The notes under the pieces: generated by a model
What the model was told of the DNA's origin: nothing
Database searches by the model: none
Seen by the model: only the letters and a program-made list of their open reading frames with translations
Assembly (NCBI RefSeq): GCF_000143415.4
Contig: NW_003314273.1
Location: forward strand, 1,952,052-2,016,051
DNA: 64,000 bases
Direction of reading: 5' to 3'
Source of the DNA: Selaginella moellendorffii
Lineage: Eukaryota > Plantae > Lycopodiophyta
Shown here: positions 1-64,000 of the stretch, piece after piece
Layout: each line of letters opens with the position of its first letter
How positions within the stretch are numbered: the stretch's first letter is position 1
Position numbers and translations under genes: made by a program

Positions 1-1839
1 GACACAGCACTCCTAGTTCTCAGGCAGCTCCCAAACACCTAAATTAGAAGTATGGTTGTGTTACGTGATAAATACCTTCTAAGGTGAGATGTGCAAAAGA
101 CCTTTTAATACCCTCTCCACATTAAAATTGCATCTTGTGAAGGCTATAAGATGGAAATAAAAAAGCTATAAACTTATGAATGTTTCATAAAATTATAAAG
201 CATTAATGGTGTTAAAGATCTTATTCCAACTTGGTATATATTATTTAGTAGTGTCAAAAAAAATTTTTAAAATGACATTTCTCTCAAATAACTATCACCA
301 TCTAAGATGATGTTCTATATAAAAGGATTTTCTAATAAAAAGAGCTAATAAACAAGGGAGTTGACAAGGATATCTTGATATACTAAAGAATATTTTATAA
401 GGTTTTAGCTGCAATATTTTATTAAAAAGGTTTTAAAAAATAATAATTTAAGTATATAATATTTTTTAGCAATATTTACTATTTGATAGAGGTTTTGTAT
501 CATCACTTAATTTAGAAAAGAAAATATTATTTTTAAACTCTATAAATTAGTATTTACACTAATTGTTTAAGTATATATTTATATTAAGCTTTTCATTATT
601 ACTATAAAGGTGATTATAAGAAATGCCCTATATTTTTTTCAGTGTAATTTATAGATAAATTTTAATTTAATTTTAAATATAATACCAATATCTTTTTTTT
701 CACCTCATATTCAAACATTATCATGAATCCAACGTTTAAAATTTTGATCCATCCTATGCAAAAGATGAAAAACATTATTTAAACATTTAAAGAATTATAT
801 GTACTTGCAACTCAGGAATTGGTTGATTATGATGTTGTAAAGCTTCTCATTTACCATATCACTTCCATAACTGAGAATTATATACTCATGATGATAATAT
901 TGTTGTTTGATGTTAATCTTTTACTTTTAACTATAATGCCTTTGAGTATGTTGTCTTCGCATCCTTTGACTAAGTATTTGTAATCTTTATATAATTGTTG
1001 TTTCTCGTTTATTAATACGAAATCAGAAAACATTTAAAGAACTTGAATTGTAATTATAAAGTTTATATATTTGTACAGGACATGGTTAAAAGAAGAATAT
1101 AACATCTAATCTACAACAAAATCTCAAAGAAACTTAAGTCCCAAGTTTTAATATGGGTTTAATCAAAGTTGTTTTGGATAAAAAGTTCTATATAGTAATG
1201 TAAATAGGTTTCTAAATAAGCTTGTATACGTTTAAGTACTACAGATCTATAGTCGGTTTAACCTATAGCAGATTGAATATTAATCTAAATCAACAACAAC
1301 TATTAGATATTAAAATATCCTAGAATTTGCAAGCATATTCTAGGATATTTTAATATCTAGGTTTTGTTCATATTTTTATTTATAATTTTCTAAACACTTT
1401 CTAGTATATTCTTGTTTATTTTACTATTAATATTAATCTTGATTTATAAATTAATTTTTTTGTTATAACTATTGATCAATTAAATTACTCAATGAATGTT
1501 ACTACTGCAAATTAATTAAGAGATAAGTATTGTCTCTCATATTTTTTATCTTTATCTCTTCACCATGGTGTGCCAGCTAAGATCCTTTCACTTCTTTTCA
1601 GGTACCATCTTTGTTTGTGTTTCATTGACATACTTTGCATCACACACTTTCCTTGCAAAGTTTACCAACAAGCTCCTGAGAAAAGATTTTCTCTCATTTT
1701 GATTAAGTTCTTCGGATCCATGAGATTAAAGCATATGCCTTCAGTCATATGTAGCGCTTTTAGTTCTCAGGCAGTTCCCAAGCACCTAAATGAAAAGCAA
1801 CCTTCCACAGTACCTATGACCATCATGCTTCGTAAGGCG

Positions 1840-2790
1840 CTCTCCAGTTACTCCAAATGAGTAGTGCAAGAAGAAGTGTGTCATCGTGACAGTGACGCCA
1901 GAGTACTTCTGAACTTGGGGTGGAAAACTTCTCGAGCGGCAGGCATGTCTCCACACTGAGCGAGCACATTCCGTCCAGATTTCTCTCCCGGATCTGCGAG
2001 TGGAGCCTCTTCTCTGCTAAGTCACCGCGTGCATTGAGCACCACCATGAAAAGTCTGAGCGTTTGGCTGCCGGTTTGCTCGTAGCACTCTAGAGCAAAGG
2101 TTGTTCTCAGCATATCCCAAGAAACGATGTTTTGCTGCTCCATGCAAAGTCTCAGAGTTTGGAGGCAGACCAGCTTCTCGTTGCATCTGATAGAAGACGT
2201 GCATGTCCCATGATGATCGTGTTCCAGGCAACCAACGTCGTGTTTCTTCGTCCTCCCGACAAATGCATTGGCTTCGATTCACAATTTGTGAGGTAGACCA
2301 ACCTATCCTGTTCTTCGTCCCATCCTCTCAAACAACCTGTGTTGCAAGCCGCAGTGTAGATACTTTCACAATTGCACTCGCTTGATTCCTGGCTTATGAT
2401 GCTCTTGACTCTGGGGAAACCTATCTGGCTGCTATGCCTTGCATCGAAGTTGAGATTTGAGCACCTGCAAGAACAGAGAGCAAAAGTAGTACGTTACCTT
2501 TTCTCAAACCTTTCGTCTCAAGCAACTTCTCTGGCCTTTCGAGGTGCACTAACGTCTGCTCGCCCGTCACCTCTAGAGGATACCTCAGTCAAATCGAAAC
2601 TTGGTAGGTTCCTGCTCTACTTTCCAGTCCATGTTCCGAGCCAGCTGCGCGATAACTTCCAAGCCTGGTGACTTCCACCAGTGGACTCTTCACCGTCCGT
2701 GAGCAAGACCCTGCTGTCTTCTTGCTCTGCAACTTCATCTCCTTGAAGATTGCTTGTACACAATCTTCCATGTGACAAGGCATGCACTGT
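1840..2790 (-). pseudogene. PLS-class PPR remnant (unit B1)
   Basis: Frameshifted PPR-like pieces such as MEQQNIVSWD, QPNAQTF and AIFKEMKLQ; paralogous to the clearer remnant at 14010-15045. Confidence 0.7.
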
Positions 2791-2796
2791 GCTGAC

Positions 2797-3573
2797 TTAC
2801 GCGTCACTGCCAGTGTTGGCAGGACACTTTGAGGAGAATCCCAGAGTGCCATTGCTGTGCGAACCACGAGTGTGAGCTTCCAGCTGTTTCTTCTCAGTCA
2901 GAGAATCGTCCACCACAACTTCGATCTGCCACCCGGGATCCTGAAAGATCGCATTCCTGCACTGCTTCCTCTGAGAGAACATCCATCGCACGAGCAAAAA
3001 GCATGCGAGCAGCACCAAGATCGCAACCAAAACCCACAGAAGAAGCTGGAGCAGCGACCACGGCGTCCTCCGAACCACTGTAACTACTGCTGCGGGTGTT
3101 GGTGTGGCCACTGCTGCGTCGTGACCCTCGCGACGATGGTGGTGGTGGTGGTGGTGGTGGTGGTGGTGGTGGTGGTGGTGATGGTGGTGGTTGTGGCGTC
3201 CTCCATGGTGGTGACCATGGTGGTGAACAACCAGAGGAGCTCCATCACCGTGATGATGATGGTACACTGCTGCTGCTGGAGCTGGATCGTGGTGGCGAGC
3301 ATCAGGCGCTGGAGCTAGATGAGCAGGGTGGCCACGAGCAGGGTGAACGAAAGCAGCTGGCGCTGGGGCTCGAACTGGAGCGTCACCTTGAAGAACTGGA
3401 GCTAAAGCTGGCACTGGCTCGTGGGCTCCTGGAGGATGGTGTCCATGGTGGTGTGGTGGATGTGCTGGAGCTAGAGCTGGAGCTCGCGGGTGTGAAGCTC
3501 GGTGATGGCCGCCATGCCAGGGCGCTGGAGCTCGGCGGGCAAGCGTTGGGGCGGCGTGAGCGCGAGAGACCAT
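2797..3573 (-). CDS. His/Pro/Ala-rich single-pass membrane protein, 258 aa, 18-His run (unit B1)
   Basis: ATG-to-TAA ORF with AP/PA repeats, poly-His, a hydrophobic segment WSLLQLLLWVLVAILVLLACFLLV and basic RWMFSQRK. The frame is kept in paralogs through in-frame indels. No family recognised. Confidence 0.6.
   Translation of the reverse strand: MVSRAHAAPTLARRAPAPWHGGHHRASHPRAPALAPAHPPHHHGHHPPGAHEPVPALAPVLQGDAPVRAPAPAAFVHPARGHPAHLAPAPDARHHDPAPAAAVYHHHHGDGAPLVVHHHGHHHGGRHNHHHHHHHHHHHHHHHHHHRREGHDAAVATPTPAAVVTVVRRTPWSLLQLLLWVLVAILVLLACFLLVRWMFSQRKQCRNAIFQDPGWQIEVVVDDSLTEKKQLEAHTRGSHSNGTLGFSSKCPANTGSDA
3136..3189. repeat. (GGT/CAC)n microsatellite encoding poly-His
   Basis: 18 triplets here; 7 at ~8544, 8 at ~33235, 16 at ~42449; hidden by the N gap in the copy at ~18.1 kb. 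Confidence 0.95.
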
Positions 3574-4027
3574 AGCTTACCTGACGAGAGAGAAAAATCC
3601 AAGCGAGAAAGATTATAACCTAACCCTTGACTTAGAAAATAGAAAATAAAGAGGTACTTTTGGCTTTGTGAAAAAAACAAGAGCTTGTGACGTTGTGGAT
3701 TGTCGGACTTGAACTGAGCATGCCAAAGAGCCCAAACCTAGATGTGAACAGCGATTTAATCTCACAATCACGAAATGCTCAATATTTCAAAAAGATAAGG
3801 CATTTTTAATTTGATGGCAACTCCTTTCCATGCTCAATTCTAATTTACTTGCAGTGAATGAAACTTTTTTACTCGTTTGCAAAAAAGTGGGAAAAAGAAA
3901 TACAAGATAAACATCTATGCATTGCTCTGTTGACAATCTCACGGTGCAACATCCATTCATAGTTCCCCTAGTCAACACCAGTAAAATCGGTCAAAACGCC
4001 TGGAACGATCCAATAATCAAACATATT

Positions 4028-4084
4028 TGGAGATGCTGGTTATTGATCCCTAAGCGAGCACTCTACCATCTGAGTTATCTCCCC
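4028..4084 (-). pseudogene. tRNA-Ala pseudogene with 16-nt internal deletion
   Basis: Reverse complement reads GGGGAGATAACTCAGATGGTAGAGTGCTCGCTTAG^GGATCAATAACCAGCATCTCCA; the 3' anticodon arm and variable loop are missing. Confidence 0.85.
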
Positions 4085-4566
4085 TTAGCAAAGAAACAAA
4101 AATGCTAAACTTTTCTCTTCACCATTCTAATACTCATCCTTGGAGATTCTGGCAGCTTTTGTTGCATTTCAAGAGCCTTTTGAGAGATGAGCTTTGGAAA
4201 GCCCACCATCTCCAGCAAGTTTCTATAGCCAAGAAGCTGCATCAGCAGGCAACCATGAAGAATGTTACTAATGCTTATAATAATAATACATATTATAGTA
4301 ATAATAATCACAAGAGGAGGAGGAAAAGGGATAGTGTTTTGCTTTGCAGTGTTATGCAAGAGGATGAGTAAAGCAATTGGTAAAACCAACACAATATAAA
4401 TCAACTGGTATGGTCTTCTGTACCAATCAAATTGTCTAAACACTAATATTAATTGGTATTTTGGTTTGCTAGTAAACATATTTAGCTACATATTTGTATA
4501 GCTAAAAGTCTTTTAAAATGAGTAACTTGTTTTTCTTACAAAAGCTCAAAATTGCAAATGTCACCT

Positions 4567-4823
4567 TCACATTCTTTCAAAATTTAAGTGCATTTGCTTT
4601 TCTGAACAAACAAATAGAGATATTGGGCATGCTTGATCAATCCAAAGAAACCAATTATTAAAAGCTTACTTGGTGATGGATTTTGTTTCAAGGTGGCCTC
4701 TCTCCATTCCTTGTAATCCAAGCATGTTGTCCTGCCTGGATCTTGTACCAAAACCAAACTAATGCCTGTGGAACTTGTAAGTTGTAACAAGCAAATCAAT
4801 GCCTTCCTACTGACCTCAAGAAT
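4567..4823 (-). pseudogene. Inverted ORC6 3' fragment (last two exons plus two introns)
   Basis: Reverse complement aligns to ~47871-48151 (DPGRTTCLDYKEW vs DPGRTTCLEYEEW). Introns are retained, so the duplication was at DNA level. Confidence 0.9.
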
Positions 4824-5830
4824 GTACAACTTAATGTAGTCCTATACAGATCTGATAATAGAGAGAGCAAAAGGAGTCATTAAAAATATTTTCAAATATT
4901 CTGGTACACGAAAGAATAATTTCTTAATGTTTTCGTGGCAATATTTTTATTAAACAGGTATTTTTAAAAATTTTAAATTTAAATAGTATTTAGATCTGAG
5001 TGGCAATATTTCTTATTTAATAGAGGTTTTACCTTCTGACCTGGTAATAGAGGTTTTACATGAAGCAATGCTTGGTTTACTTGATAGTAGTATCAATCAT
5101 TGAATAATTTGAATGAGCAATAATTATATACATATTTATAAATTATAAATCAAGATTAATATTATTGCATATCAATAGTGGAATAGAAAAGAATATACTT
5201 GAAATTTTTTTAGGAAATTTTATAAATTATAAACATGATCATAAATTATAAAAAAGATTAATCTAAATGAACAACAACCATTAGATAGTAGAATATCCTA
5301 AAATATCCAAGCATATTCAAAGTATATATAATACCACTTCAAGTTTGCTTAAGCAAACCAGTTATATATATGTATATATATAGTGTTTGGTCTCTTAAAC
5401 TTACACAAGCTTATTCACTATAAAACTTTAGACTTAAGTTTTTCCAACATTTTGTTGTAGAATATTCTTCTTTCAACCATGACCTGTACAAATATACAAA
5501 TTTCATAATTACAATTCAAGTTTCCTGATTTCGTATTTGTAGGAGAAACAATAAATATATGAAGATTACAAATACTTGGTGCAAAGACAATATACTCAAA
5601 GGCAATATAGTTAAAAAGTAAATATGAATCAAGCAACAATACCATAATCACATGTATATAGTTTTCAATTAGGAAAGTATTATTGTAAATGGGAATTTTT
5701 ACAACATTATAATCAGCCAATTTCCAAGTTGCAATTGCACATACTTATTTTAATGTTAAATTTCTAAAGTCTTTCATCCTTTGTATAGGATGGATCCAAA
5801 TGTTAAATTTTGAATTCATCTTAATGTTTG

Positions 5831-6934
5831 TGTAAGCTATAAATTTTTCTTTTCCAATTTGCCAGCTTACCTTGTTTATCCGACCAACACTACCTTGAAC
5901 TTATCTAAGTTCTCTCGCTAAAGTTCCTACTTATTGTACCAACTTCTACTTAGTTCTACTTGGTTTCAACTACTCACTGCATGAACAATAGAGTATTAGC
6001 CATTTATCCACGGATTCCCAAATCTCTCCCAATCCCCCTCCCTAGGTTAGATTGGACTTAAGGTTTGGCTACACTCCCCATAGGCACAAATAGCCAAGCA
6101 CACAAAACCTCTAAGTTCCTAACATCCCTTGGTACAACATAACTTGATTATAAGACCCTCTAAATCCTAAGTGTTAGTTGCAACACTTGCTTCGGGATGT
6201 TGGGGAAAAACACTATAGCCTAATGGCTTGGTACAAGTACCCCTACTCCCCCACTTCCATCCTAAAGGGAAAGCCCAAACCCCTAGGAAGGGCAAAGACC
6301 AATGACCCACAAAGTACTCAAGTGAGGCACTAGTCCACATGAGCCAGGAGCACTGTAATCGGTTTCCCTTTCAAGAGTGAGAGCTGCTATTAAGCACTTC
6401 CTTGGGTGGCCCCTCTGGCACCACCCGAGTCCATGTTCACTCTCACCCAGTCTCAACCTCAAGTCAGTTTAGAAGCACCACTGAAGAGTTCCTTCAAGAC
6501 TAGTTCCTAAACCTCACTATCCCTACTATACTTTTGGAAGCCCCTACAAGCCCCCCTAGGGAGAGACACACTTTGGGCTTTCACCCCACGACCTATATTA
6601 GTATTCAGTTTTGGTCTCAAACTTGATCTCAGACTCGATTTCGGACTTGACTTTGCACTTGATTTCAAACCCAACCTCGGGCTCTGTCTCGGACTCAATC
6701 TCGAACACGGTCTCAGATCTGATATTGGATCTCGGACTCGGTCTTGAACTCGGTCTCAAACTTGGTCTCGGAGTTGGTCTTGGACTCGATTTCGGACTTG
6801 GTCTTGAATTCGGTCTTAGAGTCGGTCTCAGACTCTATCTCGGACTCGGTCTCATCCGATGAACTCTTTATCATTTTAGTCCTACCTTTGGGGATCCTTT
6901 AGCCTTCGACACCTCGAGGAGTTAATTCCTTACA
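5831..6934. mobile_element. Solo LTR (1104 bp) with 5-bp TSD
   Basis: TGTAAG...CTTACA termini; GTTTG at 5826-5830 and 6935-6939; the flanks rejoin into the AT-rich spacer seen uninterrupted elsewhere. Confidence 0.85.
6610..6858. repeat. Degenerate hexamer tandem array (CTCGGA/CTCGGT/CTTGGT) inside the solo LTR
   Basis: Visible 6-nt periodicity; source of the spurious LGLGLE-type ORF 6611..6862. Confidence 0.8.
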
Positions 6935-7350
6935 GTTTGGACATAAAATGAAAAAAATAGATATTGGTATTGTATTTGAAATTAAAATAAATTTTATCTA
7001 TAAATTATATGAAAAACAGTATAGAGCATTTTTTATAATTAAGCTCAAAGGGACTTTATAGTAAATAAAAACTTAAATAATTAGTATAAATACTAATTAT
7101 TAAATTTTAAAATAATAAATTATTCTCTAAATTAGGTGATAACATATAACCTTTGCCATAAAGATTAGATAGTGGTAATTTAAACAGATATAAATATTAT
7201 TTAAATTACTAATTTTATTTAAAATACCTAATTAATAAAGTTGTTGCAACTAAAACCTTAATAGAATATTCTTTAGTATATTGTTTTGTTCTAATTGAGG
7301 TTGATGTTGGTGTTGCTCGAGTTCAAGGACAAAGGCAAGGATGTGGTTGT

Positions 7351-7406
7351 GAGCTAATTGATATACACATTTTCTGTATTCCTTTTCCATATTCCATACA
7401 CTCACA
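7351..7406 (-). mobile_element. Terminal LTR fragment of the family at 50943-51118
   Basis: Reverse complement TGTGAGTGTATGGAATATGGAAAAGGAATAC... matches TGTGAATGCATGGAATATGGAAAGGGAATAT at 50943. Confidence 0.7.
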
Positions 7407-7748
7407 TTAATAAATTATTATTTATAAGTTACACATAAAATAACAAAGGGCATTTTTTAAAGTTACGCTCAAATGGATTTTATAGCAATAATTAAAGATT
7501 TAATAATTACTATTATTAAATATTAAATTGATAATTTCTTCTATAAATTAGGTGGCAAGGCAAAACCTTTATTGATTAGGAAATATTGCCACTCATATTT
7601 AAATATTATTTAAATTACTAATTTGTTTAAACTACCTCTTTAATAGAAATATTGCCACTAAAACATTAAGAAAATATTTTTTAGTGTACCAAAATATTTT
7701 AAAAATTTATCATTTTGTTGACCTAGCTCTCTCTATTGGCAGATCTGT

Positions 7749-7870
7749 CCTAGTAAGCTTTTAATAATTAATTTCTTTGAATTGATCAAGCGTGACCAAT
7801 ATCTCTATTTGTTTGTTCAGGGGATATGAGAGACCAAAAGCAAATGTGCTTAAACTTTCAAAGAATGTGA
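7749..7870 (+). pseudogene. ORC6 last intron and last exon fragment (unit B')
   Basis: CCTAGTAAGCTTT...GTTCAGGGGATATGAGAGACCAAAAGCAA...TGTGA matches ~48030-48151. Confidence 0.8.
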
Positions 7871-8164
7871 ATATGACATTTCCAATTTTGAAATTTTGTA
7901 AGAAAAAAAGTTACTCTTTTTAAAACACTTTTAGCTATACAATTATGTAGCTAAATATGTTTACTAACAAACCAAAATACCAAATAATATTAGTGTTGCT
8001 AACAATTATAATAATAATACATAATATGGTAATAATATTCACAGTTCCAGGCGTTTTGACCGGATTTACTGGTGTTGACCTCTGGGGGAGCTATGGATGG
8101 ATGTTGCACCATGAGACTATCAAAACAGCAGTGGATAGATATTTATCTTTTTCCCACCCTGGCA

Positions 8165-8903
8165 TGCGCCCTGGCATGAAGGCCATCACTGAGCTCCACA
8201 CCCGCGAGGTCCAGCTCTAGCTCCAGCACCACACCACCATGGACACCATCCTCGGGAAGGCCACGAGCCAGTGCCAGCTTTAGCTCCCGTTCTTCAAGGT
8301 GACGCTCGAATCTGCTCGTCCAGATGTATGGCAAATGCGGCAGCGTCGATGACGCCCAGCGCCAGCTGCTTTCGTTCACCCTGCTCACGGCCACCCTGCT
8401 CATCTAGCTCCAGCGCTGGTATCCTTGATCATGCTCGCCACCACAATCCAGCTCCAGCAGCAGCAGTGTACCATCATCATCACGGTGATGGAGCTCCTCT
8501 GGTTGTTCACCACCATGGTCACCACCATGGAGGACGCCACAACCACCACCACCACCACCACCACTGTCGCGAGGGTCACGACGCAGCAGTGGCCACACCA
8601 ACACCCGCAGCAGTAGTTACAGTGGTTTGGAGGACGCCGTGGTCGCTGCTCCAGCTTCTTCTGTGGGTTTTGGTTGCGATCTTGGTGCTGCTCGCATGCT
8701 TTTTGCTCGTGCGATGGATGTTCTCTCGGAGGAAGCAGCACAGTAATGCGATCTTTCAGGATCCCGGGTGGCAGATCGAAGTTGTGGTGGACGATTCTCT
8801 GACAGAGAAGAAACAGCTGGAAGCTCACACTCGTGGTTCGCACAGCAATGGCACTCTGGGATTCTCCTCAAAGTGTCCTGCCAACACTGGCAGTGACGCG
8901 TAA
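8165..8903 (+). pseudogene. 5'-truncated His-rich membrane protein copy (unit B')
   Basis: Lacks the ATG and has CGA>TGA at ~8190; carries +37 and +11 nt indels; TM segment and tail intact (ORF 8271..8903). Confidence 0.7.
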
Positions 8904-8909
8904 GTCAGC

Positions 8910-9860
8910 ACAGTGCATGCCTTGTCACATGGAAGATTGTGTACAGGCAATCTTCAAGGAGATGAAGTTGCAGAGCAAGAAGACAGCAGGGTCTTGCTCA
9001 CGGACGGTGAAGATCACATACAAGGGTCCACTGGTGGAAGTCACCAGACTTGGAAGTTATCGCGCAGCTGGCTCGGAACATGGACTGGAAAGTAGAGCAG
9101 GAACCTACCAAGTTTCGATTTGACTGAGCTATCCTCTAGAGGTGAGGGGCGAGCAGACGTTAGTGCACCTCGAAAGGCCAGAGAAGTTGCTTGAGACGAA
9201 AGGTTTGAGAAAAGGTAGCGTACTACTTTTGCTCTCTGTTCTTGCAGGCGCTCAAATCTCAACTTCGATGCAAGGCATAGCAGCCAGATAAGGTTCTCAA
9301 GAGTCAAGAGCATCATAAGCCGGGAATCAAGCGAGTGCAATTGTGAAAGTATCTACACTGCGGCTTGCAACACAGGTTGTTTGAGAGGATGGGACGAAGA
9401 ACAGGATAGGTTGGTCTACCTCACAAATTGTGAATCGAAGCCAATGCATTTGTCGGGAGGACGAAGAAACACGACGTTGGTTGCCTGGAACACGATCATC
9501 ATGGGACATGCACGTCTTCTATCAGATGCAACAAGAAGCTGGTCTGCCTCCAAACTCTGAGACTTTGCATGGAGCAGCAAAACATCGTTTCTTGGGATAT
9601 GCTGAGAACAACCTTTGCTCTAGAGTGCTACGAGCAAACCGGCAGCCAAACGCTCAGACTTTTCATGGTGGTGCTCAATGCACGCGGTGACTTAGCAGAG
9701 AAGAGGCTCCACTCGCAGATCCGGGAGAGAAATCTGGACGGAATGTGCTCGCTCAGTGTGGAGACATGCCTGCCGCTCGAGAAGTTTTCCACCCCAAGTT
9801 CAGAAGTACTCTGGCGTCACTGTCACGATGACACACTTCTTCTTGCACTACTCATTTGGA
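8910..9860 (+). pseudogene. PLS-class PPR remnant (unit B')
   Basis: Mirror copy of 1840-2790. Confidence 0.7.
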
Positions 9861-12800
9861 GTAACTGGAGAGCGCCTTACGAAGCATGATGGTCATAGGT
9901 ACTGTGGAAGGTTGCTTTTCATTTAGGTGCTTGGGAACTGCCTGAGAACTAAAAGCGCTACATATGACTGAAGGCATATGCTTTAATCTCATGGATCCGA
10001 AGAACTTAATCAAAATGAGAGAAAATCTTTTCTCAGGAGCTTGTTGGTAAACTTTGCAAGGAAAGTGTGTGATGCAAAGTATGTCAATGAAACACAAACA
10101 AAGATGGTACCTGAAAAGAAGTGAAAGGATCTTAGCTGGCACACCATGGTGAAGAGATAAAGATAAAAAATATGAGAGACAATACTTATCTCTTAATTAA
10201 TTTGCAGTAGTAACATTCATTGAGTAATTTAATTGATCAATAGTTATAACAAAAAAATTAATTTATAAATCAAGATTAATATTAATAGTAAAATAAACAA
10301 GAATATACTAGAAAGTGTTTAGAAAATTATAAATAAAAATATGAACAAAACCTAGATATTAAAATATCCTAGAATATGCTTGCAAATTCTAGGATATTTT
10401 AATATCTAATAGTTGTTGTTGATTTAGATTAATATTCAATCTGCTATAGGTTAAACCGACTATAGATCTGTAGTACTTAAACGTATACAAGCTTATTTAG
10501 AAACCTATTTACATTACTATATAGAACTTTTTATCCAAAACAACTTTGATTAAACCCATATTAAAACTTGGGACTTAAGTTTCTTTGAGATTTTGTTGTA
10601 GATTAGATGTTATATTCTTCTTTTAACCATGTCCTGTACAAATATATAAACTTTATAATTACAATTCAAGTTCTTTAAATGTTTTCTGATTTCGTATTAA
10701 TAAACGAGAAACAACAATTATATAAAGATTACAAATACTTAGTCAAAGGATGCGAAGACAACATACTCAAAGGCATTATAGTTAAAAGTAAAAGATTAAC
10801 ATCAAACAACAATATTATCATCATGAGTATATAATTCTCAGTTATGGAAGTGATATGGTAAATGAGAAGCTTTACAACATCATAATCAACCAATTCCTGA
10901 GTTGCAAGTACATATAATTCTTTAAATGTTTAAATAATGTTTTTCATCTTGGATCAAAATTTTAAACTTTGGATTCATGATAATGTTTGAATATGAGGTG
11001 AAAAAAAAGATATTGGTATTATATTTAAAATTAAATTAAAATTTATCTATAAATTACACTGAAAAAAATATAGGGCATTTCTTATAATCACCTTTATAGT
11101 AATAATGAAAAGCTTAATATAAATATATACTTAAACAATTAGTGTAAATACTAATTTATAGAGTTTAAAAATAATATTTTCTTTTCTAAATTAAGTGATG
11201 ATACAAAACCTCTATCAAATAGTAAATATTGCTAAAAAATATTATATACTTAAATTATTATTTTTTAAAACCTTTTTAATAAAATATTGCAGCTAAAACC
11301 TTATAAAATATTCTTTAGTATATCAAGATATCCTTGTCAACTCCCTTGTTTATTAGCTCTTTTTATTAGAAAATCCTTTTATATAGAACATCATCTTAGA
11401 TGGTGATAGTTATTTGAGAGAAATGTCATTTTAAATTTTTTTTTTTACACTACTAAATAATATATACCAAGTTGGAATAAGATCTTTAACACCATTAATG
11501 CTTTATAATTTTATGAAATATTCATAAGTTTATAGCTTTTTTATTTCCATCTTATAGCCTTCACAAGATGCAATTTTAATGTGGAGAGGGTATTAAAAGG
11601 TCTTTAGCACATCTCACCTTAGAAGGTATTTATCACTTAACACAACCATACTTCTAATTTAGGTGTTTGGGAGCTGCCTGAGAACTAGGAGTGCTGTGTC
11701 AGAATGAGGGAACTATCACTGAAGGCCAATCTCATGGATCCGAAGAACTTAATCAAAATGAGAAAAAAAGTTTTCTCAGGAGCTTGTCAGTAAACTTTTC
11801 GAAGAAAATGGAGAAAGAGTGTAATACAAGGTTGACGGAGCTGTCAACAAAACCAAACAAAGATGTCAAAACTCATTTACTAAAGAAAGAGAATAAATAA
11901 AGATATCAATGCGAGTACTTCCTTATTTGAGAAATAACTGAAATTCTTAAATGTGGAAAACAAACAAACCATTATGTCAACCAAGTTTGTAGCTCTAAAA
12001 TTGCTTTTTTTTATAAGTATTACCTCCAACCCACTATAAACATATGAACTTATATTACTTATTTGCATCTTCTAAAGTGCTTGCAACTTTTAAATTCTAG
12101 TAAGACCACTTGTGCTTATTATGGTATTCAACTTGAAAAGATTTCTTTGTGTGTTCATGTAAATTTTATTCCCAATGGAAAAAGCAACTCCCCTCTTAGC
12201 TGACTAAAACTTTGTTTATACCACCATTATTAACAATTTTAATACCTCTTTAATTTGTTTATCTTCATTACATAAAACATTGGTGGTGTTAAAGATTCTA
12301 TTCTAACTCGGAATATTTTATTTAGTAGTGTTCAAAAAAGAATTTTAAATCGCATCTCTCTCAAATAGTTATCACCATCAAGGATTATGCTCTACATAAA
12401 ATGATATACTTACACAAGGAAGCAGGGAGTTGACAAAAAAGGGCTGTTAGAGACCGAAAGCAAATGCCCTTAAACTTCGAAAGAATGTGATTTTGATATT
12501 TTGTAAAAAAGGAAAAAGTAAAGTTACTCATTTTTAAAAAACTTCTAAATATGTTTACTAGCAAATTAAAATACCAAATAATATTAGTATTTATTTGGTA
12601 CTAAAGATCATACCAATTGATTTATATTGTCTTGGTTTTACCAATTGCTTCTACCCATCTTGAATAACACTGCAAAGCAAAATAATTCACTAGCCTTGTT
12701 CCTCCTCTTGTTTGTACTATTACTATATGTATTATTATTATAAGCATTAATAACATTCTTCATGGTTGCCAGCTTTGCAAGGAGTGCCCTGTCGTACGCA

Positions 12801-13062
12801 TCAAGCAACCCATCCTGTGGATTCCACACGCATCTCTTTTGATTCTCAGGGGTATGCTCCACAAATCCCTCGGCCTTAAACCTGGAGCACTTAATAAGAC
12901 GTTGCCAAGATGAGATCTCATGACCTTGAGTATTTTCCTCCATAGCTAGAGCTCTAGAATCAATCAAAACACTCTTGAAATGTGACAAAAGATGCCAGAA
13001 TCTCCAAGGATGAGTACTAGACTGGTGAAGAGAAAAGCTTTGCATTTTTGTTTCTATTGTAA

Positions 13063-13135
13063 GGGGATGTAGCTCAGATGGTAGAGCGCTCGCTTAGCAT
13101 GCGAGAGGCACCGGGATTGATACCCGGCATCTCCA
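13063..13135 (+). tRNA. tRNA-Ala(AGC), stems intact, T-loop ATTGATA instead of ATCGATA
   Basis: 73-nt cloverleaf GGGGATGTAGCTCAGATGGTAGAGCGCTCGCTTAGCATGCGAGAGG...CATCTCCA followed by TTTT; the B-box C>T change may impair expression. Confidence 0.8.
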
Positions 13136-13795
13136 ACTATTTTCAATCATTCCAAGCATTTTGACCGATTTTACTGGTGTTGACTATGGTTGACCACAGG
13201 GATCCACGATGAAGAAGTAAAACCGGATGGTGCTAGTTCCCTCCACTGTTGGGTCACTGGATTGCTGCTCTACCGTCTGTGACAAACTGGCTTTTATTCC
13301 AGTACCCAGATGGGTTAATTCTTTTGCTTTTGCCTCTGACATTATGAAACTACTTTGATATGTTGTGTCTGCAATAGAGGCAACCATAATAAGAGACCTC
13401 CACCGGCCGAGAAAAAGAAGACTGGTAGGCAGGAGCGTGAAGACAACAAGGATGCCATCTACATGACAAAGATAATCCAGCTTGCATTTTTGCATCTATC
13501 AGTCTCATGCTTTCGGTTGGGCACCGTGAGACTATCAAAACAGCAATGGATAGATATTTATCTCGTGTTTCTTTTCCCCAGTTTCCTGTAGGGAAGTAGT
13601 TTGTGCACGCTGATGGCTTGTGTCTCCATGATCACATTCAATGAGTGCTAAGTTGAAAAACGAGGAAAAAAAGAGTTTCGTTATTCAAAGTATGCAAAGT
13701 GGCGTGTCACTGCAAGTAGGACATTAGGATTGGAAAGATATCCATTTCTCTTTTTGAAATATCATACCTATACTGTGGAGAGCGTTTCCTGATTG

Positions 13796-15045
13796 AGCGA
13801 TGCATGTTATCTCAAAGGAAGCAGCGCAGGAATGCGATCGTTCAGGAGCCCGGGTGGCAGATCAAAGTGACAGATCATCTGGAAGTTGTGGTGGACGATT
13901 CTCCGACTGAGAAGAAACAGCTGGATGCTCACACTCGTAGTTCCCACAGCAATGGTACACTGGAATTCTCCGCAAAGTGTCCTGCCAACACTGGCAGTGA
14001 CACGTAAGTCAGCACAGTGCATGTGTTGTCACAGGGAAGATTGTGTAGAATCAATCTTCAAGGAGATGAAGTTGCAGAGCAAGAAGACAGTAGGCTCTTG
14101 CTCACTGACGGTGATCTCACCCAGAGATCACATACAAGGTTGACTGGTGGAAGTCGCCAGACTTGGAAGTTATGACACAACTGGCTCGGAACATGGATTG
14201 GAAGGTAGAGCAAGAACCTACCAAGTTTCGATTTGATGAAGGATTTACGAGCTATCCTCTAGAGGTGACAAGGGAGCAGACGTTGGTGCACCTCCAAAGG
14301 CCAGAGAGGTTGCTCGAGACGAAAGGTTTGAGAAAATATAACGTACTACTTTTGCTCTCTATTCTTGCAGGCGCTCAAATCTCAACTTTGATGAGAAGAA
14401 GCAGTACAGGGCATAGTGGCCAGATAAGTTTCTCCAGAGTCAAGAGCATCACAAGCGGGGAATCAAGCAAGTGCAATTGTGAAAGTATGGTCGAAGTCTA
14501 CACTGCGGCTTGCAACACAGGTTGTTCGACAGGATGGGACGATGAACAGGATAGGTTGGTCTACCTGGAAAGCAACACTCTCGCCTCACAAATTGTGAAT
14601 ACGAAGCTGATGCATTTGTCGCAAGCAGCCTCGTGGACATGTGGAAGCGTCAGAAGTGTTCGGGAGGACGAAGAAACATGCCTGGAACACGATCATCATG
14701 GGACATGCACTTCTTCTATCGGATGCAACGAAAAGCTGGCCTACCTCCAAACGCTGAGCAAAACATCCTTTCCTGGGATACACCGAGAACAACCTTTGCT
14801 CTCGAGCGCTATGAGCAAGCCAGCAGCCAAACGCTCAGACTTTCGTGGTGGCGCTCAAGGCACGGGGCGACTTAGGCGAAGAGGCTCCACTCGCAGATCT
14901 GGAAGAGAAATCTGGACGGAATCCACTACTCGCGTGCTCACTCATCACATTCTATAGGAAGTGTGGAGACGTGGCTGCCTCTCAAGAAGTTTTCCGCCCC
15001 AAGTTCAGTATTACTCCGGCACTTCCTCTTACACTACTCATTTGA
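13796..15045 (+). pseudogene. Orphan C-terminal tail of the His-rich gene followed by PLS-PPR remnant (unit A1)
   Basis: 13804..14007 encodes the tail (WQIKV...KCPANTGSDT). PPR motifs follow: ADAFVASSLVDM and RNPLLACSLITFYRKCGDVAASQEVF. Confidence 0.8.
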
Positions 15046-16919
15046 AGTACCTGGAGAGTGCCTTACAAAGCATGATGTTCATAGGTACTATAGTTTTTAG
15101 TTCATAGCTTTTTTGTTTCATCTTATAGCTAAAATAGCTTGAAGTCAGATATTTCTAACTAGTTCGACCATCTTGGCCTAAGCATCACATAAATCAAGTA
15201 CCTTCTTGTGAAGGCGAAACTGAAGTTTGTCAGTTTCATGAAAAGCTGTGAAGGCTCTGGAGCTTATCTCCTTACACATGGTAAGTATCTTGTTCTTTGA
15301 CTTTTTCATCAATGACATGTTATTTCAGGGACGGGAATGGACATACAATCTTATTGTGGAGAGGGTATTAGGAGGTGTTGCTCATCTCAGGAGCTTGCTG
15401 GTAAACTTTGTGAGGAAAATGGAGAAAGAGTGTAATGCAAGATTGACGGAGCCATCAACAAAACCCAAACAAAGATGAAAACAGGCGAAGGGATCTTAGG
15501 GGGCACACCATGGTCAAAAGATAAAAATATCAGAGACAATCATGCTCTGGATCATATTTCACAAATGGTTATTTATATAGGAAATTATATATCTATGGTG
15601 TTTGGTCACTTAAACTTAACTTGAAAACTTGGGACGCAAGCTTCTCCAAGTAGATTAGATGTTACATTCTGTCCTGTACAAATGTACAACTTTGTAACTA
15701 TGATTCAAGTACTTTAAATCTTTTTTGATTTCGTGATAGAGAGTTGTCCAAAGTAAATTGTGTGCTTTTGTCTTGCTGATGCTTGGCAAGTTTCTTTGTG
15801 CCTTCTTTCAGCTGATCTAGACAAGGTCGTTGATACATTCAAGTTTCGTGATGGTTGCACGTTTTTCTTTTATTGAAGAATTAACTCTCTCTTTGAGTGT
15901 AATTATAAGAAATGCCCTATATTGTTTTCAGTGTAATTTATAGATAAAGTTTATTTTAGTTTCAAATACAATACCAATATCTATTTTTTTCACCTCATGT
16001 TCAGACGTTATGATGAATCCAAACTTTAACATTTGGATCCATCCTATGCAAAGGATGAATGATTTCAGAATTTTAATGTTTATATGTAATTGTAATTCGG
16101 GAATTGGTTGATTATGATGTTGTAAAGCTTCCCATTTATAAGATCACTTCCATACTTGAGAATTATATACTCATAATGATGGTATTCTTGCTTGATGGCT
16201 ATTTTTTACTTTCAACTATAATGCTTTTGAGTATGTTGTCTTTGCTTCCTTTAACCAAGTATTTGTAATGTTCATATGTTTGTTGTTTCTCGTCTACTAA
16301 TATGAAATCAAAAAAGATTTAAAGAACTTGAATTATAATTATAAAAGTTATATATTTGTACAGAGCATGGTTGAAAGAAAAACATAACATCTAATCAACA
16401 ACAAAATCTCAGAGAAACTTAAGTCCCAAGTTTAATCAAAGAAGTTTTGGGAAAAAAGTTCTATATAATAATGTAAATAGGTTTGTGAATAAGCTTCTAT
16501 AGGTTTAAAGTGACCAAACACTATAGATCTTTGCTTCAGCAAACCTATGGTGGTATTGAATATACTTAAACTATGCTTGGAGATTCTAGGATATTTTAAT
16601 ATCTAATAGTTGTTGTTCATTTAGATTAATCTTTTTGATTATAATTTATAAACTTCCGTATAAACACTTTCTAGTATATTTTTGTTTATTCTACTATAAT
16701 ATTAATCTCAAATAAGTTTATAACTAAATTACTCACAGCAAATTAATTAAGAGATAAGTATTGTCTCTCATAGTTTTTATCTCTTCACCAAGGTGTGCCA
16801 GCTAAGATCCTTTCGCGTCTTTTCAGGTACCATCTTTGATTGACGGCTCCATCAACCTTGCATAACACTCTTTCCTTGCAAAGTTTACCAAGCTCCCAAG
16901 AAAAGCTTTTCTCTCATTG

Positions 16920-17820
16920 AGCGACCACGCTGAGTAGTGGATTCCCTCCAGATTTCTCTCCCAGATCTGCGAGTGGAGCCTCTTCTCTGCTAAGTCGCCG
17001 CGTGCCTTGAGTGCCACCATGAAAGTCTGAGCGTTTGGCTGCGGCTTGCTCATAGCACTCAAGAGCAAAGGTTGTTCTTGGCAAATCCCAGGAAACAACG
17101 TTTTGCTGCTCCATGCAAAGTCTCAGCGTTTGGAGGCAGGCCAGCTTCTCGTTGCATCTGGTAGAAGACGTGCACGTCCCATGATGATCGTGTTCCAGGC
17201 AACCAACGTCGTGTTTCTTTGTCCTCCTGAACACTTCTGATGCTTCCACATGTCCACGAGGCTGCTTGCGACGAATGCATTGGGTTAATTTGCGAGGTAG
17301 ACCAACCTATCCTGTTCTTCGTCCCATCCTGTCAAACAACCTGTGTTGCAAGCCGCAGTGTAGACTTCGACCATACTTCCACAATTTTGCACTTGCTTGA
17401 TTCCTGGCTTATGATGCTCTTGACTCTGGGGAATCCTATCTGGCCGCTATGCCCTGCTCTGCTTCTTCTCATCGAAGTTGAGATTTGAGCACCTGCAAGA
17501 ACAGAGAGCAAAAGTAGTATGTTACCTTTCTCAAACCTTTCGTCTCAAGCAACTTCTCTAGCCTTTCGAGGTGCACTAACGTCTGCTCGCCCGTCACCTC
17601 TAGAGGATAGCTCAGTCAAATCGAAACTTGGTAGGTTCCTGCTCTACTTTCCAGTCCATGTTCCGAGCCAGCTGCGCGATAACTTCCAAGCCTGGTGACT
17701 TCCACCAGTGGACTCTTCACCGTCCGTGAGCAAGACCCTGCTGTCTTCTTGCTCTGCAACTTCATCTCCTTGAAGATTGCTTGTACACAATCTTCCATGT
17801 GACAAGGCATGCACTGTGCT
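16920..17820 (-). pseudogene. PLS-class PPR remnant (unit B2)
   Basis: ASEVFRRTKKHDVGC, MEQQNVVSWD and QPNAQTFMVALKA lie in shifting frames. Confidence 0.75.
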
Positions 17821-17823
17821 GAC

Positions 17824-18588
17824 TTACGCGTCACTGCCAGTGTTGGCAGGACACTTTGAGGAGAATCCCAGAGTGCCATTGCTGTGCGAACCACGAGTGT
17901 GAGCTTCCAGCTGTTTCTTCTCAGTCAGAGAATCGTCCACCACAACTTCGATCTGCCACCCGGGATCCTGAAAGATCGCATTCCTGCACTGCTTCCTCCG
18001 AGAGAACATCCATCGCACGAGCAAAAANNNNNNNNNNNNNNNNNNNNNNNNNNNNNNNNNNNNNNNNNNNNNNNNNNNNNNNNNNNNNNNNNNNNNNNNN
18101 NNNNNNNNNNNNNNNNNNNNNNNNNNNNNNNNNNNNNNNNNNNNNNNNNNNNNNNNNNNNNNNNNNNNNNNNNNNNNNNNNNNNNNNNNNNNNNNNNNNN
18201 NNNNNNNNNNNNNNCCTCCATGGTGGTGACCATGGTGGTGAACAACCAGAGGAGCTCCATCACCGTGATGATGATGGTACACTGCTGCTGCTGGAGCTGG
18301 ATCGTGGTGGCGAGCATCAGGCGCTGGAGCTAGATGAGCAGGGTGGCTGCGAGCAGGGTGAACGAAAGCAGCTGGCGCTGGGGCTCGAACTGGAGCGTCA
18401 CCTTGAAGAACTGGAGCTAAAGCTGGCACTGGCTCGTGGGCTCCTCGAGGATGGTGTCCATGGTGGTGTGGTGGATGTGCTGGAGCTAGAGCTGGAGCTC
18501 GCGGGTGTGAAGCTCGGTGATGGCCGCCATGCCAGGGCGCTGGAGCTCGGCGGGCAAGCGTTGGGGCGGCGTGAGCGCGAGAGACCAT
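17824..18588 (-). CDS. His-rich membrane protein copy spanning an assembly gap (unit B2)
   Basis: Both visible ends are near-identical to 2797-3573; the middle is N. Confidence 0.5.
   Translation of the reverse strand: MVSRAHAAPTLARRAPAPWHGGHHRASHPRAPALAPAHPPHHHGHHPRGAHEPVPALAPVLQGDAPVRAPAPAAFVHPARSHPAHLAPAPDARHHDPAPAAAVYHHHHGDGAPLVVHHHGHHHGXXXXXXXXXXXXXXXXXXXXXXXXXXXXXXXXXXXXXXXXXXXXXXXXXXXXXXXXXXXXXXXFLLVRWMFSRRKQCRNAIFQDPGWQIEVVVDDSLTEKKQLEAHTRGSHSNGTLGFSSKCPANTGSDA
18028..18214. other. Assembly gap (N run) over the GGT microsatellite and TM-coding part
   Basis: Run of N. Confidence 1.
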
Positions 18589-19052
18589 AGCTTACCTGAC
18601 GAGAGCTTCGACAATAGAAAAATCCAAGCGAGAAAGATTATAACCTAACCCTTGACTTAGAAAATAGAAAATAAAGAGGTACTTTTGGCTTTGTGAAAAA
18701 AACAAGAGCTTGTGACGTTGTGGATTGTCGGACTTGAACTGAGCATGCCAAAGAGCCCAAACCTAGATGTGAACAGCGGTTTAATCTCACAATCACGAAA
18801 TGCTCAATATTTCAAAAAGATAAGGCATTTTTAATTTGATGGCAACTCCTTTCCATACTCAATTCTAATTTACTTGCAGTGAATGAAACTTTTTTACTCG
18901 TTTGCAAAAAAGTGGGAAAAAAAAATACAAGATAAACATCTATGCATTGCTCTGTTGACAATCTCACGGTGCAACATCCATTCATAGTTCCCCTAGTCAA
19001 CACCAGTAAAATCGGTCAAAACGCCTGGAACGATCCAATAATCAAACATATT

Positions 19053-19109
19053 TGGAGATGCTGGTTATTGATCCCTAAGCGAGCACTCTACCATCTGAGT
19101 TATCTCCCC
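19053..19109 (-). pseudogene. tRNA-Ala pseudogene with 16-nt deletion
   Basis: Same sequence as 4028-4084. Confidence 0.85.
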
Positions 19110-19591
19110 TTAGCAAAGAAACAAAAATGCTAAACTTTTCTCTTCACCATTCTAATACTCATCCTTGGAGATTCTGGCAGCTTTTGTTGCATTTCAAGAG
19201 CGTTTTGAGAGATGAGCTTTGGAAAGCCCACCATCTCCAGCAAGTTTCTATAGCCAAGAAGCTGCATCAGCAGGCAACCATGAAGAATGTTACTAATGCT
19301 TATAATAATAATACATATTATAGTAATAGTAATCACAAGAGGAGGAGGAAAAGGGATAGTGTTTTGCTTTGCAGTGTTATGCAAGAGGATGAGTAAAGCA
19401 ATTGGTAAAACCAACACAATATAAATCAACTGGTATGGTCTTCTGTACCAATCAAATTGTCTAAACACTAATATTAATTGGTATTTTGGTTTGCTAGTAA
19501 ACATATTTAGCTACATATTTGTATAGCTAAAAGTCTTTTAAAATGAGTAACTTGTTTTTCTTACAAAAGCTCAAAATTGCAAATGTCACCT

Positions 19592-19848
19592 TCACATTCT
19601 TTCAAAATTTAAGTGCATTTGCTTTTCTGAACAAACAAATAGAGATATTGGGCATGCTTGATCAATCCAAAGAAACCAATTATTAAAAGCTTACTTGGTG
19701 ATGGATTTTGTTTCAAGGTGGCCTCTCTCCATTCCTTGTAATCCAAGCATGTTGTCCTGCCTGGATCTTGTACCAAAACCAAACTAATGCCTGTGGAACT
19801 TGTAAGTTGTAACAAGCAAATCAATGCCTTCCTACTGACCTCAAGAAT
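19592..19848 (-). pseudogene. Inverted ORC6 3' fragment (unit B2)
   Basis: Same as 4567-4823 (ORF 19609..19854 is identical). Confidence 0.9.
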
Positions 19849-21906
19849 GTACAACTTAATGTAGTCCTATACAGATCTGATAATAGAGAGAGCAAAAGGA
19901 GTCATTAAAAATATTTTCAAATATTCTGGTACACGAAAGAATAATTTCTTAATGTTTTCGTGGCAATATTTTTATTAAACAGGTATTTTTAAAAATTTTA
20001 AATTTAAATAGTATTTAGATCTGAGTGGCAATATTTCCTATTTAATAGAGGTTTTACCTTCTGACCTGGTAATAGAGGTTTTACATGAAGCAATGCTTGG
20101 TTTACTTGATAGTAGTATCAATCATTGAATAATTTGAATGAGCAATAATTATATACATATTTATAAATTATAAATCAAGATTAATATTATTGCATATCAA
20201 TAGTGGAATAGAAAAGAATATACTTGAAATTTTTTTAGGAAATTTTATAAATTATAAACATGATCATAAATTATAAAAAAGATTAATCTAAATGAACAAC
20301 AACCATTAGATAGTAGAATATCCTAAAATATCCAAGCATATTCAAAGTATATATAATACCACTTCAAGTTTGCTTAAGCAAACCAGTTATATATATGTAT
20401 ATATATAGTGTTTGGTCTCTTAAACTTACACAAGCTTATTCACTATAAAACTTTAGACTTAAGTTTTTCCAACATTTTGTTGTAGAATATAAACAAAGAT
20501 GAAAACAGGCGAAAGGATCTTAGGGGGCACACCATGGTCAAAAGATAAAAATATCAGAGACAATCATGCTCTGGATCATATTTCACAAATGGTTATTTAT
20601 ACAGGAAATTATATATCTATGGTGTTTGGTCTCTTAAACTTAACTTGAAAACTTGGGACTCAAGCTTCTCCAAGTAGATTAGATGTTACATTCTGTCCTG
20701 TACAAATGTACAACTTTGTAACTATGATTCAAGTTCTTTAAATTGTTTTTGATTTGGTGATAGAGAGTTGTCCAAAGTAAATTGTGTGCTTTTGTCTTGC
20801 TGATGCTTGGCTGCCTTCTTTCAGCTGATCTAGACAAGGTCGTTGATACATTTAAGTTTCATGATGGTTGCACGTTTTTCTTCTATTGAAGAATTAATTC
20901 TCTCTTTGAGTGTAATTATAAGAAATGCCCTATATTGTTTTCAGTGTAATTTATAGATAAAGTTTATTTTAGTTTCAAATACAATACCAATATCTATTTT
21001 TTTCACCTCATGTTCAGACATTATGATGAATCCAAACTTTAACATTTGGATCCATCCTATGCAAAGGATGAAAGATTTCAGAATCTTAACATTTAAAGAA
21101 TTATATGTAATTGCAATTCAGGAATTGGTTGATTGTAATGTTGTAAAGCTTCCCATTTATAATATCACTTCCATACCTGAGAATTATATACTCGTAATGA
21201 TGGTATTCCTGCTTGATGGTTATTTTTTACTTTCAATTATAATGCCTTTAAGTATGTTGTCTTTGCTTCCTTTAACCAAGTATTTGTAATGTTCATATGT
21301 TTGTTGTTTCTCATCTACTAATATGAAATTAAAAAAGATTTAAAGAACTTGAATTATAATTATAAAGTTTGTATATTTGTACAGAGCATGGTTGAAAGAA
21401 AAACATAACATCTAATCAACAACAAAATCTCGGAGAAACTTAAGTCCCAAGGTTTAATATGGGTTTAATCAAAGAATTTTTGGGAAAAAAGTTCTATATA
21501 ATAATGTAAATAGGTTTGTGAATAAGCTTCTATAGGTTTAAAGTGACCAAACACTATAGATCCATAATTGGTTTGCTTCAGCAAACCTATGGTGGTATTG
21601 AATATACTTAAACTATGCTTGGAGATTCTAGGATATTTTAATATCTAATAGTTGTTGTTCATTTAGATTAATTTTTTTTTTTTAATTTATAAACTTCCCT
21701 ATAAACACTTTCTAGTATATTTTTGGTTTGCTTAAGCAAACCTGTAGGAGGACTGGGATGGTAATGAATATACTTAGAATATGCTTGGATATTCTTGAAT
21801 ATTCTATCATCCAATGGTGGTTATTCATTTAGATTAATTTCATATTTATAATTTATAAACATGTTTATAATTTATAAACCTTTCTAACCACTTTGTATTA
21901 CCTGGT

Positions 21907-21999
21907 TTTTGGAGCATGAGCCAAAGAAACTGTGTAACATATAGTGCATTGGTTGGGCTCTATGTCCATAATGGCAATTGCAAGGGAGCTCTCAAAGTT
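21907..21999 (+). pseudogene. Single captured PPR motif inside the Helentron
   Basis: Translates to FWSMSQRNCVTYSALVGLYVHNGNCKGALKV. Confidence 0.7.
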
Positions 22000-22834
22000 C
22001 CACTGCCAAAGCCCTCAATCCAGGATCTTCCATGAAGCAGAGAATCTGGAGCCAAGACTGGATGGACGAAGCAGCCAGTGATCCACATGAAGGGAAGAAT
22101 GAAAAATAGGAGGAGTGCTCATAGAGGCCTCCCATCCTCAATTGTGACAAGCATGAAGCATTGAAACCAACTCAGGGATTTGAATAGTGCTCCCTTGAGA
22201 TCAATCATGATGCTATCGTCATTCTTGGCCGCTGCATTGTCCACTGGCTCCAATGGATTGCTCTTGTCCCTGGGAAGCATCAAGAAAATCTCATTTGGAC
22301 TAGTGAATTGATTGAGAATTGGCTCTCCCTGGAGGTTTGAGCTGAGAGCCACGATCCAGGATCAGAAACCCACTATGGCGGTACTGATTGATTGCCCAGA
22401 ATCAATCAATCAACCTGGAACGCATCTATGGATGGAGCTTAGATCTTCCTCTGTATGGCTCCCTATTATGTGAGTGGGCAGTGGGTAGAAAACAAAGATC
22501 AGTGGAGGACAATCTTTCTATTCCTATTCATTAGATTGTAGCAGCTGAGGAGTAAAGTCAGGCTGCTTCCAGCTTTAGCTTGGTCGATGATGAGAAGTAT
22601 CTGGCAAGGATGTTTACAAATGAGGAGAGTCAGTGCACAAAAAGGTTGAAAAGGTTCAGAAGGTTTGTCACCTGCCAAATCCCTAAGTTTGGCAAGTTGA
22701 CGGATTTTAATTTTTAGCTCAAAGTTTTATTCTTTTTTGTTTTTGATTCTTCAAAGTGAAGTCTAGTTTATTTTTGGATCTTTTTACTAGTATAAATTAA
22801 CTAGAGGTAATTCTGTTTAATCAATCATATAGAT

Positions 22835-24389
22835 ATGTCAGATTTGGATTGTGCTATGGATATTGTTCAGTCGTCACCCGCTGAGGATTTGTCTACAGAA
22901 TCAAATTCTTATGAAGGTTTGGTTTTTCTCTTTATTCCTTAGTATTTCTTGATTCATTTCTCTTTGGTTTTGTAGTTTCACAAGCAAAGAGGACAAAGTT
23001 GACCATCCTAAAAGCCACTATTGCATCACTTGTCTTTAAAAAAGCAAATTCAACCAAAATTCTTGAGCTGAAGGTTTTATCTATGTATGGTTTTGAAATC
23101 ATTTTTTTTCTGTAGTTTTGATTTGCTTTTTGCCTAGGTATGGAACTTATAAAGTTCATCTTGCAAAGAACACTCTGCGAAGTGCAAAATACTTAACTTA
23201 TATAATGGATTGTACAGATATGCATGGCTTGCAAACTTTAACTGTATATGGCGATTCATCCATGTGTGCACAATTATATAATAAATTTATGGTTGGTAAA
23301 TGTTTCTCACTTACAAGGTTTGTAATTTTTATAAAAAAAATTAACAAGATTATAATTCTCTCACTACAGATGGGTTGAACGATAGAAAAACCCAGTTTAC
23401 CACCATGGAACTTCAGAAAAAGTTCTTTATATTACAGATTCTTCTATCATTCAAATTATAGATGATTTTGATGTTAAATTAAGATTACAGCCAACTAGAG
23501 GAGCTTCTATATCATCTTTAATGGCTACTAGAGTTTATCCATAAGCTATACATGCTGTTGTAATTAACACTGGTATTTTTCCTAAAATAAAGATTGCTTC
23601 TTCTAATTAACTATGGTAATGTTTTTTCCTATTTAATTTTCTATTTCTAAGATATTTTCACAGCTCTATATGCATCTGGAGCATGAAGAGCAATATCATC
23701 ATATTGTAGCAGATTTATATGCTGGATATATGCCAAAGTTTTTATTTTTTAATATTATGAAAAGCATGAGTGTATCAGGTGATTTAGCAACACTTGGAAG
23801 TACTTTATTTTTGCTACTAGTTGATTCAAACGAAATTTAGAGGCTCAATGAAGTTTATAAAACACACCGTGGTCTCACTTCTAAAGACAAGGTAATATAA
23901 ATTGTTTACATCTACTTTCAACTCTAACTTCCAATTATACAGATTAGTGGATATTTCATCCTTGACAACCAACAGAGCCTCACTCAAGCTGAAAGTCTTT
24001 GCTCATTTTGCTCTTTCACAATGTTAGAGTAGAGAGAAGATGGTTTTGTTGTTTGCGTAAAGTATAAAGGGCGTTCCATGCCTCGTAAATCAGCTACAAT
24101 AACTGGTTCTATTATATCAAATGACATGATGGAATATAGAGTTACAGTGTGTGATAAAATGGTGGATAAAATTTATAATTTGGATGAAGGGTCTATTGTC
24201 AAGTTTGCTATGGAGTCCCTAGAAAAGATTGTTGTTTATCTGTCTTCAAAACCAACAAGATTCTTTCTATTGAATGAGGCAAATATTATTGTCCATTTTG
24301 AGACACCAAACAATTCAGCCATAGAAATTGCCCAAACCAGAAATAGATACAATTGTCTTTTGTCTATTTTTCAATTGCTTTCTCTATAA
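22835..24389 (+). pseudogene. RPA70-like OB-fold ssDNA-binding gene carried by the Helentron (about 6 exons, several in-frame stops)
   Basis: Short GT-AG introns join LKVLSMYG..YIMDCTDMHGLQTLTVYGD..LYNKFMVGKCFSLT..KNPVYH (DBD-A-like) to CSFC..CVKY..YRVTVCDKMVDKIY (zinc/DBD-C-like). Plant Helitrons are known to carry RPA70 homologs. Confidence 0.65.
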
Positions 24390-24419
24390 TACAAATATCT
24401 ATTCATGAAACCTTGCAGT

Positions 24420-26030
24420 GCTTCTCTTAACAATTTCTAGATTTCAAAGCACACAAACTAAAAATCCCATGGCAACGACTCACAAGATTGCTGCTGATTG
24501 CATTGCACAATCAATTAGAGAACTAATATGTGAGAAACACAAGCTGCCTCTGAAAGCCCCTCTCAGGTAATCTACCATGTTAACATTGTATGTCTAACAC
24601 CGGAATCCAGGAAAATGATCATTGTGCATCTGGCTAGGGAGTTCCTTAAGGGCTTCAGAGAAGCTGGGTGAAAAATGTGGTGTATTGCTTTCTATACTAG
24701 ATGCTAAACCCCATCTTGCAGTAAATGTGTAAGAAAATGAACGTGAAAGAGTTGAGCCACAAGCAATTCCAAATTTCAACTTTGTTGTTGATTTGTTTGA
24801 CCTAGATGCTTGAAGCCGTGTATGACATTGACATGAGTCCTTGTATCTTTGACATCTCTTTGTCACAGAGCTTGCAGATTGCTAAACTAAGGCTCTTGCT
24901 TCTGAATGACCGTGCTCTTACTGGATCCTACTGGATAACTTACAAAAGAAAAACAAAACAGCTTAGAAGAAAGTTAAATGGGAAAGCACACATACATCAA
25001 AGGTTCGCTTTGGTTCTTGGCCCTGGATATCCATCTTTGGCAATGTTGAGCTCTCCTTCACCCTGTAGTAGCTCAAAAGAAATCATTTCAAGTAGAACCT
25101 ACATCAAGGTATATAAAAAAAAAAGTCCTAACGAGAAAGAAAGTTACAAACTACTTCAAACCATCTTTGAGTCCATCGACTTTTCAGGGACTTGTCATTG
25201 GACGTGCGAGGGTTTTCCACAGCCAATCCTGTAAATTGAAAACATCATGCTAGATACCAGTCTCCATAGTGAGAACAATGTTACTTGTTTGTGGAATCAT
25301 CCTACCTAGTTGAAGATATCTCACTTGACATTTTGAACAACTTTCTTTGGACTTGGCTACCTCGTCCAAGGCTGTCACTGTCAGTAGAACCTGAAGATGC
25401 TCTCACTACGGATTTGTAATGATGAAAATCTTCTCTCTGGGCAGAAGTAGAAGTTTAAGGTGCTGGAAGAGCTGCTGTCTCATAGGATTCGAGACGACAC
25501 CGTCCCTACATTTGTATCCTCTAGTATAATTTGAACCTGCAAAGACTCTACGTTTCCAATGGCAAAGTACTAAATCCAAACTTGAGAAACCAGCTCCAAA
25601 AACTAACAAAGCCACGATGTTACTCTAGAGCTTCTTATCTTGTGGGAGCTTATGTGAATGAAAAGGAAAAACAAAAGGAAGAAAGAAAAAAAAAAGGAGG
25701 AATCATCACACACCTTGTGTTGGATCTCTCTTCAATCTTCTAACCACGTCCAACACCCTGTCCAATCCTTCAATCTAGTGTAGCATAAAGAAGATGAAGA
25801 CCATTCCTGAAAGACTTACAAAAACAAAATGTCACCTTGTTTTGATGAAGTTTAGAGTAAAGCATTGGCCCTCGTATCCCTCGAAAATCTCCTAGTGCAT
25901 GATCCATTCAACTGCTCAAGTGGCAAGACCCAAGAATCCATGTGAGGTAGTGGCATTAAGCCCAAAAGAAAGAGATCTAGAAACAATACAATTGAGCAGG
26001 CAGTCAATTACCTAAGAATGCATGAGTCTG
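24420..26030 (-). pseudogene. Unidentified multi-exon gene remnant inside the Helentron
   Basis: Alternating exon-like blocks and short T-rich introns on the minus strand (CTG-A-rich acceptor and TAC/CAC donor mirrors near 25230, 25285, 25390, 25537, 25712, 25807). No product recognised. Confidence 0.35.
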
Positions 26031-26392
26031 GTACTTGTGCTCACGTTTCTTTCATAAGCCCATTTTAGGCCCATTTAAATAAAGACTTAATATAGCTTTA
26101 GGGCATAAATGGCTTTCAACGGAATGAGAAGTAAGTAAAAGGTCTTTGATTGTTTTTACTGGTCTAGATTATCAATTATCAACCTTCACAAAGCTGTTGA
26201 TTGAAAGATAGAGAATTAATACTTGCTGAAAGTAGGCTAAAAATAGTTCATTTGGTTCGATTGTTGAATCTCTTTAAACAATCTTGATCAATTAAACAAT
26301 CATAGAAAAAACTAATCTGGACGCACCCACCTATCCGGTGGGTGTAAGGACATCAAGGGCAATAAGGGCATTTTAGTATAAAGGGCAAAATT

Positions 26393-29300
26393 ATGACAAA
26401 GAGAAAATTTGAATGGATAGAACTTCTAGATGCAAAATTGTTATTAATTCAAGGATCTGTAAATAAAAAAGCAAAAGAACTAAAATTCAACCATAATATT
26501 GATTTAACTGAGCAACAAATTGTTTCTAGATACTATTATTTACCAAGAAAGAATAAAAATGAGCAAATAAAAACTATTAATATATCCAAAGAAAAACATG
26601 AAGAACGTACTTTACAAAACAATATTTAAGACAACAGAAGAAGACAAAATACTTATGGAAACTTGGAACTCACAAAAACAAACAAATGAAAAAATAAATA
26701 TTTTTTGACAAAGAACAGGGAATACTATATCAGATGAAAAACTTAAAAGAAGAGTATATATTAGAAGCAAAAAAAAGAAAACAATAAAAGAGAAAGAACA
26801 ACAAGAAAATGAATATGACATAAACAATCCAAAAAGTATGAAAGCAATACAAATGTATAATGAAGCTATACAGGATATACCGATACATCCATGTAAAATA
26901 TGTAAAAGACTTTGGTTTAAATATAATACAAAACAAGAATATGCATGCAATCAATGCATGACAAATAAAGATAAATATAAAAGTCCAGAAAAAATTAGAA
27001 TGAATCAAATTGATCAATATACAGAACAACTAAATGATATTGAAGAGAAAATGATAGCTTTACGTCTTTTATTTGCAAATATAACAATACCAAATCAACC
27101 TCAATATCAACAGTGCATAAAAGGAGGAGTAATAAATGTCCCAACTAATATTAAACCAATAATTAATAAACTACCAAGAACATTTGAAGAAACACAAACA
27201 ATAACAATTCAGTTGAAACAAAGATTAACTGATAAATATTATTATAAATATGGAATAGCCAGACCACATTATATTTATAATAGTATAAAACAATTACAAG
27301 AAACCGAACTATATAAGAAAAATAAATTAATATAGATGAAAACTAGTTTCAACAAGCACAAAAATTAGACAATATAGATAATAACGCACAAATAATATTA
27401 GAAAACGAATTACAATAAGAATTAAATGAAGATGATGAAAGTGTAAATCTTATAGACAACACTGATAATGAGATATTACCAACAGATACTATGGTAATTA
27501 GCTTCTTAGAAGCAAATCAAATGGATAATTTTACAAATAAAGTTTTAGTTATAGCACCTGGTCAAGGATAACACCCATTAGGATTATTTGTAGATGAAAA
27601 TGCTGAAGAAATGGCATATCCAAAACCATTTGGTGGAAAACCAAGACCATTAGACATAAAAAGTAAATTTACATATCAAGAAATAATCTAATGGGAATTA
27701 ATGAATGAGGATAGAAAATTTGCACGACATATTGAACATATATTTACAGCAGCAGTAAAAATGAAATCAAATTTGTTAATTAAAATGCAGGTTTTAGATT
27801 AAGAAAATTTACTTATGAAGGAAGAAAAGTCACATCAAAAGATGTGCTTCTAAATGGAAATATGGATAAAATATTAAAGTCAAACATAGGTTTTAGAGAT
27901 TTAAGAAATCTAAGAACATCACCAGATAATTTAGAAGCACTAAAAAAAGATGCATTTGCCATAATAAGACAATTAAGACCACCAACACTATTCTTAACTC
28001 TTAGTTGTTCAAAAAGACATTGGGAACCATTAATAAATGCTTTAAAACATTTAAATACAGATATATTATAAAAAGAAGAGATAGAAAATTTAAATAAAAA
28101 AGAGAAAATATATAAAATACTAAGAGCTGATCCAATCACCACAATACAATATTATGCACATAAAACATCAGCATTTAGAAAATTATTAATGTCCAATTAT
28201 CACATATTTGGAAGGAAAGTAAAAGACTATGTATTTGTAGCACAATTTCAACAACATGGTACACCACATGAACATGCACTAATATGGGTAGAAAATCCAC
28301 CACAAACATTAGGACAAATAAAAGAATATGTAATGAAAATATATGTACAGATTTAGAGAAACTACCACATAATATAAAAGATGTTCAAACTCATAAACAT
28401 AGAAAAACATGTAAGAAATATAAAAATATAAATTCCTCCAATGAAATCTTAGAGCCTATAAAAGACATTACAAAACATGAAAAGGATTTATATACAATAA
28501 TTTTTAAAAAAAACAATACTATAAGATAAAACTATAGATCTAAAAAATTTAGAGTTTGATTAATATTTAAAAATAATAGGAATAACATATGAGCAATATA
28601 AAGCAACAATAAGATCGACAATAACAAATACAAAAAAAATTTATAAACAAAAACCAAAAGACATAAACACAAATACTTTTAATAACAAATTATCAAATTT
28701 GTGCAATCAAATGTAGATATACAAAATAATCTTGATCCATATACAGCAGCATCATATTGTTTATCATACATTGCATGTATTGAAACAAAAATAACAAAGA
28801 CATTATCAACTGTATTTAAAAAATGCCAAGAAGGAACAGATGCATTTAATAGAGTTCAGTTATTAGGAAATAGCTTAATACGTGGTAGGGAAATGCCAAT
28901 TCAACAAACACTTTTTTTAATATTGTCAATCCCAATTTCATCATATGTCTAAAACTGTAAAGTTCATTGATATTAAACCACAAGAACAACAAACAAAATG
29001 TTTAAAAACAAAACAAGACCTTGCAAAAATGCAAAAAGATGAAACAGACATAGCAGTACTTGGACTAATTGAAAAATTCATGCAAAGACCAGAAGAATTA
29101 GAAGATTTAACATTAGCAGAGACAACAACTGAATATATAATTGAAAAAGAACTAACAACACAAAAATATTCAAAAAACAATATAATTAGATATATAAACT
29201 TTAGTAAAGAAAAAGATCCAGAAAAGTGGGCCTTTGAAAGATTAATCTTACATAAAAAATTTAGAAAAGAAGAAGATCTTAAAGAAATGTACACAATATA

Positions 29301-31680
29301 TATGAATGCATATGAAGCAAATATGGAACAAATAAATGAAAAACAACATCAAAACATATATAAAAATGTAACAAATGAGAGTGAATTTGATTGGGAGAAT
29401 CCAGAACAAGAAGCAAATAAAATATTAAAAAAACAAGCACAGTATATACAAAAAATAAACACAAACCAAACAGATGAATTTGATATAGGGAAAGATTTAT
29501 TCAAAATGAAAATTAACAAAAACTTAAATTTAAATATAAAAGATAAAATATTAACAAATACAAAAATTATAATACAAGATGAATACCTTATGGAAACTAG
29601 TAAATATCACCAATTATTAAGAACTCTTAAAAAAAAGCAAAGAATAATACATGATGACTTCATATTGAAAAAAATAAAACAACCTAACAAACAATTATGC
29701 TTATTTTTAACAGGAGGAGCAGGAACTGGAAAATCAATGCTTTTAAATACACTTATAGAAACACTCAAACGATATTATAAAACAAACCAAGATATAAATA
29801 ATGAACTAGGACAAACAATATTAATAACAGCACCTACAAGAAAAGCAGCTTGTAATATAAATGGTTCAACAATACATTTAGCTTTTGCATTTTGACCAGA
29901 AGCATCAAAACAACACCAAACAATATTAACAAATGACACATTAGATAAAAATAAAAGAAAGTTTTCAACAATAAAATGTTTAGTAATAGATGAAATATCA
30001 ATGGTAAGTATAGAAATGCTACAAGATATACATAGAAGATGTGAAAGCTTCAAAACAACATATGGAATAGACTTTGGTGGGATGGATTGTATATTTACAG
30101 GTGATTTCTATCAATTAAATCCTACATTTGAAGCACCAATTTATTCAACAAGAACATATAGACCTGAAAATGATGTCTCCATACACCACTCATGGAAAAA
30201 TAATTTTAAAATCTATGAACTTACTGAAATAATGAGGCAAAAAGATGATATAATCTTTATAAAAGCTTTAAATAAAATAAAAATAGGAGAACAAACAGAT
30301 AAAGAGCTAGAATATATAAATAAACAAGTCACCACAGATACATATAACACAGAATACTATTCTATATTTGCAACTAATGAACAAGTAAGAGAACATAATG
30401 AAAAAATAATACAAAACATACAAGGTAAAGATATAATTATAGAAGCACAAGACAAACATGGAAATTCCTGTCCTACACATTTCACGCTGCTAAATGACAC
30501 AAGAAAAACACAAGGACTACATAAAATATTACATTTGAAAAAGAAAATGGCAATTGAAATAACACAAAATATAGCAACAGAAGATGGATTAGTAAATGGA
30601 GCTGATGGAGTATTACAAGATGTAACCCAAGTTGAAGAATAACAAATAATGTGAATAGAATTCCCAAATATAAAAACAGATGAAAAAACAAGAGCTAAAG
30701 AAAACATAACAATAAAGCAAAATAATGAAAAAAAACTGGACACCAATAAAAAAATAACAAGAACAATAAATATTACTAAAAATAAAAACTATGTTATAAG
30801 TAGAACCCAATTTCCAGTACAACCATGCGCAGGAAGAACAATACATAGAGCACAAGGACCAGTAGTTATGCAATTAAGATATGACCCATATAAAACAAAA
30901 TATCCAGGATAAGCATATACTGCATTATCAAGAGCACAAACATTAAAAGGGATACATTTATATAGACCACTTGAACATAAACATATTAAAATCAATAAAG
31001 ATGCAGCTAAAGAAATAATAAGAATGACAACAGAAGCACCATGGCAAATTGATTTAATGGATTTACAAGAAGAATAAAAAGCTAACCAAACAATTATACA
31101 AGTTCTAAATACAAGATCTATTACTACACATCAAGAAGATATAAAGAGTGATTCACAATTATTAACATCAGATATAATATGTATGCAAGAAGTAAGAACA
31201 CAAAAACATGAGGATTTAAATTTTAATAAATATAAATCATATATACATGAATAACCCCCACATATAGCAATATTGCATACAAATGACTACAAATCAGAAA
31301 TAGTAGAACATTTAAAAACAGAAACAATGGCAATGTCATATGTATCACTAGAAAAAAATAAAAAACAATTAAATTTATATAGAAGACCTGGAACAAATAT
31401 ACATATATTCATAAAACAACTAAAAAAATATATACAGAAAATAGATAATAAAAAACCAGTAATAATTAGAGGAGATTTTAATATTGACTACCAAATAGAA
31501 GAAGTAAAACCACTTCAAACAATAATGGTGAAAGAAGGATATATACAAATAATAAAACACAATACACGTAATAATAAATTAATAGATCATATATGGATAA
31601 AAGATATAATATATACAAAAGCAGGAATAGCACATTGGACAGATCATAACAAATTATATATCATAATAAAAAATATTTAA
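26393..31680 (+). pseudogene. RepHel transposase: Cys-rich N-terminus, HUH Rep, PIF1-family helicase, C-terminal EEP/APE endonuclease; disrupted
   Basis: Rep: IRQLRPPTLFLTLS, QFQQHGTPHEH, DIQ..DPYTAASYCLSY. Helicase: GGAGTGKS, APTRKAA, IDEISMV, GDFYQL, LTEIMRQKDD, DGLVNGADG, RTQFPV..TIHRAQG, YTALSRA. Endonuclease: LNTRS..SDIICMQE, GDFNID, IDHIW, WTDH. Multiple stops and frameshifts. Confidence 0.93.
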
Positions 31681-31979
31681 AAACAAAAGCAAACCAAGCG
31701 TTGCTGCAATGCAATGCGCAGCAATTTATTGTTTATTCTACTATAATATTAATCTTAAATAAGTTTATAGCTAAATTACTCAATGAATGATACTACAGCA
31801 AATTAATTAAGAGATAAGTATTGTCTCTCATATTTTTTATCTCTTCACCAAGGTGTGCCAGCTAAGATCCTTTCGCGTCTTTTCAGGTACCATCTTTGAT
31901 TGACGGCTCCATCAACCTTGCATAACACTCTTTCCTTGCAAAGTTTACCGACCTCCCAAGAAAAGCTTTTCTCTCATTG

Positions 31980-32890
31980 AGAGACCACGCTGAGTAGTGG
32001 ATTCCCTCCAGATTTCTCTCCCAGATCTGTGAGTGGAGCCTCTTCTCTGCTAAGTCGCCGCGTGCCTTGAGCACCACCATGAAAGTCTGAGCGTTTGGCT
32101 GCGGCTTGCTCATAGCACTCAAGAGCAAAGGTTGTTCTTGGCAAATCCCAGGAAACGACGTTTTGCTGCTCCATGCAAAGTCTCAGCGTTTGGAGGCAGG
32201 CCAGCTTCTCGTTGCATCTGGTAGAAGACGTGCATGTCCCATGATGATCGTGTTCCAGGCAACCAACGTCGTGTTTCTTTGTCCTCCTGAACACTTCTGA
32301 TGCTTCCACATGTCCACGAGGCTGCTTGCGACGAATGCATTGGGTTAATTTGCGAGGTAGACCAACCTATCCTGTTCCTCGTCCCATCCTGTCAAACAAC
32401 TTGTGTCGCAAGCCGCAGTGTAGACTTCGACCATACTTCCACAATTTTGCACTTGCTTGATTCCCGGCTTATGATGCTCTTGACTCTGGAGAAACTTATC
32501 TGGCCGCTATGCCCTGCTTTGCTTCTTCTCATCGAAGTTGAGATTTGAGCACCTGCAAGACAGAGAGCAAAAGTAGTACGTTACCTTTTCTCAAACCTTT
32601 CGTCTCAAGCAACTTCTCTGGCCTTTGGAGGTGCACTAACGTCTGCTCCCCCGTCACCTCTAGAGGATAGCTCAGTCAAATCGAAACTTGGTAGGTTCCT
32701 GCTCTACTTTCCAGTCCATGTTCCGAGCCAACTGCGCAATAACTTCCAAGTCTGGTGACTTCCACCAGTGGACCCTTGTATGTGATCTTCACCGTCCGTG
32801 AGCAAGACCCTGCTGTCTTCTTGCTCTGCAACTTCATCTCCTTGAAGATTGCTTGTACACAATCTTCCATGTGACAAGGCATGCACTGTG
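31980..32890 (-). pseudogene. PLS-class PPR remnant (unit B3)
   Basis: Paralog of 16920-17820. Confidence 0.75.
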
Positions 32891-32895
32891 CTGAC

Positions 32896-33600
32896 TTACG
32901 CGTCACTGCCAGTGTTGGCAGGACACTTTGAGGAGAATCCCAGAGTGCCATTGCTGTGCGAACCACGAGTGTGAGCTTCCAGCTGTTTCTTCTCAGTCAG
33001 AGAATCGTCCACCACAACTTCGATCTGCCACCCGGGATCCTGAAAGATCGCATTACTGCGCTGCTTCCTCCGAGAGAACATCCATCGCACGAGCAAAAAG
33101 CATGTGAGCAGCACCAAGATCGCAACCAAAACCCACAGAAGAAGCTGGAGCAGCGACCACGGCGTCCTCCGAACCACTGTAACTACTGCTGTGGGTGTTG
33201 GTGTGGCCACTGCTGCGTCGTGACCCTCACGACGGTGGTGGTGGTGGTGGTGGTGGTGGTTGTGGCGTCCTCCATGGTGGTGACCATGGTAGTGAACAAC
33301 CAGAGGAGCTCCGTCACCGTGATGATGATGGTACACTGCTGCTGCTGGAGCTGGATCGTGGTGGCGAGCATCAGGCGCTGGAGCTAGATGAGCAGGGTGG
33401 CCGCGAGCAGGGTGAACGAAAGCAGCTGGCGCTGGGGCTCGAACTGGAGCGTCACCTTGAAGAACTGGAGCTAAAGCTGGCACTGGCTCGTGGGCTCCTC
33501 GAGGATGGTGTCCATGGTGTGAAGCTCGGTGATGGCCGCCATGCCAGGGCGCTGGAGCTCGGCAGGCAAGCGTTGGGGCGGCGTGAGCGCGAGAGACCAT
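32896..33600 (-). CDS. His-rich membrane protein copy, 234 aa, 8-His run (unit B3)
   Basis: Intact ORF; differs from B1 by an in-frame 42-nt deletion and 10 fewer His codons. Confidence 0.6.
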   Translation of the reverse strand: MVSRAHAAPTLACRAPAPWHGGHHRASHHGHHPRGAHEPVPALAPVLQGDAPVRAPAPAAFVHPARGHPAHLAPAPDARHHDPAPAAAVYHHHHGDGAPLVVHYHGHHHGGRHNHHHHHHHHRREGHDAAVATPTPTAVVTVVRRTPWSLLQLLLWVLVAILVLLTCFLLVRWMFSRRKQRSNAIFQDPGWQIEVVVDDSLTEKKQLEAHTRGSHSNGTLGFSSKCPANTGSDA

Positions 33601-34067
33601 AGCTTACCTGACGAAAGCTTCGACAATAGAAAAATCCAAGTGAGAAAGATTATAACCTAACCCTTGACTTAGAAAATAGAAAATAAAGAGGTACTTTTGG
33701 CTTTGTGAGAAAAACAAGAGCTTGTGATGCTGTGGATTTTCGGACTTGAACTGAGCATGCCAAAGAGCCCAAACCTAGATGTGAACAGCGATTTAATCTC
33801 ACAATCATGAAATGCTCAATATTTCACAAAGATAAGACATCTTTAATTTGATGGCAACTCCTTTCCAGGCTCAATTCTAATGTACTTGCAGTGAACGAAA
33901 CTTTTTTACTCGTTTGCAAAAAAGTGGGAAAAAAAAACACAAGATAAATATCTATGCATTGCTCTATTGACAGTCTCACGGTGCAATATCCATCCATAGC
34001 TCCCCAAGAGGTCAACACCAGTAAAATTGGTCAAAACACCTGGAATGATCCAATAATCAAACATATT

Positions 34068-34124
34068 TGGAGATGCTAGTTATTGATCCCTAAGCGAGTG
34101 CTCTACCATCTGAGCTATCTCCCC
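34068..34124 (-). pseudogene. tRNA-Ala pseudogene with 16-nt deletion
   Basis: Same deletion as 4028-4084. Confidence 0.85.
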
Positions 34125-34501
34125 TTAGCAAAGAAACAAAAATGCTAAACTTTTCTCTTCACCATTCTAATACTCATCCTTGGAGATTCTGGCAGCTTTT
34201 GTTGCATTTCAAGAGCCTTTTGAGAGATGAGCTTTGGAAAGCCCACCATCTCCAGCAAGTTTCTATAGCCAAGAAGCTGCATCTGCAGGCAACCGAGTGT
34301 AACTTTAAAAAATGTCCTTTGTTATTTTATGAGTAATTTATAAGTAAATGTTTATTTATAAATATATATCAAATTCAAATATAAACCCAATATCTAGTTC
34401 TTTTCCAATGTCATAAACCCCCCATATCAAGATATTGCAATGAATCTAAATTTTAAGATTTTGATCCATCCCAAAAGCCATATAATATATAAAATATATA
34501 T

Positions 34502-36757
34502 TGTGAGTGCTCAGGATAAAGGAATAGGTATATTAATTAATGTTTAGGCCCTTACTTATATACAAAAATAAATGGACCAGATTTAGTCCCAAATGGACAG
34601 TCGATATATTATACTACTATAATTAATATATTATCTAGCTAGGGTAATACATATATATACATGTATGTATTTACAAACTTTACACCATCCTCCCTTTTGG
34701 AAGATGAAAGGGTGATAATAATAAGTCAGGTGGAACATCTGGAGCTTCTGTTGGGCAATTATAAATTATCACAAGAATCTAAAACTCCCACAAAACCACT
34801 AATAAAGTTGCTAATAACCATGACTGAAATAAAATTTAAAGCCATGGAATAATCATTAGCCCACTATAGAACCTTGATGAACTAGTTGCAACTTTGTATG
34901 CAACTCCCAAATGCTCAAACTAACCACGCAACCATAACTTTGCACTAGGGAGGTCAGACTCACTCCATTTGTCTTTCACATTTTCCTTATCCCCTCCTCG
35001 AAGAAAAAAAAGTTTTGAAACAATAGCTCCTTTTGGACTTACTGCACTGTCCTCACTCCGCTATTTATGTTCGGCCTCACTCCACTATCGCATCTATTCG
35101 GCCTCATTACGTCGGGGTTGGATGTTTCATTCAAACTCGCTATGCTCGTCTTGACTCCACAATCCATATCATTCGTCCTCGCTTCACTATCGTATTTGCT
35201 CGTCCTCACTCCATCATCGGGGCCAGACTCCCATCCATCCCCTCTACTCCCTCCTCTAAAGAAGAAAAAGTTTGAAGTGTTAAAGCAAAAAGGAGAAAAC
35301 AAAAAAAATTGAGGAAAAATAATTGTGGAAGAAGAAAAAGTAAATAAAGAAGCATTGGAAGAAGAATTTGCAACAACTAGCAATGCAAAAATGGGAAATC
35401 AAAAAAATATATACTTAAAGCTTGGTCAATAGGGGATTTCCTTTCGTAAAATATTTCAGCCACAATATAAGCAAAAGATTCACACCACTTAACCTTCTCA
35501 ATACACAACTCAACACTTGATATGAGAAAATCAATAACAACATTCACACTCTCAAGGGAATATATAAACTCCTCATGAGCAATAGTAAAACAAAGGTTGT
35601 TAGTGGCACTCACAAATGAGACATGCATTCAACCCAAAATTTTGGCCAAAGTGACTCAACCCTTGGAACAGGGAAATACTCAATACTAGAACTAATCAAA
35701 TACTCTACTAACGAAACAAAAGCAAGATTCTCAACTTCATGGATACACTCAATATTCAGATTAATATGAGGAGGATAAAAAACACTCAACTCAACACTGG
35801 ATTTAAAATTAGAATCATGAGAGTCATAAATGATCAACGTGCCAAATAAAGAAAATGCTACACATGAAGAAGAAATACTAGGAACTTGAGAAGGTGGCTC
35901 AGGCCGAAAAAAAAAAAAAAAGTTGGGAAAGAGCAGAAGGGAAAGAAAAAGGATTAGATAATAGATTGAAATATTAACACCTACTTCACGAAATCTCCAC
36001 TTCATCTCCAAAACTATCTCCATAATAATCAAACTCATCATCACACTTTAGAATCCACCCAAGTTTGTACACATTGTCTTTCCACAAACTTGATCCTCAA
36101 ACATTCTCCAAGAATTAAATTGCATCATCCATAACTCACCAATCAATATCACGATCACACTCCACATCAATAAGAGATGGTAGAACATTGAGAACAGGAC
36201 AAGCCGTATAATCACATCCCACAAAAGCTGGAGACCAACAAACAACACATCAAGGATGGGCACAATACCAATATGATCACACCCCATAGCACCAAAAGTT
36301 AGATCCAACAGAGCAGCATTAACAGTCTCAAGTGACATACTTCTTGATTGATCACGACATGGCATAGTAGAAGAAGAGAATGCAATGATGATCAGAAGAA
36401 AGAGTAGATCTAAGCACAACGATAGCTAGAATTCTAAATCTTGCTAAAAGCTAATACAGATCTAGATCTATAATAGAATGAAGAAATAAGAATAAAAAAA
36501 CATGATCCCAAACACTAGAGCAAAGCACTATCAAAAAGCTTTGCCCTTCAGGGATAAATTGCAGTGCCTTTCACCTCCACTAATGTGAGTGCTTAGGATA
36601 TAGGAATAAGTATATTAATTAGGGTTTAAGCCCATGCTTATATACAAAAATGAATGGATCAGATTTAATCCCAAATTGACAGTTCATATGCTATAATACT
36701 ATAATTAGTGTATTACCTAACTAGGGTAATACATATATATACATACATGACCTTACA
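34502..36757 (-). mobile_element. Non-autonomous LTR retroelement with short LTRs (34502-34684 and 36584-36757)
   Basis: Two diverged TG..CA direct repeats; ATAT on both flanks; minus-strand PPT AAAAGGGAGGATGG (34685-34698); PBS-like TAGTGGAGGTG (36572-36582); no recognisable gag/pol. Confidence 0.8.
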
Positions 36758-37330
36758 ATATGTTTATAAGGGATTAAAGACTCACCAAATGTAGGAAGTA
36801 TATATATGGGAATTAGTTTATTGTGATGTTGTAAATCTTCTTATTTATAGTATCAATTCCATAATTGAGAATTATATACTTGTAATGATGATATTGTCAT
36901 TTAATGTTAAGACTTTTAACTTTTGCCTTTAACTATAATGCCCTTGAGTATGTTGCCTTTGGTTCATTTGATTATGCATTTATAACTTTCACATATTTAT
37001 TTTTTCTCATTTTTAGAATTTCTTGAGAAACTGCTAATGTTTACCTTATTGTTATTGTTGTAAAGTGTTCTTTCCAAATTTAAAGCTTGTTTCATCTAAA
37101 GTTTAAAACTCCAAATACATCAATTTTACCCAACTAACCAAATACATGGTATATCTTTTGGTTTTGGATAACTAACACTACACAGAATAACTAGAGTACT
37201 TTCCTCCATAGCTAGAGCTCTAGAATCAATCAAAAAACTCTTGAAATGCGACAAAAAACACACTGGAATCTTCAAGGATGAGTACTATACTGGTGAAGAG
37301 AAAAGCTTTGCATTTTTGTTTCTATGCTAA

Positions 37331-37403
37331 GGGGATGTAGTTCAGATGGTAGAGCGCTCACTTAGCATGCGAGACGCACCGGGATCAATACCTGGCATCT
37401 CCA
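37331..37403 (+). pseudogene. tRNA-Ala(AGC), full length but degenerate (unit A2)
   Basis: Five substitutions affecting the D stem, anticodon stem, variable region, T loop (GATCAATAC) and T stem. Confidence 0.8.
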
Positions 37404-38075
37404 ACTATTTTCAATCATTCCAAGCGTTTTGACCGATTTTACTGGTGTTGACTATGGTTGACCACTTGAGGAGCTAGAGATCCACGATGAAGAAGTAAAA
37501 CCGGATGGTGCTAGTTCCTTCCACTGTTGGGTCACTGGATTGCTGCTCTACCGTCTGTGACAAACTGGCTTTTAATCCAGTACCCAGATGGGTTAATTCT
37601 TTTGCTTTTGCCTCTGACATTATGGAAACTACTTTGATATGTTGTGTCTGCAATAGAGGCAGCCATAATAAGAGACCTCCACCAGCTGAGAAAAAGAAGA
37701 CTGGTAGGCAGGAGCGTGAAGACAACAAGGATGCCATCTACATGACAAAGATAATCCAACTTGCATTTTTGCATCTATCAGTCTCATGCTTTCGGTTGGG
37801 CACCGTGAGACTATCAAAACAGCAATGGATAGATATTTATCTCGTGTTTCTTTTCCCCAGTTTTCTGTAGAGGAAGTAGTTTGTGCACGCTGATGGCTTG
37901 TGTCTCCATGATCCCATTCAATGAGTGCTAAGTTGAAAAACGAGAAAAAAAAGAGTTTCGTTATTCAAAGTATGCAAAGTGGCGTGTCACTGCAAGTAGG
38001 ACATTAGGATTGGAAAGATATCCATTTCTCTTTTTGAAATATCATACCTATACTGTAGAGAGCATTTCGTGATTG

Positions 38076-39331
38076 AGCGATGCATGTTATCTCAAAGGAA
38101 GCAGCGCAGGAATGCGATCTTTCAGGAGCCCGGGTGGCAGATCGAAGTGACGGATCATCTGGAAGTTGTGGTGGACGATTCTCCGACTGAGAAGAAACAG
38201 CTGGATGCTCACACTCGTAGTTCCCACAGCAATGGTACACTGGAATTCTCCGCAAAGTGTCCTGCCAACACTGGCAGTGACACGTAAGTCAGCACAGTGC
38301 ATGTGTTGTCACAGGGAAGATTGTGTAGAATCAATCTTCAAGGAGATGAAGTTGCAGAGCAAGAAGACAGTAGGCTCTTGCTCACTGACGGTGATCTCAC
38401 CCAGAGATCACATACAAGGGTTGACTGGTGGAAGTCGCCAGATTTGGAAGTTATGACACAACTGGCTCGGAACATGGATTGGAAGGTAGAGCAAGAACCT
38501 ACCAAGTTTCGATTTGATGAAGGGTTTACGAGCTATCCTCTAGAGGTGACAAGGGAGCAGACGTTGGTGCACCTCCAAAGGCCAGAGAGGTTGCTCGAGA
38601 CGAAAGGTTTGAGAAAATGTAACGTACTACTTTTGCTCTCTATTCTTGCAGGCGCTCAAATCTCAACTTTGATGAGAAGAAGCAGTACAGGGCATAGTGG
38701 CCAGATAAGTTTCTCCAGAGTCAAGAGCATCACAAGCGGGGAATCAAGCAAGTGCAATTGTGAAAGTATGGTCGAAGTCTACACTGCGGCTTGCAACACA
38801 GGTTGTTCGACAGGATGGGACGAAGAACATGATAGGTTGGTCTACCTATCCTGGAAAGCAACACTCTCGCCTCACAAATTGTGAATATGAAGCCGATGCA
38901 TTTGTCGCAAGCAGCCTCGTGGACATGTGGAAGCGTCAGAAGTGTACAGGAGGACGAAGAAACATGCCTGGAACACGATCATCACGGGACATGCACTTCT
39001 TCTATCGGATGCAACGAGAAGCTGGCCTACCTCCAAACGCTGAGCAAAACATCCTTTCCTGGGATACACTGAGAACAACCTTTGCTCTCGAGCGCTATGA
39101 GCAAGCCAGCAGCCAAACGCTCAGACTTTTGTGGTGGCGCTCAAGGCACGGGGCGACTTAGGCGAAGAGGCTCCACTCGCAGATCTGGAAGAGAAATCTG
39201 GACGGAATCCACTACTCGCGTGCTCACTCATCACATTCTATAGGAAGTGTGGAGACGTGGCTGCCTCTCAAGAAGTTTTCCGCCCCAAGTTCAGTATTAC
39301 TCCGGCACTTCCTCTTACACTACTCATTTGA
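38076..39331 (+). pseudogene. Orphan His-gene tail plus PLS-PPR remnant (unit A2)
   Basis: Paralog of 13796-15045. Confidence 0.8.
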
Positions 39332-41209
39332 AGTACCTGGAGAGTGCCTTACAAAGCATGATGTTCATAGGTACTATAGTTTTTAGTTCATAGCTTTTTT
39401 GTTTCATCTTATAGCTAAAATAGCTTGAAGTCAGATACTTCTAACTAGTTCGACCATCTTGGCCTAAGCATCATGTAAGCAGAGTACCTCCTTGTGAAGG
39501 CGAAACTGAAGCTTGTCAGTTTCATGAAAAGTTGTGAAGGCTCTAGAGCTTATCTCCTTACACATGGTAAGTATCTTGTTCTTTGACTTTTTCATCAATG
39601 ACATGTTATTTCAGGGACGGGAATGGACATACAATCTTATTGTAAAGAGGGTATTAGGAGGTGTTGCTCATCTCGGGAGCTTGTTGGTAAACTTTGTGAG
39701 GAAAATGGAGAAAGAGTGTAATGCAAGATTGACGGAGCCATCAACAAAACCCAAACAAAGATGAAAACAGGCGAAGGGATCTTAGGGGCCACACCATGGT
39801 CAAAAGATAAAAATATCAGAGACAATCATGCTCTGGATCATATTTCACAAATGGTTATTTATATAGGAAATTATATATCTATGGTGTTTGGTCACTTAAA
39901 CTTAACTTGAAAACTTGGGACTCAAGCTTCTCCAAGTAGATTAGATGTTACATTCTGTCCTGTACAAATGTACAACTTTGTAACTATGATTCAAGTTCTT
40001 TAAATCTTTTTTGATTTCGTGATAGAGAGTTGTCCAAAGTAAATTGTGTGCTTTTGTCTTGCTGATGCTTGGCAAGTTTCTTTGTGCCTTCTTTCAGCTG
40101 ATCTAGACAAGGTCGTTGATACATTTAAGTTTCGTGATGGTTGCACGTTTTTCTTCTATTGAAGAATTAACTCTCTCTTTGAGTGTAATTATAAGAAATG
40201 CCCTATATTGTTTTCAGTGTAATTTATAGATAAAGTTTATTTTAGTTTCAAATACAATACCAATATCTATTTTTTTCACTTCATGTTCAGACGTTATGAT
40301 GAATCCAAACTTTAACATTTGGATCCATCCTATGCAAAGGATGAATGATTTCAGAATTTTAATGTTTATATGTAATTGTAATTCGGGAATTGGTTGATTA
40401 TGATGTTGTAAAGCTTCCCATTTATAAGATCACTTCCATACTTGAGAATTATATACTCATAATGATGGTATTCCTGCTTGATGGCTATTTTTTACTTTCA
40501 ACTATAATGCTTTTGAGTATGTTGTCTTTGCTTCCTTTAACCAAGTATTTGTAATGTTCATATGTTTGTTGTTTCTCATCTACTAATATGAAATCAAAAA
40601 AGATTTAAAGAACTTGAATTATAATTATAAAAGTTATATATTTGTACAGAGCATGGTTGAAAGAAAAACATAACATCTAATCAACAACAAAATCTCAGAG
40701 AAACTTAAGTCCCAAGTTTAATCAAAGAAGTTTTGGGAAAAAAGTTCTATATAATAATGTAAATAGGTTTGTGAATAAGCTTCTATAGGTTTAAAGTGAC
40801 CAAACACTATAGATCTTTGCTTCAGCAAACCTATGGTGGTATTGAATATACTTAAACTATGCTTGGAGATTCTAGGATATTTTAATATCTAATAGTTGTT
40901 GTTCATTTAGATTAATCTTTTTGATTATAATTTATAAACTTCCGTATAAACACTTTCTAGTATATTTTTGTTTATTCTACTATAATATTAATCTCAAATA
41001 AGTTTATAACTAAATTACTCACAGCAAATTAATTAAGAGATAAGTATTGTCTCTCATAGTTTTTATCTCTTCACCAAGGTGTGCCAGCTAAGATCCATTC
41101 GCGTCTTTTCAGGTACCATCTTTGATTGACGGCTCCATCAACCTTGCATAACACTCTTTCCTTGCAAAGTTTACCAACCTCCCAAGAAAAGCTTTTCTCT
41201 CATTGAGCG

Positions 41210-42100
41210 ACCCGCTGAGTAGTGGATTCCCTCCAGATTTCTCTCCCAGATCTGCGAGTGGAGCCTCTTCTCTGCTAAGTCGCCGTGTGCCTTGAGCGCC
41301 ACCATGAAAGCCTGAGCGTTTGGCTGCGGCTTGCTCATAGCACTCAAGAGCAAAGGTTGTTCTTGGCAAATCCCAGGAAACAACGTTTTGCTGCTCCATG
41401 CAAAGTCTCAGCGTTTGGAGGCAGGCCAGCTTCTCGTTGCATCTGGTAGAAGACGTGTACGTCCCATGATGATCGTGTTTCAGGCAACCAACGTCGTGTT
41501 TCTTTGTCCTCCTGAACACTTCTGATGCTTCCACATGTCCACGAGGCTGCTTGCGACGAATGCATTGGGTTAATTTGCGAGGTAGACCAACCTATCCTGT
41601 TCTTCGTCCCATCCTGTCAAACAACCTGTATTGCAAGCCGCAGTGTAGACTTCGACCATACTTCCACAATTTTGCACTTGCTTGATTCCTGGCTTATGAT
41701 GCTCTTGACTCTGGGGAAACCTATCTGGCCGCTATGCCCTGCTCTGCTTCTTCTCATCGAAGTTGAGATTTGAGCACCTGCAAGAACAGAGAGCAAAAGT
41801 AGTACGTTACCTTTTCTCAAACCTTTCGTCTCAAGCAACTTCTCTGGCCTTTCGAGGTGCACTAACGTCTGCTCGCCCGTCACCTCTAGAGGATAGCTCA
41901 GTCAAATCGAAACTTGGTAGGTTCCTGCTCTACTTTCCAGTCCATGTTCCGAGCCAGCTGCGCGATAACTTCCAAGCCTGGTGACTTCCACCAGTGGACT
42001 CTTCACCGTCCGTGAGCAAGACCCTGCTGTCTTCTTGCTCTGCAACTTCATCTCCTTGAAGATTGCTTGTACACAATCTTCCATGTGACAAGGCATGCAC
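41210..42100 (-). pseudogene. PLS-class PPR remnant (unit B4)
   Basis: Paralog of 16920-17820. Confidence 0.75.
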
Positions 42101-42109
42101 TGTGCTGAC

Positions 42110-42880
42110 TTATGCGTCACTGCCAGTGTTGGCAGGACACTTTGAGGAGAATCCCAGAGTGCCATTGCTGTGCGAACCACGAGTGTGAGCTTCCAGCTGT
42201 TTCTTCTCAGTCAGAGAATCGTCCACCACAACTTCAATCTGCCACCCGGGATCCTGAAAGATCGCATTCCTGCACTGCTTCCTCCGAGAGAACATCCATC
42301 ACACGAGCAAAAAGCATGCGAGCAGCACCAAGATCGCAACCAAAACCCACAGAAGAAGCTGGAGCAGTGACCACGGCGTCCTCCGAACCACTGTAACTAC
42401 TGCTGCGGGTGTTGGTGTGGCCACTGCTGCGTCGTGACCCTCGCGACGATGGTGGTGGTGGTGGTGGTGGTGGTGGTGGTGGTGGTGATGGTGGTGGTTG
42501 TGGCGTCCTCCATGGTGGTGACCATGGTGGTGAACAACCAGAGGAGCTCCATCACCGTGATGATGATGGTACACTGCTGCTGCTGGAGCTGGATCGTGGT
42601 GGCGAGCATCAGGCGCTGGAGCTAGATGAGCAGGGTGGCCGCGAGCAGGGTGAACGAAAGCAGCTGGCGCTGGGGCTCGAACTGGAGCGTCACCTTGAAG
42701 AACTGGAGCTAAAGCTGGCGCTGGCTCGTGGCCTCCTCGAGGATGGTGTCCATGGTGGTGTGGTGGATGTGCTGGAGCTAGAGCTGGAGCTCGCGGGTGT
42801 GAAGCTCGGTGATGGCCGCCATGCCAGGGCGCTGGAGCTCGGCGGGCAAGCGTTGGGGTGGCGTGAGCGCGAGAGACCAT
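42110..42880 (-). pseudogene. His-rich membrane protein copy with premature stop right after the TM segment (193 aa, 16 His; unit B4)
   Basis: CGA>TGA at 42299-42301; the rest of the tail continues in frame to 42110. Confidence 0.65.
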
Positions 42881-43347
42881 AGCTTACCTGACGAGAGCTT
42901 CGACAATAGAAAAATCCAAGCGAGAAAGATTATAACCTAACCCTTGACTTAGAAAATAGAAAATAAAGAGGTACTTTTGGCTTTGTGAAAAAAACAAGAG
43001 CTTGTGACGCTGTGGATTGTCGGACTTGAACTGAGCATGCCAAAGAGCCCAAACCTAGATGTGAACAGCGATTTAATTTCACAATCACGAAATGCTCAAT
43101 ATTTCAAAAAGATAAGACATTTTTAATTTGATGGCAACTCCTTTCCAAGCTCAATCCTAATGTACTTGCAGTGAACAAAACTTTTTTACTCGTTTGCAAA
43201 AAAGTGGGAAAAAGAAACACAAGATAAATATCTATGCATTGCTCTGTTGACAGTCTCATGGTGCAACATCAATCCATAGCTCCCCCAAAGGTCAACACCA
43301 GTAAAATCGGTCAAAACACCTGGAACGATCCAATAATCAAACATATT

Positions 43348-43404
43348 TGGAGATGCTGGTTATTGATCCCTAAGCGAGTGCTCTACCATCTGAGCTATCT
43401 CCCC
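43348..43404 (-). pseudogene. tRNA-Ala pseudogene with 16-nt deletion
   Basis: Same deletion as 4028-4084. Confidence 0.85.
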
Positions 43405-43886
43405 TTAGCAAAGAAACAAAAATGCTAAACTTTTCTCTTCACCATTCTAATACTCATCCTTGGAGATTCTGGCAGCTTTTGTTGCATTTCAAGAGCCTTT
43501 TGAGAGATGAGCTTTGGAAAGCCCACCATCTCCAGCAAGTTTCTATAGCCAAGAAGCTGCATCAGCAGGCAACCATGAAGAATGTTACTAATGCTTATAA
43601 TAATAATACATATTATAGTAATAGTAATCACAAGAGGTGGAGGAAAAGGGATAGTGTTTTGCTTTGCAGTGTTATGCAAGAGGATGAGTAAAGCAATTGG
43701 TAAAACCAACACAATATAAATCAACTGGTATGGTCTTCTGTACCAATCAAATTGTCTAAACACTAATATTAATTGGTATTTTGGTTTGCTAGTAAACATA
43801 TTTAGCTACATATTTGTATAGCTAAAAGTATTTTAAAATGAGTAACTTGTTTTTCTTAAAAAAGTTCAAAATTGGAAACGTCACCT

Positions 43887-44143
43887 TCACATTCTTTCAA
43901 AATTTAAGTGCATTTGCTTTTCTGAACAAACAAATAGAGATATTGGGCATGCTTGATCAATCCAAAGAAACCAATTATTAAAAGCTTACTAGGTGATGGA
44001 TTTTGTTTCAAGGTGGCCTCTCTCCATTCCTTGTATTCTAAGCATGTTGTCCTGCCTGGATCTTGTACCAAAACCAAACTAATGCCTTTGGAACTTGTAA
44101 GTTGTAACAAGCAAATCAATGCCTTCCTACTGACCTCAAGAAT
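43887..44143 (-). pseudogene. Inverted ORC6 3' fragment (unit B4)
   Basis: ORF 43904..44149 contains DPGRTTCLEYKEW and matches the ORC6 tail. Confidence 0.9.
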
Positions 44144-44629
44144 GTACAACTTAATGTAGTCCTATACAGATCTGATAATAGAGAGAGCAAAAGGAGTCAT
44201 TAAAAATATTTTCAAATATTCTGGTACACGAAAGAATAATTTCTTAATATTTTCGTGGCAATATTTTTATTAAACAGGTATTTTTTAAAAATTAAATAAT
44301 ATTTAGATTTGAGTGGCAATATTTCCTATTTAATAGAGGTTTTACCTTCTGACCTAATTTACAGAATAAATTCACTATATTTAGTATAGCTGAATATACA
44401 TTTATTACTATAAAATCCATTTGAGTGTAACTTTAAAAAATGTCCTTTGTTAGTTTATGAGTAATTTATAAGTAAATATTTATTTGTAAATATATATCAA
44501 ACTCAAATACAATACCAATATCTAGTTATTTTTCAATGTCATAAACCCCCCATATTAAGATATTGCAGTGAATCCAAATTTTAAGATTTGGATCCATCCC
44601 AAAAGCCATATAATATATAAAATATATAT

Positions 44630-46470
44630 TGTAAGTGTTCAGGATAAAGGAATAGGTATATTAATTAATGTTTAGGCCTTTACTTATATACAAAAATAAA
44701 TGGACCAGATTTAGTCCCAAATGGACAGTCAATATGTTATACTACTATTAGTGTATTACCTAGCTAGGGTAATACATATATATATATATATATATATATG
44801 TATTTACAAACTTTACACCATCCTCCCTTTTGGAAGATGAAAAGGTGATAATAATAAGTCAGGTGGAACATTTGGAGCTTCTGTTGGGCAATTATAAATT
44901 ACCACAAGAATCTAAAACTCCCACAAAACCACCAATAAAGTTGCTAATAACCATGACTGAAATAAAATTTAAAGCCATGGCATAATCATTAGCCCACTAT
45001 AGAACCTTGATGAACCAATTGTAACTTTGTATGCAACTCCCAAATGCTCAAACCAACCATGCAACCATAACTTTGCACTGGGGAGGTCAGACTCACTCCA
45101 TTCGTCTTTCACATTTTCTTTATCCCCTCCTCGAAGAAAAAAAAGTTTTGAAACAATAGCTCCTTTTGGACTTACTACACTGTTCTCACTCCGCTATTTA
45201 TGTTCGGCCTCACTCCACTATCGCATCTATTCGGCCTCATTATGTCGGGGTTGGATGTTTCATTCAAACTCGCTATGCTCGTCCTTACTCGACAATCCAT
45301 ATCATTTATCCTCGCTCCACTATCGTATTCGCTCGTCCTCACTCCATCATCGGGGCCAGACTCCCATCCATCCCCTCTACTCCCTCCTCTAAAGAAGAAA
45401 AAGTTTGAAGTGTCAAAGCAAAAAAGAGAAAACAAAAAAAATTGAGAAAAAATAATTGTGAAAGAAGAAAAAGTAGATAAAGAAGCATTGGAAGAAAAAT
45501 TTGCAACAACTAGCAATGCAAAAATGGGAAATCAAAAGAATATATACTTAAAACTTGGTCAATAGGGGATTTCCTTTTGTAAAATATTTCAGCTACAATA
45601 TAAGCAAAAGATTCACACCACACAACCGTCTCAACACTTGATATGAGAAAATCAATAACAACATTCACACTCTCAAGGGAATATATAAACTCCTCATGAG
45701 CAATAGTAAAACAAAGGTTGTTAGTGGCACTCACAAGTGAGACATGTATTCAACCCAAAATTTTGGCTAAAGTGACTCAACCCTTGGAACAGGGAAATAC
45801 TCAATACCAGAACTAATCAAAGACTCTACCAATGAAATAAAAGCAAGATTCTCAACTTCATGGATACACTCAATATCCAGATTAGTATGAGGAGGATAAA
45901 AAACACTCAACTTAACACTGGATTGAGAATTAGAATCATGAGAGTCATAAATGATCGACGTGCCAAAAAAAGAAAATGCTACATATGAAGAAGAAATACT
46001 AGGAACTTGAGAAAGTGGCTCAGGCTGAAAAATAAAAAAAAAAGTTGGGAAAGAGCAAAAGGGAAAGAGTAAGGATTAGATAACAGATTGAAATATTGAC
46101 ACCTACTTCGCAAAATCTCCACTTCATCTCCAAAACTATTTCCATAATATTTAAGCTCATCATCACACTTTGGAATCCACCCAAGTTTGTACATATTGTC
46201 TTTCCACAAACTTGATCCTCAAACATTCTCCAAGAATTAAACTGTGTCATCCATAGTTCACTAATCAATATCACAATCACACTTCATATCAATAGGAGAT
46301 GTTAGAACATTGAGAACAGGATAAGCCATATAATCACATCCCACAAAAGTTGGAGACCAACAAACAACACATCAAGGATAGGCACAATACCAATATGATC
46401 ACACCCCATAACACCAAAAGTTAGATCCAACGGAGCAGTATTAATAGCTTCAAGTGACATACTTCTTGAT
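44630..46470 (-). mobile_element. Truncated duplicate of the 34502-36757 LTR element (LTR 44630-44817)
   Basis: Same left flank and internal sequence, so duplicated after insertion; homology stops at ~46470. Confidence 0.85.
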
Positions 46471-46754
46471 CAATGAGGGCCTGGCAGCAGAGTACATCCA
46501 GAGCTGTGACATTGTCGCGTTCAACAAGATATGATCTACTCAGCCATCTCCTTTTTTTGATTGTGTTCTTCACTGCAAGAAAGGAAGAACTCTTGTCGTC
46601 GTTGTATTCCCTCAAGCTTTCTACAATCTTAAAAAGTTTTGTATGATCGATCCATCGTTCCAAATAAAATTGGGGCTGGTTGACTATAGTTGACGTAAAG
46701 TAAACCATTAGTTCGTTTATCTCTAACCCTCGCGGTTTAGGTTAACTCGTTATC

Positions 46755-46792
46755 TTCCCGCCTATTTCCAAACGCGAGGTTCTTCGCGCGCC
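46755..46792 (+). promoter_or_regulatory. Putative E2F sites upstream of ORC6
   Basis: TTCCCGCC (46755-46762) and TTCGCGCGCC (46783-46792); E2F control of plant ORC genes is established. Confidence 0.55.
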
Positions 46793-48151
46793 ATGGAGAT
46801 GAAGGCGCTGGAATGGCGGCTGGGAATGGCGGCCGATCGCGAAGTGCTGCGCAAGGCGGAGGAGCTGCTGCGCCTCTGCCGGATGGAATTTGATGCGGCG
46901 GCATTTGGCATTGTGAGTGTGCTTGCTTCTTTCTTTCCGCCTGTGACTTGAGGGTATCCAATGCTCTTGTGTGTTATTCCAGGGCGATGTCTGCCGATCC
47001 GTGCTCTGTTTCGAGATCGCGTGCTCGATGTAAGTATCCAGATCTGCATTTCTTTGCGGGTGGAGTTTATTTCTTTCTTTTCTTCTCGGACAGGATGCAA
47101 GTTCCATTCGATCGGCAAAAGGGAATCAAGCTGAGTGGTCTTTCTGATAAGGCTTACAATAGATCACTCACCACAGTCCAGAATGCTCTTGGTATCAGGT
47201 ATTTCTTCAAAGCCAGGAAGAAAAGAGATGGAAAAAAAATGTGGGAATAACATTTTTTTCTTCAGGACAAGCTTGAATGTGCGCGAGCTCGCTGTGCAAT
47301 TTGGATGCGTGAGACTCATACAAGCTGTCCAGAGAGTCTTGGCAGCGTAAGAGCTTCCTCTTTCCTTTTAGTTTATTTCTTTACGGGCTCTCTCTACGTT
47401 TTGCTCCAGATACAAAGAGCGATTTTTGGCCACTTTACCAGAAGCACGACGTCGAAGCGCTGATTTCGATCGCCCTGTATTCACCAGCGTCGCGTTTTAT
47501 TTATGCGCGAGAAAGCAAAAGGCAAGCAGTTTCCAATGCTTTTTTTCACGGTTTTACTGTCTTTTTTTTGTATGTTTCAACAGCTTAAAGTTGACAAAGC
47601 TAAATTGATGGAGGTGTCTAGCACGTCGGACCCTGAGTTTTCCAACGTAAGCTCCAACGAGCAATTGTATTGCCGATTCTAGATTTTATTTTTCTACAGG
47701 TTGCCGCGTCTATGACAGATATCTGCTTCGATTTGGTCGGTGTTGAGAAAGAGAAATCCGAATCAAGAACTAGAGGATGCAAGAGAGGTATGCAAAGAAC
47801 TCGATATTTTTTCTGCAAGGCCTGATCTCACAGTGCGAGCATTTCTTCTGCAGCTCTGTCGGATGCCACGAATCTCGAGGTCAGTAGGAAGGCGTCGATC
47901 TGCTTGTTGCAACTTCCAGGTTCTAAAGACATTAGTTTGGTTTGCATGCAGGATCCAGGCAGGACAACATGCCTAGAATACGAGGAATGGAAAGAGGCCG
48001 TTTTGTCATCCTCGAAACAAAATCCATCACCTAGTAAGCTTTTAGTGATTAGTTTCTTTGGATTGATCAAGCGTGCCCGATTTCTCCGTTCGTTTGTTCA
48101 GGGGCTGTCAGAGACCGAAAGCAAGCACGCTTAAACTTCGAAAGCATGTGA
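46793..48151 (+). CDS. ORC6: Origin recognition complex subunit 6 (10 exons, one GC-AG intron at 47522-47583)
   Basis: Spliced product MEMKALEWRLG..RKAEELLRLC..LNVRELAVQFGCVR..YKERFLATLP..ADFDRPVFT..FYLCARKQKLKVDK..YEEWK..KQARLNFESM* matches plant ORC6. Confidence 0.95.
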
Positions 48152-48716
48152 TTTCGATATTTTGTAAAAAAGGAAAAAGTAAAGTTACTCATTTTAAAAA
48201 AAATTCTAAATATGTTTACTAGCAAATTAAAATACCAAATAATATTAGTATTTATTTGGTACTAAAGATCATACCAATTGATTTATATTGTCTTGGTTTT
48301 ACCAATTGCTTCTACCCATCTTGAATAACACTGCAAAGCAAAATAATTCACTAGCCTTGTTCCTCTGTACTATTACTATATGTATTATTATTATAAGCAT
48401 TAGTAACATTCTTCATGGTTGCCAGCTTTGCAAGGAGTGCCCTGTCGTACGCATCAAGCAACCCATCCTGTGGATTCCACATGCATCTCTTTTGATTCTC
48501 AGGGGTATGCTCCACAAATCCCTCGGCCTTAAACCTGGAGCACTTAATAAGACATTGCCAAGATGAGATCTCATGACCTTGAGTATTTTCCTCCATAGCT
48601 AGAGCTCTAGAATCAATCAAAAAACTCTTGAAATGTGACAAAAGATGGCTGGAATCTCCAAAGATGAGTACTAGACTGGTGAAGAGAAAAGCTTTGCATT
48701 TTTGTTTCTATTCTAA

Positions 48717-48789
48717 GGGGATGTAGCTCAGATGGTAGAGCGCTCGCTTAGCATGTGAGAGGCACTGGGATCGATACCCGGCATCTCCA
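48717..48789 (+). tRNA. tRNA-Ala(AGC) (unit A3)
   Basis: Full cloverleaf with canonical ATCGATA T loop, two G-U wobble pairs and TTTT downstream. Confidence 0.85.
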
Positions 48790-49459
48790 ACTATTTTCAA
48801 TCATTCCAAGCGTTTTGACCGATTTTACTGGTGTTGACTATGGTTGACCACTTGAGGAGCTAGAGATCCACGATGAAGAAGTAAAACCGGATGGTGCTAG
48901 TTCCTTCCACTGTTGGGTCACTGGATTGCTGCTCTACCGTCTGTGACAAACTGGCTTTTATTCCAGTACCCAGATGGGTTAATTCTTTTGCTTTTGCCTC
49001 TGACATTATGAAACTACTTTGATATGTTGTGTCTGCAATAGAGGCAACCATAATAAGAGACCTCCACCAGCCGAGAAAAAGAAGACTGGTAGGCAGGAGC
49101 GTGAAGACAACAAGGATGCCATCTACATGACAAAGATAATCCAACTTGCATTTTTGCATCTATCAGTCTCATGCTTTCGGTTGGGCACCGTGAGACTATC
49201 AAAACAGCAATGGATAGATATTTATCTCGTGTTTCTTTTCCCCAGTTTCCTGTAGGGAAGTAGTTTGTGCACGCTGATGGCTTGTGTCTCCATGATCACA
49301 TTCAATGAGTGCTAAGTTGAAAAACGAGGAAAAAAAGAGTTTCATTATTCAAAGTATGCAAAGTGGCGTGTCACTGCAAGTAGGACATTAGGATTGGAAA
49401 GATATCCATTTCTCTTTTTGAAATATCATACCTATACTGTGGAGAGCATTTTGTGATTG

Positions 49460-50070
49460 AGCAATGCATGTTATCTCAAAGGAAGCAGCGCAGGAATGCG
49501 ATCTTTCAGGAGCCCGGGTGGCAGATCGAAGTGACGGATCATCTGGAAGTTGTGGTGGACGATTCTCAGACTGAGAAGAAACAGCTGGATGCTCACACTC
49601 GTAGTTCCCACAGCAATGGTACACTGGAATTCTCCGCAAAGTGTCCTGCCAACACTGGCAGTGACACGTAAGTCAGCACAGTGCATGTGTTGTCACAGGG
49701 AAGATTGTGTAGAATCAATCTTCAAGGAGATGAAGTTGCAGAGCAAGAAGTCAGTAGGCTCTTGCTCACTGACGGTGATCTCACCCAGAGATCACATACA
49801 AGGGTTGACTGGTGGAAGTCGCCAGATTTGGAAGTTATGACACAACTGGCTCGGAACATGGATTGGAAGGTAGAGCAAACGTACTACTTTTGCTCTCTAT
49901 TCTTGCAGGCACTCAAATCTCAACTTTGATGAGAAGAAGCAGTATAGGGCATAGTGGCCAGATAAGTTTCTCCAGAGTCAAGAGCATCACAAACGGGGAA
50001 TCAAGCAAGTGTAATTGTGAAAGTATGGTCGAAGTCTACACTGCAGCTTGCAACACAAGTTGTTCGACAA
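49460..50070 (+). pseudogene. Orphan His-gene tail plus truncated PPR remnant (unit A3)
   Basis: ORF 49453..49671 gives the tail; internal deletion at ~49877; homology ends at ~50070. Confidence 0.75.
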
Positions 50071-51118
50071 AGTGAGAAATGGAAAATGTGACATCTCATA
50101 ATATTATTTTAAGTGAAGGGCATCATCAAGGGTGGTTATAATAAGTGCATGCACAAGTTTTACAAGATCTTGATGAAATGTTAATTATAACATTCTCAGT
50201 TTGATCCATTTTGACATATTTGGCTTCGCATGAAACAAAAGGTTTCGGAAACGAACACCAAATTATATCATCGACTCCTATGACCCTTGACGAAGATGAT
50301 GTAATTGTTGAAATGCATTATCACAATTGTTAGCATATCTGAGTGCACATTTGAAGACGTCCGGGAGAATACTCCAATCCTCACGAGTGACTATACTCAA
50401 ACCATTGTACCACTACAGCATTGTCCTTGGAGACACATAAGAAACCCACATAAACGTCAAACATCATCTCAAGAATAATATGTGGCAATCACCATGAAGT
50501 AATTGAACCAATGGTACACATCATCTCTAGGATTCCCATGAAAGAACTCTAGTCGAACACGATGATTGGCACCAAGAGCAAGAGGAGCTGTACCACATGC
50601 CGTGAATGCCATTATCAACTGAGTTTGGTTGTTCAATCACAATCATATAACATCAAGCAATTACACCAACTGCTACTCTAGAGTCAAAGGAAGAAAAGAT
50701 TACTATTATGCCATGAAGATGAATGAAAAGGAAAGAGCAAAAGAAATGAAATGAAAAAAGTTTTAAAAAAAGGGAGATTTAGACAATGCAAAAGTTAAAT
50801 TTAAATCAAAATCCTGAAAGGAAAGAACAAAAGAAATGAAATGAAAAAATTAGATCTAGAGAATGCAAAAGTTAAATTTAAACCAAAAATCCCGAATTCA
50901 AGCACTCTTTAGAGATAATTGAATATGCCCCACCTCCACCAATGTGAATGCATGGAATATGGAAAGGGAATATAAAACATGTGTATATCAATTAACTCAA
51001 AAACACTAAATTATATATAGGAAAGAATGGTCTAGATTGAAATCAATCCAATAGTTACCAAAATTTCACTATGCTAATATTATTATACGGCATTGTAACT
51101 GTACACTTGGACCTCACA
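50070..51118 (-). mobile_element. Partial LTR retroelement: LTR 50943-51118, PBS 50931-50941, internal remnant to the left
   Basis: TGTGA..TCACA 176-bp LTR; minus-strand TGGTGGAGGTG one base from the LTR. Left boundary approximate. Confidence 0.65.
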
Positions 51119-52160
51119 TTAATAAATATTTTAAATTCAAATATAATACCAATATCTAATTCTTTCTTAATGTTATGAACCACTCATATTAAAATATTAT
51201 GGTGAATCCAAATTTTAACCTTTAAATCCTTCCCAAAAAGTATAAAATATATAAAATACTTATGTTTTTAATGGATTAAAGACTCACCAAAAGTATAACA
51301 TTGCAGGAAGCATGTGTAAGTGCAACTTGGGAATTAGTTTGTTTTGATATTGTAAATCTTTGTATTTATAATATCAAATCCATAATTGAGAATTATATAT
51401 TTGTAATGATAGTATTGTTGTTTAATGTTGAGATTCTTAACTTCCATGTTCAATTGTAATGCCTTTGAATATATTGTCTTTGCTTCTTTTAACTATATAT
51501 TTGTAATCTTCACACATTCATTATTTGTTGTTTTAGAATTTCTTGAGAAAAATGCTAAAGGTAAGCTTGTGGTTATGGTTATAAAGCGTTTTTATTTTAA
51601 ATTTAAAACATGTTTCAACTAAATTCATCAATTTCACCCCTTCTTTAACTAACCAAATATATAGTATTTATTTTGGTTTTTGGATAATTGACACTACATA
51701 GATTATGTGTGCAAAATTTCCATAGGACATAACTATATAAACTGATCACAGTGTTGTGGAGGATTGCCATATTATTGTCATCCACAAAAACAATCAACTG
51801 GAGTGTGTAATTTTTATATAGTAATTTGCTTACTATATAATATTCTTCCAATCCAAGTAAAATATTTGACTGTAGAACTTGCTCTAGATCAATGTATAGC
51901 TCACAAAATTTTATAAATCTTTCATTATTTAACTTGGAAGCATTTAGGCTCTTTGTTGCTCAAAAGCACTAGTCTTCCTTGTTTTATAGTTACATACTCA
52001 TACTTGGAATAGTGCAAAATTGTTAGCTATATGGGCTCGCTTAGTTAAGATCATTTAAAGTTGATCTTGTCACTTTTATAAGCTTATGACCAAAAGGTTG
52101 TGTCAATGTTGTAGTAGATAAACATTTCACCAAATCCTCAAAATTATCAATTTTTTATAT
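51119..52160 (-). mobile_element. Decayed non-LTR retrotransposon (LINE) RT region; fragments of it make up the AT-rich spacers of the array
   Basis: ORF 51645..51851 has VFVDD...WKFCTHNLCSVNYPKTK (YADD...N..KT pattern). Paralogous spacers give WKEHF (~37070) and IPSLRVYNSQVW..WEALQ (~21150-21210) on the minus strand. Confidence 0.5.
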
Positions 52161-52225
52161 AACTCGGCTTTTTATTTAAACATGCATTTTTCGTCCTCGC
52201 TGACATTTTTATACACCAGCCTCCA

Positions 52226-53415
52226 TTTCGATTCCATGCCCGAGAGGAGCCTTGTCTCCTTTAACACAATGCTCTCGGCATTCTTGGTGGCAGGGGAATG
52301 GAGGGAGAAGAGGCGATCAAACTGGCAGAGCTCTTCTTCGCCCAGATGCCCAACCGCGACCTCGTCTCTTGCAATGCGATGCTGGACGCGTATGCCGAGA
52401 GAGGGCATCTGTGCCGCGCACGTATCCTCTTCGCCGCCATGCCGGAGCACGACGCCATCACGATCACCACCATGATCCACACGCTCGCTCGGGGCTCGGG
52501 GGATTTGGGATCGGCGCGGTTTCTCTTTGATTCTACGCCCGTCCGGGACGAGCTGTGTTGGAACGCGATGATCACCGCGTATGCCCAGCGAGGGCATACC
52601 GTCGAAGCGAGAAAGCTATTTGATTCCATGCCTGCCAAGATCGATTCTTCCTGGAATTCGATGCTCTCGGCTTACATCCAAGCTTCAGATATGGCGAGCG
52701 CCGAGGATTTCTTCTTTCGTGCCATGGCCGAGTGGAATCTCATCGCCTGCAGAGCGATGCTCGCAGCGTATGCCCAAAACGGGCATCTGTCCAAGGCCGA
52801 GGATATCTTCGCGGCGATGGAGGAGGCGAGCTTGGTTTCCTGGACCGCTATGCTCGACGGATACGCGCGCAATGGATTCGTTCGAAACGCTGCCTCGATC
52901 TTTCACTCCATGGCGGAGAGAAACTTCGTTGCGTGGAGTGTCATGGCTTCTACGTTTGCTCGCAAAGAATGCCATCGCCACCTTTCGAGAAACACGAGCG
53001 AATTCTTAGTTTTGGCTGACGTCTCAGTTTGAAACTCTTTTGTTGCGCTCAATCCGAGAGCGCTAGCCTTTGCTCGCAAAGAGCGTTCCAGATCTTGAGC
53101 TCGATGAGTTGCGATGGGTTACGTCCAGATGAGAGCTCTTTCGTCTCGATCTTGCTGGCTTGCAGTCGATCCGGCCACGTTGATGCTGCTCGTCGATGCT
53201 TTAGCTGCCTAAGCTTCGATTTCTTCGTGGTGCCCAGTAAGAAACTCCATAGCTGCGTCATTGACACACTATGTCGGGCAGCGTTTCGCCGAGACGCGAG
53301 CGAGCTTGTTTTCAGCATGCCTTTCAAGCCAGACTCGGTGGACCTGAGCTCGATTCATCCAACTGTTGTAAGAGATCGAGTGGATCGATCTAAGAGTTTA
53401 TCGAAGAGCTTTTAG
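52226..53415 (+). pseudogene. PLS-class PPR gene with tandem short repeats and L2-S2-E start; frameshifted
   Basis: FDSMPERSLVSFNTML in one frame, 52298..53032 repeats (WNAMITAYAQRGH, SWTAMLDGYARNG), then RPDESSFVSILLACSRSG..SMPFKPD in another frame; truncated E domain, no DYW. Confidence 0.8.
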
Positions 53416-53520
53416 TTACTGGTTGATCCATTCATTGGCACGGCCACCCGACTCGTCCAAGAGCGAGAGGTTCCGTCCACATTCATGGAATATCCCAATT
53501 TTCAAATATAGATTTACATG

Positions 53521-54155
53521 CTAAACAAACATTTTATAAATCTCATGCAACTTATCAATGGTCCTCCTGTCTAGACTGAAAGTCGCTTCCAAAACCTTGT
53601 AACTCAACTTGGGTCCAAACAAAGAAAAGGATGGGATCTGGAACGAAGGATTCTCGCTGTTTAAAATGGCCAAAACTGTAGCGTGATCTTCCCCATGAAG
53701 ATCAAATAGTGAAGAACTCAACGGGGAATTATAAACAAATCGCTCGCGGTCAAATTCCTCGCAAAGAGCCTGTTGTTAGTGTCCACAAAGCCGGCCTCCA
53801 CAAATCCCTTCTCCACATAGATGAGCTCGCTTGCCCGAGGATGAGCATGAGCTCTCGCAACTCCTTTGGGGCCGAGATAGTTTCGTGCCACGGACAATCC
53901 CATCGTGTTGAGTGCCGGAAATGTGCTGACAATAGCTTGAGCGAAATCAAACGCGTTGGGCTTGTGTGAGGTATCCACCTTGGCGCGAAACAAGCTCGAG
54001 CATGGCTTGCACTTCATGAAACCTTCACTAATATTGTTCCGTGGGATGCAAAAGTCCTGGATTGGATCGGGATCTGCAGCTCTCACAAGGACAAGAATGT
54101 GGCAGTCGTTTAAGGATGAGAGGAATAGAGAAAGCAATAAAAGTGAATTAGCCAT
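53521..54155 (-). pseudogene. Germin-like protein (cupin_1) pseudogene
   Basis: Signal peptide, ADPDPIQDFC, FPALNTMGLS and HAHPRASE; TGA replaces Gly in FIIPR*VLHY, then a frameshift leads into LNSENP..SLFG. Confidence 0.88.
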
Positions 54156-55884
54156 GGGATGTTATAAGTTAACTGATGAGAGATTTTATTTGCTATCGTG
54201 ATTTGGACACCACGTAAAAGCTGGTAACTTTAGTCAAACTTGTGACTATTGCTAAGCCAAGACACGTGGCGGGAAGAACATTATTTGTTATTAATGTAAA
54301 AAATAAAAATGAGATAACTTAGTTGTTATCTCATTCTCAAATAACATCAAAGCTATTAAGTAGCTCTATAAACTAATTTATAGTATATTTTATTGAGAAT
54401 AACTGTATATCCGGTGATATAAGTGTACAGTAAACATATGAAAATATAAAGTATAGTCTTAAAGCATTTTTGGCTTGAGAAAACCAGTGTATACATCTAG
54501 AATATGCTTGAATATTTTAGTTGTTATTCATTTATATTTATTTTGTATTTATAATTTAAAAACATGTTTATAATATATAAGCTTTCCTAAACACTTCCTA
54601 GTATATTCTAGTTTATTCTAAATGGTTGACATGCAATAATATTAATTTCGTGTTTGTAAATTATAAACATTTGATCACTTGAATTAATAAATAAGAATAA
54701 CACTACTATTAAGAAAACTAAACATTGCATAGAAAATTATTCTAAGTGTTAGTATAAAAAATTAAAAAAATTGTATTTAATATCTCAAATATGAAGATAT
54801 CTTGATCAAAACTAGAATGTAAATTTTTAAGTTTAAAAATTCTAAACTTCTTTGATTAAACCCATATTAAAACTTTGGGACTTAAGTTTCTTCGAGATTT
54901 TATTGTAGATTAGATGTTATATTGTTCTTTCAACCATGTGCTGTACAAATATATAAACTTTACTCCCAGAGATATAAAAAGCCCTTGAAAATATACAACT
55001 TTAAATCCCATGGTGCAATAAACTAGGGAAGATTATACAATCTCTAGTAATAGTGACATTACTACTGCCTAAAAGTCCTCTCCTTCTACTATTTGACTAA
55101 TCCCTTTCAACTAGGATTGTTGTTTCCAGCCCCCCATTAGGCTATGCAAGTGTAGTGTTGCCACACCAATCCCATAGCCTCATAAAAGTATAACCATACC
55201 CTTTGCATTATCCATTTGGAATCATAACCAAAAGTGAGCCACTCTTCTTGAGTCCAAGTTAAAATTACATTTTTGCACTCTAATGATATAGCCTCTGACA
55301 TGAGTTGTGCCCCTTGAAACATCCCGTACATCTAAGTGGTGGCATTCCAAGTGCCTTAATCATGATGAATCCACAACCCAAGGCTTAGCCAACACAACTG
55401 TACCATATAAATTAAAACTTCGGTGTGCCATCAAAAAGTGTTTAATTACTAAGTGTGCAATCAGAAGGTAGAGAAGTGCTGCCATGTAATATGAAAGACC
55501 TAGTCATGGTGAAGAATAGGTAATGGTGCCATAGCAAGATGTCCTGTCCTGTGTGCCAGTTATGTGATGGTGTCTTTTAGGTGGACTTAGCCTTTAAGAG
55601 AATCTGAAACAAAAGGAGAACAAAGGGCATACTTCTACACAGTGATCATGGCTCTGTCTGCTTGTGCTATGAAAGAAAAAGAGTGGTGCCACCTTTCTGG
55701 TGCATAAAACAGCATCTCCTTATGTCCGATCCTTTCTTGTAAGTGACAGGACTGAGAAATCGCACTGGACAACAGCCAACACAGGATTGCTTTAGCTTAC
55801 TCAATTGAAACAACAAAGTTTACAATAGTAATTACCATAAACTAAACTAAAACATGGCATATGCTAGTGTGAAGTTATAAACTA

Positions 55885-56532
55885 CTACCTTGAATAGGGA
55901 CAGTACAAGTAAACAGGGCACAGCTGCTGACCATCAAACACAATATCTTGCGCATTGGTTTCACCCTTCTGTGAAAGAAGCATGCCCAAGTCACAGGTAA
56001 GATCAGCCTGCAAGTAGTTTGAGCTATCGGATGAGTGCTTTTGGTCAATCCACTGAGCACTAGCACGAATTGCTGCTGAGAGTGGAACTTTTCCCGATGC
56101 GACATCAGCTTTAAACAGCTCCAACTTATCCACGGAAAGGCTCGTCTCGTTCACCAGAAGCCTCCGTGTCACAGAAACACTCCTGCTCTTCGGAAGCATA
56201 AAGGTGTGGAATGGAAACTGCTGGACGGCGAGCTCCACTCCACGGTAGCTCAAAGTTACGTCCATTGCATCAAACTTCACGTCCAGCAGATCTTCGTGCT
56301 TGCGATGCTTGAGATTCGAGCAGGTAAACTGGAGCTCTAGATTGGAAACAAACCTTGGAGTTGAGTTTGATGGGAGCTCAACGTGTGAAACCTTAATGTC
56401 CTTGAAGTTGCACCATGGTTCGTGACGATTGGTGAATGGCAGAAAAGATGGTAAAAGTAGTAGTGAAAGCACTACGGCCAGCGCCCCTATTACTAGCAAT
56501 CCCCCAATGATTTCCTTCTTGGAATCCTCCAT
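55885..56532 (-). CDS. LEA_2 / NDR1-HIN1-like membrane-anchored protein, 215 aa
   Basis: N-terminal TM segment, beta-rich region (FDAMDVTLSYRGVEL), DVASGKVPL and a C-terminal Cys pair; intact single exon. Confidence 0.8.
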   Translation of the reverse strand: MEDSKKEIIGGLLVIGALAVVLSLLLLPSFLPFTNRHEPWCNFKDIKVSHVELPSNSTPRFVSNLELQFTCSNLKHRKHEDLLDVKFDAMDVTLSYRGVELAVQQFPFHTFMLPKSRSVSVTRRLLVNETSLSVDKLELFKADVASGKVPLSAAIRASAQWIDQKHSSDSSNYLQADLTCDLGMLLSQKGETNAQDIVFDGQQLCPVYLYCPYSR

Positions 56533-56595
56533 GCCCTATCTTCCCAAAATATAGTTCTTATTTTATAGACAACACTTAAAAGGTAAGCTAAAGGA

Positions 56596-56612
56596 TTAGG
56601 GTTTAGGGTTTT
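56596..56612. promoter_or_regulatory. Tandem telo-box
   Basis: TTAGGGTTTAGGGTTTT just upstream of the HflX ATG; a similar TTTAGGGTT at ~58796 precedes VPS8. Confidence 0.65.
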
Positions 56613-56616
56613 GTGA

Positions 56617-58775
56617 ATGAAGTGGCTGGGCGTGGCGTGGTCGGGGCTAAGGCGGCATTTCTCGTCGCGCGCGGATGGAGTGGGATCGATTTACGACAAG
56701 CTTTTCGTCGTCCAGCCGCGCTTCCATCCGCCGCTGCTGCTCAAGGCCAAGCTCCTCGAGGCACTGCGCCTCGCCAATTCACTCGCGCCCCTCACTGCCA
56801 CGGATCTCAAGTCGGATTTCCCCTCGTATGTGCTTGTCCAGGGCAGGAGGAAGATCAATGCAGGTGATTTTTAGTCTGTTTCGCATCGATCGCTTCTCGT
56901 TCTCGAGTGAGTGAATTCTTTTGTTTCAAGGCACCTATTTTGGAGCGGGGACTATTGACAATATTCGCACGCATTTGAACGTGATCGACGTGGAAGTAAG
57001 GAAAGCTTTCTTTCTTTTAGCTCTGTAAAAGCTAAGCACGAGAGTCACACTGGCAGGATAGAGAGATCGATGCCGTGTTCGTGAACACTTCCCTGTCCGG
57101 CGTCCAACAACGTAATCTGGAGGTGATTAGATATCTCCACTTTCTTCGATTTTTGTTTAAAGTTTTTCTCTTTGAATGTTGGTTGCAATTTTTCTTACAG
57201 GATGCTTGGGAAAGGCCGGTTCTCGATCGCGTGGGCTTGATCATCGAGATTTTTGGCAGTCGTGCACGATCCAAAGAAGCCAAGCTTCAGGTAACTTCAA
57301 ATAGATAGTGTGTTGATTATATGATGGTGTCTTTCAGGTGGAACTTGCTGCTCTAGACTTTAAGAGAACAAGGCTCATCCGAGAAAAAGGAGAACGAAAG
57401 GCGTTTGGAGCTGGTGGAGAGCAGGAGGTTGTGAGTGCACGAGGGTAAAATGACTTCTTGTCATTGAGGAAGAAATTCGTAATTCCTTTTTTCCTTCTTC
57501 ATAGGAGAGCAAGTGGTGGTGGTGGTCGAGGATTTACGAGCGGATCAGGAGAGTCGGAATTGCAGCTACAACGACGGAGGTACAGGGCTTTTTGTTTTGG
57601 TTTGTCATCTCTCTTGTTTGATATTTAGTTTTCAACCAGGATTTCGGATCAAAAGCATAAAATCCAGGTCGCTCTTGCGAAAGCAAAGCAGACACGATCA
57701 CTGCATCGCCGCAACCGAGAAGGCATTCCGTTGGTTGCAGTCGTAGGATACACGAATGCTGTAAGTTGACAGTCTTGTTATGCGTTGATTGCTGAGAAAC
57801 AAGATAGCAGTACACTGCAGGGGAAGTCAACACTTGTTGGAGCTCTATCAAAGAGCAGCCTCTACTCGGATGACAGGTTCATGAGAAACGCTTTTCTTTT
57901 CAAGTAAAGTTTTATCGCTCTGTTTCATAGGTTGTTTGCAACGCTAGACACGCAGGTGCGAAGTGTGATTCTTCCTTCAGGGTAAAATAGTGTCGACTCT
58001 TTCTTGTTGTATTCATTGCTGTGTTTCTGCAGAAGAAGGGTCCTGGTGAGTGACACCGTTGGATTCATATCGGACTTGCCTACTCAGGTTTGTGAAGATT
58101 CTCAAGCACTCAACATCTACTTATGTTTGCGTGAATTTTGGAAGCTCGTGGAAGCGTTCCATGCAACTCTAGAAGAAGTTGTTGCTGCGGACATTGTTTT
58201 GGTAAGTACGCTTCTTTGATCCTGATTGAAGGTAGCCTGTTCCATGCTTTCAGCATGTCATGGATTCGAGCGCTCCAAACATGGACGAGCAGCGAGAGGC
58301 AGTTCTTAAAGTCCTGGGAGAAATAGGAGTCTCTCAACAAGATCTAGACGAGAAGACGATTGAAGTGATGAACAAGGTGGGTGCATGCTTGGCGTGACGC
58401 TGTGTTACAAGTTTCTAGTGGTTTTTTCAGATCGATGTTCATCCAGATTGTGGCGATCTTGATCTTCCACCGGGTTTGCTTCTGTGCGATGGCAATGACG
58501 AAGACGCCCTGGTGATCCCGTCCTCAGAGGAGTACAGGAAAGCAGTGGCAGCGGCCAACGCTCTATCAAATGGAATCGAAGTCTCGAATCCAGAAGAAGT
58601 AAAGGAAGAACACAAAGAAGAAAGTGAAAGCGTCGAGCACGAAGAAGTTGAGCTATGGGGAACACAGCTCTTGAAGGATGGAAAAATAGCTCGAGTTTCT
58701 ACGTCGGCAACGCAAGGCACTGGTTTGGAAAATCTTTTGCAAGTGATTGACTCGAGGCTTAAAAATAAATCATAA
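56617..58775 (+). CDS. HflX: HflX-family GTPase, multi-exon, probably organelle-targeted
   Basis: VQQRNLE, VLDRVGLIIEIF..ARSKEAKLQVELA, VGYTNA/GKSTL, LFATLD, SDTVGFISDLP, AFHATLEEV, NKID and SATQGTGLENL. Confidence 0.93.
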
Positions 58776-58887
58776 GACCCATACAACGCCAGTAATTTAG
58801 GGTTCGTGATGGATCAAGGTTTTGGAGAGCTCACGCGTTGGATCCGCGGAGCTCCGGTAAGCTGGCTATGACGCATTCCATCCACCG

Positions 58888-61800
58888 ATGGCGGGAAACG
58901 ACATCGATCTGGATGCGCTACTCGATGCTCACAGCAGCGACGAGGACGACGCCGATCTTCCCGAGCTCGACAGAAGCATCGACGATATTCTACTCGATGC
59001 CGATGAGGAGGAGGATGATGTGGAGCGAAATTCGGATATTTCGGCCGCGATCCCGGAGAAGAAGCTCGAGAGCGGGATTGAGAGCCAGGGATCACAGGCG
59101 GGTTTAGTGAGTACAGGGGTGTCCAAGACTGCTCCAAGGCTATGGGACATCAGTGGCACGATTTCATTCTATCAGGTGACCACCAAGCCAAGTCCAAAGC
59201 CTGGCGCTGCTTTGGCGGCTGCTACTGCTGCTTCGAGACACAGTGGAACGACTACTCGCACAGCTTCGTCTCTCAGGGATGTTGCTAGTGAAACTCCGGA
59301 CGAGTCGGGCAGCTTGAACGAAGAAAAAGAAGAGATCGAAGAAAAAGAAGAGGAAGAGCAAAAGGGACTCGACTGGGTTTCATCATCGATAGAATTCGGT
59401 AGCAATGAGGATACAAGTGCTGCGAAGAGAGACCAAGTGGAAATGGAGGCGACGCCGGTTTCTCTCTCGACAGAGGACACAGTTTCATCATCGTTAGAAG
59501 GTAGCGAGGTTTTGGACGAGAGGATAGAAGTGGCTGTAAATACCGTGGATCTTACCGAGGACAACGAGAGCGACCTTGTTGCCGTCCAGATACTCGACGA
59601 GAAGCTAGAACGAGGCGAAGACGGCTCATCATCGACTGAAAGCTCCGAAGAGCGCGAGCTGGAGGAGGCTTTTGATGAACATACTTCCCCTGAAGTGGAA
59701 GAAGTGAAGTCTCTAATGGTTGAGGCAGAAGAGCGGGAGAAACGAGCAGCGAACTCTGGTCTTCACTTGGAGGAAGGAGCTGCGGCGCAGCCAATGCAAT
59801 TGGAAGGCATTCAGCGCGGGCCTCCAGCCATAGGCCTGCTGCAGCTGGACTGGGGTGGACCTCTGTCCTTTGCGCTTTCTTCCATAGCCATGATGCGTGA
59901 CCACGGGAATCCACGGTGCTTGGCAGTTCAAGCAAACTTCATTGCGGTGGGAATGTCGAAAGGTACTGTACTCTTGTCTTTAAGCAAGTACTCCCCCACT
60001 ACCACAGCAGACAACAACGAAGCTAAGGTGACTATTTCCTTTTACTTTGCTATATGGAACTCACATTTTTGTATGCTCAGGTGGTTCTCTTGAGTAATGC
60101 CGCAGACAAGTCTCACGCCTCTGCGAGTGTGATGTGCTTCAGCTTTCTTGGAGACCTGCTTCTAGTGGGATATACTAATGGGTCTCTGATACTATGGGAC
60201 GTTCCAAAAGCTGCGGTAGCTAAAGCCGTCACAGGAGAGCATCACAACGTGATAGTTCATGCAGCATTTGTAGGACAGGACGGTTCAACAGGTCGCCCCT
60301 TAAAAGCCATGACTGCAGATTGTAAAGGGGTGGTGATGCTCCATACCTTCACACTTGTTCCACTGCTGCGCCGCTTTTCAGTCACAACACAGGTGGTATC
60401 TTATTTTCATTTTGAGTAGGCTTGACCATGTCTTACTTGCAGTGCCTTCTAGATGGCCAACGGACGGGTGTTGTCCTCTCACTGGCACCTCTGCTGCTGA
60501 CTGAAAGTTTACTTCAGAATATTACAGGGTCTGGTATCACTGGGGCAGCTGGAAACGATGCGGGAAGAAAGTTTTTGTACGACGGATCTTCTTCGTCTGA
60601 CGAAACCGGGGGCCTGGTTGTATTTGTCACACAGCAGATTGCTCTTGTGGTAAATATTTGATATTGTTTATCATGGTAACTACACTGACGTTCTTTGCAG
60701 TTTCGATTATTGCCTGCTTTAGAAATATGCGCGAAACTAACACGGCCGGAAGGTGTTCGAGAGGGGTCGATACCGTATGCATCTTGGAGGGGTGTCTCAT
60801 CTATAAAGTCGGAAAGCACTGCCCAAGGTCAAGACGAGCCTTTGCTTGCTCTTGCCTGGGGAAAGAAGGTCCTTGTTCTTCAACTTCAAAAGGCCGATCT
60901 TAAAGTGCTGGCTGAATGGGATATTGATAACAAAGCCGCTGGAGTAGCTTGGCTTGGTGACCAGGTAAAACGAACTTGTTTGAGACTGTTCCTCTTTAAC
61001 AATATTGTTTTGACAGATGCTTGTGGTCGCCACTGTCAAAGCTGAACTTTGTCTATTCACAAAGGAAGGTCTTGCACTTGAACGTGCTGCCATACGAGAC
61101 AATGACGGGCACACAGAGCCTTTGACGTTTCACACCTACTTTCTGGAGACGTGCAACAATTCTGAGAAAGTTTATGGAAACTCTATAGGAGTCCGAGGGG
61201 CAGCATCTTATTTTCTGGGAGCTTCAAAGCTCTGGAGGGCTCGGCTACTTCCTTGGCAGGACAGAATAAAGGCACTTCAGGATGCTGGTGACTGGATGGG
61301 CGCTTTCCAGATTGCAATGGAGTTGTTCGATGGACGGGCAAGAGGTGTTACTGGCTTACCTTCTGGGCTTCGTGCAATGCAGGAAGCTATTATGCCAAAT
61401 CTTCTAGCATTGCTGTCGTCGTACATCGATGAAGCTTTCGCTTATGTTCGTTTGGCTCTTGGTATGCCTGAAACTGAAGCTGCCAGGGAACAGTATGCAA
61501 GAGTCGGGCGGGTTGCAATAGAGTTTTGTGTACATATCAGCAGGACCGACGTACTTTTTGAGAACGTTTTTCGAAAGTTTGATGAGATCGCTCAAGCAGG
61601 TACGTACATCTCTTAGCGCTTGAAGAGGTAGCTCTAATGTTTTTGTGTTGTTCGTTCAGCAACATTTCTGGAACTGTTGGAGCCTTACATTCTGAAAGAC
61701 ATGCTCTGCGGCCTTGCACCAGAGGTTTGTTGCCTTAAAAGTTATACAAATGTTTGTTTAAGCCGGCTGTTTCAGATCATGCAATCTCTCGTTGAGCACT

Positions 61801-64000
61801 ACAGCAGCAAGGGGTGGTTGCAAAGGGTCGAACAGTGCATTCTTCACATGGATATTGCGTCATTGGACTTCAACCAGGTTTGCGTCTCTGTACGCTCGTT
61901 GTCATTTTTCCTACTGTGTTTTAAGGTTATGAGACTTTGCCGGGAGCATGGATTATTCAGCGCTCTGATTTATCTTTATAACAAGGGCTTAAATGACTTC
62001 AAATCGCCATTGGAAGAACTGCTGATCGCTGCGCAGGATCAACATCAGGAAAATGCTTCGTCTTTTGGGTATGTTCTACATGCTTTCGCATAAGCAAAGC
62101 TTATTTCTCCGTTGTCAGGTATAAACTTTTGGTATATCTCAAGTATTGCTTCTCTGGTCTTGCGTTTCCTCCTGGTACGTCCGTCTGTTTACAGCTTTAT
62201 CAAGTTTGCTCATATCATACTCATGCTTAAGGTCGTGGATCATTACCTGCTGAACAAGTATATGGACTCAAAATACAGCTTTTGGAGTATTTACTCGACC
62301 CCGCTGGCTCTGGAAGAGATGCAGAGTCGGTATATGCAGTTTATCCGAGGCTTCATTATCTACTCAACCTGGATGTGTCGGCCACCCTGGATGTTTTCAA
62401 AGTAGCTTTGGGGAACGTAAAGGAGGCTGAAGGACATCTGGTCCAGCTAACGATTGATCCTCTTGTGCACATTGTCGAAACAGTTCTATGCATGGACACC
62501 GAGTTCATTGACAAGACAAGCTACATTTTACAGTTTATTGCCGACTATGTATCTGCTGGGGCTGCTTCTATACCTCCTACAACACTAGATCGGATTCTAA
62601 ATCTATTTCTGGACAATACTCAAGAAAGCATTCTCCCTGATCGCGAGGAACTTACGGTGAAAGTTTTGGAGGCGGTTCCCGCGGAAGACTGGGATCCTGA
62701 TGCTGTTCTTGAGCTAGCTAAGAAAACTCAATTCTGGCGGGTAAGCATGCTTGTTCCTGAAAATTCTTTGTATAGAATCTTCCTACGCAGCTGTCCGCGT
62801 TGGTCTATACACGGAAAGGAGACCACATATCCGCACTTTATAGTCACCTAGAGGATGTTTCTCGACCACGCCATACTTTTAACTTCGTGATATCTAAGCT
62901 TGATCGGGACAATGGCCTCAAGGGAACTGCATTGACAGAATTCCGTGCGGCTGTAATCTCTCGTATTCATCACCTTGTACAGAAGAACAGGTAAAACACC
63001 TAGTTTCTGTTTTGTTCTTTCAGTGCTTTAACTAGTGTTTATTATTATTATTATTTATCTTACAGGATTGCAGCTTTCTATATAGTTCTTGAATACTTCA
63101 ATGACCAACTCGACGATGTGGTGAAAGCCTTACAACCGTTTCCACTCTCTCTGTTTAACTTCCTGAAAGCTCTTATGGAAGTCCGTGCCATCTCAGATAC
63201 TATTAGTGATGTGCAAGTCTCAGAAGTCGACTGCGATCCCTGGGATGACCGATCTCGACTAGCAACGCTACTGGAAAACATGCGTTTGGAGGTCACGGAT
63301 GACATGGTCGAGGAATATATAGAGGTTTGATATGACCTTTACCATTTTTGCCGTTTAAGCGCAGTTTTTTTTCACAGCTTATGTGCGAGCTTGAGCCTAG
63401 TGGCGTACTGAATTTTCTTCAAGGCCATGAAAATTATAGGCTTGAACAATGTTTGAAGCTGTGCCAGAAGTATGGGGTGAAAGACGGTGCGGCTTTTCTT
63501 CTCGAACAAGCTGGTGATGTTGGCAGCGCTCTGACTCTTATTCTGGGTGACCTTTCGAAGTTATTCCATGAACTTGATGCGGCAGTTGCAATAATGTGCA
63601 CTGCATCAAGCACTGGAACGAACATTCCTGAGGTACGTGAGAAGCGTTATGACATGGTTTTAATGTTCACGATCTCTTCTAGGAGCAAGCTTTGCATTCA
63701 GTTAAGAATGCCGCGGTTTCTCTTTGCCAAAGAAATACTTTTCGGCTTGATCCCCAGGAAGCCGAGTCCCTTTGGTTTCATCTGCTGGACAGGTAAGAGT
63801 TTGTAATCTCTAGCTTAATCCTACGCAACCTTGCTACAGATTTATTCACCCTCTGGATGCTCTGAATTCGTCGAAGCACAACAAAGCTGTGAAACCAGCA
63901 GATATAGGATCATCATCTCGCTACGAGTGGCAGGTTTTTCAAGTTAACGGTGCAGCGAGTGTTCTCCGAAAGATGCTTTCTAAGTTTGCTGGGGACATTG
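58888..64000 (+). CDS. VPS8: Vacuolar protein sorting 8 (CORVET subunit), multi-exon, runs off the window
   Basis: Acidic N-terminus; LHLEEGAAAQPMQLEGI, WD40-like region, LLPWQDRIKAL..GDWMGA, LEPYILKDML..LAPEIMQ, VEQCILHMDIASLDFNQV and CREHGLFSALIYLYNKGL. Confidence 0.92.

Follow-up and report, generated by a model that had tools for sequence, protein, structure and literature searches.

A probable young and unstable segmental-duplication cluster beside ORC6 in Selaginella moellendorffii

In positions 1-50075 of the window, the 64,000-nucleotide stretch of Selaginella moellendorffii DNA analysed here, one unit is present eight times, as three copies of type A and five copies of type B. We consider that this array is probably a young, unstable segmental-duplication cluster beside ORC6 with lineage-specific deletions, and not a gene pair preserved by complementary loss. 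The tRNA and the His-rich open frame carried by the units look like leftovers that are decaying at random and not like genes kept by selection.

Results

Eight local copies of one unit adjoin ORC6

The original prediction of an eight-copy array was borne out, almost to the base, by self-comparison and unit alignments. The order of the unit is the 3' end of ORC6, a tRNA-Ala(AGC), the His-rich frame and a PPR-like scrap. In type A the tRNA is on the plus strand; the gene direction of type B is the minus strand, with B1' inverted. All eight copies are local, and their boundaries vary from copy to copy with no common termini. The assigned parts are as follows (by self-comparison and alignments for B1, A1, B2 and A3, and by self-comparison for the spacer, A2, B4 and the ORC6 3' end copy; the common segment is from alignments).

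1..5465, minus strand: unit B1, type B
4244..4821, minus strand: ORC6 3' end copy in B1, segments g and h
about 7400..11700, plus strand: unit B1', type B, inverted copy of B1, without tRNA
12441..15739, plus strand: unit A1, left arm of the A1/B2 palindrome
13797..15042, plus strand (A1): segment common to all units, comprising the His-frame tail and a frameshifted PLS-type PPR-like scrap
15740..16296: central spacer of the A1/B2 palindrome, 557 bp
15467-20490, minus strand: unit B2, with the palindrome right arm at 16297..20490
20491-21724 and 31730-34294, minus strand: unit B3, tandem copy of B2, split by a 10-kb Helentron
37191..39752, plus strand: unit A2
39753..44355, minus strand: unit B4
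46948..48134, plus strand: the only complete ORC6 gene in the window, running into A3
47873..50075, plus strand: unit A3, copy at the founder position

The ORC6 and ORC6_2nd Pfam matches (PF05460, 24.9 bits with a cut-off of 22.2, at 46948-47250; PF21913, 36.6 bits with a cut-off of 27, at 47426-47608) are found only at the gene adjoining A3, and the unit fragments would represent the 3' end of this gene as judged from their position and their similarity to 47873-48427. A3 has an internal 127-bp deletion and its PPR side is cut off. A germin-like gene is a neighbour of the array.

Two separate pieces of the PPR-like segment match a synthetic PPR-DYW protein in PDB (E values of 0.0012 and 0.0024), and its frames are broken; against Pfam, this segment gave no match even at E 10. 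A real PPR gene with six repeats lies at 52298-53032. Because a custom HMM of these repeats, run on all six frames, and tblastn with that gene gave only insignificant matches in the units, PPR ancestry of the 774-bp segment described below is not shown. A by-eye reading of the hydrophobic stretch of the His-rich frame as an out-of-frame PPR motif was dropped, as the PDB search gave no support. The 280-codon open piece of A1 that covers the shared segment gave no match in a word search, and among 37 open frames and stop-free pieces from the units and their neighbours, the only Pfam matches within the units were one to DUF350, below threshold, and a weak one to an amino-acid transporter family.

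An old inverted duplication was re-copied piecemeal

The inner arms of the A1/B2 palindrome lie at 15502-15739 and 16297-16799, and collinear reverse-complement matches extend from them across the PPR-like segment as far as the ORC6 end. Types A and B represent the opposite arms of an old inverted duplication. Identity at aligned sites is 89-92% between A and B, corresponding to an arm divergence of ~10%, and 93-100% within one type. A 7.2-kb A+B block (12925-20067) was re-duplicated as 37191-44355 with 97-98% identity, and this is the only duplication event in which the pair was copied: B alone was copied from B2 to B3 (the source block, the tandem-copied part of B2, starts at 15467) and in B1/B1', and A3 is A alone. 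The suggestion that co-amplification of A+B pairs could keep both lineages is not supported, the single pair event being a by-product of palindrome copying.

We infer the following order of events. A stretch that starts inside ORC6, includes the tRNA-Ala(AGC) gene and ends within a dead PPR-like gene would have been duplicated in inverted orientation, generating a palindrome with a spacer of ~560 bp. The arms would then have drifted ~10% apart and acquired many indels, the B arm losing 16 nt of the tRNA and the A arm most probably losing 774 bp by deletion between imperfect 12-bp direct repeats. Much later, pieces of the palindrome would have been re-copied, as one A+B block, one tandem B and one inverted B, and stretches would have been exchanged between copies.

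The 774-bp indel is probably a deletion in type A

Unit alignments define two large segments that distinguish the types:

2991..3764, minus strand (B1): 774-bp segment, in B and not in A
13795/6 (A1), 38075/6 (A2) and 49459/60 (A3), plus strand: A junctions at which the 774 bp are missing
13187..13520, plus strand (A1): A-specific 334-bp segment, in place of which B has 21 bp

The 774-bp segment contains the ATG with 190 bp of AT-rich sequence upstream of it, together with the His/Pro/Ala-rich part and the hydrophobic stretch. Its absence from A, as well as the three junctions, had been predicted and proved exact when A was aligned to B1 2991-3764; the ~330 bp said to be missing from B measure 334 bp. 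The A3 copy of the A-specific segment (48860-49159) has a frame on the minus strand that weakly matches an amino-acid transporter family (E 0.03).

The 774-bp segment is flanked by an imperfect 12-bp direct repeat (TGATTGTGAGAT / TGCTCGTGCGAT, 9 of 12 positions matching), and the A junction has a hybrid between these repeats. Judged solely from the junction sequence, the indel is probably a deletion in A. Alternatively, the 774 bp could be an insertion of captured or filler DNA in B, in which case A would be ancestral and the His-rich frame a new chimera on older PPR-derived sequence. Such an insertion would agree with the lack of the segment in A3, beside the intact ORC6, with the orphan status of the frame and with the character of the locus as a patchwork of gene scraps. 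However, the segment has no terminal inverted repeats, one of its ends lies in AT-rich non-coding sequence and the other partway through an open frame whose continuation is shared with A, no donor was found by word search or HMMER scan, and the flanking repeats match at only 9 of 12 positions, the hybrid in A being the remnant expected of a deletion between them. We regard an insertion as unlikely and favour the deletion in A. Minisatellite expansion was rejected as an origin of the 774 bp, Tandem Repeats Finder having reported nothing but a (TGG)20 tract and some very small repeats.

Near-identical copies and the assembly

B1 is a mosaic: positions 1-2400 are ~100% identical to B1' and positions 2600-5465 are ~100% identical to B2. 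In addition, the His-rich frame of B2 contains an assembly gap:

18028..18214: 187 N within the His-rich frame of B2

Because the flanks of this gap map collinearly onto B1 (3000 and 3200, with 199 bp missing) and B4 (42313 and 42507, with 193 bp missing), its two sides are consistent with being continuous; the missing stretch corresponds to the (CAC)n His tract and the hydrophobic segment. We considered that part of the array may be an assembly artefact, in that ~98-100% identical copies (B1/B1', and the right half of B1/B2) could be misplaced haplotype sequence in a two-haplotype assembly. B1 as an exact mosaic of two other copies and the gap in the repeat tract of B2 would be in line with this, and the two haplotypes of this assembly reportedly differ by about 1.5% according to the genome paper. 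Nevertheless, the divergence of A from B, and of B3 from B2/B4, is too great for alleles, and B3 has a private 10-kb insertion; we consider such an artefact distinctly unlikely.

The 73-nt tRNA is kept in type A and diverges faster than its flanks

ARAGORN and Rfam identified tRNA-Ala(AGC) at three positions only, all in type A, and alignment located the stumps in type B:

13063..13135, plus strand: tRNA-Ala(AGC) of A1, 58.5 bits, T at position 56 (C in A2 and A3)
37331..37403, plus strand: tRNA-Ala(AGC) of A2, 42.3 bits, A-C mismatch in the anticodon stem
48717..48789, plus strand: tRNA-Ala(AGC) of A3, 55.0 bits
4028-4084, 19053-19109, 34068-34124 and 43348-43404, minus strand: 57-nt tRNA-Ala stumps of B1-B4

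As predicted, type A keeps a 73-nt tRNA: all three score above the RF00005 gathering threshold of 29 bits, have a full cloverleaf and anticodon and are called Ala(AGC) by ARAGORN. Equally in agreement with the prediction, B1-B4 carry an identical 16-nt deletion by which the anticodon arm is gone, and B1' retains only the downstream flank of the tRNA. The B1 stump, the sole one scanned and near-identical to the others, scored 13.6 bits (E = 5), below the threshold. The lesions of the two types are thus complementary, with the tRNA deletion common to B1-B4 and the 774 bp absent from all A copies.

Between A copies, the tRNA differs at 4.1-9.6% of sites versus 1.4-3.1% in the flanks (6/73 versus 24/778, 3/73 versus 11/778 and 7/73 versus 18/789 for the three pairs). 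Because it is more diverged than its own flanks, and because of the stem mismatch in A2, the tRNA is not under evident constraint, and these comparisons do not support purifying selection on it in the A copies. At most one copy is likely to be a working tRNA gene, the best candidate being A3, which adjoins the intact ORC6. Because plant nuclear tRNA isoacceptor genes are multi-copy, one such locus is unlikely to be indispensable; a literature search returned no count of nuclear tRNA-Ala genes for S. moellendorffii.

The His-rich open frame shows no codon constraint

The frame was traced in four type B copies:

2797..3573, minus strand: His-rich frame of B1, 258 codons, intact, orphan
32896-33600, minus strand: frame of B3, intact, with in-frame deletions of 14 codons and of 10 His codons
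42299-42880, minus strand: open part of the frame of B4, with a premature stop after the hydrophobic stretch
8271-8903, plus strand: frame of B1', frameshifted, no start

It is rich in His, Pro and Ala, has a (CAC)n tract of variable length, and is broken in two of the five B copies (B4 and B1') and unreadable in a third (B2) owing to the gap. The length differences between B1 and B3 are all in frame, as would be expected of a real gene and also of triplet-repeat slippage. A word search gave no match and the protein sets searched yielded no matching protein model. In a full HMMER scan of 1.84 billion representative proteins, the best E value was 3.8e-5, and the 12 matches inspected out of 16 were all compositional (poly-His plus hydrophobic). 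The sub-threshold DUF350 match in Pfam covers the hydrophobic stretch only. Values of dN/dS were 0.3-1.7 among B copies, where substitutions are few and weak selection is still compatible, and 0.6-0.8 for A versus B in the tail, with no codon constraint beyond that of shifted-frame controls. A stop-free run of this length occurred in 3% of composition-matched simulations, which is non-negligible evidence for coding and counts against our preferred explanation. Most likely, the frame is open by chance, in GC-rich triplet-repeat sequence, and has stayed so because the copies are young.

Complementary structure with no sign of selection on the parts

The original prediction read the array as complementary loss after an inverted duplication. 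Its structural part stands, in the palindrome and in the private deletion of each type, and its functional part is not supported, as there is no sign of constraint. True complementary degeneration would mean that A kept the tRNA and B a His-rich membrane protein, with selection keeping both arms and having favoured amplification of the pair. We note in its favour that the private deletions are not only complementary but fixed within each type, that one A+B block was duplicated intact, that B1 and B3 retain an open frame whose length changes are all in frame and that the A tRNAs exceed the Rfam threshold. On the other hand, the frame has no relatives or matching protein model in the sets searched, its dN/dS is no different from that of control frames and it is broken in two of the five B copies; the tRNA changes faster than the sequence flanking it, with a stem mismatch in A2, and a single tRNA locus is unlikely, on general knowledge, to be indispensable; and the pair took part in only one duplication event. 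We consider selective preservation of both arms very unlikely.

Under a variant that we judge highly improbable, the frame could be a very young lineage-specific single-helix gene that arose at the join of a GC-rich triplet-repeat tract and a dead PPR-like gene and whose copy number is now growing, with the sole working tRNA of the locus retained on the opposite arm. If so, the two arms of the inverted duplication would have divided a Pol II and a Pol III gene between them; if expressed, the frame would be a candidate newly born gene of variable copy number.

A Helentron inserted into B3 bounds no unit

One mobile element lies inside the array:

21725..31729, plus strand: Helentron-type element with PIF1-type helicase frames, inserted in B3 between TTTTT and GTTTA

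We consider it exceedingly improbable, despite the presence of this element, that the ORC6 end, tRNA, frame and PPR scrap were picked up and spread by a transposon, Helitron-type or other, as unit boundaries differ per copy, there are no common termini and all copies are local. Helitron capture was ruled out by alignment of the insertion site: the Helentron is a clean insertion at a single T-rich site within B3, the flanks rejoin exactly versus B2 and B4, and its ends bound no unit.

Discussion

A young duplication cluster with lineage-specific deletions would make this locus an ordinary case of local genome instability. It also cautions that old duplicates acquire complementary deletions by chance, and that evidence of constraint is needed before they are read as subfunctionalisation. 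At the same time, the locus offers a well-resolved palindrome history, comprising an old inverted duplication, later re-copying as a block, in tandem and in inverted orientation, exchange between copies and a transposon insertion that is dated; this could be of use in studying the growth of such structures in a small plant genome.

Palindromic and inverted segmental duplications of plants and animals share with this array the inverted arms, short spacer, kilobase-scale and mosaic identity, and decaying gene fragments; nothing essential is different here, where the arms are old (~10%) relative to the re-copies (about 0-6%). As in duplication-degeneration-complementation or reciprocal gene loss, duplicate lineages bear complementary lesions in two different elements, but here neither surviving element shows constraint, one is not demonstrably a gene, and both are still decaying within their lineage. 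Like plant tRNA pseudogenes and relics, the B stumps retain the acceptor and D arms and have no anticodon arm, yet they arose by a plain 16-nt deletion and the T arm is also degraded (B1 stump, 13.6 bits). Finally, the frame resembles orphan or de novo ORFs in GC-rich repeats in being long, without relatives, His/Pro/Ala-rich and in having a variable (CAC)n tract, and differs from them in that it runs on into sequence that seems to derive from a dead PPR-like gene.

Two unit types with complementary losses

Self-comparison, alignments and tRNA scans showed that the original prediction had described the units accurately, and the self-comparison together with targeted alignments confirmed all eight copies of the array. 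Each unit derives from an ORC6 3' end, a tRNA-Ala(AGC), a His-rich open frame and a PPR-like segment.

Units of the array, from self-comparison and unit alignments
1-5465: B1, type B
about 7400-11700: B1', type B, inverted
12441-15739: A1, type A
15467-20490: B2, type B
20491-21724 and 31730-34294: B3, type B
37191-39752: A2, type A
39753-44355: B4, type B
47873-50075: A3, type A

The window is plant nuclear DNA, with GC-rich islands and AT-rich spacers. The 774 bp that type A was said to lack correspond to B1 2991-3764, and alignment placed the A junctions at exactly 13795/6, 38075/6 and 49459/60; the ~330 bp said to be missing from type B are 334 bp in A1 (13187-13520) vs 21 bp in B. ARAGORN and Rfam detected tRNA-Ala(AGC), at 73 nt, solely in the three A units, as predicted, while alignment revealed in B1-B4 one common 16-nt deletion that takes out the anticodon arm and reduces the tRNA to a 57-nt stump (13.6 bits in B1, the sole stump scanned), and B1' retains just the downstream flank of the tRNA. 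The complementary deletions private to each type, i.e. 16 nt of the tRNA in B1-B4 and 774 bp in A, are thus real.

Of note, the only run of N in the window (18028-18214, 187 N) lies inside B2. Alignment of its left flank ends at 3000 in B1 and 42313 in B4, and that of its right flank begins at 3200 and 42507, respectively; the two sides are collinear and spaced as expected, the paralogues having 199 bp (B1) or 193 bp (B4) at this place. Judged by the paralogues, what the gap hides is the His-rich frame's (CAC)n tract together with its hydrophobic segment, and because the length of the gap is only an estimate, we treated this frame as unreadable in B2.

Two further frames were observed in A units. 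Between ORC6 and the tRNA, an open frame opposite to the ORC6 strand (48351-48641 (-) and 12638-13045 (-)) includes ~130 bp of sequence missing in B and has no family match. In the A3 copy of the A-specific 334-bp segment, frame 48860-49159 (-) weakly matches the start of an amino-acid transporter family (PF01490, E 0.03) and may be another captured gene scrap.

An old inverted duplication and later re-copying

The predicted inverted duplication was borne out: a single palindrome has A1 as one arm and B2 as the other, with nested inverted matches (15502-15739 vs 16297-16799) and 557 bp between them, and the matches extend outward across the PPR-like segment as far as the tRNA and ORC6 end. At aligned sites, A and B units are 89-92% identical (84-88% with the many indels counted), compared with 97-99% among A copies, 98-99% among B2, B3 and B4, 98.4% between B1 and B1', and 93-95% between the latter pair and B2, B3 and B4. 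Because divergence between types exceeds that within types, we infer that a single old inverted duplication came first and that several re-copies followed after a long interval. Co-amplification of A+B pairs, which had been suggested to keep both lineages, holds for one pair, in that the A+B block 12925-20067 was re-copied to 37191-44355 (97-98% identical in self-comparison), but not for the other re-copies, which were B2 to B3 in tandem (junction 20490/20491) and B1/B1' in inverted orientation. In the unit alignment, B1 is a mosaic, ~100% identical to B1' over 1-2400 and to B2 over 2600-5465, which indicates that copies exchanged sequence very recently or that the assembly is chimeric here.

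B3 is interrupted by a 10-kb Helentron-type element (21725-31729), a plain insertion at TTTTT/GTTTA that left no target duplication. Besides a palindrome at its 5' end (GGTTTGCTTAAGCAAACC) and a hairpin at its 3' end (TTGCTGC...GCAGCAA), it carries frames for a PIF1-type helicase (28945-29895 and 30001-30642) and DUF6570 (26838-27335), and AT skew is strong over 26-32 kb. Aligned with B2 and B4, the B3 flanks join up exactly once the element is removed; therefore, we rejected the Helentron as carrier of the cassette.

B3 and B4 are followed by the two copies of another duplicated 2-kb stretch (34295-36348 and 44423-46470, respectively; 93.5% identical), and 849 bp with ORC6 fragments in B4 are absent from B3. 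Dispersed short AT-rich repeats, 77-78% identical, lie near unit boundaries (36807-37186, 51328-51702 and 5421-5830) and are possible substrates for rearrangements.

Origin of the unit components

ORC6 is real, with frames 46948-47250 and 47426-47608 above the Pfam cut-offs for ORC6 and ORC6_2nd. Because this gene continues into A3 and the ORC6 3' end of the remaining units is similarity to 47873-48427 (self-comparison), A3 is the copy that occupies the founder position.

The PPR segment of the units had no Pfam match, even at E 10. Two separate stop-free pieces of A1 match a synthetic PPR-DYW protein in the PDB (E 0.0012 and 0.0024), and the PPR-like motifs of A1 fall in different frames; this segment appears to be mere scrap. 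A genuine PPR gene at 52182-53415 (Pfam PPR, E 1.7e-31) is unrelated in sequence to it and reads as three overlapping frames, suggestive of either an intron or a frameshift. The nearby frame 53718-54155 (-), the initial exon of a germin-like (cupin) gene, matches 'germin-like protein 11-1 [Selaginella moellendorffii]' with 100% identity.

As for the direction of the 774-bp difference, we consider a deletion in A the probable event, because the segment in B is bracketed by TGATTG/TGAGAT and TGCTCG/TGCGAT (9/12 positions matching) while the A junction is the hybrid TGATTG/AGCGAT, because terminal repeats are absent from the segment and a repeat search ruled out a minisatellite, and because the segment extends from non-coding, AT-rich DNA to a point midway through a frame, the rest of which lies in sequence common with A.

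Little sign of maintained function

Pairwise, the tRNAs of the A copies differ at 6/73, 3/73 and 7/73 positions vs 24/778, 11/778 and 18/789 in their flanks (Fisher p = 0.04, 0.11 and 0.003), the direction being a faster tRNA. The A2 tRNA (42.3 bits) is mispaired (A-C) in the anticodon stem, position 56 is T in A1 vs C in A2, A3 and the family consensus, and A3 has two G-U changes and no others. At most one A copy, as judged from these substitutions, looks like a maintained tRNA gene.

B1 (258 codons) and B3 each carry an intact His-rich frame, with 14 codons and 10 His codons lost in-frame from that of B3; in B4 a stop follows the hydrophobic stretch, and in B1' the frame is shifted and has no start. 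It matched no Pfam family above threshold and gave zero matches in a word search, and HMMER run in full against 1.84 billion representatives yielded no E-value better than 3.8e-5, all 12 matches inspected (of 16 in all) being poly-His beside a hydrophobic run. The frame itself is absent from these representatives and thus has no model in the searched protein sets. Among B copies, dN/dS was 0.3-1.7, with 4-15 substitutions per pair, and shifted control frames behaved alike; over the 61-codon tail common to A and B, it was 0.6-0.8, again like controls. When the region was simulated with a first-order Markov model, 3% of the simulations contained a stop-free run of at least 259 codons; the region itself has further long frames besides the His-rich one. 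None of these results indicates a young gene, although the His-rich frame could be one.

Preservation of two functions as cause or result of the pattern is therefore unsupported: the tRNA evolves faster than its flanks, dN/dS of the frame equals that of controls, and copies of it are broken. We conclude that an unstable duplication cluster occupies this locus, where scraps of ORC6, a tRNA and a dead PPR-like gene, together with an orphan frame, are being copied and eroded.

What the first reader, a model, noticed from the sequence alone, without database searches (positions are those of the whole stretch)
21723..31728. Complete plant Helentron/HLE2 combining an endonuclease-fused RepHel with its own RPA70-like gene
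Seen: palindromic 5' end, 11-bp asymmetric TIRs, 3' hairpin, insertion in a T run with no TSD, and ends fixed by two empty paralogous sites. It has a Rep-PIF1-EEP gene whose stop lies 6 nt before the 3' TIR, and an intron-containing OB-fold/zinc gene. Established: RPA70 cargo is typical of canonical plant Helitrons (TC...CTRR ends), while APE fusion, sub-TIRs and TT targets define Helentrons, best known from animals, fungi and oomycetes. Inference: having both in one land-plant element is unusual and may mark a poorly described lineage.
Basis: partly seen in the sequence, partly recalled or inferred. Interest (0 to 1): 0.8.

Follow-up and report, generated by a model that had tools for sequence, protein, structure and literature searches.

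The report
Decayed Helentron transposon in a lycophyte
This is a 10-kb rolling-circle transposon of the already described Helentron (HLE2) type, structurally whole but with dead genes, sitting in a Selaginella-like plant genome; the claimed "unusual" gene combination is the normal Helentron set, and the RPA70 identity of its second gene is not proven.

Summary
The anatomy is real. A 10,006-bp insertion (21723-31728) is absent from two paralogous sites in the same window. It sits in a T run with no target duplication. It has a palindromic 5' sub-TIR, its 11-nt complement near the 3' end, and a 7-bp 3' stem-loop. It encodes DUF6570, Rep, PIF1 helicase and an EEP endonuclease in one direction, with the stop 6 nt before the 3' TIR.

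That gene is dead: seven in-frame stops and at least four frameshifts, and no RNA reads.

The upstream gene has plausible short GT-AG introns. Pfam, PDB and an exhaustive HMMER search gave no OB-fold or RPA match, and two AlphaFold runs failed. Only language-model neighbours of two separate exons point to ssDNA-binding OB folds. No zinc motif was found.

- The element lies inside an older, related non-autonomous (HINE-like) copy.
- It carries a fragment of an expressed host gene.
- A 91-92% identical deletion derivative lies in Selaginella moellendorffii.

Published work already describes Helentrons with endonuclease plus RPA (Thomas 2014) and HLE2 elements in land plants with RPA upstream (HELIANO 2024). 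Other first-reader notes of this scan report the same architecture elsewhere in this genome. Verdict: a new member of a known kind.

The parts
21723..31728 (+). Whole Helentron (HLE2) copy, 10,006 bp; the boundary is ambiguous by 2 nt within the T run
   Evidence: Absent from two paralogous empty sites. There are no further terminal motifs inside it.
21723..21742 (+). 5' terminus: TT plus an 18-nt perfect palindrome that holds the 5' sub-TIR (TTGGTTTGCTT)
   Evidence: (DNA fold -6.4 kcal/mol, z -3.8).
21743..21900 (+). 5' internal region shared with the non-autonomous HINE-like copies (about 85% identity)
   Evidence: Word depth in a DNA run is about 32,800 here, against 60-1,360 elsewhere in the laid stretch.
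22835..24389 (+). Accessory multi-exon gene, now a pseudogene with a TAG at 23383-23385. Well-defined exons: 22835-22916, 22976-23084, 23138-23317, 23370-23532, 23943-23994 and 24033-24389. The middle exons are uncertain. It is a putative two-OB-fold ssDNA-binding protein; RPA70 homology is unproven.
   Evidence: Splice model. The Selaginella gene model P0001 uses the 23994/24033 junction. ESM-atlas neighbours of two separate exons are all ssDNA-binding OB-fold families, at scores of 0.83-0.85. Negative results.
24533..24672 (+). Fragment of an expressed host gene carried inside the element: two partial exons and a 44-nt GT..AG intron at 24564-24607
   Evidence: RNA reads of three runs are only 90-95% alike, are spliced from 24563 to 24608, and run on into unlike sequence on both sides.
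26393..31680 (+). RepHel-endonuclease pseudogene. The sense strand is 50% A and 26% G+C. It has seven in-frame stops and at least four frameshifts.
   Evidence: It is collinear with the DUF6570, Rep, PIF1 and EEP genes of the related locus L003.
27009..27317 (+). DUF6570 domain, preceded by a CxxC...CxxC zinc-finger motif
   Evidence: Pfam PF20209, 30 bits against a cut-off of 24.3. HELIANO names it an HLE2 marker.
27907..28949 (+). Rep nuclease: Helitron_like_N, the HUH motif (PHEH) and the two-tyrosine motif (YCLSY). It is frameshifted between about 28300 and 28930.
   Evidence: Pfam PF14214 on two pieces; motifs read from the translations.
29626..31014 (+). PIF1-type helicase (Walker A GGAGTGKS, Walker B VIDEIS)
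   Evidence: Pfam PF05970 and PF13245; PDB Pif1 hits at 1e-14; tblastn against L003 PIF1 at 3.5e-45.
31084..31677 (+). C-terminal AP-type (EEP) endonuclease in the helicase frame (motifs QE, GDFN, DH)
   Evidence: Pfam PF14529, 27.7 bits against a cut-off of 27.4. BLASTP against the L003 EEP piece gives 1e-5. tblastn. The best PDB hit is an exodeoxyribonuclease at E 0.076.
31687..31697 (+). 3' sub-TIR AAGCAAACCAA, the exact complement of 21723-21733
31701..31724 (+). 3' stem-loop: 7-bp stem, 10-nt loop, 4 nt from the element end
   Evidence: The stem is present, but its energy is not distinguishable from shuffles.
21568..21722 (+). 5' half of an older HINE-like non-autonomous relative into which the element inserted. 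Its 3' half continues at 31729 to about 31800.
   Evidence: A palindrome with 1 mismatch at 21570-21587. The flanks are collinear with the HINE copy at 5040-5365 and with the empty sites.
16630..16730 (+). Empty paralogous site 1
40916..41016 (+). Empty paralogous site 2
5040..5365 (-). HINE-like non-autonomous copy of about 326 bp, with the same 5' palindrome and a similar 3' sub-TIR. An identical duplicate lies at 20065-20390.

Best explanation
This is one copy of a multi-copy Helentron (HLE2, endonuclease-bearing) family of rolling-circle transposons. The host genome is probably a Selaginella or a close relative.

History of this copy:
- It inserted into a T run inside an older, related non-autonomous (HINE-like) element.
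- That happened after the local segmental duplications that left two empty paralogous sites.
- It has since decayed. The RepHel-endonuclease gene is a pseudogene and no RNA from the element was seen.

Inferred mechanism when the element was active, by analogy with studied Helitrons and not shown here:
- The HUH/two-tyrosine Rep domain nicked one strand at the ends marked by the palindromic sub-TIRs and the 3' stem-loop.
- The PIF1 helicase unwound the strand.
- A single-stranded or circular intermediate was pasted between two T's without duplication.
- The fused AP-type endonuclease possibly nicked the T-rich target.

Other cargo:
- The upstream, same-strand, intron-bearing gene is most likely an accessory ssDNA-binding protein with two OB folds (about 0.65). 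That would match the RPA-like ORF that many Helentrons carry. Homology to RPA70 itself is unproven (about 0.4).
- The element also carries at least one fragment of a host gene.
For: Shown:
- Precise insertion against two empty sites, in a T run, with no target duplication.
- Palindromic sub-TIR 2 nt from the 5' end, its complement 31-41 nt from the 3' end, and a stem-loop.
- DUF6570, Helitron_like_N, PIF1 and Exo_endo_phos_2 in order on one strand.
- Collinearity with the DUF6570-Rep-PIF1-EEP genes of the nearest retrievable relative, L003.
- HINE-like copies share both ends. The shared 5' region has about 25-500 times the word depth of the rest of the laid stretch.
- A 91-92% identical deletion derivative in S. 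moellendorffii GL377673.1 joins the accessory-gene region (23547-25087) directly to the helicase region (28960-29843). The two halves therefore belong to one family.
- The position of the accessory gene, upstream of RepHel, matches what HELIANO reports for RPA in HLE2.
- Two non-overlapping exons each have only ssDNA-binding OB-fold families as language-model neighbours.
- Decay: the stops and frameshifts; CpG observed/expected of 0.18; zero RNA depth over 22523-24122 and 25723-27700 in three RNA runs.
Against: - No formal Rep/helicase tree against HLE1 and HLE2 references was built.
- The 3' stem-loop is not energetically exceptional.
- Exo_endo_phos_2 is only just above its Pfam cut-off.
- For the accessory gene there are no Pfam, PDB or HMMER matches.
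- It shows no similarity to the Pfam-verified OB protein of L003.
- Both AlphaFold models were unusable, with mean pLDDT of 50 and 43.
- One intron-padded piece gave RNase-H-like neighbours instead of OB folds.
- The atlas scores are below the tool's 0.9 reliability mark.
- I chose the splice sites so as to keep the frame open.
Confidence: 0.8

Rival explanations
1. It is a Helentron, but the upstream 'gene' is not an ssDNA-binding or RPA-like accessory protein. It would be a captured host gene or fragment of unrelated function, or a non-coding filler, carried along like the host fragment at 24533-24672.
For: - No HMM, PDB or exhaustive sequence match to any OB-fold family.
- Both structure models failed.
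- G+C is 32-38% there, against 26% in RepHel.
- The introns are short, at 52-59 nt. From my own knowledge, not tested here, that size is typical of Selaginella host genes.
- A true host-gene fragment lies next to it.
Against: - Two independent exons give only OB-fold ssDNA-binding neighbours, which is the fold predicted beforehand.
- The region is kept in the Selaginella deletion derivative.
- Its word depth is higher than that of RepHel.
- Its position and strand match published HLE2 RPA genes.
Confidence: 0.3
2. It is a composite. The 5' 4.5 kb (21723-26300) and the RepHel part (26300-31728) would be two different elements joined by nesting or recombination, not one family unit.
For: There is a sharp change in composition near 26300, from 36-38% to 24-28% G+C and from an AT skew of about 0 to 0.3. 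Word depth is uneven along the element.
Against: - Only one pair of termini is present, and it matches the empty-site boundaries. No terminal motif occurs inside, even with up to 3 mismatches.
- The S. moellendorffii copy links both halves.
- Other first-reader notes report elements of 9.5-10 kb with the same two genes elsewhere in this genome (untested).
Confidence: 0.05
3. It is a canonical Helitron (HLE1) of the plant type that carries RPA and only resembles a Helentron.
For: Plant Helitrons commonly carry RPA-like genes.
Against: - The ends are not TC...CTRR, and the insertion is between T's, not between A and T.
- DUF6570 and a fused EEP domain are present.
- The helicase piece does not match the HLE1 Helraiser chain at E up to 0.001, and the Rep piece matches it only at E 0.19.
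- The best named helicase relatives are animal proteins at 30-38% identity. The one relative whose locus could be read in full (L003, 33% helicase identity, unidentified eukaryote) is of HLE2 type.
Confidence: 0.02

Closest known systems
Helentrons with an RPA ORF and their HINE/DINE-1 partners (mite Helentron-Mo-1A, Culex and Drosophila Helentrons; Thomas, Vadnagara & Pritham 2014, PMC4067079)
   Same: - One Rep/helicase/AP-endonuclease protein plus a separate ssDNA-binding-type ORF.
- Palindromic sub-TIRs of 11-15 bp, 2-4 nt from the 5' end and tens of nt from the 3' end.
- A short 3' stem-loop.
- Insertion in TT with a run of T's at the boundaries and no target duplication.
- Boundaries proven by paralogous empty sites.
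- Short non-autonomous partners far more abundant than the autonomous element.
   Different: - The host is a land plant (a lycophyte) instead of an arthropod.
- The accessory gene has introns and no detectable CDD/Pfam RPA domains, whereas the mite RPA ORF is intronless and matched RPA1 DBD-A and DBD-B at 1e-12 to 1e-15.
- This copy is a pseudogene.
Land-plant HLE2 elements reported by HELIANO (Li et al. 2024, PMC11417382), for example HelenSM92 of Sphagnum magellanicum
   Same: - HLE2 features in a land plant: short terminal inverted repeats and TT insertion sites.
- The DUF6570 marker.
- Extra captured domains, with RPA enriched upstream of RepHel in HLE2.
   Different: - HelenSM92 carries a GIY-YIG domain and no EEP endonuclease is mentioned for it.
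- HELIANO found EN enriched in subgroup b and RPA limited to subgroup a. An EN-bearing plant element with an RPA-like gene would therefore be uncommon in their survey.
- I could not find out whether Selaginella was among their 13 species, because no supplement is held.
L003: an HLE2 element on a 2.9-Mb eukaryotic contig of ENA assembly ERZ26695794
   Same: DUF6570, Rep, PIF1 and EEP in the same order, collinear by tblastn with 30% identity over the aligned helicase stretch. It also has a separate OB-fold gene (tRNA_anti-codon plus Ssb-like_OB, followed by a CxxC...CxxC motif).
   Different: - It has an OTU protease gene, which this element lacks.
- Its OB gene lies downstream of RepHel and shows no sequence similarity to the accessory gene here.
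- Its ORFs look intact.
Canonical plant Helitrons with RPA-like genes (HLE1; for example the Mothra family, PMC4683698)
   Same: A rolling-circle RepHel transposon that carries a separate intron-containing ssDNA-binding-type gene and captured host fragments.
   Different: HLE1 elements have TC...CTRR ends, insert between A and T, have no TIRs, no endonuclease and no DUF6570, and carry RPA downstream of RepHel.

Membership tests
Helentron / HLE2 | Rep (HUH plus two tyrosines) fused to a PIF1-type helicase | tested here: met
   Helitron_like_N on two pieces, and PIF1/AAA_19. The motifs PHEH, YCLSY, GGAGTGKS and VIDEIS were read from the translations.
Helentron / HLE2 | AP-type (EEP) endonuclease at the C-terminus of RepHel | tested here: met
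   Exo_endo_phos_2 at 27.7 bits against a cut-off of 27.4, in the helicase frame. Similar to the EEP piece of L003. QE, GDFN and DH motifs are present. The domain is interrupted by stops at 31075 and 31252.
Helentron / HLE2 | DUF6570 in the transposase N-terminus (HLE2 marker according to HELIANO) | tested here: met
   PF20209, E 7.8e-7, 30 bits against a cut-off of 24.3; the marker statement is.
Helentron / HLE2 | Sub-terminal inverted repeats of at least 11 bp, the 5' one 2-4 nt from the end | tested here: met
   An exact 11-nt complement, 21723-21733 against 31687-31697. The palindromic core starts 2 nt from the 5' end.
Helentron / HLE2 | Short palindrome or stem-loop between the 3' sub-TIR and the 3' end | tested here: met
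   A 7-bp stem at 31701-31707 and 31718-31724. Its energy is not better than shuffles, so only the presence of the stem is met, not statistical support.
Helentron / HLE2 | Insertion between T's without target-site duplication, shown by empty sites | tested here: met
   Two empty paralogous sites.
Helentron / HLE2 | Non-autonomous HINE/DINE-type partners that share the termini | tested here: met
   Copies at 5040-5365 and 20065-20390, and the host copy at 21568. There is a large excess of word depth over the shared 5' region.
Helentron / HLE2 | Rep and helicase group within the HLE2 clade in a phylogeny | not tested
   No HLE1 or HLE2 reference set was available. Indirect evidence only: the nearest retrievable relative, L003, is of HLE2 type, and the helicase piece did not match the HLE1 Helraiser chain.
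Autonomous (functional) element | Uninterrupted transposase ORF | tested here: not met
   Seven in-frame stops and at least four frameshifts. No RNA over the part of the gene that was laid.
Canonical Helitron / HLE1 | 5' TC and 3' CTRR ends with a hairpin, and insertion between A and T | tested here: not met
   The element starts TTGG and ends ATTTA, inside a T run.
RPA70 / RPA-like ssDNA-binding proteins | Recognisable OB-fold DNA-binding domains (Pfam tRNA_anti-codon, REPA_OB_2, Rep_fac-A_C, DUF223) | tested here: not met
   No hit at E up to 1 on any exon-sized piece. No PDB hit. The exhaustive HMMER search found only the Selaginella paralogue. The spliced protein could not be submitted to Pfam because the tools take only contiguous references.
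RPA70 / RPA-like ssDNA-binding proteins | OB fold (five-stranded barrel) by structure | tested here: inconclusive
   AlphaFold mean pLDDT of 50 and 43. ESM-atlas neighbours of two exons are all OB-fold families, but at scores of 0.83-0.85, below the reliable range.
RPA70 / RPA-like ssDNA-binding proteins | Zinc ribbon in the C-terminal OB domain (DBD-C) | tested here: not met
   No CxxC...CxxC motif in the translated exons. The only such motif is in the RepHel N-terminus.

The most novel reading that the evidence does not exclude
The family could be a lycophyte-specific, endonuclease-bearing Helentron lineage. It would have acquired its own intron-bearing, two-OB-fold ssDNA-binding gene independently of the RPA-like genes of plant Helitrons and of animal Helentrons. 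The gene would be so diverged, or of such different origin, that no sequence method links it to RPA70. That would be a further independent recruitment of an ssDNA binder by rolling-circle transposons, and an exception to HELIANO's finding that RPA and EN sit in different HLE2 subgroups.
Probability: 0.25. Interest if true: 0.4.

Novelty: new member of a known kind. Interest (0 to 1): 0.25.

Why it matters
The copy adds a cleanly bounded, fully dissected Helentron with its non-autonomous partners to the still thin record of HLE2 elements in land plants. It may be the first described for a lycophyte: no paper in the held library links Selaginella with Helentron or Helitron2. It shows gene-fragment capture by a plant Helentron.

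It is useful for transposon annotation of this genome: the family termini, the HINE-like repeats and pseudogenes that could be mis-called as genes, such as SELMODRAFT_428853. It does not change the understanding of Helitron biology, because the architecture, including an ssDNA-binding accessory gene upstream of a RepHel-endonuclease, is already published.

Tried and rejected
- In-frame TAA/TGA stops in an A-rich ORF suggested a variant genetic code. I rejected this: there are only seven stops, they include TGA, they sit beside real frameshifts, and CAA is abundant (58 codons) with strong CpG depletion. That fits C-to-T decay.
- Pfam on ten pieces of the accessory region, and on ten other ORFs on both strands of 21900-28500, found nothing.
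- PDB sequence searches of three accessory pieces found nothing relevant.
- The word-index search found only P0001.
It returned P0001 plus a spurious NHL-repeat protein.
- I tried to build a profile of Helentron OB proteins from the L003 gene, but only near-identical sequences came back.
- BLASTP, phmmer and hhalign of my spliced OB1 and OB2 models against the L003 protein, and against each other, were not significant.
- Two AlphaFold runs had low confidence, so I made no fold search.
- Exact-sequence look-ups of window ORFs to identify the assembly found nothing on record. Run and organism names were coded. The Selaginella assignment therefore rests on P0001 and L001 only.
- The L001 copy lacks both termini.
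- Paper searches for Selaginella with Helentron or Helitron2 returned none. No HELIANO supplement is held.

Full report
**Observation**

The flanks of the reported interval are contiguous at two other places in the same window. Window 21000-21729 matches 15987-16687 and 40273-40973 at 92%. Window 31724-32400 matches 16678-17340 and 40964-41625 at about 96%. In the alignment the empty sites read TATATTTTT/GTTTATTC. The filled site has the same sequence split by 10,006 bp, with no duplicated bases. The split can be placed at three positions in the T run, from 21723-31728 to 21725-31730.

The window is a mosaic of segmental duplicates that are 93-98% identical. The insertion therefore post-dates those duplications.

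**Ends**

- The element begins with TT followed by the perfect 18-nt palindrome GGTTTGCTTAAGCAAACC at 21725-21742. This folds far better than shuffled sequence (z = -3.8).
- The first 11 nt, TTGGTTTGCTT, are exactly complementary to 31687-31697.
- Between that 3' sub-TIR and the end lies a 7-bp stem (31701-31707 with 31718-31724) and a 10-nt loop. Its energy is not exceptional for its composition (z = +0.85).
- Both terminal motifs recur elsewhere in the window well above chance: 6 matches against 0.07 expected, and 3 against 0.01. None lies inside the element.
- The ends are not TC...CTRR.

These features match, point by point, the Helentron structure described by Thomas et al. 2014:
- palindromic sub-TIRs 2-4 nt from the 5' end and tens of nt from the 3' end;
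- a short 3' palindrome;
- TT targets with runs of T at the boundaries;
- boundaries confirmed by paralogous empty sites;
- abundant non-autonomous HINEs.

**Transposase**

Pfam finds the following on the + strand:

| Domain | Piece | Note |
|---|---|---|
| DUF6570 | 26709-27332 | 30 bits against a cut-off of 24.3 |
| Helitron_like_N | 27784-28353 | on two pieces |
| PIF1 / AAA_19 | 28921-30639 | |
| Exo_endo_phos_2 | 31255-31677 | 27.7 bits against a cut-off of 27.4 |

- The HUH motif, the two-tyrosine motif, Walker A and B, and the endonuclease motifs QE, GDFN and DH are readable in the translations.
- The gene is dead. There are in-frame stops at 28069, 29893, 30640, 30652, 30910, 31075 and 31252 (five TAA, two TGA), and at least four frame changes between about 28300 and 28930.
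- I considered a variant genetic code because the frame is so well kept. I rejected it: true frameshifts are present, TGA is among the stops, and there are 58 CAA codons with a CpG observed/expected ratio of 0.18. That is the signature of C-to-T decay.
- The sense strand is 50% A and 26% G+C, quite unlike the 5' 4.5 kb of the element.

**Relatives of the transposase**

- Among proteins of comparable length, the best matches to the helicase piece are 30-38% identical. Those that carry a name are animal proteins: wasps, an ant, a cichlid, a limpet, an oyster and rotifers.
- One unnamed match lies on a 2.9-Mb eukaryotic contig (L003). It belongs to an intact-looking element with DUF6570, OTU, Helitron_like_N, PIF1 and an EEP piece, and a downstream 342-aa protein with two OB-fold hits and a CxxC...CxxC motif.
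- The window's RepHel is collinear with the DUF6570, Rep, PIF1 and EEP products of L003.
- Against the PDB, the helicase piece matches cellular and bacterial Pif1 at 1e-14 but not the HLE1 transposase Helraiser. The Rep piece matches Helraiser only at E 0.19.
- HELIANO names DUF6570 as a marker that separates HLE2 from HLE1, and EN as characteristic of HLE2 subgroup b. The hosts of subgroup b include fishes, molluscs, cnidarians and land plants.
- I did not build a tree because no reference set was available.

**Accessory gene**

No sequence method links it to RPA:
- Pfam was silent on all pieces at E up to 1.
- The PDB was silent.
- The word-index search found one protein: Selaginella moellendorffii SELMODRAFT_428853, 82% identical over 67% of the query.
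- The exhaustive HMMER search of 1.84 billion representatives added only a spurious NHL-repeat protein.
- Two AlphaFold runs gave mean pLDDT of 50 and 43, so I made no fold comparison.

Evidence in its favour:
- Reading the three frames, I could join four exons (22835-22916, 22976-23084, 23138-23317, 23370-23532) through GT-AG introns of 59, 53 and 52 nt. This gives 178 open codons with a single TAG at 23383-23385.
- Two later exons (23943-23994 and 24033-24389) use the same junction as the Selaginella gene model.
- By eye, the products show twice the strand-loop pattern of RPA-type OB folds. This is my inference.
- The language-model atlas gave only ssDNA-binding OB-fold families as neighbours (POT1, REPA_OB_2, Ssb-like, tRNA_anti-codon, CDC24_OB3, Shieldin OB). 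It did so for the 118-aa exon and, independently, for the clean 59-aa exon 3, at scores of 0.83-0.85.

Evidence against:
- The tool rates scores below 0.9 as leads only.
- An intron-padded version of exon 3 gave RNase-H-like neighbours instead.
- Comparison with the Pfam-verified OB protein of L003 was not significant by any method.
- I found no zinc motif in this gene.

I put an OB-fold ssDNA binder at about 0.65 and true RPA70 homology at about 0.4.

**One family or a composite?**

The S. moellendorffii scaffold GL377673.1 (L001) holds a 91-92% identical deletion derivative. In it, window 23547-25087 is joined directly to 28960-29843. The accessory region and the RepHel therefore travel together. 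That copy has lost both termini.

First-reader notes of this scan list two more elements of 9.5-10 kb with the same two genes elsewhere in this genome, several endonuclease-bearing relics, and a 318-nt HINE-type family. I did not test those notes.

**New observations**

1. The element sits inside an older, related non-autonomous element.
   - A near-perfect copy of the 5' palindrome lies at 21570-21587.
   - The left flank plus the right flank are collinear with a 326-bp HINE-like copy at 5040-5365 (minus strand; an identical duplicate lies at 20065-20390). That copy carries the same 5' palindrome and a similar 3' sub-TIR.
   - The element's own first 180 bp are 85% identical to that HINE.
   - In a DNA run the word depth over the first 200 bp is about 32,800. 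It is 280-630 over the RepHel part that was laid and 900-1,360 over the first half of the accessory gene. These are relative figures only. They fit the rule that non-autonomous partners outnumber the autonomous element.
2. Three RNA runs of the same species give zero depth over the first two-thirds of the accessory gene (22523-24122), only stray reads (depth below 1) over its last exon, and zero over the RepHel part laid. The exception is 24533-24672.
   - There, about 50 reads per run are only 90-95% alike.
   - They are spliced from 24563 to 24608 (GT..AG).
   - They run on into unrelated sequence on both sides.
   - So the element carries a genomic fragment (exon, intron, exon) of a host gene that is expressed elsewhere.
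   - A further listing of probable RNA runs of this species holds next to none of the accessory gene's words.

**Comparison with what is known**

The literature says otherwise.
- Thomas et al. [quoted passage not shown] They describe a mite Helentron with Rep/Hel/endonuclease plus an RPA ORF as typical.
- HELIANO (2024) lists RPA among HLE2 domains, finds it enriched upstream of RepHel in HLE2, and reports HLE2 in 13 land-plant species of six classes, overturning the earlier view that land plants lack them.
- What remains particular: in HELIANO's survey EN is concentrated in subgroup b and RPA in subgroup a. No paper in the held library links Selaginella with Helentrons.

The finding is therefore a well-resolved new member of a known kind. 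It is useful for annotation but not surprising to a specialist.

**Mechanism**

- Shown here: the architecture, the insertion geometry, the family relationships and the decay.
- Inferred from studied Helitrons and from the domain set: Rep nicks at the sub-TIR and stem-loop signals, the PIF1 helicase unwinds the strand, a single-stranded intermediate inserts between T's, the endonuclease possibly nicks the target, and the accessory protein possibly coats the single strand.

Noticed in passing
window 5040-5365 (-), 20065-20390 (-), 21568-21722 with 31729 to about 31800, 16526-16750, 40812-41035; fragments near 1276-1506, 10206-10438, 54490-54700: A family of HINE-like non-autonomous elements of about 326 bp. 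They share the 5' palindrome and a similar 3' sub-TIR with the 10-kb element, which itself lies inside one of them. Read depth suggests that they are very abundant in the genome.
   Followed up: partly
window 24533-24672: RNA reads from three runs match at only 90-95%, are spliced from 24563 to 24608 (GT..AG), and continue into unlike sequence. This is a fragment of an expressed host gene captured inside the element. The parent gene was not identified.
   Followed up: partly
window 26300-31700: The sense strand of the RepHel-endonuclease is 50% A with 26% G+C (AT skew about 0.3). The rest of the element and the host sequence are quite different. The cause is unexplained: native codon bias of the lineage, or mutation bias.
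   Followed up: no
whole window (for example 1-3163 against 8537-11700 inverted; 12925-18027 against 37191-42313; 3200-5465 against 18215-20490): The window is a mosaic of direct and inverted segmental duplicates, 93-99% identical, around G+C-rich ORFs. That is why empty paralogous sites are available.
   Followed up: partly
L003:4224-15232 (ENA assembly ERZ26695794, 2.9-Mb contig): An intact-looking HLE2 element in an unidentified eukaryote: DUF6570, OTU, Rep, PIF1, an EEP piece and a downstream two-OB-fold protein with a CxxC...CxxC motif. Its OB protein has about 50 near-identical member sequences.
   Followed up: partly
L001:10001-11002 (S. moellendorffii GL377673.1): The annotated 'hypothetical protein' SELMODRAFT_428853 is a chimeric gene model. 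It was built from the accessory-gene exon and the captured host fragment of a truncated copy of this transposon family.
   Followed up: partly
window 25105-25313: One contig of the DNA-type run lacks 207 bp bounded by GT..AG. This may be an intron-less version of another captured gene segment, or a deletion variant.
   Followed up: no
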